Of a stretch of 48,649 nucleotides of DNA, positions 1 through 48,649 are shown piece by piece. The position numbers were made by a program, and so were the translations under genes. Position 1 is the stretch's first letter. Each line of letters starts with the position of its first letter. The notes beneath the pieces are model-generated. The model was not told where the DNA came from. It was given only the letters and a program-made list of their open reading frames with translations, and did no database searches. The DNA lies in the IMG/VR virus record IMGVR_UViG_3300044911_000889, positions 1 through 48,649 of that record; one strand, given 5' to 3'. The DNA is from a virus (taxonomy: Duplodnaviria > Caudoviricetes).

Positions 1-15
1 GGCGGTGGTTTTGTT

Positions 16-255
16 TTGACGGTAACCGGCGTTACCAACTCCACTGGTACAACTTGGCTTGGTGATAACTTTGACACCGCCCTATTCAATGGAACTATGA
101 TTGAGGCTATCCGGTTCATGAAGGGTGATCCTGATCTTGTGCAGCTTTACCAACAGCAATTTACGCAATCGTTGGCCCTGCTCAAGAACCTGGGGGATGG
201 CAAGCAGCGTATGGATGCTTATCGGGATGGTCAGGTTAGGAATCCGGTGGTTTAA
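16..255 (+). CDS. C-terminal part of a head-tail adaptor-like virion protein (runs in from before the window)
   Basis: TTWLGDNFDTALFNGTMIEA..FMKG resembles podophage adaptor C-termini; abuts the next structural gene (TAAATG). Confidence 0.6.
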   Translation: MTVTGVTNSTGTTWLGDNFDTALFNGTMIEAIRFMKGDPDLVQLYQQQFTQSLALLKNLGDGKQRMDAYRDGQVRNPVV

Positions 256-663
256 ATGGCTATCCTCCAGACCGCTACCGATGTTTTTAAAACGGGCCTT
301 TTGAAAGGGGATTTTGACTTCGATGTCAACTCTTTCTACATCGCCTTGTACACCGCCAACGCTGTACTGGACGCTTCAACGACGGCATACACTCCAACCG
401 GGGAGGTTGTAGCTGCTGGTTATGCGCCAGTTTTGCTTACCATTTCAACAACCCCCGTATCTACCAATGGGGTATCGTACATATCGTTTAACAACGTCAC
501 TTGGAATTCTGCTTTGACGGCTCGTGGGGCTTTGATCTACAAGCCAGGAGCCAATGGCGCTGTCTGTGTACTCGATTTTGGGTCTGATAAAACATCGACC
601 GCAACCTTTCAGGTGCAGTTCCCCGCTGCAACCAACAACTCCGCAATCATCCGCATCTCTTAA
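256..663 (+). CDS. Putative virion structural protein
   Basis: 135-aa ORF, beta-rich, FYIALYT and VLDFGSDKT motifs typical of phage tail-associated proteins; coupled to upstream stop. Confidence 0.7.
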   Translation: MAILQTATDVFKTGLLKGDFDFDVNSFYIALYTANAVLDASTTAYTPTGEVVAAGYAPVLLTISTTPVSTNGVSYISFNNVTWNSALTARGALIYKPGANGAVCVLDFGSDKTSTATFQVQFPAATNNSAIIRIS

Positions 664-672
664 GGAGCCATC

Positions 673-1281
673 ATGTCAAACGAACTTTCAAACTTTGGTG
701 ATCACGCAGAAGTGACCATGCAATCCAATGTGGCTGGCTCTGAGTCGGTTGGCATTGAAGGCTACTACCATGTTGTTTGCCGCGATGCTGATGGCAACAT
801 CAAGTGGGAAGACGAGTTCCCCAACTTGGTCAATGCTGTGGGCAAGCAGTTGATGCTGGACACCCTGCTTCGCACTTCTGGCACCTACACCACTGTTGGC
901 CCGTTCCTGGGCCTGATTTCTGGTGCTAGCCCGACCTTTGCCGCCGCTGACACCATGACCTCTCATGGCGGATGGACTGAGTTCATCAACTACACCGTTG
1001 GTGGTTCGGCCATTCGCGGCACGGCTGTATTTACTGCTTCTACATCGACTGGAACTACGCCGTCTAATGTGACTACTTGCGCTGCTGCGGCTATCACCTA
1101 CACCATCACTGGTGCGGGCGGCACGGTTGGTGGCTGCTTCTTGGTAACCGGATCGGGCGCGGTCAGTACACAAAACAGCACCGCAGGCACTCTGTACAGC
1201 GCAGGCGCATTTGCCACTGCCAAGGTCACCACCGCAGGCGACACCGTAAGCGTTACCTACAGCACCACCGCAACGAGTTGA
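673..1281 (+). CDS. Putative tail/structural protein
   Basis: 202 aa, RBS AAGGAG; WED.FPNLV..GK..MLD motif; T/S/G-rich. Confidence 0.7.
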   Translation: MSNELSNFGDHAEVTMQSNVAGSESVGIEGYYHVVCRDADGNIKWEDEFPNLVNAVGKQLMLDTLLRTSGTYTTVGPFLGLISGASPTFAAADTMTSHGGWTEFINYTVGGSAIRGTAVFTASTSTGTTPSNVTTCAAAAITYTITGAGGTVGGCFLVTGSGAVSTQNSTAGTLYSAGAFATAKVTTAGDTVSVTYSTTATS

Positions 1282-1297
1282 GTCCTTTGGGGGTCAT

Positions 1298-1972
1298 GTG
1301 TTTTACACCTACGCCCATTACACCCCAAAGGGGGAGTTGTTTTATATTGGCAAGGGCCGTAGGCCGAACCGTGCTTATAACTTCTTCAACAGAAATGTGT
1401 TTTGGAACCGAATTGTTGAAAAGCACGGTCCTCCTACTGTGGAAATATTGGCTAAATGGAAAACTGAAAGCGAAGCCTTTGAGCATGAGAAGTTTTTAAT
1501 CTCATGCTTTCGCTCCATTGGGGTGCGGCTGTGCAATCTGACTGATGGCGGCGAAGGTCAAGCAGGACGAACGCCATGGAATAAAGGCATCCCTTGTTCT
1601 TTTAGTGTTAAAGAAAAAATTAGCGCGGCACGGGCAGGTATTCCGGCGCACAATAAGGGCAAACCTTTGACAAAAGAAACTAAAGAAAAGCTACGAAATG
1701 GGATGCTTGGCAGAACATCCTGGAGCAAGGGTAAGTCCTTTACAGAGACACATCGTGAAAAAATCAGCCGGTTAAAAACCGGCAACCTTAACTGTCTTCG
1801 GTATCGGATAGTTGGCACTAATGTGGAGACCGGAGAAATGCAAGTGTTTGTTGGAGCAAAGGCCCTACGTGCCGCTGGATTTGCACATAATGCCGTGTAC
1901 CTGTGTATAGCGGGAAAGCGCAAGACGCACAAGCGCCATACATGGCATAAAGAACCTCTGGAGGTTGCGTAA
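1298..1972 (+). CDS. Free-standing GIY-YIG-like homing endonuclease with NUMOD3-type repeats
   Basis: N-terminal FYTYAH...FYIGKG...R, NLTDGGEG, then repeated PWNKG / SETKEKIS-like basic motifs. Confidence 0.8.
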   Translation: MFYTYAHYTPKGELFYIGKGRRPNRAYNFFNRNVFWNRIVEKHGPPTVEILAKWKTESEAFEHEKFLISCFRSIGVRLCNLTDGGEGQAGRTPWNKGIPCSFSVKEKISAARAGIPAHNKGKPLTKETKEKLRNGMLGRTSWSKGKSFTETHREKISRLKTGNLNCLRYRIVGTNVETGEMQVFVGAKALRAAGFAHNAVYLCIAGKRKTHKRHTWHKEPLEVA

Positions 1973-3075
1973 TGGCTCTGGTCCTTGCAAACCGTGTCCA
2001 GGAAACTGGCACGGCGAATACCACTGTAAGCTTCACTCTTACGGGCGCGGTGCCGGGGTTCCAATCGTTTGCCGTTATTGGCAATACAAACACTACCTAC
2101 TACTCGGCCACTGACGCTTCTGGCAATTGGGAGGTGGGCGTTGGCACATACTCCACAACTGGGCCGACGCTGGACCGCACTACGGTCTACGCTTCCAGCA
2201 ACTCTGGCAGCGCGGTGACCTTCTCGGGCGCTGTAAACGTCTTTGTGACGTACCCGTCTGGCCGGTCAGTTAATTTAAATGAAACCGGCAATGTCTCTGC
2301 GCTGGGCACAGTATCCTCTGGCACATGGCAGGGATCGACTATTGGTGTGGCTTATGGTGGCACGGGTGTAACGGCTTCTTCCGGGGCCAACTCGGTTGTG
2401 CTGCGTGATGCCAATGAAAACATCACAGTAAACCGCATTAATCAAGGTCTACAAAACACTACCGCTTCTGGCGGCACAACGACGCTGACGGCGGCGTCAG
2501 ACTTTAATCAGTTGTTGACGGGCACTGGAAACCATACATTCAGGTTGCCTGATGCAACCACACTGACCGACACCACTGCGTTTCAGTTCAACAACGCCGC
2601 CACCGGAACGCTGACCATCCAGAACAATGCTAGCACAACTATTGGCACTGTTACGACGGGCGGGGCGGCTAATGCAGTTCTCATATCAAATGCCACTGTT
2701 GGTGGCACATGGGAAATCCACGGTTACTTGCCTGAAGGTGTCACATGGGGCACCAACGCTCTTGATTTGGGCACAACCGTTATTTCAAACGGCACATGGC
2801 AAGGTGGCACGATTCAGCCTGCTTACGGCGGCACCGGCCTGACCACATTTACCGGCGCAAACAACGCCCTGTACTCCACAGGCGCATCTACTCTTGTAGC
2901 TGGCACCCTGCCTGTTGCAGCGGGCGGTACGGGCACAACCACCCCTAATTTGGTAGCCGGTACCAATGTGACCATTACCGGCACTTGGCCCAACCAGACC
3001 ATTAACGCTTCTGGTGGTGGCGGTGGCTCTTCACCCATCCCTAAACTACAATCTTGGTCTATTGGAGCAATGTAA
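1972..3075 (+). CDS. Tail fibre-associated protein
   Basis: MALVLANRVQET start; repeated GTWQG..I..AYGGTG fibre motifs. Confidence 0.75.
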   Translation: MALVLANRVQETGTANTTVSFTLTGAVPGFQSFAVIGNTNTTYYSATDASGNWEVGVGTYSTTGPTLDRTTVYASSNSGSAVTFSGAVNVFVTYPSGRSVNLNETGNVSALGTVSSGTWQGSTIGVAYGGTGVTASSGANSVVLRDANENITVNRINQGLQNTTASGGTTTLTAASDFNQLLTGTGNHTFRLPDATTLTDTTAFQFNNAATGTLTIQNNASTTIGTVTTGGAANAVLISNATVGGTWEIHGYLPEGVTWGTNALDLGTTVISNGTWQGGTIQPAYGGTGLTTFTGANNALYSTGASTLVAGTLPVAAGGTGTTTPNLVAGTNVTITGTWPNQTINASGGGGGSSPIPKLQSWSIGAM

Positions 3076-3519
3076 ATGGCACAAAACACAAACCCTATTT
3101 TTCCGCTAATCCCTGAAGTTACATGGGTAAGCGGTGTAGCAGCTAACGCAGCGACTCCCGGCGTGACGGCCAACACCACAACAGACCTGACCAGCGGCAC
3201 GATTTACGGCCCGATCTTTACGGCTGGCCCGGTAGAAGGCTCACGGCTTGATTTTATTAAGGTTAGGGCGCTTGGCAGTAACGTGCAAACTGTTATCCGC
3301 ATCTGGATTAACAATGGTGCGGCTACAACCACAGCAACAAACAATACGCTATTTTTAGATAGAACTTTGTTTTCAACTACTGTTTCTCAAACAACCGAGT
3401 TGGTTGACACCTCCCTGTCGCTTAATATCAGCCTTCCTGCTGGTTATCGTGTGTATGCAACCTTTGGCACAGCAGTGGCGGCAGGTTTCCACTTAACTGC
3501 TGTTGGCGGGGATTACTAA
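3076..3519 (+). CDS. Putative tail accessory protein
   Basis: 147-aa ORF coupled on both sides in the tail module; ends GGDY. Confidence 0.65.
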   Translation: MAQNTNPIFPLIPEVTWVSGVAANAATPGVTANTTTDLTSGTIYGPIFTAGPVEGSRLDFIKVRALGSNVQTVIRIWINNGAATTTATNNTLFLDRTLFSTTVSQTTELVDTSLSLNISLPAGYRVYATFGTAVAAGFHLTAVGGDY

Positions 3520-4697
3520 TGTTTACCGGGTTTGCTTCTGAAAATACTCCGGCTTTTCAGGTCTGGGATTTGTCAAACACCTATTCTGGCGCGCCACGAC
3601 TTGTTTTGCAAGATGATTGCGCCCCCATTCAAATTATAAAAACTGGAGGTTCCAGCTCTCAGGTGCAACTTTTTTTATCAACTTCTCCAGTAGAGGGAAG
3701 AACAATAAAAATTGTTAACTGCCGATACGGTTCGGAAAGTCAAATAATCAACGTATTTTCTTCCGACACAACGCAGCAGTCTAATCCTGTTTTTGCAATT
3801 GGGCCGGGTCAATATATAGAAACGTGTTTTATTTCTAGTATGAGGAGTTTTGGTCAAATTGGAGGTGTTCTAGCTTCTGGTTGGGTTACGATAAACCAAG
3901 CCTCCTCATCAAATTCCAACGCTTATGGGGTTGTTGTTGGTGGCTTGTCTAATAGGGCTGTCTCACAATATTCTGGGGTTGTGGCAGGCAATGGAAACTC
4001 TGCATCAGGAACACGCGCTGGTGTTCTGGGAGGTATAGGCAACACATCGGGCGGCACTGATTCGGGTGTTGTTGGAGGAAACAGCAATTTTATTACAGGT
4101 GATCGTGCTGCTTCTTTAGGCGGTCAAAGTAACCAAGCAGGCAATACAAACGCTGCTGTTGTTGGTGGTCAAAACAACAATGCAGATGGCATAAACAGTG
4201 TAGTTATTGGCGGTGCTGGCGGCGCAGCAAGGTCTATTACTGGAAATTTTGTTACGCCTGCAAGTAATGGCCCTATTTCGTCATCAGGTGGTAGACATCA
4301 ACTTGCAACACTTTTACTGGCGCGGCAAACTACAGATGCAACTGCAACAGTTTTGACAAGCAATAACTCTGGCGGCGGGACAACCAACCAAGTAATCCTA
4401 CCCAACAACAGCGCCTATACATTCCAAGGAACTTGCATCGCCAACGTAACTGGTGGCGGCACTACATCAGGCTGGAAGTTTGAAGGCGTAATTAAGCGCG
4501 GCGCTAGCGCTGCGTCGACTGCTCTTGTGGCCGCAGTTACGCCAACTGTTATTGCCCAAGATGTTGCCGCTGCTACTTGGGTTTTGGCAATTACTGCTGA
4601 CACAACAAACGGCGGTATTGCTGTGACTGTCACCGGTGCGGCGGCAACCACAATCCGCTGGGTAGCAAAAATTGACACTACTGAGGTGACCTTCTAA
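3519..4697 (+). CDS. Tail spike/adhesin-like protein with GG.N.A.G beta-roll repeats
   Basis: About seven 14-aa repeats such as GVVGGNSNFITGDR, resembling YadA-head-like repeats; more AT-rich N-terminal half. Confidence 0.7.
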   Translation: MFTGFASENTPAFQVWDLSNTYSGAPRLVLQDDCAPIQIIKTGGSSSQVQLFLSTSPVEGRTIKIVNCRYGSESQIINVFSSDTTQQSNPVFAIGPGQYIETCFISSMRSFGQIGGVLASGWVTINQASSSNSNAYGVVVGGLSNRAVSQYSGVVAGNGNSASGTRAGVLGGIGNTSGGTDSGVVGGNSNFITGDRAASLGGQSNQAGNTNAAVVGGQNNNADGINSVVIGGAGGAARSITGNFVTPASNGPISSSGGRHQLATLLLARQTTDATATVLTSNNSGGGTTNQVILPNNSAYTFQGTCIANVTGGGTTSGWKFEGVIKRGASAASTALVAAVTPTVIAQDVAAATWVLAITADTTNGGIAVTVTGAAATTIRWVAKIDTTEVTF

Positions 4698-4960
4698 TGG
4701 CTCTGAAAATCTCCATCCAAAACAGTAACGTAGGCGTACCGTTTACGGAGGCTTACGCCCGTATCACCAACATTTTTGGCAACAAAGATCAGGTGCAGTA
4801 CCAAGTCAGTGTCAGCGCCAATGCAGATGCCCGACAAGCAAACGCGCAGGAAGTGGCGTCACATGCCTTCTATTGCGCTACCCCGCAGGGCAACTTGATG
4901 GACGGCCTGTACGCTGATCTGAAGCTGCAAGCTGGTTTTGAGAATGCAGAAGACTGCTAA
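4697..4960 (+). CDS. Small tail-fibre-associated protein
   Basis: 87 aa, overlapping TAATG coupling; AYARI...Y..LK..F..A.DC pattern. Confidence 0.65.
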   Translation: MALKISIQNSNVGVPFTEAYARITNIFGNKDQVQYQVSVSANADARQANAQEVASHAFYCATPQGNLMDGLYADLKLQAGFENAEDC

Positions 4961-5029
4961 ATGCCTATCCCACTGAACCACGTAGGCGCGGGGGTCGTAA
5001 CTCTTGCCTCCCCCACCAGCGGCAACTAA
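4961..5029 (+). pseudogene. 22-codon remnant of a tail-fibre-like gene start (MPIPLNHVGAGVVTLASPTSGN*)
   Basis: ATG directly after the previous stop; reads like a structural protein N-terminus, then stops. Confidence 0.4.
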
Positions 5030-5065
5030 TGAACAAACCTGTCGCTGGGTTAAAGTTTAAATAAA

Positions 5066-6271
5066 ATGTTCGGCACATCAAGCTTTGCCCAGACACCTTT
5101 TGCTTCCCTTGCGGGTACGGCGAATGCGTTGTTCATCGTGGAGGGCATTCAGCTTGGGGACGCCAACACCGTGCTATCAGGTTTCCTGATAAGCCAGACA
5201 GAACCGTTCACAGTAGACGAGGTTGATGCCACAGCGGGTGATTTTTTTGGCAGCGTAATTGAGAACCTGAGCATTGCTGACACCCCCGCAGTGCTGGCTG
5301 GGTTCTTGGCTTCTGTGGCGGAAAACTCTTTTCCTGCTGACGCCCCGGCCATTGCGGCCCAGTTTGCTCAGTCCATTGCGGAAAACAGTACGCTAGCTGA
5401 CGCCCAAGAAGTTTACGCAGAGTTCCTGCAAAGCCGCGTGGAAGGCTTTACGCTGGCCGATTTCAACACCCAACAGTCAGCGTTTGTCCAGTCAATTGCG
5501 GAAGACAGCCAGATGGCCGATGTGCCCACAATTGCGGCACAGTTTGCTCAGTTGGTATCAGAAGGTATCACCCTGGCTGATGAGCAGACCATCCTGGCAC
5601 AGTTTGTTCAGGCAATCACCGAAGGCACCACAGTAGCAGACCTTAGCTCAATCATCAGATTGTTTTTCCTGTCTGTTACTGAAAATTTGAACAGCGCAGA
5701 TGCCAACACCCAGCAGTCAGCGTTTGTGCAGTCGATTGTTGAAAACAGCCATATGGCTGATGCGCCCACCATTCTTGCTCAGTTTGCTCAGTCGGTATCT
5801 GAAGGATTCACCCTGGCTGACGTACCCACAATCGCGGCCCAGTTTGTTCAGGCAATCACAGAGGGCACCACAGTAGCAGACCTGAGTTCAATCATTCGGG
5901 TGTTCTTTGAAACAGTCACAGAGAACCTGAACAGCGCCGATGCCAACACGGCCATACTGGGTTTTGTTCTTTCAATCACAGAAAACCTCAACAGTGCTGA
6001 TGCCAACACAGTGCTGGCAGCTTTCCAGGCTGTAATCATCGAGAACACCGCGCTGGCAGACAGGTTTGATGTATCGGGCTGGATTAAAATCATTGATGAT
6101 CAGATTGCCGCCTGGGCTTCTGTAAACGATGGGCAAGCACCGGGATGGGTGGGTGTAGACGGAGCGCAAACATCTGCATGGGCCAATGTAAACGGCAACC
6201 AGACGCCTGGATGGTCGGGAATAGATGACAGCCAGCTTTCGGGCTGGCAAAATGTGAACAACATGCAATGA
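5066..6271 (+). CDS. Repeat-rich acidic virion protein
   Basis: MFGTSSFAQTPFASL start; ~19-aa tandem repeats (AQF.Q.I.E...LAD); C-terminal W..V...Q repeats. Confidence 0.75.
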   Translation: MFGTSSFAQTPFASLAGTANALFIVEGIQLGDANTVLSGFLISQTEPFTVDEVDATAGDFFGSVIENLSIADTPAVLAGFLASVAENSFPADAPAIAAQFAQSIAENSTLADAQEVYAEFLQSRVEGFTLADFNTQQSAFVQSIAEDSQMADVPTIAAQFAQLVSEGITLADEQTILAQFVQAITEGTTVADLSSIIRLFFLSVTENLNSADANTQQSAFVQSIVENSHMADAPTILAQFAQSVSEGFTLADVPTIAAQFVQAITEGTTVADLSSIIRVFFETVTENLNSADANTAILGFVLSITENLNSADANTVLAAFQAVIIENTALADRFDVSGWIKIIDDQIAAWASVNDGQAPGWVGVDGAQTSAWANVNGNQTPGWSGIDDSQLSGWQNVNNMQ

Positions 6272-6294
6272 GTGCCCCGGCACAGGAGATTTAA

Positions 6295-9054
6295 ATGGCA
6301 GCAACACCTCTTCTTGGTCTATCTCTTCCGGCGGATGGCACCACCAACTGGGGCACCCTGGTCAACACCAGCATCACTGCCCTGCTTGATTCGGCTATAG
6401 CAGGCACTACCACGCTATCTTCTGATGCGGATGTAACTCTGACAACCACCACGGAGGCCGCCAATCAGGCAAGGCAGGCGGTATTGCTATGCACTGGATC
6501 GAGGGCAGCTATTAGGACTATTACTGCCCCGGCACAGAGCAAGACCTATGTGATCATCAACGCCACAACCGGCGGGTTTGGAGTAAAGATTGTTGGTGTA
6601 GGTCCAACCACAGGTGTTACTGTCCCCAGCGGCAGGGCTTACATGGTAGCCTGGAACGGCAGTGATTTTGTCATTACCGGGATTACCACAGTAAATCTTG
6701 CAACGGATGTCACTGGAGTTTTGCCATCAGCCAACGGCGGCACCGGAGTCAACAACGGCTCTAGCACCCTTACGATAGCGGGCAACGTCACACATTCCGG
6801 TGCTTTTACGCAGGCATTTGCAGCAACAGGAAACACCTCTGTTACGCTGCCGACCGCAGGCACCCTGGCTACTCTGGCAGGTGCTGAGACGCTGACCAAT
6901 AAAACAATCAGCGGGTCAAGCAACACGCTCTCCAACATCGCCAACGCAAGCTTGACAAACAGTGCGGTCACCATCAACGGCAACAGCGTTTCGTTGGGCG
7001 GCTCTACCACCATTACTGCGGCCAGCCCCAATGCACTGACCATAAGCACGGGCTTGTCAGGCACCAGCTACAACGGCTCGTCGGCAGTGACTATCGCTAT
7101 CGACTCCACAGTCGCCACCCTTACGGACGTTCAGACACTGACCAATAAGACGTTGACCAGCCCGATACTGACGACCCCTGCTCTTGGCACTCCGTCCTCT
7201 GGCACCCTGACTAACTGTACTGGCCTGCCCAATGGTGGGCTGGTAAATAGCGCAATCACCATTAACGGTAACAGTGTGTCTTTGGGCGGCTCCACGACAG
7301 TAACGGCTACAGCATCTAACGCGCTGACCATCGGTACTGGCCTATCCGGGGGCAGCTACAACGGTAGTTCTGCGGTAACGATTGCCATCGACTCCACCGT
7401 TGCTACGCTGACCGACACTCAAACACTGACCAACAAGACTATCAATGGGTCAAGCAACACGCTCACAAACATTAGCTTGACCTCCAGCGTCACAGGTACG
7501 TTGCCTACCACGAACGGTGGCACGGGCCTGACCAGCTTCACCGCAAATGGCGTGGTCTATGCCTCGTCAAGCAGTGCTCTGACCACTGGGTCTGCGCTGA
7601 CGTTTGATGGGACGAACTTAGGTGTTGCAAACGGGTCAGTTACTGCTGGTAATTCTGCGGTTGTGTTGACGGGACGATTTTCAAGCGTATTTCCAACTAG
7701 CGGTGCAGGATATTTTCAACTCCAAACCAACAATGTTGACGGGGCAAACGGTGGATTTAGCTTGTTTACAAATAGCGCAGGCACGCTGCGTTTAAGTTAT
7801 CAAGCAGCAGAACTTCTGGGTAGTTCGTTTCACGCTTGGAACGCAAACGGCTCCGAACAAATGCGCCTGACCAGCACAGGGCTGGGCATTGGGACGAGTT
7901 CTCCTTCTTATAAGTTGGATGTTTCTGGTTCTGTTATTCGCTTGAATAATTCAGGATCAACTGCTGATATTTTTCTAACTGATTCCGGAACTACAAACGG
8001 TCATGTCCGTCTTCGTGGCGAATCAAACGCCATGAAATTCATTACTGGTAATGGTATTTCAGCCACCCTCGACTCCTCCGGCAACCTGGGTATAGGGACG
8101 AGTTCGCCGGGGGTGAAACTTGATGTTTCTGGGCAAGGACGGGTAACTGAATCTGGAACTGGCTCCGGTGATGGAGGGTTCATTTCTAACACGGGGTCTA
8201 CAAATGGTAATGCAGGTTTGCTGTTCCAAACAAACAGCACTTCTCGTTGGAATTTGACAACCCAAGGAACGAACGGAGCAAATCTTCGAATTTACAACTA
8301 CACACTTGGCTCGACTGTCGCTACGTTCGACTCCAGTGGTAATTTAGTGATTGGTGACACATCTGCCTCTTATCGACTTGATGTTAAGGGCGGCACAGGT
8401 AATGGTATTGCCTATCGGGATGGCACTGTATCCAACTACCTCGGAACCACGGGTTCAAACCTTGGTTATTTGGGTACGTTGACTAATCATCCTGTTGCTT
8501 TTTTGACAAACGCCACCGAACGCGCCCGCATCGACTCCAGTGGGAATTTGCTGGTGGGGACGACGAGTAACGGCGGCGCTGGTGGATTTAGCATTGCGCC
8601 CAATAACTCCGCAGGCGCTCCGACTGTTCTTTGGGACAGAACCACAACGACATCAACGTCAACGGCGGCTCAGTTTAGAAATGGCGGTACTGCTGTTGGA
8701 GAGATTACCTACACCAACACTGCCACAGCCTACGTCACCTCCTCCGACTACCGCCTGAAAGAAGACATCCAGCCTATGACTGGTGCTTTGGCTAAGGTCG
8801 CTGCGTTCAATCCCGTGACCTACAAGTGGAAGGTGGATAGCTCTGACGGTGAAGGCTTCATTGCTCACGAACTTGCTGAAGTTGTGCCTCAGTGCGTGAC
8901 AGGCCAGAAGGATGCAGTGGATGCTGAAGGCAAGCCTGTCTACCAAGGCATCGACACCAGCTTTTTGGTGGCAACTCTGACCGCTGCAATCCAAGAGCAG
9001 CAAGCCCTTATCGAATCTTTGACCGCCCGTGTGGCACAACTTGAAGGAAAGTAA
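6295..9054 (+). CDS. Tail fibre with C-terminal intramolecular chaperone (peptidase S74)
   Basis: RBS AGGAG; QTLTNKT, GIGTSSP and [11 protein letters not shown] fibre repeats; [11 protein letters not shown]...GFIAHEL..V.P and terminal coiled coil. Confidence 0.9.
6955..7445 (+). repeat. Internal ~65-codon duplication in the tail fibre
   Basis: [19 protein letters not shown]...[38 protein letters not shown] occurs twice, with mostly synonymous DNA divergence. Confidence 0.85.
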
Positions 9055-9057
9055 ACC

Positions 9058-9564
9058 ATGACCACCCTGACACAAGAAGAGGCGCATCGCCTGTTTGAGT
9101 ACAGGGATGGTGTGCTGTATTGGAAAGAGATGGCAACCAATCGCACTGGCAATCTAGTTGGTGATGTTGCTGGCTACATTCACAAGCACGGTTACAGAAT
9201 TATTAGCGTACATGGCTATCAATACAAAGCGCACCGTCTGATGTTTTTGTACCATCATGGTTATATGCCAGAGTTTGTTGACCACATCAATGGCATAAAA
9301 GATGATAATCGTATTGAAAATCTTAGAGCCGCAACAAAATCCCAAAACAACCAAAACAGGGTGGCTCAGAAAAACAATACGTTTGGCATAAAAGGCGTAA
9401 GCAAATTAAAAAACTCACCAAATTGGCGGTGTAGGATTTCTTACAACAACAAACTACATGAGCTTGGTGGTTTCAAATCCAAAGAGCTTGCAACAGAATT
9501 TATAGAATTGTGGCGTGAGATGGCTCACGGCATTTTTGCAAATCATGGCTTGAAAGGAGCTTGA
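9058..9564 (+). CDS. HNH homing endonuclease with AP2-like C-terminal domain
   Basis: AHRL...VDHINGIKDDNRIENLR motif, then GIKGVS...W.CRI...LG.F. Confidence 0.9.
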   Translation: MTTLTQEEAHRLFEYRDGVLYWKEMATNRTGNLVGDVAGYIHKHGYRIISVHGYQYKAHRLMFLYHHGYMPEFVDHINGIKDDNRIENLRAATKSQNNQNRVAQKNNTFGIKGVSKLKNSPNWRCRISYNNKLHELGGFKSKELATEFIELWREMAHGIFANHGLKGA

Positions 9565-9565
9565 A

Positions 9566-9904
9566 ATGTCAAAAGTTATCACTTGGGTTGTGAGTGCGCT
9601 TGATTGTTATCCGCGCTCACAAGGAAATGCTGATGTTGTAATAAATGTTCATTGGTCATGCAACGGAACACAAGAGCAAGATGAGATTGTTTACAACGCA
9701 TCCGTGTATAGCACTTGTGCTGTGGCATACAGTGGTAGTGAGCCATTTGTTCCGTACGATCAACTTACCGAACAAACTGTGCTTGGCTGGATCTGGGCCA
9801 ACGGCGTGGATCAAGCAGCCACAGAAGCCGCTGTGCAGCAGCAACTGAACAATCAGATCAACCCCCCTGTGGTTACGCCTCCCCTTCCTTGGAGCCAAGC
9901 ATGA
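9566..9904 (+). CDS. Tail-fibre-associated conserved protein (DUF7936-like)
   Basis: RBS AAGGAG; W.V..LD...DVV..VHW...F.PY..LT...VLGW...PPLPW motif. Confidence 0.7.
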   Translation: MSKVITWVVSALDCYPRSQGNADVVINVHWSCNGTQEQDEIVYNASVYSTCAVAYSGSEPFVPYDQLTEQTVLGWIWANGVDQAATEAAVQQQLNNQINPPVVTPPLPWSQA

Positions 9905-10065
9905 ACGATCAAAAAATTGAACTGACACTGCCACTTGTTAACGCTATCCTGCAATACCTGGGCACCCGCCCGTTTGTGGAAGTTGCCGGTTTGATCAACG
10001 AAATTCAGAAGCAGGCTGCTGCCCAAGGGGAGGCACCTGTTGAGCAGCCCAAAGCGGAAGACTGA
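9901..10065 (+). CDS. 54-aa hypothetical protein missing from the ORF track (MNDQKIELTLPLVNAILQYLGTRPFVEVAGLI...)
   Basis: ATGA overlap with upstream stop; N.IL..LG..PF.EVA.LI motif; fills the gap. Confidence 0.7.
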   Translation: MNDQKIELTLPLVNAILQYLGTRPFVEVAGLINEIQKQAAAQGEAPVEQPKAED

Positions 10066-10086
10066 CGTAGCGTCGGAGCTAATGAA

Positions 10087-10569
10087 ATGATCGACCCAAT
10101 CACCGCCCTTGCAGCCGTTTCGTCGGCAGTAAATCTTGTAAAGAAGGCTGTTGCCACCGTACAAGATGTGCAGAGCCTGGGGCCGGTGCTTGGAAAATAC
10201 TTTGATGCCAAGGCCCAGGCCATCGAGGTGGTTGAGAAATCAAAGAGCGGTGACTTTAAAGGATCTGCTCTGGGCAAGGCGCTTGAGCTTGAGATGGCGC
10301 TTGAGCAGGCCAGGGAGTTTGAAGAGCAGGTCAAGATGTTGTTCTTCCAGAGCAACAAAATGGATGTCTGGCAAAAAATCACCATCCGCGCCCAGCATAT
10401 GGAAGTTGAAGCGGCTCATGCTGCCAGACGCAAGAAAGAAGCAGATAAGAAACGCGCCGAGGAAATGGAAGAGATAATCACCCTGGTTGTTGGCGGCGTC
10501 GTTGCTATTGCCTCTGCTGGTGTGATTGCCTGGGTCGTGATACAGATCGTTACTGGGCAAGTGCGATGA
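10087..10569 (+). CDS. Membrane protein of the lysis region
   Basis: MIDPITALA start, coiled coil, C-terminal TM helix. Confidence 0.7.
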   Translation: MIDPITALAAVSSAVNLVKKAVATVQDVQSLGPVLGKYFDAKAQAIEVVEKSKSGDFKGSALGKALELEMALEQAREFEEQVKMLFFQSNKMDVWQKITIRAQHMEVEAAHAARRKKEADKKRAEEMEEIITLVVGGVVAIASAGVIAWVVIQIVTGQVR

Positions 10570-11180
10570 CCGAGAAGCTCAACGCCAACACCACCCTTGA
10601 CAAAGTTCTTGGGTATGTGGATTCGCCGTTTAAACTCTTTGCGGTGATCCTGATGGCGGTGATTGCGTTTGCTGGCTATGCCTTGTACGAGAGCCAGGAC
10701 TTTATCCGCGATGCATACAAAGAGTCCAAGAAGCTGCCTGAAATAAACACAGCGCGGGTGGAGGACACTTCTGCAATGTTGTTTAAGCAGACCGGCGCAA
10801 CGGTTGTAGCCATATTCAAGGTCAATCCGCTTTTCAACTCTCGGACGTTGTATCGCGCTTACACCAAAGAGGGCCGGGACAAGAGCATTGAAGACATTGA
10901 CGTTGGGCTGTTCACGCAAAACGCATCCAACAATGCCGATGTCGTCAAGCTGATGACGAATGAGATTCCTTGCGGCGAATACCGCTACGCGCAGTCTGAG
11001 GTCGGGCTTTGGTACATACAGAACGGGGTGGCGTTCACTTGCCGGGTCAGTGTGCCACCTGACTTCAACAGGTTTGTCGGTCAGGTTACTGTCGGTTGGA
11101 CGGAGCCACCTAAAAACCTAGAGCAGACAAAATTCATGCTGGAGATTGCCAGCGCAATGTTAACTAAAAGGGGTGGGTAA
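10566..11180 (+). CDS. N-terminally anchored membrane protein of the lysis region
   Basis: Single TM helix then a globular domain; coupled start and stop. Confidence 0.7.
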   Translation: MTEKLNANTTLDKVLGYVDSPFKLFAVILMAVIAFAGYALYESQDFIRDAYKESKKLPEINTARVEDTSAMLFKQTGATVVAIFKVNPLFNSRTLYRAYTKEGRDKSIEDIDVGLFTQNASNNADVVKLMTNEIPCGEYRYAQSEVGLWYIQNGVAFTCRVSVPPDFNRFVGQVTVGWTEPPKNLEQTKFMLEIASAMLTKRGG

Positions 11181-11683
11181 TGCTTTCACTAATTTCGACT
11201 CTCGGCGGCCTGCTGATCAGCGGCCTGCCCAAGCTGCTTGAGTTCTTCCAGAACAAGGCAGACCAAAAACATGAGCTTGCCTTGGCGCGACTCCAGAACG
11301 AGCGGGAGCTTGCTCTCGCCGCTCAGGGATACGCCGCCCAGCAGAAGATCGAGGAAATCCGCACTGATCAGGTCGCAATGCAGACCGAGGCGCAGATGAC
11401 CGAGGCTGCGCTCAAGCACGACGAGCAGGTGCTTGATAAGGCCCACAAGTGGGTCGCGTCCTACGTCGGCACCGTGCGCCCGACAGTGACCTACATCTTC
11501 GTGATTGAGCTTGTGCTGATCAACGCCTTCATGGCGGTGTACCTGTGGAATCATCCCGGCCTGATCACCAGCATCGACGATGTGGTCAAGTACTCTGGCC
11601 TGATCTTCTCCAGTGACGAGATGGCAATGCTGGGCGGTATCATTGGCTTCTGGTTCGGTTCTCGTCAGTGGAGCAAGAAGTGA
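11180..11683 (+). CDS. Holin-like protein (3TM GTA-holin type)
   Basis: VRP.VTY...TM...GFWFGSR motif directly upstream of the lysozyme. Confidence 0.7.
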   Translation: MLSLISTLGGLLISGLPKLLEFFQNKADQKHELALARLQNERELALAAQGYAAQQKIEEIRTDQVAMQTEAQMTEAALKHDEQVLDKAHKWVASYVGTVRPTVTYIFVIELVLINAFMAVYLWNHPGLITSIDDVVKYSGLIFSSDEMAMLGGIIGFWFGSRQWSKK

Positions 11684-12183
11684 AACTAAGCAAGGCCGCC
11701 GCTGCGATGATGCACAAGTACGAGGGGTACAGAAACCGCCCGTATTTGTGCCCAGCGCACATGTGGACTATAGGATACGGCCATGTGCTGTACCAAGACC
11801 AGATTCGCCTGCCGATGGCACGAGTGGACAAGCCTGTGCTGATGATCCGAAAAGAAATGCCGTTACGACCGGAGGACAATCGTGTCTGGACCAAGCAAGA
11901 AACTGATGATCTATTCGACGCTGACATTGCATCTTTTGAACGCGGTGTTCTTCGTCTTGTTCCCGGCGTTGTTGGGCATCAAGGCCGCTTTGACGCTCTG
12001 GTCTCTTTTGCATACAACGTAGGGCTGGGCAATCTCCAGCGCAGCACGGTGCGGATCAAGGCAAACCGTGGAGAGTGGGAAGGGGCGGCAGACGCCTTAT
12101 TGCTTTGGAACAAGGCCGGGGGTAAAGTGTTTGTAGGGCTGGACAGGCGTCGGAAAGACGAACGCGCTTTATTTCTGTCGTAG
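11680..12183 (+). CDS. Endolysin, GH24 lysozyme
   Basis: EG.R..PY.CPA..WTIGYGH, FDALVSFAYNVG, WNKAGG...GL.RRR..E; probable GTG start overlapping the holin stop. Confidence 0.92.
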   Translation: MKLSKAAAAMMHKYEGYRNRPYLCPAHMWTIGYGHVLYQDQIRLPMARVDKPVLMIRKEMPLRPEDNRVWTKQETDDLFDADIASFERGVLRLVPGVVGHQGRFDALVSFAYNVGLGNLQRSTVRIKANRGEWEGAADALLLWNKAGGKVFVGLDRRRKDERALFLS

Positions 12184-12190
12184 GATTACT

Positions 12191-14521
12191 ATGCCGCTTA
12201 AAAAACTTACCCTTCGCCCCGGCGTAAACAGGGAAAACACCCGATACACCAGTGAGCAGGGTTGGTATGAGGGTGACAAGATACGTTTCCGCCAGGGTAC
12301 TCCCGAAAAGATCGGGGGCTGGACCCGCATATCCTTAAGTTTTTTTAAGGGCATCTGCCGTTCACTTTGGGCCTGGATAAATGCGGCCTCTACCTACATA
12401 GGTGTTGGTACTAATCTGAAGTTTTATATTGAGCGTGGTGGGGAGTACAACGACATCACGCCCATCCGGGCAACAGTCACGCTGACAAACCCGTTTACAT
12501 GGCTATCTGCCACCACGTTTCAGGTTACTGATGCGGCAGGCGGCTACATTGCCAATGACTTTGTAACCTTCAGCGGTGCAACGGCAACGGGAGGGATTAC
12601 CCTTAACGGCGAGTACCAGATCGTCAGTGCCACCACAACCACCTACGTTGTATCGACCATTCAAGATGTGACGATGGCTACAGACTACCAGACATTTACT
12701 GGAGTCTCATCGCTGGCAAACGGTGTAGCAGTCACGCTTGCAACATCAAGCGCAGGCAGTTCTTTGCCAGGGGGATTTACAGAAGGTACAACTTACTATG
12801 TTGTGAACACTTCAAGCAATACGTTTAAATTGGCTGCTGCTCCGGCGGGTACGGCTATAACGGCAACTACCCTGCCTGGAGGCGTCATAAATGCAACCCC
12901 TCAGTTTACTGGCAGCTTTACAGGCGCGGGTGGAACTGTTACTGCTGTCTATCAAATTAACACTGGCTATGAGATACAGGTTCAATCGTCAGGATGGGGC
13001 GGTGGTGGATGGGGTCTTGGAGCATGGGGAACCGGCTCAACCAATCTAATAACTTTAAGAGTTTGGAGCCAAGCAAATCTTGGTGCAGATCTGGTGTTTG
13101 GTTATGTTGGTGGCCCAATCTATTACTGGGAGGCATCAGGTGGTTTAACCACAAGGGGCGTGTTGTTAAGCTCTCTGGGCGGGACGATTACCACAACTGT
13201 TACCGGCAGCCCTTCCACTTTTGTTCTTCAGTATCCATACCCCAATGGTACTGGCATCCAAGTAAATTTCACGACGGGTGGCTCTCTGCCAACTGGATTG
13301 GCGCTTGGAACAACCTATTACATTCAAAATATATCTGGCCTGACCTGTAACTTGTCTACGGACATTGGCGGTGCTTCATTAGTTGCCGTGTCTACCACGG
13401 GATCTGGCGTTTTTATATCAAACCTAACAGATGTTCCTGTTGTTCAAAACTGGCTATTCATCTCTGATGCCTTCAAGTTTTTGTTTGCATTCGGGGCAAA
13501 TGATTACGGCTCTGTAACCCAGAATCCAATGCTGATTCGGTGGTCGGATCAGGAGTCCGTAACAAATTGGTATCCGCAGGCAACCAATCAGGCTGGAAGC
13601 TTGACGCTGTCTCACGGGTCAAAGATCGTAACTGCCATGCAGGCCCGGCAGGAGATATTGGTTTGGACAGATTCATCTCTGTACTCCTTGCAGTACTTGC
13701 AACCTCCAATAGTTTGGGGTTCTCAGCTTCTTGGTGACAACCTATCCATCATTGGGCCAAACGCTGCTAGTTACACTGGTGGTATGGCGTTTTGGATGGG
13801 GGTTGATAAGTTCTATGTGTACGATGGCCGGACACAGACTTTGTCATGCGACCTCAGGCAGTTTGTCTTTAATGATTCAGGCACAAGGGTCAATTTAAAC
13901 CAAACACAGCAGGTGTTTTGCAGCACCAACGAAGGTTTCAACGAGGTGTGGTGGTTCTATCCATCTCAAGGTTCTACGGTGATTGATACCTACGTTGTTT
14001 ACAACTACCTTGAGAAGATCTGGTACTACGGTTTCCTAGGCAGGACGGCGTGGCTGGATAGCGGTTTGTTGTCAAACCCATTAGCAGCAACTTACAGCAA
14101 TAACATCGTCAACCATGAAGTGGGTGTAAACGACAGCACCCTAAGCACACCGCTGCCTATTGAGGCTTACATTTCATCTGCTGAGTTTGATATTGATGAC
14201 GGCTACAAGGTAGGATTCGTGTGGCGGATTTTGCCGGATATAACCTTCCGGGGATCAACAGCAAACAACCCGTCGGTGGTCATGACCCTGCGCCCCATGC
14301 AGAACTCTGGCTCTGGTTACAACGATCCAGAATCGCTAGGGGGAGTTAGCAATGCTTCCGTAACAAGGACGGCTACGTTGCCAATTGAACAGTTTACGGG
14401 CCAAATTAACACTCGCGTCAGGGGCAGGCAACTTGTCATGGAAATTAGGTCAACGGATCTGGACGTGCAGTGGCAGCTTGGTTCACCCCGACTCGAAATT
14501 CGCCCTGATGGCCGTAGATAA
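12191..14521 (+). CDS. Tail stabilisation/nozzle protein (P22 gp10 / T7 gp12-like position)
   Basis: 776 aa; IRWSDQE, AFWMG..KFY.YDG, FNEVWWFYPS, C-terminal RPDGRR; precedes the internal virion genes. Confidence 0.75.
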   Translation: MPLKKLTLRPGVNRENTRYTSEQGWYEGDKIRFRQGTPEKIGGWTRISLSFFKGICRSLWAWINAASTYIGVGTNLKFYIERGGEYNDITPIRATVTLTNPFTWLSATTFQVTDAAGGYIANDFVTFSGATATGGITLNGEYQIVSATTTTYVVSTIQDVTMATDYQTFTGVSSLANGVAVTLATSSAGSSLPGGFTEGTTYYVVNTSSNTFKLAAAPAGTAITATTLPGGVINATPQFTGSFTGAGGTVTAVYQINTGYEIQVQSSGWGGGGWGLGAWGTGSTNLITLRVWSQANLGADLVFGYVGGPIYYWEASGGLTTRGVLLSSLGGTITTTVTGSPSTFVLQYPYPNGTGIQVNFTTGGSLPTGLALGTTYYIQNISGLTCNLSTDIGGASLVAVSTTGSGVFISNLTDVPVVQNWLFISDAFKFLFAFGANDYGSVTQNPMLIRWSDQESVTNWYPQATNQAGSLTLSHGSKIVTAMQARQEILVWTDSSLYSLQYLQPPIVWGSQLLGDNLSIIGPNAASYTGGMAFWMGVDKFYVYDGRTQTLSCDLRQFVFNDSGTRVNLNQTQQVFCSTNEGFNEVWWFYPSQGSTVIDTYVVYNYLEKIWYYGFLGRTAWLDSGLLSNPLAATYSNNIVNHEVGVNDSTLSTPLPIEAYISSAEFDIDDGYKVGFVWRILPDITFRGSTANNPSVVMTLRPMQNSGSGYNDPESLGGVSNASVTRTATLPIEQFTGQINTRVRGRQLVMEIRSTDLDVQWQLGSPRLEIRPDGRR

Positions 14522-14562
14522 ATGTACAAGGTACAAAACAACATGTATTGGGGTGCTACACC

Positions 14563-14904
14563 ATGCTTGTAACATCAGAATATGAGATTGCAAGGATTGC
14601 AGCTCCTAGCTTGCCAGTACCGCCGGTGGAGTATTCCTACGTCTATGGGGAACAGCTAAACAACGTCCTTCGCCTATATTTCAACCGCCTCAACAGTATT
14701 GCAGGGCAGCTTGCAACTTCTGGAGTTATTCCAGCGCTAACAAACTATACCGTTGCAAAACTTCCCAGTGCTGCAACATCAGGTGTAGGAGCAAGATCTT
14801 TTGTTACTGATGCAACTGCTCCCACGTTTGGATCTACGGTAGCTGGTGGTGGCGCTGTAGCCACGCCTGTGTACTCAGACGGAACAAACTGGAAAGTTGG
14901 TTGA
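14563..14904 (+). CDS. Putative virion protein
   Basis: LP.PP.EY...QLNNVLRLYFN motif; C-terminal PVYSDGTNW fibre-like tip. Confidence 0.7.
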   Translation: MLVTSEYEIARIAAPSLPVPPVEYSYVYGEQLNNVLRLYFNRLNSIAGQLATSGVIPALTNYTVAKLPSAATSGVGARSFVTDATAPTFGSTVAGGGAVATPVYSDGTNWKVG

Positions 14905-14905
14905 C

Positions 14906-17863
14906 ATGGCTATTAAAAGAATAGAAGTGCCGGTTAGGTGGGAAACCCAAGGGGATGAAGATCTTCCCCCTAATGTCTATTGGGTAAGCGACAAGTACGA
15001 TGGACCGTATGGCGGGAATTTTAATTCTAAAGAGCAGGCGCTAGCATACGAAAAGTACAAAGGCAAGCCAGATCAAATTCCTGGGCTGAGAGAGGCTGCT
15101 TACAACGCCTCCAAATTCCAATATTTTGCAAATCAAAATCCATACCACGACACCGAAACAGGTAACACAAGCTACTGGGGCGGGCAATGGATTGAAGATA
15201 ACGACCCAGCAAAGTATCAGGAGTATATTGACCGCGCAATGAACAGCCCATTAGACTGGGTCGGTCAAAACATTAATTGGAGTGGCATAGGCCACGGGGG
15301 AGATTTCTCTGCCCTTGACAAACAAGTTCAATTTCTCAAGGACAACAAGTACGACATTGACTACCACGCAAGCACGGGTAGTCTAGATAAAAACGCATTA
15401 AATCAATACAACCTTACCAAGCAGATTCTTGATCAGGGCACTACTGGCAAATGGTCTGGCGCTGGCTTTGGCAGCCCTACTGAAAACGCCAAACAGATGG
15501 CGCGTGTTTTAAGCTCGGCTGGTATTGAAGACATTAAAGACTTTGGGCAGTTTAAGGAAAAAACATACGCAGATTATCCGGTTCAGCAGGAGATGGTAAA
15601 CCAAGGTAATGACATGGTCACCCCGACAGGCCGGTATTATTACTTTGGTGAGAACGGTAATGTATATGTAGACCCAAATACCGTAACTCAATCACAGTAT
15701 TACGACCCGGAAGTTGGTTACACGGTCGGCTATGTTGCCAAAAATATCCCAACAGGTGAGCGTACTGTTTACGGCAATAAAAACACAAAGCAGGCCATAA
15801 CGCAGGACTACAACGCCGCAGGCGGTAATATTTTTTCCGGCACATACGCAGGGCATGGCCGCACCAACTACGGTGTGCAGTTTGCAGCAGACGGAACTCC
15901 CTACTTCTACTCGCAGTTTGGTGGTGACACCAGCAGCATGGGCGACATTGCGCCAATTCTTTCTGTTCTTTCAGTTATTCCTTCTCCGCTTCAGCCATTT
16001 GCCGCTGCTGCCAATGCTTTAATTGCAATTGACAACGGCAACACCCTTGGTGGTCTTGCTGCCCTGGCAGGTATACCCGGAGTTAGTGAGGCTGCGTCTG
16101 CTGCCGGGCTTGCTAATGTTGTCTCTGGAATTCAAACGGCAAATCAAGTTGTTAACTTAGTAAACGCAGTTGAATCTGGAAATGTTCTTGGAGCAATTAC
16201 ATCAGGTGCTGGTTTGGTTGGGGCGGGATCTGTTGCCTCCGGGGCGGCAGATGCGGCAAGTGTTGCAAAGGCACTGGAGTCTGGTGACCCTTTAGCCATT
16301 TTGTCTTCTGGCGCAAAAGCTACCAACTTGTTATCCACAGCCCTCACTGATGGTGGCTTGACCGTATCAGATGCTTTAAAAGCAGCCAGCCTTGCCAAAG
16401 CAATAGAAGGTGGTGACCCTGCTGCAATCATCAAAGCTGCAACAGGGCTGGCAGGATCAAAAACATTTAAAAACTCTTTTGATTCTCCAAGTACCCCAAT
16501 AACTTCAACTGGGGAGAAAGTTGCTGATGTTGTTGGGGATAACTTTGTTGCTGAAATAACAAACCCAGATTCCACCAACTTTATAGGCAACGCAGAATCT
16601 GCTTTAAATGACATCTTTAACCAGCCCTCGGTGCAGGTTGCTTCGTCTGATAACGATACATCTCTTCAAGCAATTGAAGATCTTCGTAATGCTGGCCTTA
16701 CTGAAGATCAAGATGCCGTAAAGATACTTGGAGAATCTGGGGAGCCAGTTCCGGCCCCTGCGCCGGAGGTTATTGTCATTCCTGATGAAGATGGCAATCA
16801 ATTAGTCATTGACCAGAATGGCACGGTGGTAGATATTATTCCTCCAACAGAACCAGAGGTTGTTGAACCTGTTCCGGTTGAGCCACCGTCTCCCGTTCCT
16901 CCAGAACAAGAAATAGTTGAGCCTGTTGTAACAGAACCACCTGTTGTCAGCCCTCCTGAATTAATTACGCTGCCACCTGATGAAGAGGGTAACCAGTTGG
17001 TAATTGATCAGGGTGGAAATATTGTAGACATCATTGTCCCGCCTGAGCCGGAAGTAGTGAGTCCTGCTGAACCAGTGCCAGTTACTGAGCCTGCTCCTCC
17101 CGTTGAAGTTATCACACTTCCTCCAGATGAAGACGGCAATCAGTATGTAATAGATGGTAGTGGCACAGTGGTGGACATCATTCCTCCGGAAGAGAAGCCG
17201 GAAGAAACAACTACTCCCCCGTTTCAAGGACCGATGGGTCCGTTCAATGAGGACATTAGCAACCGCTATAAAGAAGAGTTTGCCAAGTACCTTGACTGGC
17301 TACAAGCCGGACAGCCAGAAGCTCCTGATTACGGCCCTGGCCCGATTGGGATGACCGGAGATTACTGGGATGAGTTTGACCAGAATCTCAAGACAATGAT
17401 GGATGAAGGCAGACTACCATCTCAATGGCAGGTTGATGATGAAGGAAACTACACCTACATTGACGATGATGGAAGCACCCTAACGATTGGCCCTGATGGA
17501 CAGGTTATTCATTACACAGATGCTCCTCCTGGCAATCTGCCTGGGGAGACGCCTGCTCCTGCTCCACCTGCGCCTCCAGCGCCACCTAAAGTTACAACTC
17601 CAGCACCTCCCGCACCGGCACCGCCAGCCCCTTCCCCATCACCCGCTCCTGGGGCACAATCGAGGTTAGATGTAAACGCTTTAATGGCATTGTTGGCCTC
17701 AATGGGCGGCACACCTGCCCCGGCACCGGCACCACAAGTTGAGTATTCAAAGATGCCTGAGTTTGACGTAACCAAGGCTTTCTCTCCAACCCTCTATGCA
17801 GAGAGAGAAAAAGCAGTTAACCCGTACCTTCGTGGACTAACCGAAGAGGATCAAAATGGATGA
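14906..17863 (+). CDS. Large acidic, Pro-rich putative internal virion (ejection) protein
   Basis: 988-aa ORF; central hydrophobic Ala/Gly helices; Pro/Glu linkers; position after nozzle gene. Confidence 0.65.
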   Translation: MAIKRIEVPVRWETQGDEDLPPNVYWVSDKYDGPYGGNFNSKEQALAYEKYKGKPDQIPGLREAAYNASKFQYFANQNPYHDTETGNTSYWGGQWIEDNDPAKYQEYIDRAMNSPLDWVGQNINWSGIGHGGDFSALDKQVQFLKDNKYDIDYHASTGSLDKNALNQYNLTKQILDQGTTGKWSGAGFGSPTENAKQMARVLSSAGIEDIKDFGQFKEKTYADYPVQQEMVNQGNDMVTPTGRYYYFGENGNVYVDPNTVTQSQYYDPEVGYTVGYVAKNIPTGERTVYGNKNTKQAITQDYNAAGGNIFSGTYAGHGRTNYGVQFAADGTPYFYSQFGGDTSSMGDIAPILSVLSVIPSPLQPFAAAANALIAIDNGNTLGGLAALAGIPGVSEAASAAGLANVVSGIQTANQVVNLVNAVESGNVLGAITSGAGLVGAGSVASGAADAASVAKALESGDPLAILSSGAKATNLLSTALTDGGLTVSDALKAASLAKAIEGGDPAAIIKAATGLAGSKTFKNSFDSPSTPITSTGEKVADVVGDNFVAEITNPDSTNFIGNAESALNDIFNQPSVQVASSDNDTSLQAIEDLRNAGLTEDQDAVKILGESGEPVPAPAPEVIVIPDEDGNQLVIDQNGTVVDIIPPTEPEVVEPVPVEPPSPVPPEQEIVEPVVTEPPVVSPPELITLPPDEEGNQLVIDQGGNIVDIIVPPEPEVVSPAEPVPVTEPAPPVEVITLPPDEDGNQYVIDGSGTVVDIIPPEEKPEETTTPPFQGPMGPFNEDISNRYKEEFAKYLDWLQAGQPEAPDYGPGPIGMTGDYWDEFDQNLKTMMDEGRLPSQWQVDDEGNYTYIDDDGSTLTIGPDGQVIHYTDAPPGNLPGETPAPAPPAPPAPPKVTTPAPPAPAPPAPSPSPAPGAQSRLDVNALMALLASMGGTPAPAPAPQVEYSKMPEFDVTKAFSPTLYAEREKAVNPYLRGLTEEDQNG

Positions 17864-19820
17864 TTTTTATACAGATGAGGATTACTACATCCCATCCGAC
17901 GCAGGTTATCAACAATACTTTTTTAATACTGGGTTTGGCCCTGGTGATTACGAAGATGTTAATCCCATTGGTTCAGATGGCGATTTTCCAGTTATTACAA
18001 ACCCGATAGAGAACCCAGGGGACTCTACCGGAGGTGGGGGTGAACCCGGCAGAGATGTAAATGTTGTAGGCCCCGGCGGGGAAGATTTGGAAACCAGCGG
18101 TGTTGTTCAAAAAGATGGCAAGTGGTATGACACCTCAGGCAGGATGCTGTATGACCCTAAGGCTGCTGATACCAGCGGCATAATGGGTTTTCTTAACAAG
18201 TATCTTGGCAAAGACACAGCCGACAAACTCAAAAAGATGTTTGTTGATGACAAAGACAATGTAAACATTGCTACCCTGGGAGCTTTGGGTGCTGGCATCT
18301 ACGGATTGATGGGCGGTAATGAGCCACAGACCACTGGCCTTTACAAGGGCAAGATCCCCAAGTACACCGCAGTGCGCCAGCAGATAGAGCAGCCTGCCTA
18401 TGAGCCATACAGTGGTAAGCCTGTGATGGGGCGTAGTTACTTCACCGACACCCAGTTTGTAAAAAATCCAAGTGCGGATTCGATTGCGGCAGCCCAAGAA
18501 GCCGCAAAAGCGCAGGCTGGTATTCTTGCAGCATATAGGCCAAACATTGCGCCGCCTGGAGAAAAAACCATGCCCATAAAAGAAGTTTTGCCTGAGCAAT
18601 CATTCTTAAACCCAAGCGACCTCATCAAAAAAGAGAGAGGCATTGTTGCTGACAAAAACATCCCAGTTAATGAAGATGGTACTAGCCAACTAGCAAGTGG
18701 AGGTATTGCTATGCTTGCAAAGGGAAGGTATCTTCGTGGCGCAACAGATGGAATGGCAGACAAGATTCCATCATCCATTGACAACAAACAGCCAGCAAAG
18801 CTAAGTCATGGTGAGTTTGTAATTCCTGCTGATGTTGTATCTCATCTTGGAAACGGCAACTCTGATGCCGGGGCCAATGCTTTGTACAAAATGATGGACA
18901 GGGTCCGTAAGGCCCGTACCGGAACCAAAAAACAAGGCAAACGCATCAACCCAGAGAAGTTCACTCCAGGTGGAATTGCTGGCTACAAGACAGGTGGTGT
19001 TGTTGCTTTTCAGGATGGCGGTCTCACTAATAGAAACATTGTGCCAGCCGGGTCTACAGGTGGCACCACCACCACAGGTCTTGCTGACTGGGCCGGAGAT
19101 GCTGTAACGGATTACCTTGGCAGGGGGCAGGCTCTTGCTGCCAAACCATATGAAGCTTACACAGGCCCATTGACTGCTGGCGCATCTGATCTTCAGAACC
19201 AAGCGTTTACTAAAGCACAGGGCCTGGGCGGGACATTTGATGCTGCGGCAGCAAATCAGTACATGAACCCGTACATCCAGAACGCTCTACAGCCTCAACT
19301 CAATGAGCTTCGCAGGCAGGCAGACATTAGCCAACAAGGGATGAGTGGTAAGTACGCTGCTGCCGGTGCCCTGGGCGGTGCCCGTGATGCAATCACTAGG
19401 TCTGAAGGCATTCGTAATCTGCTGAACACCCAGTCTGGTGTGATTGGTGGCGCTTACAAAGATGCTTATGACAAGGCGATGAGTCAATACAACATCTCTC
19501 GTCAGCAAGACATTAGTAATCTCAACGCGATGCTTGGAGCCGGTGCCACTCAAAGAGGCATTGAGCAAGAAGGCATTACCGCACAGAAGGGTGCGTTTGA
19601 GCAAGAGCGTGAAGATCCATACAACAAGCTTAAGTTTGAGCAGAGCTTGTTTACTGGTCTGCCGCTTAGCGCTACATCTACCACTCCAAATCTCTCTGAG
19701 TTGCAGAAGCTTGGCTTAAGTGGTTTTGAGATGACCAAGCTGTACAACCTTATTGACAACTTCATCAATCCTAAGCCTGCTGGCGCTCCAGCAAATTCTC
19801 CTGGCGCAACCCGTCCCTAG
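17856..19820 (+). CDS. Putative internal virion/DNA-ejection protein
   Basis: G.TDGMAD.IP...LSHGEFVIPADVVSHLGNGNS.AGA motif; Q/A/G-rich YMNPY..N region resembling pilot proteins. Confidence 0.7.
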   Translation: MDDFYTDEDYYIPSDAGYQQYFFNTGFGPGDYEDVNPIGSDGDFPVITNPIENPGDSTGGGGEPGRDVNVVGPGGEDLETSGVVQKDGKWYDTSGRMLYDPKAADTSGIMGFLNKYLGKDTADKLKKMFVDDKDNVNIATLGALGAGIYGLMGGNEPQTTGLYKGKIPKYTAVRQQIEQPAYEPYSGKPVMGRSYFTDTQFVKNPSADSIAAAQEAAKAQAGILAAYRPNIAPPGEKTMPIKEVLPEQSFLNPSDLIKKERGIVADKNIPVNEDGTSQLASGGIAMLAKGRYLRGATDGMADKIPSSIDNKQPAKLSHGEFVIPADVVSHLGNGNSDAGANALYKMMDRVRKARTGTKKQGKRINPEKFTPGGIAGYKTGGVVAFQDGGLTNRNIVPAGSTGGTTTTGLADWAGDAVTDYLGRGQALAAKPYEAYTGPLTAGASDLQNQAFTKAQGLGGTFDAAAANQYMNPYIQNALQPQLNELRRQADISQQGMSGKYAAAGALGGARDAITRSEGIRNLLNTQSGVIGGAYKDAYDKAMSQYNISRQQDISNLNAMLGAGATQRGIEQEGITAQKGAFEQEREDPYNKLKFEQSLFTGLPLSATSTTPNLSELQKLGLSGFEMTKLYNLIDNFINPKPAGAPANSPGATRP

Positions 19821-19831
19821 GCGAGATAAAC

Positions 19832-21709
19832 ATGATGCAAACGCAAATACCAAGTGGTCTGCAAGCTCTGATGCAGGCATCTCAAGTTCTGTCTAGTCAG
19901 GCATCTCCCACTGCCCCCGGCCCTCAGGGGCCGCAGCCTACAATTGCTGAGCGTGTAAACCAGCAGATCAAGCAGGTTGCACAGCCTCAACCTCCTCAGG
20001 GTGGTATTGCTGGCCTAACTCCCAACATGCAAGAAATTGGCAAGCAGGCTGGTGTGGCGGGGCAGATCATGGCCCAGAGGCAAGCACAGCAACAGCAGCA
20101 GGCCCAGAATCCTCAGGCAGTGGCTCAGATGGCAGCACAGATGCTACAGAGCAAAGGTGTGGCTGGTCTGCCCTCAAACATGGGATTTAAAGAGGGTGGC
20201 ATCATTGGCTTTGATGGCGAGGAGCGCTCTGATGTTCCCGCGCCAAATGTGCCGGGCATGGACAAGCTGATGGAGATCATGAAAAATGCCGAGGGCACTG
20301 AGATTGCCTCCACAGACAATCAAGTTGCTTTGCAGGCCCTGGAAGATGCTCGGAAAAGACTTTATAGCTATGGATTAAAGCAAAGACGGGATGATCCAGA
20401 AGGATTTGTTGCTGCACAAAATCAATTTAATGCAGCAGAAAATGCTTACAGGAAAGCCAAAAGAGAACAGTTTTCTTCTGAAACAGGCCCCGCTGGAGCT
20501 TTAGGTAAAACCCTATCTCCTGCTGCGTCACCTGTTGCTGCTCAAGCTTATCCAGATGAGCTTCGTCGTGGTCGGGCAACCACTCCTGGTATTGGTATCC
20601 CTGCCGCCCTGCCTGTAAAAGATGCAGCAGTTAACCCTCCTCCGACTGCACCTTCTATGGCCGCTGCTACTGCCGCCGCCCCGGTAAAGGCTGGCATTCC
20701 AACGGTAACAATCCCTGAAACCAAAATTGACACATCTGGTATTGCGGAACCAACTATGAAAGGCGCACTTGAAGGTGCAAGGCAGATTGTTACAGGTAAT
20801 GCTGACCAAACAATTAAAGATCTAAAGGCAATCAGGGATGAGAGAGAAAAAATAAAAGCTGGCATGACTGATTTAAACGCTGAAGAAATTAAAGCGTTGG
20901 AAGAAGATAGGGCTGCTCGTAGACAGCTTGCTGCAAGCAAGGCAGAGCGTGATCAGTTCAACCGTGTCCAGTCATTCTTCCGAGATCTGTACACCAGGGG
21001 TGATAGTTACAGCAATGTTCAGGCTGGTATTTTTGCTCGGGATGAGGCTGAGCGCCTTGCTGAAAAGGAACACAAAAAGGCAGTTATCCTTTTAAAGAAA
21101 GCCCAACAGGCTGAGAAGCTTGGTGACCTTGATCGCAAAGCACAGTATCTCAAAGAGTATCAGGACATTAAAGACAAAGAGACCACCCTACTTACTCAGG
21201 CAGCGCAGATCTCTGCCAGGATTGATGAGTCCAAGTACGGCAAGAAGATGGATGCTGCAAGTACTCAGGCCCAGATTGATTCTGCCAATGTACGGACTGC
21301 GGTGGAGATTAACCAACGTAACCAAGCATTGCAGGCAAACCTTGATATTGAGAGGCAGAAGGTTGCCGGTATGTCTGAAGAGCGCAAGAACTCTAGACAA
21401 GGTCAGGCACTGACCGCCGCCCTTGGTAGATTGAATGACGCGACACAAAATTTAACCAAAGTGTCGAGCCAGAATGAAACAAAGTTGGCGATGAAGGATA
21501 GCAAAGATCCCACTGCACAGGCAATGTATAAACAAGCAGAGAAAAATGTTTCTACTGCGGAAGCCACTTACCAAGAGGCAAAGAGAGTTTTTGACAGCAT
21601 TGCTGCTGAAGCGCTCAAAGGCTATGCTACAACTCCGGCAAAGCCTGCTGGTGGTATAAACGCTGCGGCAGCAGCAGCAGAATTGGCCCGCAGACAACAG
21701 AAGCAGTAA
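19832..21709 (+). CDS. Coiled-coil putative internal virion protein
   Basis: 625 aa, Q/A/K/E-rich helical sequence; directly upstream of the giant gene. Confidence 0.65.
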   Translation: MMQTQIPSGLQALMQASQVLSSQASPTAPGPQGPQPTIAERVNQQIKQVAQPQPPQGGIAGLTPNMQEIGKQAGVAGQIMAQRQAQQQQQAQNPQAVAQMAAQMLQSKGVAGLPSNMGFKEGGIIGFDGEERSDVPAPNVPGMDKLMEIMKNAEGTEIASTDNQVALQALEDARKRLYSYGLKQRRDDPEGFVAAQNQFNAAENAYRKAKREQFSSETGPAGALGKTLSPAASPVAAQAYPDELRRGRATTPGIGIPAALPVKDAAVNPPPTAPSMAAATAAAPVKAGIPTVTIPETKIDTSGIAEPTMKGALEGARQIVTGNADQTIKDLKAIRDEREKIKAGMTDLNAEEIKALEEDRAARRQLAASKAERDQFNRVQSFFRDLYTRGDSYSNVQAGIFARDEAERLAEKEHKKAVILLKKAQQAEKLGDLDRKAQYLKEYQDIKDKETTLLTQAAQISARIDESKYGKKMDAASTQAQIDSANVRTAVEINQRNQALQANLDIERQKVAGMSEERKNSRQGQALTAALGRLNDATQNLTKVSSQNETKLAMKDSKDPTAQAMYKQAEKNVSTAEATYQEAKRVFDSIAAEALKGYATTPAKPAGGINAAAAAAELARRQQKQ

Positions 21710-21710
21710 T

Positions 21711-24700
21711 ATGGCAATCGATTACACAAAGTTCAGTGATGCGGACCTAAGAGCGATTGCTGCGAATGATGTTTCTTCGCTATCCACTGAAGCTTTGAGG
21801 CTGATCGCAGGCCAAGATGCGCCACCTGCCCCCAAACCACCCTCTACAGAGCGCACATTTGGTGAGGCCATCAAGGATGTTCCTGCCTCCCTGCTTACTG
21901 GTGCAGGCAGTCTTCTCCAGGCCCCCGGCCAACTTGTTAAGCTTGTTCCCGGCCTGAAGAGAGTTGGTGAAGCTCTTGAGGTTCCCGGCGAAGCTGTTCA
22001 GAGATTTGGCATTGACCTTAAATCCACTGGTTTAAAGGCCCGTGAAGCTCTGCGTAGCCAAGCTATGTCTGAGGCTGAGAAGGAAGGTGTCCTTAGTGAG
22101 TTTGCTACAGCAATCACTTCCACCCTGAAGGATCCTGCCCTCATCACATCCTTCATAACTGAACAAGTTCCAATGCTTCTTGGTCCTCTGGGTGCTGCCC
22201 GGCTGACCACAAAGCTTGGAATGGGTGCTGTTGAGGGTGCTGCTGCTGGTGCCGCCCGCGAGGCTGCTGCTGCAAAACTAGGCCAGAGGGCCACTGCCGC
22301 CGCCATCGGAACCGGCACAGCTATGCAGGCTGGCGATGTTTCCGGCGAAACCTACACCAACACGTTGAAACGCGCCCTGGAGATGGGCATGTCTCAACAA
22401 GAAGCTGAAGATGCAGCTTTAAACGCAGCCCGTATTGCCGCTGCTGGTGCTGGTGCTGTCTCTCTCGGTGCAACCCTTGGCCTGAGTAAGATTGGCGGGG
22501 CAGCAATTGAGCGCCGTCTTGCTGGTCTCCCTGGCAGGGGCAGGATCCAAAGTGGTGTTGGTGAAGCAACCTCTGAGACCCTGGACGAAGCTGGCGGTCA
22601 ACTCTTCCAGAACATAGGTATCCGTACAGTAGATCCCAGCCAATCTCTGACAGCAGGTGTTGGTGGCGCTGCTGCTATGGGTGCTTTGGGTGGTGGCTTC
22701 TTTGGCTCTATGTTGGGCAAAAGACCTGATGCTGATCTAGCTCCGGGCCAACGCCCTGGTGAGACTCTCCAAGAAACAGCAACCCGTTTAAATGCTCAGA
22801 TTGGTGCTTTGACTGAGCAGGCAAAAGAGTTTGATGCTGACCAGACCAGAACACAAGCTGGCCTGATGACCAACACTCAGTTGATCGACATGTATCGTGA
22901 CAAGGGTTACGGTGCAGTTAAACAGTATCAACAGCAGCTTGTGGCGCAGGCATCAGATCCCAATGTTCCACCCGAGCAGAAGACCGCTGCCCGTCAGGCC
23001 GCTCAGCAGATTGAAGATCTATTTAAACAGGTAGATCAAGAAGAAACTTCAAGGCGGGCAAAGGCTGAAGTATCCAACATAATCACCGACAAAGATGTCA
23101 CCATAAACCTAGGCATTCCAAGGAAAGACCCGCTCTACCAACAGCTTGTAAACAAGAACCTAGGCAGGCCAGAAGATGCTGAAGCGGTTATTCAGGCGCT
23201 TGAGTCCGCTCTTTCCCGCAAAGGTCTAAGGCAAACCCAGTATGAGCGGTTTAACACTGCCCTGTCTGTTGTAAACGAATATCTTGCCACCATCCCAGGA
23301 AGTGGGTTCTATGCTAGACCGTCTGTCGAACAACCAAGTGGAACAAGCCCTGTCGTGGCTGGCGTCACCGGTGCTGACACCGCCACCACAGGAGGTGGAA
23401 CATCTCAACCAAGTGGAGTGGTACCTGCTAAACCAGATGCTGCACAGCCTGCTGGCAGAAAAGCAGAGCCAACCACTCCAATAACTGAAGAGGCTGTTAC
23501 CCCGCAAGCAGTTGAGGAGAAGGTCAGTGAAGAAAAGCCTGCTGAAGAAGTTGCTGCGCCTAATGTACAAACTACCGCTGCCCAAGAAGCACCGGCACAA
23601 CCTGTTACTGCTCCTGTTGAAGTAGCAGAGGCACCCAAACCTGTTGCAAGCAATCTGCCTAAAGAGTTGGCAGGGGCTAAGCCTCGTTATTCCTACGGCA
23701 ATAAGCAGTTTCAACTTCAATTTAACTCTGACATCGACAAAGCGCTTTACATCACCGCCCAGAAGACACCTTCCCGGCGTGATGCTGACTACCGCTCTTG
23801 GCTTGAAGCGCAAGGATTTACACCTGATCAAATTGCCCAGGGCGGGCAACAGGTTCGTGAGGCTATCAAGGGTGTGGCGGCAAAGGCAGACCCTGCCACC
23901 GGCCCAATCAATCTGCCTGCTCAGACTAAGAAGAAAACCAAAAAGAGCATCCGTGCCGCCGAACCACTAACTGAACAAGATGTTGAAGGTCTTGGCGTTC
24001 GCCGTACTGCTCCAGCATTTAAACGTATTGTTGGCAAGACAATTGAAGAGGCTCGTGATGAGCTAAACAAGTACAGGTCACTGCCTGATCGTTACGTTTC
24101 TCAGGAAACTAAACGCAAGATTGCGGAAGCTTTGGGCGAAAAGGTTGCAGAGTCTGAAGCAAAGCCTGAAGTTAAAGAAGCTCCAAAGGAGAAGACCCAG
24201 AAGGATCTCATCCTTGAGCAGAGGGCAGAGTTGATCAAACAACTCGATGGCATCCTCAAGAAGATCCTTGCTAAGTACAACCTGACCGGCGTCACCCTTG
24301 ACCTCGATGAGAGCATGGCAGATGAAGGCTCCTATGGAGCGCAGATCATCAAGCTTGCTTTAAACGTAGATAGTCCAGTCAGGGTGCTGCGCCATGAGTC
24401 CATCCATGCTCTTAAGGATATGGGCTTCTTCTCTGATGCTCAGTGGAAGACCCTGGTCAAGAAGGCTCAGGATGAGTGGGTTGATAAGTACCTGAAGAAC
24501 AGGGAGCATAGCGCCACCCAATCGCGCTATGACGCATATGTTGAGCTTCTGACCAATGAAGGTAAAAACCCAACCGAGGTTCAGGAAGCAATCATTGAAG
24601 AGGCCATTGCTGATGCGTTTGGTGATTTTGATGTAAACGGTGCAACCCCTGGGTTGATGGCTGCCATCCTTAAGCGGATGAAGAACCTGTTTAAAGCAAT

Positions 24701-27700
24701 CAAAGAAGCCTTTGGTGTGGCAGGTATCGATACCGCAGAAGAGATCTTTGGCAAGATTGAGAAGGGTTCCCTGAAGCCTGAGATCCCGATGGGCAAAGAG
24801 CAGGCCCCCAAGATGAGCCTGCGTGGTGTGCCTATGTCCACCCGCCCCATCATGGAGTCCAGTCCACTTTTCGCCATGAATGAGCTTGGCCTTAAGACTG
24901 AGGGAGTCAAAAAGCCAGGGGGCATCTTTCTGTTCAATGATGTGCGCTCTATCGCCAATGCGCTTAACCGCGACACGGTTAATAACTACGGCACCATTGA
25001 CAAAGAAGACACCTCTGCTAACGCAAGGAATCTGATTGCAAAAGCAATCGCAGATGAAGTTGCCTATCAGGTTGGAACTACATCTCAGACCGGCACCGGC
25101 CTGGGTTGGTATTCAAACAACTACCCTAAAGCTGTAAAGAAGCTGGCCCGGAAGTACCCTGAGCTTGGTAACAACGAACATGCGCGGTCTGTGTTCTCTG
25201 CCCTAGTAGCCATCACATCCAATGGCGAGAAGGTGTCGCTCAACATTAAGAACGCCATCAATCTGTATGACAAGCTGCGCTCTGGGGAGCCAATGATTGC
25301 GCCCGGTTCGCGCCGTGCAACCGCCCTGGACAACAACTTGCAGATGGTGCAAGACCTTCTTGAAAAGCATGGCACCAACTTCAAGAATGTTCTTCTTCAA
25401 GAGATCCTTGTTAAGGACATGAACGCAGCCCTCAGGGCAATGGGCGAGAAGCCATCTGGCGATTACTTGGCTAACACCAAGGTGCCTGCTGCCGCCGTTT
25501 ACTTTGGACCCAAACTTGGAGCTTTCTACGCCAATCTGGAAGGTGCTGAAGGCTACCTGACAATGGACATGTGGTGGACACGCAGCATCAACAGGATGCG
25601 CGGCTTGCTGATGCCACAAGCCACAGAAAGTTCCATCAATAAATTCCGCGAAATAGCAGGCAATCCAAACATGACCCGTGACGAGGTGATTGCTTCAACA
25701 ATACCGTTGCGGGATCGTTACGAAGAGCTTGCTTGGACAACTGATCTTGAATACATGGTTGGCGAGAAGGAGCCTTCCACTAAAGATGAGAAGCCCGTAT
25801 GGACAGCCAGGGCCAAGCGCAAAGCAGGCCCTGCCTACGAGCAACTTAAGCTTGAGCATGATGTGATGAAGATGGCTAATACCATCTACAAGAACGAGTA
25901 TGAGATGCTTGAAGAGGCTCCCTTTGGGGCCAATGACCGTGAGTTTATGTATCGTGCTGTGCGAGAAGCGCAGAAGATGCTCAAACAAGACGGCGTAGAT
26001 CTAACACTAGCAGACATTCAGGCTGCCCTATGGTACTATGAGAAACGCCTGTACCAGCACTTGAGCGGAAGGAAAGCAGATGACATCGGATATGACGAAG
26101 CAATCAGCGCCGTGGCAGGAGAGAGTGATCGACCCGCTGGACCCTCTGTGGTTTTCGATCAGCAACCTGACCGTGGGGCAGACACCGGAGCAGGCGTCAA
26201 AGACACTGATGGAGTTCGTAGAGAGCCTCCCGAAGCAGGACAAGTAGAAAAGAAGAGTCTTAGAGGTGTGGTTGCAGAAGTTGCGCCAAACCCCGACATT
26301 CCGGTTGCTGCTAGCTGGAGACAGATGACGCAGGCCGAAAGGCTTGATGCAACAAGGTCTGTTGCCAAAAAAGTCATCGACCCTATTCTTTCAGACATGG
26401 GCCTGAAAGGGTATTCGTTTAAATTTTCATCTGGCAAGTATGAGGGGGAAGTAAACCCCAACATTCTGATTGAGGCTCCAGAGTCGGCCACAGTTGGTGA
26501 GCTTGAAGAGGTGGCCCGTGTTGTTGGTTACATTCTTGATCAGAAGGCGATGGTTGCCTATGACGAGTACAACACAGATTCTGGGGATCAGGCTGGATTT
26601 GTAAAAGTCATGATACCTGCCGGGATGGACGACAAGACAGTCACCCTGCTGCGTAACCACATTTCTAAAGAAGTTCCTCAGGCTGATGGTGACACCTTGC
26701 GAGATGGGTCACTTGTGTACGGCAACTTCTCGGCGTACAACGACAATGTTGACACATTGAGTGATGAGGAATATCATGACGCAATTGTTCGCGCTATCGA
26801 GGACTTTGACTACAGCGAAAACATCAAGGTTTCGGACCCTCTGAAGTTTCACAGTCAGTTGGTCTGGCCGGACAACAGAGAGTCTTATTTGGAAGGAACG
26901 CGCTATGGCGAAAGTGGAACGATTCGTGGTGGAGAGGGGTCAGATGTTTGGCGGCAAAGGCGCAGCCGTTTGGAGGCCATCTCAGAACAAGCAATCGCCC
27001 TCAGGGACAGATGGATCGACGCCCGAGGCGCTGCTCGCATCGGAGGTAGAGCAGGCGATTCTGCGGCTATCAGCACAAAACCTACCGCAGAATACGGAAA
27101 ATCAATAGATGGCTCAGAGACTGCTGTTGGTGTTCATTTCAGTCAACAGCCAAGAGCCACTCTCGACTCGCAGTTTTACGGTGCCGGTTTGCGCGGCATG
27201 GAGCGAGAGCGTCTTGAGGGGCAGCCAGATATACGCAACCGGATCTACTTCTATGTAGACACAGGCAAGGGCGTATTTCCTGAGGCAGGCGTTGGTGGAT
27301 CTCCACATGTAATACGTCTCAACAATCTTTACAACGTACTCAAAGATGAGCTTGACCTTGTAAAGAAAGCCAAAGGAGATACTGCTGCTGAAAGAGCAAA
27401 CGCTTGGGAAAAGGCAATTAAGAATGCCGGTTTTGATGGCTACTTCTTCCCAGATCCTCTTCAGCGGCAAGGCTATGCCGTTCTGATTGGCAAGCATCGC
27501 GTTGAGACAAAGTTAAGCCTGCGCTCTGAGTCTCCTGAGTTTAAATTCTGGTTTGGCCAATCCAAAATCGTTGATGAGGATGGTAAGCCGAAGGTTATGT
27601 ACCACGGCACCGGCAAGGACTACACAGTTCTTGGCACTGGCCGCCGTCAAGCAAAGGCTATCTTTGTAACTGATGATCCAGAGTTTGCTCAGAAGTTTGC

Positions 27701-30700
27701 TATCGACACGTTTAACCGTGCAGCAGAGGAGGCGGCACAGGGTGTCGGCATGTCAGAAGAGGCTTACAAAAGTGGTGTAGCCAGGGCCATTGCCGCCGTT
27801 AAGAAGGACTACAAGAATCTGCCTGAGGGTAAGGCAATGATTGAGGGTATCCGCAAAGGATACGCTGATGCCAGCCCCGAGGCTCAGGAGTACATGAGGA
27901 ACGCCTTCAGGGACGCTCTTCCTGCTGGCCCCAACATCCTGCCCATCTACGTCAAGGCAGAGTTCCCATTCGACTACGATAACAAAGATCATGTAAACGC
28001 AATAATTAACAAGCTTGGCAACACTTTTGATAGCAATGGTTGGTTAAAAGAAAGAGGACTTTCTAGAAACATCTTTTTTGGCGCATGGGAATTGATTGAG
28101 CGGCCAGATGTTCAATCCGTTATTCGTGAACTTGGCTTTGACTCTTTTTACGTCAAAGAGGGTGGTAGAAAAAGCCTTGCCGTTTACAGCCCCACACAGA
28201 TCACATCTGCTACCGGCAATGTGGGTGCTTATGGACAGCGTCCTATAACTGCTGAAGAGGCTGGCCGGTTTGGCATGACCGAAGAGCAGGCAGCAGAAGC
28301 ACAGGGGCGTGGTGACATCCGGTTCAGCCTTCGTTCCACCCTGCCTGCATCTGCCATCAGTGCGATGGATAAGATTGCTCCTCCAAGGTACAACCCTGGG
28401 TTTGCAGAGCGGATGATGAATGCTGTGTCCGGCGACACATTTACATCTATCCGGCAAAAGCTCATCAACCGTTACGAAGCTCTTGCATCTGTTGACCGCC
28501 GTGTTGCCAAGATGCTTAAGCAGATGGGTGGCGCACCACAGCTTGCTGGCTCCAGGGCCGAGACCGCAGCCCTCATGTCTGATCTTGGGGCAGGTGTCCT
28601 TGAGGCAGCTATGGGTGTACACAACGGTATCGGTGGCGCTCCCATCTACCGCAACGGTGTAACCACTGTGTCCGACTACAACGGTACAGTTAAAGGTCTG
28701 CTTGAAATATATAAACCCATTGCCGCGATGAAGGATCCTGATGCCTTCCGGATGTATCAGACCTGGGCAGCAGTTAAACGAGGTGTAAGGCTGGACGCAG
28801 AGGGCCGTGAAGACCTAATCACAGCAGCAGACATCCGCTCAATCAATGACCTGCGCCGTAGCAATCCAGACCTGATCAAAACTTTTGAGTCGGTACAGAA
28901 AGACTGGATCGCCTACAACAACGCCCTGGTCAAGTACCAAGTTGATACGGGCGTCCTATCGCCGGAGATGGCAAAGGAATGGACCAAGCATGGTGACTAC
29001 TTCCCCTTCTATCGCTTGATGGAGGGTGAGGACATTGCCGGGCCTAAGGTGTTCTCCTCCATAGGTAATGTCAGCCGGGGTAAAAAGCTCAAGGGTGGCG
29101 AGAATCCTTTGGGTGATTTCTTTGAGAACATCGTCAGAAACAGTCAGGCTGCCATCCAGGCTGGCATGAAGAACATTGCCGCTCAGACCGCCACGAAACA
29201 GGCAATGATGCTGCAAGAGGTTACCCGTTTAAATTACAAGCCCAAATCCCATGAGCAGGTTTACAGGGTGTATGAGAACGGCAAAGAGGTCTACTACAAA
29301 GCCCACGATCCTCTGTTCATTGAAGCAATCAAGGCTTTAAACATGGCAGACATCCCCTTCATGGGGTTGTTGGCTAAGCCTGCGGCAATGCTGCGGAACT
29401 TGGTGACCAAGGATCCTGCCTTCATGCTGGCAAACATGATGAGGGACTCTCTGTCTGCATGGGCCACTTCCGGTGTCAAGATGACTCCGATGATTGACAC
29501 CTTTAAGAACTTCGGCGCAGCCATTGCGGGTAAGTCTCCAGAGCTTAACGCCCTGTATGCTGCTGGTGTTCTGGGGGGATATGACTACGCCCGTGGAACT
29601 AAGCAATCGGCTGAAGTGTTTGAGACAACCTTGCGCCGTCGTTCAGGGCAGATGACCCCCTTTGAGGTTGGAACTAAGCCGTTTACATCTCTGTGGGAGG
29701 CCCTGGAGAAGGGCACTCAGGCATCTGATGCCGCCACCCGGATGGAGGTTTACAAGAAGACCCTGGCCTCTACAGGTAATGAGCTAGAGGCTCTGTCTGC
29801 CGCGCTTGAGGTGATGAACTTCAACCGTAAGGGCAACTCAGCAATCATCAGGATTCTGACCGCTGCTGTGCCGTTCCTAAACGCCAGGATCCAGGGTCTG
29901 GACATTCTGTTCCGTACCGCCATCATGCCGCTTGGAGGGAACGCTACAGACCAAGCCCGTCAACGCATGAAGACCTTCTGGGTCCGTGGTATGACCATCA
30001 TGGCCCTGTCCAGTATGTATTGGCTCCTCACCCACGATGATGAGGAGTACAAGAAGCAGGAGCAGGAGACCCGTGATAACTACTGGCTGATCCCCTCTCT
30101 GGGTGTGAAGATCCCCATCCCGTTTGAGGTTGGTGTGATGTTTAAAGTCATACCGGAAAGGCTCATGCAGTTGAGCTTCGGTACAGACACCACGAAGGAC
30201 TTCACTGACTCCATGAAGCGTCAGCTTGTAAGCACCTTCGCGTTTAACCCGATACCTCAGGTGGTTCTGCCTCTCTATGAGACCAAGACCAATCATTCCT
30301 TCTTCACTGACCGGCCCATCATCGGCAAGGGCCTGGAGAATGTGGCTGACAAGTATCAGGTTGGACCCAGCACCTCCCGTGTAGCCCAGATGCTTGGAGA
30401 CTCCGTCAACTACTCGCCCATGAAGATCGATCACCTGATCAAAGGGTACACAGGAACCATCGGCTCCTATGCATCAGACCTATTTGACATGATGTATGAC
30501 ATGGGTGCTGATGCTCCTAAGGCGTCTAAACGCTTTGAGCAGATGCCTGTGATTAAACGATTCCTCGTAGACCCTGAGGCGCGGGGAACAGTTACAGCGT
30601 ATTACAAGCTAAAGGATGATGTAGATCAGGCTGTCAGGACAACAAACCTTCTTGAGAGATCAAACAACTTCGAAGAAGGAACGAAGTACACCCTGGAGAA

Positions 30701-30893
30701 CCTAAGGCTCCTGGCTACCGATGATTATGTGAAGGACATTGAGAAGGACATGAAGGACTACCGCGAGATGAGGCAGCAGATCATGGCATCCCCAATGTCA
30801 GCAGACACCAAGCGGGATCTGTTGCTCAACATCAACCGGATGGAATCATTGACGACAAAGAACATTCAGTCCATCAAGAAGTTCGCACAGTAA
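21711..30893 (+). CDS. Giant polyvalent virion protein (zincin HExxH, HhH-glycosylase-like, two ART-like, LPD38-like regions)
   Basis: 3060 aa; HESIH at 24393; GWY...GPKLGAFY.N..TMDMW...QAALW; GVHFS..R.YFY..PE; F..WFG.SK.VD.DG.P.V.YHGT; C-terminal MNFNR.G...RDNYW...IP.PFE.G. Confidence 0.85.
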   Translation: MAIDYTKFSDADLRAIAANDVSSLSTEALRLIAGQDAPPAPKPPSTERTFGEAIKDVPASLLTGAGSLLQAPGQLVKLVPGLKRVGEALEVPGEAVQRFGIDLKSTGLKAREALRSQAMSEAEKEGVLSEFATAITSTLKDPALITSFITEQVPMLLGPLGAARLTTKLGMGAVEGAAAGAAREAAAAKLGQRATAAAIGTGTAMQAGDVSGETYTNTLKRALEMGMSQQEAEDAALNAARIAAAGAGAVSLGATLGLSKIGGAAIERRLAGLPGRGRIQSGVGEATSETLDEAGGQLFQNIGIRTVDPSQSLTAGVGGAAAMGALGGGFFGSMLGKRPDADLAPGQRPGETLQETATRLNAQIGALTEQAKEFDADQTRTQAGLMTNTQLIDMYRDKGYGAVKQYQQQLVAQASDPNVPPEQKTAARQAAQQIEDLFKQVDQEETSRRAKAEVSNIITDKDVTINLGIPRKDPLYQQLVNKNLGRPEDAEAVIQALESALSRKGLRQTQYERFNTALSVVNEYLATIPGSGFYARPSVEQPSGTSPVVAGVTGADTATTGGGTSQPSGVVPAKPDAAQPAGRKAEPTTPITEEAVTPQAVEEKVSEEKPAEEVAAPNVQTTAAQEAPAQPVTAPVEVAEAPKPVASNLPKELAGAKPRYSYGNKQFQLQFNSDIDKALYITAQKTPSRRDADYRSWLEAQGFTPDQIAQGGQQVREAIKGVAAKADPATGPINLPAQTKKKTKKSIRAAEPLTEQDVEGLGVRRTAPAFKRIVGKTIEEARDELNKYRSLPDRYVSQETKRKIAEALGEKVAESEAKPEVKEAPKEKTQKDLILEQRAELIKQLDGILKKILAKYNLTGVTLDLDESMADEGSYGAQIIKLALNVDSPVRVLRHESIHALKDMGFFSDAQWKTLVKKAQDEWVDKYLKNREHSATQSRYDAYVELLTNEGKNPTEVQEAIIEEAIADAFGDFDVNGATPGLMAAILKRMKNLFKAIKEAFGVAGIDTAEEIFGKIEKGSLKPEIPMGKEQAPKMSLRGVPMSTRPIMESSPLFAMNELGLKTEGVKKPGGIFLFNDVRSIANALNRDTVNNYGTIDKEDTSANARNLIAKAIADEVAYQVGTTSQTGTGLGWYSNNYPKAVKKLARKYPELGNNEHARSVFSALVAITSNGEKVSLNIKNAINLYDKLRSGEPMIAPGSRRATALDNNLQMVQDLLEKHGTNFKNVLLQEILVKDMNAALRAMGEKPSGDYLANTKVPAAAVYFGPKLGAFYANLEGAEGYLTMDMWWTRSINRMRGLLMPQATESSINKFREIAGNPNMTRDEVIASTIPLRDRYEELAWTTDLEYMVGEKEPSTKDEKPVWTARAKRKAGPAYEQLKLEHDVMKMANTIYKNEYEMLEEAPFGANDREFMYRAVREAQKMLKQDGVDLTLADIQAALWYYEKRLYQHLSGRKADDIGYDEAISAVAGESDRPAGPSVVFDQQPDRGADTGAGVKDTDGVRREPPEAGQVEKKSLRGVVAEVAPNPDIPVAASWRQMTQAERLDATRSVAKKVIDPILSDMGLKGYSFKFSSGKYEGEVNPNILIEAPESATVGELEEVARVVGYILDQKAMVAYDEYNTDSGDQAGFVKVMIPAGMDDKTVTLLRNHISKEVPQADGDTLRDGSLVYGNFSAYNDNVDTLSDEEYHDAIVRAIEDFDYSENIKVSDPLKFHSQLVWPDNRESYLEGTRYGESGTIRGGEGSDVWRQRRSRLEAISEQAIALRDRWIDARGAARIGGRAGDSAAISTKPTAEYGKSIDGSETAVGVHFSQQPRATLDSQFYGAGLRGMERERLEGQPDIRNRIYFYVDTGKGVFPEAGVGGSPHVIRLNNLYNVLKDELDLVKKAKGDTAAERANAWEKAIKNAGFDGYFFPDPLQRQGYAVLIGKHRVETKLSLRSESPEFKFWFGQSKIVDEDGKPKVMYHGTGKDYTVLGTGRRQAKAIFVTDDPEFAQKFAIDTFNRAAEEAAQGVGMSEEAYKSGVARAIAAVKKDYKNLPEGKAMIEGIRKGYADASPEAQEYMRNAFRDALPAGPNILPIYVKAEFPFDYDNKDHVNAIINKLGNTFDSNGWLKERGLSRNIFFGAWELIERPDVQSVIRELGFDSFYVKEGGRKSLAVYSPTQITSATGNVGAYGQRPITAEEAGRFGMTEEQAAEAQGRGDIRFSLRSTLPASAISAMDKIAPPRYNPGFAERMMNAVSGDTFTSIRQKLINRYEALASVDRRVAKMLKQMGGAPQLAGSRAETAALMSDLGAGVLEAAMGVHNGIGGAPIYRNGVTTVSDYNGTVKGLLEIYKPIAAMKDPDAFRMYQTWAAVKRGVRLDAEGREDLITAADIRSINDLRRSNPDLIKTFESVQKDWIAYNNALVKYQVDTGVLSPEMAKEWTKHGDYFPFYRLMEGEDIAGPKVFSSIGNVSRGKKLKGGENPLGDFFENIVRNSQAAIQAGMKNIAAQTATKQAMMLQEVTRLNYKPKSHEQVYRVYENGKEVYYKAHDPLFIEAIKALNMADIPFMGLLAKPAAMLRNLVTKDPAFMLANMMRDSLSAWATSGVKMTPMIDTFKNFGAAIAGKSPELNALYAAGVLGGYDYARGTKQSAEVFETTLRRRSGQMTPFEVGTKPFTSLWEALEKGTQASDAATRMEVYKKTLASTGNELEALSAALEVMNFNRKGNSAIIRILTAAVPFLNARIQGLDILFRTAIMPLGGNATDQARQRMKTFWVRGMTIMALSSMYWLLTHDDEEYKKQEQETRDNYWLIPSLGVKIPIPFEVGVMFKVIPERLMQLSFGTDTTKDFTDSMKRQLVSTFAFNPIPQVVLPLYETKTNHSFFTDRPIIGKGLENVADKYQVGPSTSRVAQMLGDSVNYSPMKIDHLIKGYTGTIGSYASDLFDMMYDMGADAPKASKRFEQMPVIKRFLVDPEARGTVTAYYKLKDDVDQAVRTTNLLERSNNFEEGTKYTLENLRLLATDDYVKDIEKDMKDYREMRQQIMASPMSADTKRDLLLNINRMESLTTKNIQSIKKFAQ
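23311..23484 (+). CDS. Overprinted 57-aa ORF in +1 frame (MLDRLSNNQVEQALSWLASP...EKQSQPLQ)
   Basis: AGGAAG 8 nt upstream; amphipathic-helix-like sequence; host frame is a low-complexity linker here. Confidence 0.55.
   Translation: MLDRLSNNQVEQALSWLASPVLTPPPQEVEHLNQVEWYLLNQMLHSLLAEKQSQPLQ
26080..26247 (+). CDS. Overprinted 55-aa ORF in +1 frame (MTSDMTKQSAPWQERVIDPLDPLWF...LPKQDK)
   Basis: AAGGA 6 nt upstream; spans exactly the linker after the glycosylase-like domain. Confidence 0.45.
   Translation: MTSDMTKQSAPWQERVIDPLDPLWFSISNLTVGQTPEQASKTLMEFVESLPKQDK
26905..27108 (+). CDS. Overprinted 67-aa ORF in +1 frame (MAKVERFVVERGQMFGGKG...)
   Basis: GGAAGGA 7 nt upstream; spans the linker before the first ART-like domain. 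Confidence 0.5.
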   Translation: MAKVERFVVERGQMFGGKGAAVWRPSQNKQSPSGTDGSTPEALLASEVEQAILRLSAQNLPQNTENQ

Positions 30894-31161
30894 GAAGTCT
30901 ATTTTCAAACAATTCACCAATGGTGGCATTAAGAACGGACATTTCTGTTTTTTTCATGACATTCCAGATGTGTCGCCTGCCATGTAAACCATTATGATTT
31001 CCCTGATGACAGTCTTTACAAAGTGGAATACAGGTAAAGTGGCTTCCTTGTTCTATGTGATGGGCATCGCTGGGAGGCGGTGCCCCGCATACTCCGCACG
31101 GCATTGATTTGATAACCCCAAAATATTGAGATTCAGTTTTATTAATGTTTTTGCTTTTCAA
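30874..31161 (-). CDS. Zn-finger HNH-like nuclease (DUF968/Ref-like)
   Basis: PCGVCG...AHHI...CIPLCKDCH.G..G.H motif; 20-bp convergent overlap with the giant gene. Confidence 0.75.
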   Translation of the reverse strand: MKSKNINKTESQYFGVIKSMPCGVCGAPPPSDAHHIEQGSHFTCIPLCKDCHQGNHNGLHGRRHIWNVMKKTEMSVLNATIGELFENRLLTVRTS

Positions 31162-31747
31162 TTTGCTTTATCTTTCCACTCAAAATCCATCTTGCAATTG
31201 TTGATTTTGAAACATTGAGCAATTTTGCTGCTTCTGATGTAATCATTATTTGATTGTTTACAAACACAAAAACATTGGTTGATCTGTTGGCAGCCTGCTC
31301 TTTGGCACTTGCCCAACGTATGTTCCCAGGAAAGTAGCCTTTTTCGTTGTCAATTCTGTCAATACTTAATTGATTATTTAAAGGTTCACCAATGTATTTG
31401 GCAAAATTTTCAAAGACAAGCCACTCTGAAAAAATTCCTATGCCAACCCCGCCATATCTATCGTAATGACTGCTGTTGGGTTTTGTTGTTCTTTCAACAA
31501 TACCTTTCCAAGTCTTCCAAAGTTTTGTTTTTGTTTTTCCGTGACGAAGGTTTAACAACGACATTCTTTCTGAGCAAGTTTTTTTTCTTGTGCATCCACA
31601 GCTTTTGCTGTTACCTTTTTTTAAATTACCGGCAAGGCAAACGGTTTCTCCGCCACAACTACAAAAGCATTTAAATTTTTTTTGTCCATGCCTGTCAACG
31701 CCAGCAAATTCAGAAACAGTCAGAAGACCAAATTTCTCTCCAATCAT
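31142..31747 (-). CDS. HNH-type homing endonuclease
   Basis: G.KFG.LTV..C.C.CG..SCGC, YGG.GI...W..FENF, SIDRIDN.KGY.PGN.RWA; AT-rich. Confidence 0.85.
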   Translation of the reverse strand: MIGEKFGLLTVSEFAGVDRHGQKKFKCFCSCGGETVCLAGNLKKGNSKSCGCTRKKTCSERMSLLNLRHGKTKTKLWKTWKGIVERTTKPNSSHYDRYGGVGIGIFSEWLVFENFAKYIGEPLNNQLSIDRIDNEKGYFPGNIRWASAKEQAANRSTNVFVFVNNQIMITSEAAKLLNVSKSTIARWILSGKIKQIEKQKH

Positions 31748-31862
31748 TTTGTAATCCTTTGTTGATTAGAGTGGAATTATACATCACAGTCCCATTTTGG
31801 GATCCGCAGTGCTGGCAAGGAAAGTTCCTTACCACCTCCAGCAGCTTTTTATTTCTGTACAT
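31710..31862 (-). pseudogene. Truncated N-terminus of a Zn-finger nuclease-like gene (MYRNKKLLEVVRNFPCQHCGSQNGTV) interrupted by the HNH cassette
   Basis: The PCxxCG motif is followed by an abrupt shift to AT-rich, non-coding-like sequence at ~31785. Confidence 0.55.
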
Positions 31863-32058
31863 CTCTGTGTTCCCTGTCCCAGGCCAGGGCCAGGGTTAAA
31901 CGATTGGGGTAGCCCAGCTTCTTTATCAGCCGGGCCAGATACACCTCCACTGTCCTCTCTGTCCATCCTGTCCTCCGTGCCACAAGATCAGTCTCCCCCA
32001 GTTCACACAGAGCATCCAGCAGCTTAGCCTCCGACGGCGTGACGTTAAGTTTTTTCAC
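31849..32058 (-). CDS. Stand-alone LuxR/GerE-type HTH protein
   Basis: TP.E..LL..L...G....VA...G.TERTV..Y...L.KKLG..NR..L. Confidence 0.75.
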   Translation of the reverse strand: MKKLNVTPSEAKLLDALCELGETDLVARRTGWTERTVEVYLARLIKKLGYPNRLTLALAWDREHRDVQK

Positions 32059-32239
32059 TCTTTTCTTTCAGCTTGTCTACTGCGTATGCCATTGCTTGGT
32101 CAAACGTCCAGCGGTTACCCGGCTCAAGCTCGTTGACCGTCGTGTAAATCTTCTGCACAAACTCCCACAGTTGATCCCGTTGGGCCAGCGCACAGGCCGG
32201 ACGCTGGCAGTGGAAGCTGCATGAATGTACGTCGTTCAT
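32045..32239 (-). CDS. Hypothetical protein
   Basis: RBS AAGGAG; HSCS..C.RPAC..AQRD.L motif. Confidence 0.65.
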   Translation of the reverse strand: MNDVHSCSFHCQRPACALAQRDQLWEFVQKIYTTVNELEPGNRWTFDQAMAYAVDKLKEKSEKT

Positions 32240-32379
32240 TTCTTCTCCTTTGCTGGGCAGTCGCGGCCCTGATTACAGTCGTAGTTGCACTCATCGCAAG
32301 CGTCAAAGTTTGCCGTCCTGGCCCACCAGATAGCTCCGACGAACAGGCCGATGGTGATAAGGATTTCAGAAAGGTTCAT
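32236..32379 (-). CDS. 47-aa TM + Cys protein missing from the track (MNLSEILITIGLF...CNYDCNQGRDCPA)
   Basis: ATGA coupling at both ends; CNQGR.CP motif. Confidence 0.6.
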   Translation of the reverse strand: MNLSEILITIGLFVGAIWWARTANFDACDECNYDCNQGRDCPAKEKK

Positions 32380-32600
32380 TTCTCATCCCTCCATGTACCA
32401 TCCTTAAAGATGAACCGTGTAAACAGCAGGTTGCCACCCAGGTCGTAGTGTGCTGCCATGCACGGTAGTTTGTTGAGTGCAGGTGATCGGGACTGAAGAC
32501 CCACGCTACTCTTGTACTCGTGCGGGAAGTAGTACATGGTTGTGTGTGCTTCCTTGGGTGTGTCTGGTGGTATGGTGAAGTCGTACAGATCTCGTTTCAT
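32376..32600 (-). CDS. Hypothetical protein
   Basis: 74 aa, ATGA-coupled in operon. Confidence 0.6.
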   Translation of the reverse strand: MKRDLYDFTIPPDTPKEAHTTMYYFPHEYKSSVGLQSRSPALNKLPCMAAHYDLGGNLLFTRFIFKDGTWRDEK

Positions 32601-32812
32601 TCTTGCCCCCTTTCCCTGATTGCGTCAGCACACTCCATCGCGTTGCCACCGTTGAGCCAATGCTCACAGCATATCTTCACGCATTGCTCACGCTCGGCAT
32701 TGACAGCAGCGCACCAACCCTCCCAGGCCCAGTAAGCCGGGGTGTATATGCGATACGGGTTGTCCTTCAACAAATCGTCCGAATTCCACCAATTGTTAAA
32801 TTCTTCTTTCAT
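32597..32812 (-). CDS. ERE.C.K.C...CA.AIR.RG family small protein
   Basis: C-terminal motif shared with two neighbours. Confidence 0.7.
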   Translation of the reverse strand: MKEEFNNWWNSDDLLKDNPYRIYTPAYWAWEGWCAAVNAEREQCVKICCEHWLNGGNAMECADAIRERGQE

Positions 32813-33021
32813 TCTTGCCCCCTTGCTCTGATGGCCTCAGCGCAGTCCTTGGCTTCGTGGTTGTAAAAGGTTTCACACACTTTCGCACACGCCTCGCGCT
32901 CGGCTTGGATGGCGGCATTTACCAGCCGCAGTACTTCTTGGTCGCAGTCCATTAACCGTTTAAATGCCACAAGGTTTAACTGTTTTTTGTGAAACAGCTC
33001 GTTGTACTCATCCAATGTCAT
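32809..33021 (-). CDS. ERE.C.K.C...CA.AIR.RG family small protein
   Basis: Start MTLDEY overlaps the upstream stop; shared C-terminal motif. Confidence 0.7.
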   Translation of the reverse strand: MTLDEYNELFHKKQLNLVAFKRLMDCDQEVLRLVNAAIQAEREACAKVCETFYNHEAKDCAEAIRARGQE

Positions 33022-33260
33022 GCCTTTCCCCTTGATCTGATGTCCGCAGCAATGTTCTTGCAAGCAGTATGGTGTGCCACGTTTTCTTTTACAGATGCGT
33101 CCAACAGCATTCTGTTTTCTGCCACCCTTGCACACGCCTCGCGCTCGGCAGCGGCGACAAGGGCGGCGAAGCGTTCAAGTTCATCATGCACTAGCAAGTG
33201 ATCCTCAAAAAGGAATCCCAAGCCAGACTCCCGCGCCATGCGGATGATGTCTTCTTTCAT
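33018..33260 (-). CDS. EREACA family small protein
   Basis: MKEDIIRMARE.G...LERFAALVAAAEREACA...IA..IR.RG. Confidence 0.7.
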   Translation of the reverse strand: MKEDIIRMARESGLGFLFEDHLLVHDELERFAALVAAAEREACARVAENRMLLDASVKENVAHHTACKNIAADIRSRGKA

Positions 33261-33358
33261 GACTGCTCCTTGTATTTGCTACACCAAATTACAGTTTTGC
33301 CCTGCGCGATTGCCGTTTTAGCGCAGTTTTTGTGGACACATTTATTGCACAGCATCAT
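33257..33358 (-). CDS. 33-aa Cys-rich peptide missing from the track (MMLCNKCVHKNC...WCSKYK)
   Basis: ATGA coupling at both ends; CxxC..C...C. Confidence 0.5.
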   Translation of the reverse strand: MMLCNKCVHKNCAKTAIAQGKTVIWCSKYKEQS

Positions 33359-33762
33359 GCTTCCCCCTTTGCCGCAGCGATTGCTGCACGAGCTTTGGCC
33401 ATGTCTTCATCGTCTGAACAAGTTCCGTGTTCCACAAAACCTTCCAGCGCCTCCAGCAGTTGCCTGTTGATGCGTTCTTGAAATCTCAAGACTACCCCCG
33501 CATCTAACAAAATGTCCATGTTCTCAGGCGTCCAGATAGCGGCAAGCTGTTTTGCAAGTATGTAGCCGCGTGTCTGCTCCTTTGCTGCATATGTCCTTTC
33601 AAGCAGCAGGTTGTAGGCTTTCTCAACCTCATCCAGGCGGCGCAGTTCGGCGGCTGAGTCTTCGACAAACCAACGGGCAACGTCAATCACACTGTCTTCA
33701 GCGTCAGCCTGTTGAATGGCTCGTGTCAGCGCATCAGCCAGCCGCTGTGCTTCAATAGTCAT
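33355..33762 (-). CDS. Hypothetical protein (A.RLAD.L / AAELRRL / LLEAL..ARAAIA mosaic)
   Basis: RBS AAGGAG; short phage-typical motifs. Confidence 0.7.
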   Translation of the reverse strand: MTIEAQRLADALTRAIQQADAEDSVIDVARWFVEDSAAELRRLDEVEKAYNLLLERTYAAKEQTRGYILAKQLAAIWTPENMDILLDAGVVLRFQERINRQLLEALEGFVEHGTCSDDEDMAKARAAIAAAKGEA

Positions 33763-33988
33763 AGCTCACCCCCTCCTTTAAAGCAATAGCATCAGGGTAG
33801 TGGTGTTTAAACCTACCCCAGTATTCTTCTCTCTCATCTTTAGCCTCACACCACCGCAGAAGGCAGTACCAACAAGATTCTTCTACTCCTCGTTCAAACA
33901 TGAGGATGGCATCAAGCATCGATGCAGTCACCCTGATGTTTGCGTGGTACATACCGAGAAGCTCATCAAGCATTTGTCTGTCAGTCAT
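33752..33988 (-). CDS. Hypothetical protein
   Basis: RBS AGGAG; coupled in operon. Confidence 0.6.
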   Translation of the reverse strand: MTDRQMLDELLGMYHANIRVTASMLDAILMFERGVEESCWYCLLRWCEAKDEREEYWGRFKHHYPDAIALKEGVSYDY

Positions 33989-34200
33989 ACCACCCTCCTG
34001 CTCTCAAGCTGAATCAGCAAGTCAATGTAGTGCTTGGCTTTCTCAAGGTCAGCCATGCCATTCTTCTTGCGCCAGCGGCTGATGTACTTGATGACATTGC
34101 CTTCTAGATACCCCATTGCGTTTGCATGGATGTACTCAACTGGCTGTATTGGCATATCCTTGTAGTGACTGCCATCGACTTGTCTGTCTAGTGGGTTCAT
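33985..34200 (-). CDS. DUF3310 (SaV / T7 gp1.7-like) protein
   Basis: QV.G.HY....IQP.EYI.....Y.EGNVIKY..RW..KNG..DL.KA.HY. Confidence 0.85.
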   Translation of the reverse strand: MNPLDRQVDGSHYKDMPIQPVEYIHANAMGYLEGNVIKYISRWRKKNGMADLEKAKHYIDLLIQLESRRVV

Positions 34201-34409
34201 AGCTGCCCCCTTACCTTTAGCATTTTTTCTGCTTGTTCGTATGCGTGGTAAGCCGTTTCTTCAAAGTCCATGTCTTGACGCCAGTCAGGGTCTGACAGCA
34301 GCCCCTGCATCGCCTTAGCCGCGAAGTAGTCGCGCAGGGTCATGCCTGCTCTGTGCCAGTTGTTTGCCACCAAGGGAAACGCTGGCCCTCCTCCTATATC
34401 TGTACTCAT
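34197..34409 (-). CDS. Conserved phage protein (GGPAFP / GMTLRDYFAAKAMQG)
   Basis: Recognisable motif; RBS GGAGG. Confidence 0.75.
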   Translation of the reverse strand: MSTDIGGGPAFPLVANNWHRAGMTLRDYFAAKAMQGLLSDPDWRQDMDFEETAYHAYEQAEKMLKVRGQL

Positions 34410-34606
34410 TCGATCCTCCAGCATCTAAAAGATTTGTCAGGCATCTGCCTCACTGTAAATTTCATCCCATGTTTCCGGCCAAAGCGCATAGCTGAAACAT
34501 TTACAGCAGGGCGCTTTACATCTGGTGGAACGGCGAAGCTGTCCCCCACCTGCATATCTTTAAACGGAAACTTTGCGGGTATCTTGAAGTTCTTATCGAT
34601 GTTCAT
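34406..34606 (-). CDS. Small DNA-binding-like protein (PF..M.VGDSF...R.WR)
   Basis: Conserved phage motif; RBS GGAGG. Confidence 0.7.
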   Translation of the reverse strand: MNIDKNFKIPAKFPFKDMQVGDSFAVPPDVKRPAVNVSAMRFGRKHGMKFTVRQMPDKSFRCWRIE

Positions 34607-34848
34607 TGCTTCCTCCTCCGGGCCTGAAGAGTCTTCTTGTGTACAGGCATGACGGGCATCTCAACCACCATGTCCTGGGGCAGAGACCCAAGGCCAGTGC
34701 GCTCTGAGTAAGGTGCTGATGGCTCAACACCTGTCCTCCTCTGCTCATTGATGTATCGAGACATCTGGTAAGCACTACGTCTTGCCTTCTCAAGATCAGA
34801 GAAACTAATCGTTGGTTTGTAGTTCTGCCAATCGAATGGGTTGTTCAT
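34603..34848 (-). CDS. Hypothetical protein
   Basis: 81 aa, NPFDW start, coupled. Confidence 0.6.
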   Translation of the reverse strand: MNNPFDWQNYKPTISFSDLEKARRSAYQMSRYINEQRRTGVEPSAPYSERTGLGSLPQDMVVEMPVMPVHKKTLQARRRKQ

Positions 34849-35055
34849 TTAAATCATCCTCGCAATGCACCCTGCCATGAGGTATGCAGCAACAGAAGCA
34901 ATCACTAACCAAACAAGCTTTGGCACTCGTGGCTGTTTAACGCCAAGCAGGGCCGCCTGTAACAGTTCATCGTCCCTGTACATACCCGGCTTGGGTGGCT
35001 GGTAACGGATGCCAATTTGCACCCCAGTCTTAGTGGTGTATGGGGTCATGATCAC
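34849..35055 (-). CDS. Small membrane protein
   Basis: PYTTKTG.QIG..Y..P...LQ.ALL plus C-terminal TM helix. Confidence 0.65.
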   Translation of the reverse strand: MIMTPYTTKTGVQIGIRYQPPKPGMYRDDELLQAALLGVKQPRVPKLVWLVIASVAAYLMAGCIARMI

Positions 35056-35855
35056 TCCGGTACTGGGTAGGTCAACTCAACAGGGCTGTAAAGCTTAGAG
35101 ATTGGCTGATCCTGGCAGAACAGGGTGATGGCCCGCTGTGCGCGTTTAGACGTATCGAGACGTAGCAGCCCGTTCCAGCACTCATTGTTTGAAAGAAGGT
35201 ACTCACGCAGCCTGATGGCAGCGTTTTCTTTGGCGTTGCCAATCTCACCCGAAGACATGATCTGTGCAAAGCGCTGAAGCTTTTCATAAGACTCACCCGC
35301 AGAAATGGCACAGAAATAGTTAGACCCCATTCCAGAGGCTGTGATGTGACGCTTCTTTGTGGTGCTGATCAGCTTCTTTGCATTGATCAAGTTTTCCTCA
35401 TGCCTGAGCGCATAAGCCAAAATCTCAGGGGCAGACATTTGCACATCGATGTTCTTCAGCTTTGTGCAGGCAAACCTAATGATGGCAACAACATTCTTGT
35501 CGATCCATTCAGGGCCACCAGCGATAGCAATCGCATCGAAAGCCTGCCTCGGGACGTTCTGGTCAATAGCCTGACTGGTGGTCTTTGGAAGCCCCTTGGT
35601 GATCATGAACCGTACAGGCTTGTCTGCAATAACCACTGCCATCAGTCGATGCTGGCCGTCGGCAATGGTGCCGTCATCATAGAAAGCAATACCCTGGTGA
35701 GTGAGGTTCCAATGACCATTAGTCATGTCACGGGCAAACCTCTTTGCTTGCTCCATCCTCATCTTGCGGTTGTTCTGGTTGTTCCTCTCCAGCCAAGTAT
35801 TTGCTTGCTTGGGGGTGATTGTCACTATCTCAGTGCTTAGCTTGTTCATTTTCAA
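35052..35855 (-). CDS. ParB/Srx-like N-terminal domain protein
   Basis: ITP..A..WL..N..NR...ARDM..G.W....GIAF...G...DGQHRL.A. Confidence 0.75.
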   Translation of the reverse strand: MKMNKLSTEIVTITPKQANTWLERNNQNNRKMRMEQAKRFARDMTNGHWNLTHQGIAFYDDGTIADGQHRLMAVVIADKPVRFMITKGLPKTTSQAIDQNVPRQAFDAIAIAGGPEWIDKNVVAIIRFACTKLKNIDVQMSAPEILAYALRHEENLINAKKLISTTKKRHITASGMGSNYFCAISAGESYEKLQRFAQIMSSGEIGNAKENAAIRLREYLLSNNECWNGLLRLDTSKRAQRAITLFCQDQPISKLYSPVELTYPVPE

Positions 35856-36058
35856 TCCTTGTTAAAACGTGCGTTTTTCTCTCCGATCCAGAACCCATCA
35901 GGCTTCTTGGACATACCCAGTTCAATCATCTCTTCTACGGTGCGGCAGCGTCGGTCTTTGCCAAACTCGCCAACCCTGTGCTTGTTAAATGCAAAGGTAG
36001 AGTTGAAGTACTCCTTGCAGGTGGGGCACTGGTTACGGTCACCCTTTAAGACTTTCAC
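35852..36058 (-). CDS. FDXHR-type zinc-binding protein
   Basis: CPTC.EYFNS..AF.KHR.G....RRC; probable GTG start with GGAGG. Confidence 0.7.
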   Translation of the reverse strand: MKVLKGDRNQCPTCKEYFNSTFAFNKHRVGEFGKDRRCRTVEEMIELGMSKKPDGFWIGEKNARFNKD

Positions 36059-36353
36059 TTTCTTCCTCCATGTTGGCTGTTGATATTTCCTCGTTGATAA
36101 GTTCTGCAAATGATTTGCCCGAAGGGAACCTCATCTGCGAAGCGGTGTTGGCCGACACAATGCTGATTGCTTTGTTTAAACCATCATTGAAGCCGTTTAC
36201 ATAGGGGTTGCCGGAAGCCACCCTCATGTTGATTGCCTCACGAACCAATTGGCTCATGGGTATCTTTGTCTTCTTTGACAGCTTAGCCATTGCAGTGTGC
36301 TGAGACTCATCGATGTAGGCCATGAATGGCTTCAGCTTCTTAGAATGGTTCAC
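36039..36353 (-). CDS. Ribbon-helix-helix-like DNA-binding protein
   Basis: FMAYID......L.....IPMSQLVREAI; RBS AAGGAG. Confidence 0.65.
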   Translation of the reverse strand: MNHSKKLKPFMAYIDESQHTAMAKLSKKTKIPMSQLVREAINMRVASGNPYVNGFNDGLNKAISIVSANTASQMRFPSGKSFAELINEEISTANMEEESESLKG

Positions 36354-36717
36354 GTTCAAACTCCTTTACAAGATCATCAAATTTTTGTTGTGCTTCAAGG
36401 TTGCCATTGAGTTCTGATCTTGATTCAATGCCACAGGCTTGGCATAGTTTTCTGGCTGCCATTTCTTCTGAGATGGCACCCATGTGGTCCATGAACGCTG
36501 GTGCTTTACACAGGATTGCTGCCTTCTGCACCCTGTTTACATAGGTGACCGGGCTTTCATCATCCTGTATCCGCACCAGGGCGCAGGCATATCTGGCCCC
36601 GACAAAATCCCGGAGCAGTTCCTCTGGGATCTCATCGGGATGAAGGGACAGGGTCAGGACGTACCCGTTCCTGTCTTGCTTCATTGCAATCTTCTTGGCT
36701 TCAAATTGCAGCGCCAT
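36340..36717 (-). CDS. Conserved phage protein
   Basis: QFEA.K.AMKQD..GYVLTL..HPD.IPEE..RDFVGARY; C-terminal CGI.SR.EL. Confidence 0.7.
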   Translation of the reverse strand: MALQFEAKKIAMKQDRNGYVLTLSLHPDEIPEELLRDFVGARYACALVRIQDDESPVTYVNRVQKAAILCKAPAFMDHMGAISEEMAARKLCQACGIESRSELNGNLEAQQKFDDLVKEFEREPF

Positions 36718-37030
36718 ATGCTTTCAGCCGATGCTCAAGGTAAACAATCACAGCGGTCAGATCATTGATCTCTTGCTTGAGTTTCTTAATGATGTGTTCT
36801 TCATGGGTTTCCATTAGCTGCTTTAGCTTCACCTCAGAAAAAGGTTTCTGAACTGGAAGCTTTGCAGCTTTTGGTGGACGACCCCTGCGCTTTGGCAGAC
36901 CGTTTTCTCGATTGATTTCTGACTTGATGTCATAGACATACTGAAGGCTTGTGCCAGTCAGGGCCGCTGCCTCTTTTGCAGTGGCACCTTTGTCCAGGAA
37001 CTCTTTTACAGTTTGCTTCTTTGTTTGCAT
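36701..37030 (-). CDS. HTH + AT-hook-like + coiled-coil protein
   Basis: A.EAA..TG.S.QYVY; KRRGRPP; RBS GAGGTG. Confidence 0.65.
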   Translation of the reverse strand: MQTKKQTVKEFLDKGATAKEAAALTGTSLQYVYDIKSEINRENGLPKRRGRPPKAAKLPVQKPFSEVKLKQLMETHEEHIIKKLKQEINDLTAVIVYLEHRLKAYGAAI

Positions 37031-37040
37031 TTAAATCACC

Positions 37041-37325
37041 TCAAAAAGGAATATCGCCATCAAGATCGTCATCCTTGGATTGCTGCGGGGTAACATTCTC
37101 TGGAATAAACCGATCAACAGCGAGCGACAGGTAAACCGTTCCGTTCTTGCTCCTCATCTTCCACCCTGACAGCTTGACGACGTGCAGGCCGTTGACGACC
37201 TCAATCTTGGTCATGTTCTTCAGATCGATGGCAATCTCACCCCAGTAGTCAGGGGCCTTCGGATGCTTCTTAGACTGGGTTGCCAGTAATCTGCCCGAAT
37301 CAGGGCGTTGCTCAAAATCACTCAC
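37041..37325 (-). CDS. SSB-like protein
   Basis: PDY.G.I...LSGW....G..YLSL with acidic DDDLDGDIPF tail; next to the annealase. Confidence 0.75.
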   Translation of the reverse strand: MSDFEQRPDSGRLLATQSKKHPKAPDYWGEIAIDLKNMTKIEVVNGLHVVKLSGWKMRSKNGTVYLSLAVDRFIPENVTPQQSKDDDLDGDIPF

Positions 37326-37990
37326 TTGCTTTCTCCTTGGGTCATGGTTGCTTTTGCTTCTTGGAACTTCTCCAAGATGCGCTTGTATTCCTCAGGCATC
37401 TTTGCCTTCAGAACATCGATAGTGGTCTGGTTCGACTTCCAATATGAACGCAGACCCTTCTCGTCTTTGGCGATGTGGATGTACTCCAGCATCGAGTTTG
37501 CAAACAGTTGAAGGTTTGCAGTTTCTTGTTGGCTTGTCTCCGGAACCTCCTTAGCTACTGGCTTCATATCTTCTTCTTCGGGCAGATCCTCACCAGCGTA
37601 GATGTACAGACCCAGGCCGAAGAGAGCCAAGCACTTGGTCATGCAGCGCATGATGGCCGTGTTTAAATTGAAGGAGTCGAGCTTCTCAACCTTTTCGTTG
37701 CCGTACTTGTCCTTGAACTTCCTGCCCTCGATGGAGATAGGCTGGTTGCTGCTGTTCATCACAGGCAGGTGGCAGGTACGGACAATGCCTTCAATACGAA
37801 CAGCGACCACAACCATAGCTGTACCGTTTACATCGACGTAAGGCTTGCCATCGAAGTGCTGCACCTCAAAGTTGGCAGCAGGGTCTGCCTTCAAAGCTTC
37901 TGCCCAGGCCCATGCCCATGACAGATAGGTAAGGTTCTGCTTCTTCTCTGTGTGTTCATTCACGTTCAGCTTCAGTAGCCGATGCTCCAA
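37322..37990 (-). CDS. sak: Sak (Rad52-like, DUF1071) single-strand annealing protein
   Basis: NVNEH.EKK..LTYLSWAWAW...LPVM...N.AIMRC..K.LA.FGLGLYIYAGEDLP; probable TTG start with GGAGA (ORF is open further upstream). Confidence 0.85.
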   Translation of the reverse strand: MEHRLLKLNVNEHTEKKQNLTYLSWAWAWAEALKADPAANFEVQHFDGKPYVDVNGTAMVVVAVRIEGIVRTCHLPVMNSSNQPISIEGRKFKDKYGNEKVEKLDSFNLNTAIMRCMTKCLALFGLGLYIYAGEDLPEEEDMKPVAKEVPETSQQETANLQLFANSMLEYIHIAKDEKGLRSYWKSNQTTIDVLKAKMPEEYKRILEKFQEAKATMTQGESK

Positions 37991-38846
37991 GCGCTCTCCA
38001 ATCAGCGTACTGGCTGCACCACTGATTGACCCCACAGTAGTTTCCTGTGCAGCGCTTAGGCTCACCGTGTCTTGTTTCGACATATCCTTTTTCCTTTTCT
38101 GCAAGTTGTGTTGCTTCTTCCATTGATTTAAATACACGGATCGCCGTCTTGCGACCCTCTCTCTTCACGGCGTACATCGTCTCCGACATCCACCGCTCTT
38201 CAGGGCTGCACTCAGTCAGTGCCTCCCCAAGATCATGGTCCACCTTGGAATCGCGGTGGGACTCAAGCCTGCCCTTAACAAACCTGTCTGCCTCATGGGT
38301 ACTCCACATAGGTATGTCCAGCATATGGATCGGGGCAGCAGGGTATCCCTCCCGATGATCATGGCGGTTAAAGTCCCGGATGAAGGAGCAGATCTTCAGG
38401 CCCTTTACACGCTTACCCTTGACCTTCTCCACCAACCATTTGTAAAGATTAAGCTGCTGCTCCCACTCGACCTTCTCGTTCATGACTGCCCAGGCAGAGG
38501 TGAACTTGTAGTCAATGATCACCACACCACCGTCAACCTCCTGCTGAATGTCGATGGCACCACTGATCCTGACCCCATCAACCTCAACGAACAGACGCTC
38601 CTCAGTGATGTAGCCTGGGGTGACTCCACGCTCCATGACCACATGAAGGGCGGATCCCATCATGGACCACAGCATATCGGACACATCCTCCTCGATCTGA
38701 TCGTTGTATTGTTCGCGCAAACGACGGATGCGCGGAGAGGACAATAGCTCGGTAACACTGTACTGTGCAGCACCCTTGCTGTAGTATTCGCGTGTTGCCA
38801 GAGTCACCAATGGAGCAGGCACTCCGTACTTGTTTGTAACCTTCAT
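37956..38846 (-). CDS. PD-(D/E)xK (Cas4/RecB-like) exonuclease
   Basis: G.ALH..ME, E.RL, SGAID, IDYK, QLN.Y, C-terminal RC..YC.V..WC. Confidence 0.85.
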   Translation of the reverse strand: MKVTNKYGVPAPLVTLATREYYSKGAAQYSVTELLSSPRIRRLREQYNDQIEEDVSDMLWSMMGSALHVVMERGVTPGYITEERLFVEVDGVRISGAIDIQQEVDGGVVIIDYKFTSAWAVMNEKVEWEQQLNLYKWLVEKVKGKRVKGLKICSFIRDFNRHDHREGYPAAPIHMLDIPMWSTHEADRFVKGRLESHRDSKVDHDLGEALTECSPEERWMSETMYAVKREGRKTAIRVFKSMEEATQLAEKEKGYVETRHGEPKRCTGNYCGVNQWCSQYADWRALGASATEAERE

Positions 38847-38857
38847 CAGGACACCTC

Positions 38858-39307
38858 ATGAACATCGATGGAAAGAATAATAGCACTATCTGGACGCCGG
38901 GGCAAGCGATAGCGCAAATTATTTTAGGAGAACCTGCATCCAAGGCCAACTCCCGCAGGGTGGTGCGCTATGGTGGTGTGTCCAGGCTGATCAAAAGCGC
39001 CAAGGCGCTGACCTACTCAGATGTCTTTAAGGCGCAGGCAAAGCCCATCTCCCCTCTAATAGAGAGCGATGTATCTGTGACCATGTACATCTACTACGCC
39101 AGCCGCAGGCCAGATCTGGATGAGTCCCTCATCTTGGATCTGTTACAGGGTGTGTTGTATGTTAACGACAGGCAGGTAAAAGAGAAGCACATCTACTGGG
39201 GCCTGGACAAGGAGAACCCCAGGACAGAGATCGTGGTTGAGGTGATGGAACAAAAAAAAGCCCCTGCCGGTAAGGGCAAGGGCCGTTCCAAGGAGAACTC
39301 GAAATGA
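38858..39307 (+). CDS. rusA: RusA-like Holliday junction resolvase
   Basis: GEPASKAN...RRPDLD...ILD.LQG..Y.NDRQV...NPR.EI; start codon uncertain. Confidence 0.8.
   Translation: MNIDGKNNSTIWTPGQAIAQIILGEPASKANSRRVVRYGGVSRLIKSAKALTYSDVFKAQAKPISPLIESDVSVTMYIYYASRRPDLDESLILDLLQGVLYVNDRQVKEKHIYWGLDKENPRTEIVVEVMEQKKAPAGKGKGRSKENSK
38877..38905 (-). promoter_or_regulatory. sigma70-like promoter for the leftward recombination operon
   Basis: Minus strand TTGCCC-17 nt-TATTAT, ~30 nt upstream of the exonuclease ATG with GAGGTG RBS. Confidence 0.6.
39252..39283 (-). terminator. Leftward intrinsic terminator inside the rusA 3' end
   Basis: Minus strand GCCCTTGCC-cttacc-GGCAGGGGC-T8; the G-U pair forms only on the minus strand. 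Confidence 0.7.
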
Positions 39308-39336
39308 CTATGAAGCAACTGCACCGAGAAGTGCAG
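39252..39336 (-). ncRNA. Candidate ~85-nt antisense sRNA with anti-SD/anti-start segment
   Basis: 5' hairpin CTGCAC/GTGCAG, unpaired TGCTTCATAGTCATTTCGAGTTCTCCTT, terminator; TACACT -10 at 39341-39346 with a weak -35. Confidence 0.45.
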
Positions 39337-39483
39337 GGGTAGTGTAGCTCAAAAAGAGCAGAGTAATCTTCCGGTTGGAATGTGCGGCTTTATGATTTGA
39401 GTCCATTTGCCCAAAACATCTTTAAGCGTTTAAACGCGATACACCTGATACCTTGACCCAATTGCTACATTTAAACGTAGCAC

Positions 39484-39512
39484 TTGACAACGACGGAACT
39501 CTCTCTTAAAAT
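39484..39512 (+). promoter_or_regulatory. Near-consensus sigma70 promoter
   Basis: TTGACA-17 nt-TAAAAT. Confidence 0.75.
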
Positions 39513-39537
39513 CGCCCCACGGCGATTTTAAGAGAGA
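39500..39537. repeat. Perfect 17-bp inverted repeat with 4-nt spacer
   Basis: TCTCTCTTAAAATCGCC-ccac-GGCGATTTTAAGAGAGA. Confidence 0.95.
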
Positions 39538-39580
39538 CCCGTAAAGATGTTTCGGTGGTACAGCTTGTGCCATTTAAACG

Positions 39581-39689
39581 CAACATGCATGGGGATTGAG
39601 GCACAGGCCCGTAGATTTTGATTCTGCGAATGCCGGTCAGTACAAGAGCGTGAACGCCTGCTCTCTGACTACAGTCCCCAGCCGTGTTG
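39581..39689 (+). ncRNA. Candidate structured RNA
   Basis: Closing stem CAACATG-ca-TGGGGATTG / CAGTCCCCA-gc-CGTGTTG encloses further hairpins; lies downstream of the 39484 promoter. Confidence 0.45.
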
Positions 39690-39766
39690 GTTACATATAC
39701 TGGCTTGCTCGTGCGACTGTTTAACCTGAGATGAGCGCAGGCCAACAACTTTTTTTCTGTAGGGGC

Positions 39767-39796
39767 TTGACACACCCTGATCTTCTTTGATAGAGT
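39767..39796 (+). promoter_or_regulatory. sigma70 promoter
   Basis: TTGACA-18 nt-TAGAGT with TGn extension. Confidence 0.7.
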
Positions 39797-39802
39797 CTTC
39801 CC

Positions 39803-39901
39803 TGTTGCCGTGGAAAGCGACAAGTGAAAGCCGTTACACATGCTCTCGCCCTTGGTCTTAACCGAAGGGTTTCCACCGAGGGCAGTTGTAACGGCTTTTT
39901 T
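39803..39901 (+). ncRNA. Candidate pseudoknotted small RNA or attenuator leader
   Basis: Four nested stems, a 7-bp loop-junction pairing GTGGAAA/TTTCCAC, and a terminal U tract. Confidence 0.6.
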
Positions 39902-40133
39902 GTTGTCTTCCAGCAGCCGGGGCCATCATCCAGCCCTTGAGAATGTTGGTGCGACAGACTCAGATAAGCGTGGCGAACCTTGTGGTGCTTAAGTAGCGAA
40001 AGCGAACGGGGCCTGGAGCGAGGGGTAGACACAATCTACCAGCCTAGATAAACGAGAGCATCTGCCTGTGAAGGTATAACCGGATACAAACCCCGGATGT
40101 GCTTGCACGCCTGTTTAAATTAAAAGGAATCTT

Positions 40134-40358
40134 ATGAGTGAAGAAGCAGCGGACCGTGAGAAGGTACTTCATGAGATAGGTAAAGCCTACATTGACATGA
40201 AGCACAACAGAGCTAGAGGTTACATGGTTGTAGTCGATGATGCTACGCAGAAGATGGCTGTCATCGTCTACAACATGGGCCAGTCAGAGTTTGTACAGAC
40301 TGCCATCAGGATGGTAGAGGACACCATTGACGACATAGAGGAGCGTTCGAATGACTAA
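40134..40358 (+). CDS. Hypothetical protein
   Basis: RBS AAGGA; 74 aa, coupled to the next gene. Confidence 0.65.
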   Translation: MSEEAADREKVLHEIGKAYIDMKHNRARGYMVVVDDATQKMAVIVYNMGQSEFVQTAIRMVEDTIDDIEERSND

Positions 40359-40689
40359 GGATTTAAACGATGCTTTGACTGTTGACTTGTGGACTCAATC
40401 TTTTGGTACTGCCCCTGTTAAGCTGTCCCGGCGTGACGGTCCGTCGACTTCCACAGAGGCTGCTCAATCAATTGATTCTGCCAAGCTTGAGTTGATGGTC
40501 TACGAAGCAATCAAGAAACATGGACTGAGCGGTTGCATCAGTGATGATGTTCGCTCTATGTATCCTCATCTTCCCTACTCATCTGTCACGGCGAGGTACA
40601 AGGCCTTGCTTGACAAGGGATTTATTGAGATCATTGGCACCCGCCCCTGCCGGTCAGGCAGGAAGCAACGTGTAATGAGGGCAGTATGA
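40351..40689 (+). CDS. Winged-helix DNA-binding protein
   Basis: R...P.TS.EAA.S; G.ISDDV...YSSVTARY..L...G.I...G.R...SGR.QRV. Confidence 0.7.
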   Translation: MTKDLNDALTVDLWTQSFGTAPVKLSRRDGPSTSTEAAQSIDSAKLELMVYEAIKKHGLSGCISDDVRSMYPHLPYSSVTARYKALLDKGFIEIIGTRPCRSGRKQRVMRAV

Positions 40690-40922
40690 GAAATTGGAAA
40701 CAGGAATACAAAACCCAGGCAGAACGTGGTGAACACGAAGACCGAATGGAACGTCAACGCGCTCGACGTGAGATGGACAAGAAGGGTGTAGACCGTAAGG
40801 GCAAGGACGTAGCCCACGTTGTAGCTCTTTCAAAAGGCGGAAGCAACAAGCAGGGTGTCCGCCTACAAGCACCGTCAAAGAACCGAAGCTTTAAACGCAA
40901 GTCGGACGGTTCAATGAAATGA
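40686..40922 (+). CDS. Small basic HNH-like protein
   Basis: R..K.EY...R..R.RARR...GKDV.H...LSKGGSN...S.NRS. Confidence 0.7.
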   Translation: MRNWKQEYKTQAERGEHEDRMERQRARREMDKKGVDRKGKDVAHVVALSKGGSNKQGVRLQAPSKNRSFKRKSDGSMK

Positions 40923-42610
40923 ACCTTGATGTTGACTTCGAGGGCAGATCCTCCAGGGTGGTCTGCCCCTACTGCGCTGACACGCGCAGGAAATCCAACC
41001 TAAAAGAAATGACGCTGACCCGGCAGTCAGATGGTGCAGTTCTGTATTACTGCCACCACTGTGATGCAAATGGGTCGGTACAAGCTAAGGAGTTTAAATT
41101 GGCAGCAGTCCCAGCACTGATCCCGCCGACAAAGGGATTGGGAGAGAAAGAATACGCATGGCTTCAGGGCAGAGGTATTTCAAAGGAGACAGCAGACAAG
41201 ATGAAGCTGTTCCCAGAGACGAAGTACTTTAAACGCTTAGAGCGTAACGCCGACGCGATAGGGTTCCCATATTTCCGTAACGGTGTGTTTATGGGAACCA
41301 AGTACCGATCGTTTCCTGAGAAGGACTTCACTCAGGATGCAGGTGGCAATCATGATTTCTTTGGGCTTGATCAGGTAGAACTGGGCAAGCCCATTGTCAT
41401 TGTGGAGGGTGAGATTGATTGTTTAACTGCGATGGAGGCAGGGATAGAGAATGTGGTGAGCGTACCGTCGGGGGCACCAGTGAAGGTGGCAGACGGTAAG
41501 GTATCTCCTACAGAGGACAAGAAGTTTGCCTATGTATGGAACGCCAGGGAAGTGCTTGACGCAGCACCTTATGTAATCATTGCAACAGATCAAGATCCAC
41601 CAGGGCAGGCTCTTGCCGAAGAGCTAGCAAGGAGGATCGGCAAAGAGAAGTGTCGCATCGCCAAGTTTGACAAGAAGGATTTGAACGAAGTATTCAATGA
41701 CCCTCCTCGGCATGACCCCCCTCGGAGTGGGGCGGAGTCGGTGCAGGCGGTCGTGGACGGGGCCAAGCCGTACCCGATCTCGGGGCTGTCCGACGCCGAC
41801 ACCTATTTTGAGCGTTTAAACGACCTATTCGACAAGGGTACGGGCAAGGGGTTTAGCACCGGGTATGCGTCGGTGGATTCGATTTACACGGTGGCACCAG
41901 GGCAGTTGACGGTGGTGACCGGATACCCATCGTCGGGTAAGAGCAACTTCGTCGATCAGATCATGGTCAACCTCGCCTCAAAGGAAGATTGGAAGTTTGC
42001 GGTCTGCTCCTTTGAGAATCAGCCCGAGGTCCACATCGCCCGATTGATGGAGATCTACACGAAAAAGAAGTTCTTCGACGGCCAGATGCGGATGAGCAAG
42101 GAAATGATGACTGAAGCGTTTAAATGGGTGAAGGATCACTTCCTATTCATCGATTCGAATGGTGAAGAACCCAGCACCCTCGATTCAATCCTGGAGCGGG
42201 CCAGGGTGGCAGTTAAACGCATGGGGGTCAGGGGTCTGGTTATAGACCCGTACAATTACATCGATCTAGAACGCAGGGATACAACGGAAACGGAAGCAAT
42301 CAGCAATATGCTGACCAGGGTGCAAAAGTTCTGCAAGGCGCAAGATGTCCATGTCTGGTTTGTAGCGCACCCATCGAAGATCCAGCGTTCGGGGGTGGAG
42401 CAGCCCAGGCCAGACGGTATGAGCATCAGCGGATCGATGGCGTGGTGGGCGAAGACTGACTGCGGGTTGACGGTTCACAGGGGGGAGGGGACCACGGTAG
42501 AGATCGCGGTCTGGAAATGCCGGTATAGGTGGGTCGGCACCCAGGGTGAGACTAGCCTTGTGTACAGCAAGGAGTCAGGAAGTTATTACGAAAACCTCGA
42601 CAAGTTTTAG
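40919..42610 (+). CDS. Primase-helicase (T7 gp4/Twinkle-like)
   Basis: Zn finger CPYC...CHHC; TOPRIM EGEID and D.D.PG; Walker A GYPSSGKS; VIDPY, VAHP.K, ISGS. Confidence 0.92.
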   Translation: MNLDVDFEGRSSRVVCPYCADTRRKSNLKEMTLTRQSDGAVLYYCHHCDANGSVQAKEFKLAAVPALIPPTKGLGEKEYAWLQGRGISKETADKMKLFPETKYFKRLERNADAIGFPYFRNGVFMGTKYRSFPEKDFTQDAGGNHDFFGLDQVELGKPIVIVEGEIDCLTAMEAGIENVVSVPSGAPVKVADGKVSPTEDKKFAYVWNAREVLDAAPYVIIATDQDPPGQALAEELARRIGKEKCRIAKFDKKDLNEVFNDPPRHDPPRSGAESVQAVVDGAKPYPISGLSDADTYFERLNDLFDKGTGKGFSTGYASVDSIYTVAPGQLTVVTGYPSSGKSNFVDQIMVNLASKEDWKFAVCSFENQPEVHIARLMEIYTKKKFFDGQMRMSKEMMTEAFKWVKDHFLFIDSNGEEPSTLDSILERARVAVKRMGVRGLVIDPYNYIDLERRDTTETEAISNMLTRVQKFCKAQDVHVWFVAHPSKIQRSGVEQPRPDGMSISGSMAWWAKTDCGLTVHRGEGTTVEIAVWKCRYRWVGTQGETSLVYSKESGSYYENLDKF

Positions 42611-42665
42611 ATTATCTTTTGTGGGATATAAAAAGATAATTGCGTTTAAACGATCATCAGTAGAC

Positions 42666-42700
42666 AAAAAAAGGGGGGCCGAAGCCCCCCTTATTATTTT
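42666..42700. terminator. Bidirectional intrinsic terminator
   Basis: A7-GGGGGGC-cgaa-GCCCCCC-TTATTATTTT between convergent operons; cUUCGg loop on the minus strand. Confidence 0.85.
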
Positions 42701-42909
42701 CGAATCATGTAGATCGCACCAGCCAGATCGGGGAAGGCACCCTGCGGAATGGGCACCCTCTCCTTGGTCATCCTCCAGACCCTCCAGCGTCCCTCATAGG
42801 TGATGTATTTAGCTCCTGAGGGTATGTGCCTCTCATGGTCGATCAGTTTGATGGGCAGGGGATAGACTGCCTTGAGGAAGGCAGGATCCCGGCAGGTAAC
42901 GGCTAGCAT
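42694..42909 (-). CDS. Hypothetical protein
   Basis: Last ORF of the leftward operon before the terminator. Confidence 0.55.
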   Translation of the reverse strand: MLAVTCRDPAFLKAVYPLPIKLIDHERHIPSGAKYITYEGRWRVWRMTKERVPIPQGAFPDLAGAIYMIRK

Positions 42910-43013
42910 ACTGAGCAGGACCACCAATAGACCAGGGTGAGGGCGATGGACAGACCTATCAGGAAGGCCAGCAGGAAGCCTAGGGCAGCTTCAGCGCGGT
43001 CGGACAGCCTCAT
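42903..43013 (-). CDS. 36-aa single-TM protein missing from the track (MRLSDRAEAALGFLLAFLIG...)
   Basis: ATGA coupling; hydrophobic helix. Confidence 0.55.
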   Translation of the reverse strand: MRLSDRAEAALGFLLAFLIGLSIALTLVYWWSCSVC

Positions 43014-43216
43014 GCCTGCCCCCTGATCTGGAAGGTGTCAGATCCGCACTGGGTGACGGTCATACCGTTGTCCAGCATCCATTGAAAGGTTTTTCGCAGC
43101 CATTCGTTGTCCACCATATCCAGGCTCGGGTATTCATGAACGAATGAATGGGTGCGGGTGGCGGCAGTGTCGGCGTTGAATCGCTCCCACTCGCCAGTGT
43201 TGTGATGTATAAACAT
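43010..43216 (-). CDS. Hypothetical protein
   Basis: RBS GAGGAG; 68 aa. Confidence 0.6.
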   Translation of the reverse strand: MFIHHNTGEWERFNADTAATRTHSFVHEYPSLDMVDNEWLRKTFQWMLDNGMTVTQCGSDTFQIRGQA

Positions 43217-43339
43217 TTAAACGCTCCTCATGAATGGTGCAGGTTCTGCATCCGCAGGGTTAAAGGGTGCTGGCGGGGGCAGTTGCCCAGGCTTATCCAG
43301 CGGGTTGGGGAAGGGGGGAAAGGGCCATGTTGTTGGCAT
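43217..43339 (-). CDS. 40-aa Pro-rich peptide missing from the track (MPTTWPFPPFPNP...EPAPF)
   Basis: RBS GAGGA; WPFP and E.APF motifs; stop abuts next ATG. Confidence 0.55.
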   Translation of the reverse strand: MPTTWPFPPFPNPLDKPGQLPPPAPFNPADAEPAPFMRSV

Positions 43340-43358
43340 AGGGTCCTCTACTGGTTTC

Positions 43359-43382
43359 AAAAAACAGGGCCGGGTGGCCCTG
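43359..43382 (-). terminator. Intrinsic terminator after the vWA gene
   Basis: CAGGGCC-accc-GGCCCTG-T6 on the minus strand. Confidence 0.65.
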
Positions 43383-43387
43383 CATCC

Positions 43388-45025
43388 TCATGCGGCCAGC
43401 TTGATCTGACCGAGTGCTACCCTGCCCAGGTCGGCCATATCGTTGACCTGCACCGCCTGGGTATAGACGCCACTGACGTTGTGCTTGATGCCTACGCCGA
43501 TGGTGGTGATGCCCAGGGCCTCGCCTGCCTGGGCCTGCTGCCGCGCAGCCTGACGGTTGCCATCGCCATCGGTCAGCACAAAGCAGACCTTCCGAGCCTC
43601 TGGCCTGCCTCGCAGCAGGTCATGGGCATATCGGATGGCGGCATAGTCGTTGGTGCTGCCACCGTCCCCGATGCGCTCCAGAGTCTTGATCTTGGCCTTG
43701 GCGCGGGTATCAAACCCAGCAGCGAGGGACACCATGCTGCCGAATGTGACGATTGCGCTTTTGACACCCGCAGCCTCAAGGGTTTCGACCAGGGCGGCGG
43801 CAGCGTTGACGGCGGCAGTAATGACCGAGATATGGTCGAACATCGAGCTACTAACGTCCACCACAATTACCACTGCCGAATCGATCCCGTCAATGTCGCG
43901 GCGCAGTTGGAACAGGGCGTCCGACTGACCGAATTTGTGCAGGGCGCGGGGGTTGATAGCGCCCGACTTACGGTTGGGGCTGAGCATTGTTGTCGCGCTA
44001 TCCTCGAACAGGCGGCGCACTTCATAGCGAAGCTTGGCGGGGACGGTTACCCTGCATTGCAGCCTGTCGTAGTTGTTGATGTGATAGCGATCCTTGGCCA
44101 GATCCGCACCTGTAGACCATGTGCCGCTGCTGGCTGCACCCTCAGGGGCCTTGACCGATGGCTCAACCTCGACGGGATCACAGTCCTGGCCTGGGGCAGT
44201 CGCAGAGCCGTTTTCCTGGTCTGCTGCACCCTCACCCTGCCCCTGATCGGCGCTCTGAGCGGGTTCTGATGCGTCCTGGGGGCCTTCCTGATCACCCTGT
44301 CCAGGCTGACCTTGGTCTTGGCCCTGATCCTGCCCAGGTTGACCTTGGTCGGGCTGACCTTGGTCGGGCTGATCTTGCTGCTCTGGCCGCTGGGGCAGCG
44401 CCTGCAACTGTGCATAGATCCACGCGGCCAATTTAAACGTTTCGTCGGTGCTGGTGCAGGTCAGCACCCTGGCGGCGGCAGCGTCGAAGATCGGGGACAG
44501 GCCAGCAGGCAGGGGGATCTTGTTGGCAGCATGGCGGCGCAGGTAGATTGCCAGCAGGAAGGGATACTGGCAGGGGTCAGACCAGTCGCTGACCTCGGCC
44601 TTAGCCTCAGTGACCATCTGATCGACCAGACCACCGAGCAGGCCAGCAATATTGCCGAGCAGGCCAGCGTCAATTGCTGAGTGTTCGATCCAGGCATCCT
44701 CGACTGCATTGTGCAGCGCAGCAAGGTATGGGACCTTGTCATATTTAGGATCAAAGTTGGTGTACTTACGGTGCAGCAACTCATGCACGACAAATCCACA
44801 GTACCTCACCAGGGTGGCGCGGGTGATGGTGGCGTCATCATTGACGTTGGACAGATAGATCTCGCCCCGTGCGCTGATGGCAGCGGTGCGGATGCCGCGC
44901 TGCCACTCCAGGGTCACCGCAGCCAGATCCAGGGCCGCGCAGGCATGGTGAGTGAAAGCCTCGACACCCTGGCGCAACTCCCATCCTTTGATGGTGGCGC
45001 GATTGAAAAGGACATTGTGATTCAT
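43388..45025 (-). CDS. CobT-like protein: N-terminal HExxH domain, acidic Q/G linker, C-terminal vWA
   Basis: HELLH..YT...N.VED.WIE; MIDAS DVSSSM...T.D...LTDG. Confidence 0.85.
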   Translation of the reverse strand: MNHNVLFNRATIKGWELRQGVEAFTHHACAALDLAAVTLEWQRGIRTAAISARGEIYLSNVNDDATITRATLVRYCGFVVHELLHRKYTNFDPKYDKVPYLAALHNAVEDAWIEHSAIDAGLLGNIAGLLGGLVDQMVTEAKAEVSDWSDPCQYPFLLAIYLRRHAANKIPLPAGLSPIFDAAAARVLTCTSTDETFKLAAWIYAQLQALPQRPEQQDQPDQGQPDQGQPGQDQGQDQGQPGQGDQEGPQDASEPAQSADQGQGEGAADQENGSATAPGQDCDPVEVEPSVKAPEGAASSGTWSTGADLAKDRYHINNYDRLQCRVTVPAKLRYEVRRLFEDSATTMLSPNRKSGAINPRALHKFGQSDALFQLRRDIDGIDSAVVIVVDVSSSMFDHISVITAAVNAAAALVETLEAAGVKSAIVTFGSMVSLAAGFDTRAKAKIKTLERIGDGGSTNDYAAIRYAHDLLRGRPEARKVCFVLTDGDGNRQAARQQAQAGEALGITTIGVGIKHNVSGVYTQAVQVNDMADLGRVALGQIKLAA

Positions 45026-45034
45026 GATAAAACC

Positions 45035-46528
45035 TCAGATCAATTTGTTGATGACAGAGTCGCTGATGCAGGACTCGAAAACACTTTGCAGGGCCACCGC
45101 AGATTCGGCAGGCTGAGCGGCGGCGATGGTGGCATCCCATGCAGCGCGGACAGGCAGGACCGCCAGCGCCTCGATAAATGCCATGACGTTGCGGATGCTG
45201 GGGGCATCGATGATCTCCCCTGCCTGGACCTTGGCCCGTGCGACACCGATTGCGTCCAGCACATAAGCCGCAAGCTTTTCGGAGCAGCCGGTACGCTTGA
45301 CCACCGCCTCGATCTCGACTGCGCGGGGCAGGAATGTCATATGCACCACCTGACCGAAACGATTGAGCAGCGGCGCACCCTGGGCGCGGGTGCCAGCATA
45401 GCGTCCGGTCTGGTCACCATTGCCAAGAGTATTGTCAGCGGCCAGGATCATGACACCGGGGGCCTTAGACCAGACCTTGCCGCCGAACGTCACCGCAGCG
45501 CTCGGTTCCAGAAACCCGTTTAAAGCATTCAGGACGCCGGGGTCAGCGTTAGTGATCTCATCGAGCAGGATCACGCTACCAGGGGTTGAATAAGCCTTGA
45601 GGAAGGGTCCGGGTTCGAAAGCGGTCGAACCGTTGTCCAGGCCAGTCGCGCCCAGGAAGTCCTCGACAGTGCTGAATCGTTGAAAGTTGATACGTGTAAA
45701 CGCACGGCCAGTGCGAGCGGCGAATTGTCGGGCAGTCTCGCTTTTGCCTGCGCCCTTTTCACCGCCCAGCCAAATGTTAGCCAGGGTGCTGCTGGCAGAA
45801 GATGCCAGTAGCAGGTGCCGCAGGATCTCCTCAGTCCAGACAAAGCAAGGATCGATGGCGGGGGCATCGGCGCGGTGCCAGTGCGTGAGGTTCATCACCT
45901 GGGCCTTTGCATCGGTCACCCGGACACCGAATGCAATCTCCGAGTCAACGATCTGGCAGGCTGACAGGATAGAGGCAGTGTCGGCCACCTGGGTTTCGAC
46001 ACCGGCGGCAACCACCGCCGATTTAAACGCACCGAAGGCAGCATCCACCTGAGCAGCCACGGCGGCATCGATGGCGGTCTGATCGATGGTGACCTTAGGC
46101 TGAGCAGCCAGGGCAGTGATCTGATCGGACAGGGTGGTGAGACTGTCATTGAAAGCAACATTGACCCTGCCCTGCCCATCGCGCAATTTGTTCATCTCGC
46201 GGCTAAAGTCGGACACCCCATCTGTCACCCTGGAGCTAAGCGCCGACAGCCGAGCGCCAAGGGCATTGGCCTGATCCTCGATATGCTGGCGCAGGGCAGC
46301 ATCCACAGTATTGAGCATGATGGCGTCCACCGCCTGAGGCGCAGCAGCCGCAGCAGCGCGGCGCAGGTCGGCCAGGGTCAGGCCCCTGTCGAGGGCCAGT
46401 TTTGCCAGATCATGGCAGGCCACCGATTTCTTGGTGGGGATCTGGTCATGCGGGTAATACCTGCGCCAAACGTCCGACACCTCAGCGGTGGACAGGGCGG
46501 CAATCTCATTGAATGTTGCGATAGTCAT
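45035..46528 (-). CDS. MoxR/CobS/CbbQ-like AAA+ ATPase with N-terminal coiled coil
   Basis: Walker A GEKGAGKS; Walker B ILLDE; AADNTLGNGD..GRYAG; L.NRF; PSIR. Confidence 0.9.
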   Translation of the reverse strand: MTIATFNEIAALSTAEVSDVWRRYYPHDQIPTKKSVACHDLAKLALDRGLTLADLRRAAAAAAPQAVDAIMLNTVDAALRQHIEDQANALGARLSALSSRVTDGVSDFSREMNKLRDGQGRVNVAFNDSLTTLSDQITALAAQPKVTIDQTAIDAAVAAQVDAAFGAFKSAVVAAGVETQVADTASILSACQIVDSEIAFGVRVTDAKAQVMNLTHWHRADAPAIDPCFVWTEEILRHLLLASSASSTLANIWLGGEKGAGKSETARQFAARTGRAFTRINFQRFSTVEDFLGATGLDNGSTAFEPGPFLKAYSTPGSVILLDEITNADPGVLNALNGFLEPSAAVTFGGKVWSKAPGVMILAADNTLGNGDQTGRYAGTRAQGAPLLNRFGQVVHMTFLPRAVEIEAVVKRTGCSEKLAAYVLDAIGVARAKVQAGEIIDAPSIRNVMAFIEALAVLPVRAAWDATIAAAQPAESAVALQSVFESCISDSVINKLI

Positions 46529-46557
46529 GATGGTTTCCTTTTTGATAATGGGGGGGA

Positions 46558-47169
46558 TCAGGCAAGGGTGAAAACGTCACCGCAGACACAGGTGGGCAGA
46601 CCCTTAGCAGCCCACTTAGCGGTCAATCGAATGGTGTAGCCGCAGCCGCACACTGCCTTGAGCATCCGGGTAGGCTGAGTCTTAGCCTCGGATCTCATGT
46701 TCAATTTGGCATGAGGGTATGCACCCAGGCCCGACAGCACTGCCTGATAGCGGGTGTCGAATGAGGCATTCCCTTTAGTGGCTTTCCATGAGGCGGCAAG
46801 GGGCATCAGGCCGACAGACACGCAGGCAGCACCGAATCGGGCGCCATGATTCATATGTCCGCAGGCATGGACTAGCTCATGCACCAGCACCTCAAGCACG
46901 GCGCGAGGCTGATCCACTGTAGGGGATACAAGAATCTCGACTGTGCGGTCAGCGCTCGCCTTAGCAGACCAGCACTCACCGATAGCGCCTGAGCGCTTAG
47001 CATTGGACGGGAAGCCGCAGGAAACCCGCACCTGGGGGACAGACAGACCAGCAGCAGCAAAGGCCGGGGTCAGTGCCACCACTGCGGCCAGCAGCCAGTC
47101 CTCACGGGTGCTATGCACCCCAATGGTATCGTCGATCATCAGGTCATCGGTCATGGTGTCATCTAGCAT
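46558..47169 (-). CDS. SprT-like zinc metalloprotease with C-terminal Zn ribbon
   Basis: TRE.WL, IGECW, LVHELVH...H...F, CGCG...CVCG; RBS GGAGA. Confidence 0.8.
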   Translation of the reverse strand: MLDDTMTDDLMIDDTIGVHSTREDWLLAAVVALTPAFAAAGLSVPQVRVSCGFPSNAKRSGAIGECWSAKASADRTVEILVSPTVDQPRAVLEVLVHELVHACGHMNHGARFGAACVSVGLMPLAASWKATKGNASFDTRYQAVLSGLGAYPHAKLNMRSEAKTQPTRMLKAVCGCGYTIRLTAKWAAKGLPTCVCGDVFTLA

Positions 47170-47220
47170 ATTAGAGGTCTCCAGGTTGGGCACTAGACAC
47201 AAGCGCTAGCGCAGGCTTGC

Positions 47221-47250
47221 ATTCTAGTACTAGACATCATGTAAATGCAA
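47221..47250 (-). promoter_or_regulatory. sigma70 promoter of the SprT-AAA-vWA operon
   Basis: Minus strand TTGCAT-18 nt-TAGAAT. Confidence 0.65.
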
Positions 47251-47434
47251 TAGCCCCACGGATCAGTCGGGTTTAAAGATCTGAGGGTGACTGCCTGGGG
47301 CTGTAAATCTAGGGTGAGTCCGTGCTGGAAAGCATATGTAAACAATATGTAAATTCAGAACAGATTTGAGGCGTTTTTTGGGGTCCAAGCTACCTACCCC
47401 TTACCCAAGGTCCGATCGCGTCTCCTGGGCCGTT

Positions 47435-47451
47435 TTCACCATTTTGGTGCA
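47435..47451. promoter_or_regulatory. NtrC-like binding site
   Basis: TTCACCATTTTGGTGCA versus consensus TGCACCAnnnTGGTGCA (1 mismatch). Confidence 0.5.
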
Positions 47452-47489
47452 TAAGTTATCCACAGGGTTATGCACAGGCACTATCCACA
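47446..47489. promoter_or_regulatory. Cluster of four DnaA boxes
   Basis: TTATCCACA 47456, TTATGCACA 47468, CTATCCACA 47481, reverse TTATGCACC 47446-47454. Confidence 0.75.
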
Positions 47490-47517
47490 GGCTGACTGTG
47501 AGTTTTCATTGGGGAAT

Positions 47518-47532
47518 GCTTAAAAAGTAGGC
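47518..47532. promoter_or_regulatory. Fis-like binding site
   Basis: GCTTAAAAAGTAGGC fits G-n-n-Y-A-(A/T core)-T-R-n-n-C. Confidence 0.45.
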
Positions 47533-47550
47533 AAAGGGCCGGGAAAAGGG

Positions 47551-47579
47551 TTGACCTGACCTATTAAAAGATAGAGAAT
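47551..47579 (+). promoter_or_regulatory. Putative sigma70 promoter for the terS-like gene
   Basis: TTGACC-17 nt-GAGAAT. Confidence 0.5.
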
Positions 47580-47584
47580 TTAGG

Positions 47585-47635
47585 CTGTAAATGCGTACAG
47601 TGCTGGACAAACGGACAGGCTGTAGATTCATACAG
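47585..47635. promoter_or_regulatory. Three tandem LexA (SOS) boxes
   Basis: CTGTaaatgcgtACAG 47585, CTGGacaaacggACAG 47603, CTGTagattcatACAG 47620. Confidence 0.8.
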
Positions 47636-47653
47636 TATGGAAGGAAACACAGT

Positions 47654-48331
47654 ATGGGCAAGCGGAGCAGCCAGGACTATCAGGCGATGTTGGATCAGGC
47701 AGGCGATGAGGCCGAGCAGGCGGTGTCAGACCAGCAATTGCAAGACCTGATCGACCAGCGTTTAAACGCATTAGGCGCTGGCATCAGTGATGTGGGGGAA
47801 CCAGAGGCAGCGGCGGCAGCAGCAGATGGACCAAGGCTAAGAATCGATGGGCAGGCAGCAGGATCTGAGATCCCAAGGGGCAGACCAATTACACCGTCAA
47901 TGATTCGCTTTGCCCAGGGCGTCATAGAGGGAAAGAGTAGACGACAGGCATACCGTGATGCTTACCCGAACGCAAAGGGCGCAGATGCAACCATCAGCGC
48001 TTGCGCCCACAGGCTAAGCAAAGACCCAAGGGTAAAGCAGATGATCCAGACAGGGTGGGATGAGACCGCCGAGGAACTGGCGGATGACAGGGCGGCGCAG
48101 ATCAGGTATGTCAACAGGGCGCTTGTTGCGCTGAGCAAAACAGGGAAGCAGGAAGGCACTCGCCTCAGGGCATTGGAACTGCTAGGCAGGGCAGCAGGTA
48201 TGTACCGTGAGCAGCAGGCAGAGACCGACAAACCACTGACCGCTGAACAACTGAGGCAGGAACTGACAGGGCATTTAAAGCTAGTGTCTATTGCCAAACC
48301 CAAGGCAGCGTCAGGGGGAAGCAGCGTTTAA
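47654..48331 (+). CDS. Terminase small subunit-like protein
   Basis: T....RFA.....G.S...AYR.AY......A.RL..DP.V and RL.ALELLG...GM motifs; RBS GGAAGG supports ATG 47654. Confidence 0.75.
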   Translation: MGKRSSQDYQAMLDQAGDEAEQAVSDQQLQDLIDQRLNALGAGISDVGEPEAAAAAADGPRLRIDGQAAGSEIPRGRPITPSMIRFAQGVIEGKSRRQAYRDAYPNAKGADATISACAHRLSKDPRVKQMIQTGWDETAEELADDRAAQIRYVNRALVALSKTGKQEGTRLRALELLGRAAGMYREQQAETDKPLTAEQLRQELTGHLKLVSIAKPKAASGGSSV

Positions 48332-48432
48332 ACCAGGGGGATTCTGTACTCAAATCCAGCACAATCAACGACCCACCGGAGGGGGGAGGGGGCATTTTGC
48401 GCGTGACGGCCCCGCTCGCGTATACGCTCTAA

Positions 48433-48468
48433 TCCACACAAACGATTCCCTCCTCCACACAAACGATT
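48433..48468 (+). repeat. 15-bp direct repeat with 21-bp period
   Basis: TCCACACAAACGATT at 48433 and 48454. Confidence 0.9.
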
Positions 48469-48582
48469 GCTTCAAATCCAGAAACCCCCCCCCCCCATCA
48501 ATTCCAAATCGCACACCCCCTGGGGGTATATAAAATTTAAATGCGAACATTGGGTTATACTGTGTTCGTTTAAATGGAAGCT

Positions 48583-48649
48583 ATGATGAGTGAAGATTTG
48601 AAAGATTATGCGTATCCGACCATGATGGCAGAGAAGGCTTTGAAGAAGC
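48583..48649 (+). CDS. Start of a small conserved phage protein, truncated by the window end (MMSEDLKDYAYPTMMAEKALKK)
   Basis: Open to the window edge; TATACT at 48556 and GGAAG upstream. Confidence 0.5.
   Translation, partial: MMSEDLKDYAYPTMMAEKALKK

Follow-up and report, generated by a model that had tools for sequence, protein, structure and literature searches.

The window, a 48,649-nt stretch of viral DNA, contains many copies of a short DNA word on which selection acts at the level of the DNA itself; many unrelated phages and plasmids likewise carry it in dozens of copies. When the C-terminal zinc-ribbon tail of a SprT-like protein changes, so does the word, and it is often found in the promoter of the gene for this protein; for this reason it is likely the binding code of a probably repressor-like protein. 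That the zinc ribbon reads the word is highly probable from the sequence comparisons, and repression is rather probably the main role of the reader. Since our best explanation needs both parts, we hold it with modest confidence: the word would be the predicted binding site of the SprT-like zinc-ribbon tail, and, under its own control and in the manner of a stoperator system, the protein would repress early and replication genes.

The word in the window and in related phages

A first-pass annotation had listed 27 TTTAAA cores with CG on at least one side, dispersed over positions 10627–48576 without a strand assignment, and four palindromes of 10–12 bp at positions 39426, 41813, 42643 and 47758. 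Our count recovered every one of them, the 27 cores being part of 60 TTTAAA in the window. Taking the palindrome as the word itself was too narrow: the full form is present at 4 of the 27 sites, and the word is broader (ATTTAAACG, TGTAAACG). It is 8–10 bp long, palindromic or near-palindromic, and its information ends two flanking bases out. The top-enriched 8-mer, TTTAAACG, has 31 copies on both strands (1.0 expected under an order-2 Markov model), and ATTTAAAC has 23 (1.1 expected). The commonest half-site pairing is CA with CG (8 among the 60 cores), i.e. ATTTAAACG. A sister word absent from the annotation, TGTAAACG, occurs in 14 evenly spread copies (positions 2232–45702, unstranded). Nineteen of the 27 CG-flanked cores lie in called genes (10 in a Phe-Lys and 9 in a Leu-Asn frame) and 8 outside. 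The asymmetric coding sites of the window (n = 17) have no orientation bias (9 sense, 8 antisense).

Codon usage, amino-acid content or base composition could in principle generate such a word, and in GC-rich genomes AT-rich words do prefer gene starts and spacers, as seen in the phage Zeta1847. The annotation had proposed codon-preserving shuffles and synonymous-site conservation as checks, and the enrichment survived the first of them: in 48 called genes there are 22 copies of TTTAAACG, whereas 300 synonymous-codon shuffles gave 2.0 on average and at most 8 (0/300 reach 22), and TGTAAACG has 14 copies against 1.7 (0/300). Synonymous choice is skewed accordingly in seven relatives, where TTA-AAC is used in 115 of 130 xGT-Leu-Asn contexts (about 10% expected) and TTT-AAA in 130 of 133 G-Phe-Lys-C contexts (about 29% expected). 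Orthologous sites in the primase-helicase gene, compared in 42 non-redundant genes from 71 full-length ones, also keep their codons beyond amino-acid need. At the palindromic Arg-Leu-Asn site (positions 41813–41822, plus strand; core at 41815) all 38 Arg-Leu-Asn rows read CGT TTA AAY, and at the Ala-Phe-Lys site (positions 42117–42124, plus strand; core at 42119) G-TTT-AAA is found in 33 of 36 Phe-Lys rows. Other sites in this gene turn over, e.g. the one at 41228, which is kept in 1 of 42 genes. Together, the shuffles, the codon contexts in the seven relatives and the conservation of the primase sites refute an origin of the word in codon usage or composition, to which we give practically no weight.

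The window encodes tail-fibre, lysozyme, Sak, exonuclease, RusA, primase-helicase, MoxR/CobS-like ATPase, vWA and small terminase proteins as well as a 3060-residue LPD38/ART-PolyVal protein. It is a fragment from a phage family of about 63 kb and is without genes for the large terminase, the portal and the major head proteins. Relatives were found via the primase (193 related stretches, 80 kept). Ten near-complete ones measure 60–65 kb; two of them supply the large terminase, and portal and major head genes were also seen there. The gene content suggests a podovirus-like build. In seven of the ten, GTTTAAAC has 43–54 copies (1.1–1.5 expected); the other three (G006, G009 and G010) have relaxed or TGTAAAC variants. 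A tyrosine integrase was found in none of 10 relatives, and a match to two serine integrases in none of 11 members of the family. No methyltransferase was matched among the 59 window proteins. Protein scans covering these and 59 proteins of two relatives (G002 and G004) gave no ParB match, and the sites are dispersed. The window has no tRNA or Rfam family and no near DNA match among cultured phages. Database matches of its primase and AAA+ protein reach only about 30% and indicate no host.

The SprT-like protein and its association with the word

The likely reader is encoded at positions 46558–47169 (minus strand). Its model combines a zincin domain (HELVH) and a C-terminal Cys4 zinc ribbon, and its assignment also draws on the association with the word. 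MoxR/CobS-like AAA+ and vWA genes (positions 43388–46528, minus strand) follow directly downstream; none are annotated in the carriers Zeta1847, Yang, R5C or Venkman. The SprT-like gene was found in all ten relatives. The predicted structure (pLDDT 82.5) consists of the zincin domain, a low-confidence linker and the ribbon. The N-terminal fold resembles Wss1 (Z = 8.0, r.m.s.d. 3.2, 103 aligned) and SPRTN (Z = 7.5, r.m.s.d. 3.4, 94 aligned), and the best Foldseek match is 6mdw (E = 8e-3). No PDB sequence matched the protein. Its score against the Pfam SprT-like family is below the cut-off (E = 0.046), and 27 of 32 alignment members have E ≤ 0.1. The tail (positions 46561–46701, minus strand; K-x-Q-P-T-R-M-L-K, CxC, Y-T-I-R, W, P-x-C-x-C) is a predicted Cys4 ribbon of about 47 residues with two strands and one short helix. 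Against the PDB its model matched small zinc or iron ribbons alone (best Z = 3.4, r.m.s.d. 2.1, 33 aligned), none of them a clear structural counterpart. It is the integrity and the sequence of this tail that track the word.

The comparison covered 21 named phages and plasmids that encode a homologue, chosen for diversity from 158–171 phage and 74 plasmid matches; DekoNeimoidia, a weak match without a profile match, was left out. All 14 carriers with an intact Q-x-T/I-R tail have GTTTAAAC or GTGTAAAC. Observed and expected numbers are 39 and 0.04 for Bogota, 22 and 0.08 for Zeta1847 and 34 and 1.7 for Venkman. The weakest of these carriers are Arya (7, 1.0 expected), Alexa (8, 1.0 expected), ECO1230-10 (5) and pUT1 (5). 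The five carriers with a decayed tail (Eden, Skylord, Dismas, Epa5 and MW2) have 0–1 copies, and no alternative word of the same kind was found in Eden, Skylord, Epa5 and MW2. Two plasmids with an altered tail, Q-x-K/R-R-H, carry CGTGTACACG in 10 and 2 copies. Zeta1847 and Dismas are both Microbacterium phages, yet the word follows the integrity of the tail, Dismas having 0 sites.

A larger set of 97 non-redundant rows, each from at least 8 kb of DNA, was placed on a quick tree. A density of at least 0.15 sites per kb was attained in 87 of the 90 rows whose tail is intact. The HExxH motif is kept in 83 of the 97 rows and absent in 14; the protease-dead lineages correspond to three changes on the tree, and 13 of the 14 rows without HExxH keep the word. 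Two loci, L370 and L372, encode a zinc ribbon of about 55 residues alone, without a protease domain. L370 has 40 sites over 16.7 kb of DNA, where 0.6 are expected, and L372 has 19 over 6.9 kb. Because these ribbon-only loci and the HExxH-less rows keep the word, the word follows the tail and not the protease. Five bacterial loci (L280, L283, L286, L288 and L294) have an intact-looking tail but 0–3 sites.

A reverse test was blind to the gene, contigs being chosen solely by a pair of GTTTAAAC in 9 of 64 parts scanned. Among 80 of 127 loci (77 of them new) the gene lies inside the locus in 18 of 36 that were further enriched, versus 3 of 41 others. When 27 longer records were searched whole, the gene was present in 9 of the 11 that were enriched and in 1 of the 16 that were not (Fisher p = 1e-4). 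The two enriched records without it are a 41%-complete member of the window's family and L421, which has 13 sites and no detected reader gene. The hosts of the carriers belong to the Actinomycetota and several proteobacterial classes. In actinomycete chromosomes (G011, G015 and G016) the sites among the matches listed cluster around the gene; for G011 the genome-wide total is 58 matches, versus 58 for the reversed control, with the cluster at the gene.

Details of the tail also vary with details of the word. The tail of the window protein reads Q-P-T-R, and the window word is the A-shifted variant. In the 68 rows that have 8 or more sites, ATTTAAAC is favoured over GTTTAAAC in 4 of 4 rows with the proline versus 3 of 64 others. 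On the quick tree the proline rows amount to three independent pairs, each of them concordant (sign test p = 0.25), and the idea had arisen from two of these three lineages. When further lineages with the proline were sought out of sample, the 5 loci obtained all belonged to lineages already in the set. L283 lacks sites although it has the proline, and the A shift occurs without the proline in L036 and G010. An association between the proline and the A-shifted word is suggestive but underpowered. The G preference is lost in G006, L181 and L182, which have a Q-S-T-N tail. A preference for GTGTAAAC in tails containing RTT, judged by eye, was broken by R5C, L292 and L293 and was dropped.

Placement of the sites and possible functions

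In 12 of 15 named carriers, compared with 0.96 expected from site density, the 200 bp in front of the gene contain a cognate site, and 3 carriers have none there; the figure is inflated by the general intergenic bias of the sites. Maureen has an own-promoter site too. Such sites are often found beside a −35 or −10 hexamer, in L377, L386 and L419 just after the TTGACA hexamer, and in L370 and L372 they occupy the promoter of the zinc-ribbon gene. Across 118 mostly uncultured loci no own-promoter peak of the perfect word was seen; the degenerate core reaches 41 per 100 loci in the last 100 bp versus 11–23 in the preceding bins. Within 200 bp upstream of the SprT-like start in the window there are five degenerate cores (47240, 47272, 47302, 47337 and 47348; positions 47238–47355, unstranded; 0.5 expected), which we regard as candidate autoregulatory operators. 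In the replication-operon region, the sites at 39429 and 39470, 41 bp apart, abut a sigma70-type promoter match (TTGACA at 39484, 11 of 12), and a third site follows at 39573 (positions 39426–39580, plus strand). At least two sites upstream of the promoter were found in 16 of 22 anchored relatives, and G009 carries its own TGTAAAC variant at this site pair. A 42-bp spacing was considered and rejected: it accounts for 7 of 27 intervals upstream of the promoter, but mostly in closely related phages; in 31 loci a promoter anchor was lacking, and the sites show no genome-wide periodicity.

The rightward gradient described in the annotation holds for the 27 sites (KS p = 1.8e-4), but TGTAAACG is even (KS p = 0.72) and, the window being a fragment, the rise is only half of a hump. 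The 16 of 27 sites in the last 9.2 kb are likewise real (p = 4e-6, with a boundary picked after the fact). The gap in the first 10.6 kb is true of the CG-flanked cores but not of TGTAAACG, which has 3 copies there. Its attribution to exchangeable tail genes did not stand, as widely shared genes are not richer in sites (sharing coefficient −0.48 ± 0.17) and distance explains much (−0.66 ± 0.08 per 10 kb). On the circular map the density peaks at the primase region, about 6 kb left of the SprT-like gene, and has its trough in the tail genes, a region 3–4-fold poorer in sites. The centre of the hump was first chosen from the histogram and later refitted. For seven genomes a symmetric decay (log-likelihood 52.4) compares with 49.3 for a headful-entry model with one more parameter and 44.5 for a sawtooth at terS; these values overstate certainty because the genomes share ancestry. 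The packaging-end sawtooth, 8 units below the hump, was rejected. Density also declines away from the gene in Venkman and L370, and is even in Zeta1847, Yang, Bogota, R5C and Pan1. In the family 82 of 339 sites fall outside called ORFs (10% of the length); in four annotated phages the numbers outside genes are 6/22, 8/20, 14/35 and 1/7. In Zeta1847 (16:6) and Yang (14:6) the coding sites lean to one orientation, for which codon limits may be the cause.

The idea of a dispersed motif that marks DNA for a protein is supported, and this protein is likely the product of the phage's own SprT-like/zinc-ribbon gene. Of the uses the annotation had offered for such a self-marking or loading code, entry, packaging and segregation fit less well than transcriptional control, because sites occur at the gene's own promoter and at the replication promoter, a hump describes the density better than a sawtooth, and five unrelated carriers show an even spread. 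We propose the following mechanism. The zinc-ribbon tail would bind the word directly, probably as a dimer on two half-sites with the consensus CGT-K-TA-M-ACG, the window form being shifted to A on one side. Bound protein would cover promoters and road-block elongation inside genes. In the least certain step, an intact HExxH domain might be switched on by DNA and then cleave its own protein or a DNA-bound neighbour; self-cleavage as the switch is suggested by analogy with SPRTN. In the window's family, where no integrase was detected, the protein may turn early genes off or maintain a carrier state without integration.

The best explanation draws on the enrichment and synonymous conservation of the word, on the co-occurrence of word and intact tail across unrelated elements and their co-variation, on the own-promoter site and on the dispensable protease domain. 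Repression in particular is favoured by the operator-like placement of sites. Most sites are intragenic, late structural genes included, and unoriented in the window, which speaks against it. Immunity repressors diversify, and a single word across phyla is unlike them. A preprint reports that no repressor was identified in the temperate Cluster AZ phages and names the SprT-like protein as a candidate (bioRxiv 2025.05.26.655371). The same text reports clear plaques for Liebe, which has a truncated SprT-like gene, and turbid ones for Maureen; the two also differ at three other positions. Among the Microbacterium phages, the EB group (Dismas) is described as lytic and the EH group (Zeta1847) as integrase-bearing without a known repressor (PMC7302621). 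These lifestyles match the loss of the word in Dismas (decayed tail, 0 sites) and its presence in Zeta1847. In the window's own family a role in lysogeny is unsupported, since no integrase was detected.

The same reader could instead guard the element: it would coat the DNA about once per kb, its protease would clear host defence proteins or DNA–protein crosslinks, and the promoter site would merely set the reader level. This is a possible, if doubtful, alternative. It would account for the intragenic, unoriented majority of sites, for the even spread in the five carriers, for one word across phyla and on plasmids, and for a Wss1- and SPRTN-like fold with HExxH in 83 of 97 rows. Protease-dead lineages and protease-less proteins with high site densities do not fit it, nor do the site-poor tail-gene region and the sites in core promoters. 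A reader for origin licensing, plasmid-like partition or the pulling in of first-entering DNA is rather unlikely. The even spread in the five carriers, the lack of a tight parS-like array and the poor fit of the sawtooth at terS stand against it, whereas the density peak at the primase region, the site pair upstream of the replication operon and a DnaA-box-like cluster that adjoins the gene in all ten relatives would suit it. The same is true of pUT1, where an AAA ATPase, RHH and rep cluster lies directly next to the gene, of the density falling away from the gene in Venkman and L370, and of the headful-entry model, which is worse than the symmetric one by only 3 log-likelihood units.

All these readings share the zinc ribbon as reader. 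We consider it very improbable that the word belongs to a host factor, a methyltransferase or a HIP1-like mutational bias and that the SprT-like gene only travels along. The sites of L421 and the A variant of L036 and G010 would be expected in that case. Against it, hosts range over Actinomycetota and several proteobacterial classes, phages of one host genus (Zeta1847 and Dismas) differ by tail integrity, the word changes with the tail, the G011 chromosome equals its reversed control with the cluster at the gene, and no window protein matched a methyltransferase.

Relation to known systems and significance

Short over-represented words at synonymous positions are familiar from HIP1, DNA uptake sequences, parS and matS, which are features of host chromosomes. 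The present word differs in being confined to the mobile element and in following one gene of that element; a chromosome-wide abundance of the HIP1 type was not seen in actinomycete genomes with the gene, where sites cluster at the element. SPRTN and Wss1 act on crosslinks and need no sequence word, whereas in our system a defined word goes with the tail, and the protease may be dead or absent. Both metalloproteases (PMC5127644) share with our protein an HExxH zincin fold followed by a zinc-binding module, and they are its closest solved folds.

Stoperator sites are oriented with transcription, a feature not found in the window (9 sense versus 8 antisense). The stoperators of Cluster A mycobacteriophages (TipsytheTRex, L5) resemble our system in that a single word recurs dozens of times, in genes as well as promoters, for one phage protein. 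There, the site is an asymmetric 13-bp sequence, the reader a monomeric HTH protein with a Stoperator domain, and the role in immunity proven (PMC9283540); here, the site is palindromic or near-palindromic with 8–10 bp, the reader a predicted Cys4 zinc ribbon on a zincin, and repression a prediction from site placement for a word shared across phyla and plasmids. With three defining features failing, we set the word system apart from stoperators.

The nearest described homologues are Lizalica gp46 and Maureen gp49 of Arthrobacter Cluster AZ, with about 38–42% identity to the window protein. In its accessible text, the preprint on these phages gives no binding word (0 occurrences of TAAAC), predicts an SPRTN-like function and mentions repeats near the SprT-like gene as 'not shown' (bioRxiv 2025.05.26.655371). 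The AZ phages have GTGTAAAC and an integrase, in contrast to the TTT form and the lack of a detected integrase in the window's family. The literature searches, which took in few subscription papers and no bioRxiv supplements, turned up no description of the word–protein pair; PMC5313236 had no bearing on it.

A bolder reading, which we put forward only tentatively, is a class of CI-analogue repressors built from a sequence-specific zinc ribbon and an SPRTN/Wss1-type protease, with genome-wide operators, self-cutting on DNA damage and a simple residue-to-base code. In this code Q-x-T-R would read GTTT, the proline would shift the word to A, and Q-x-K/R-R-H would read GTGT. If it is true, the protein would be the immunity repressor so far missing in the AZ phages of Arthrobacter and the EH phages of Microbacterium, and among phage DNA-binding modules that look programmable it would be the smallest.

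Our results give a predicted word, operator and specificity code to a widespread family that is now annotated as protease or 'transcription elongation protein'. They make the repressor question of the temperate Cluster AZ and EH phages testable in cultured, harmless phage–host pairs. Binding of the word by the tail would show sequence-specific DNA reading by a zinc module of the SprT family, whose eukaryotic relatives read DNA structure.

Site placement in other phages and records

In two records recovered by the gene-blind word search, L370 and L372, a zinc ribbon is encoded as a stand-alone gene of approximately 55 residues that is the first gene of an early operon. In L370 this gene lies at positions 5797–5964, and the sites start abruptly about 450 bp ahead of it. 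In the phages Zeta1847 and Venkman many sites are found at gene junctions or within approximately 35 bp of start codons. The cause of this placement may be either regulatory or compositional. A further record from the same search, L421 (17.9 kb), bears inverted terminal repeats and contains GTTTAAAC 13 times within 10.4 kb at a fairly even spacing. No match to an SprT-like protein or a zinc ribbon was obtained in L421, which could either encode a divergent reader of the sites or represent a helper-dependent element.

Other elements and genes of the window

Three DnaA-box-like 9-mers are located between the SprT-like gene and terS (47456–47489), and a cluster resembling this one was found in all ten relatives. 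A long inverted repeat (39499–39540) overlaps the −10 region of a promoter match at 39484; it is possibly the operator of another protein or an origin element. At 39767–39900 a promoter match is followed by a hairpin-rich leader with a T run at its end. This leader is conserved and recognisable in most relatives, and gave no match in Rfam.

The window also encodes a polyvalent protein of 3060 residues with ART-PolyVal and LPD38 domains (21711–30893, plus strand), which is probably ejected together with the DNA, as well as three homing-endonuclease-like genes (1298–1972, 9058–9564 and 31142–31747).

Other enriched and avoided words

CAGGGTG is a second enriched word of the window and occurs genome-wide. 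The window genes contain 41 copies compared to 9.6 in the codon shuffles, none of which (0 of 300) reached 41; most relatives lack a comparable enrichment. Six words, CAGCTG, CTGCAG, GCCGGC, GATATC, TGCGCA and CGTCGC, are each absent from the coding DNA of the window, compared to 9–27 copies in the codon shuffles. These strongly avoided words are likely host restriction sites, and they may give a hint to the host of the phage.
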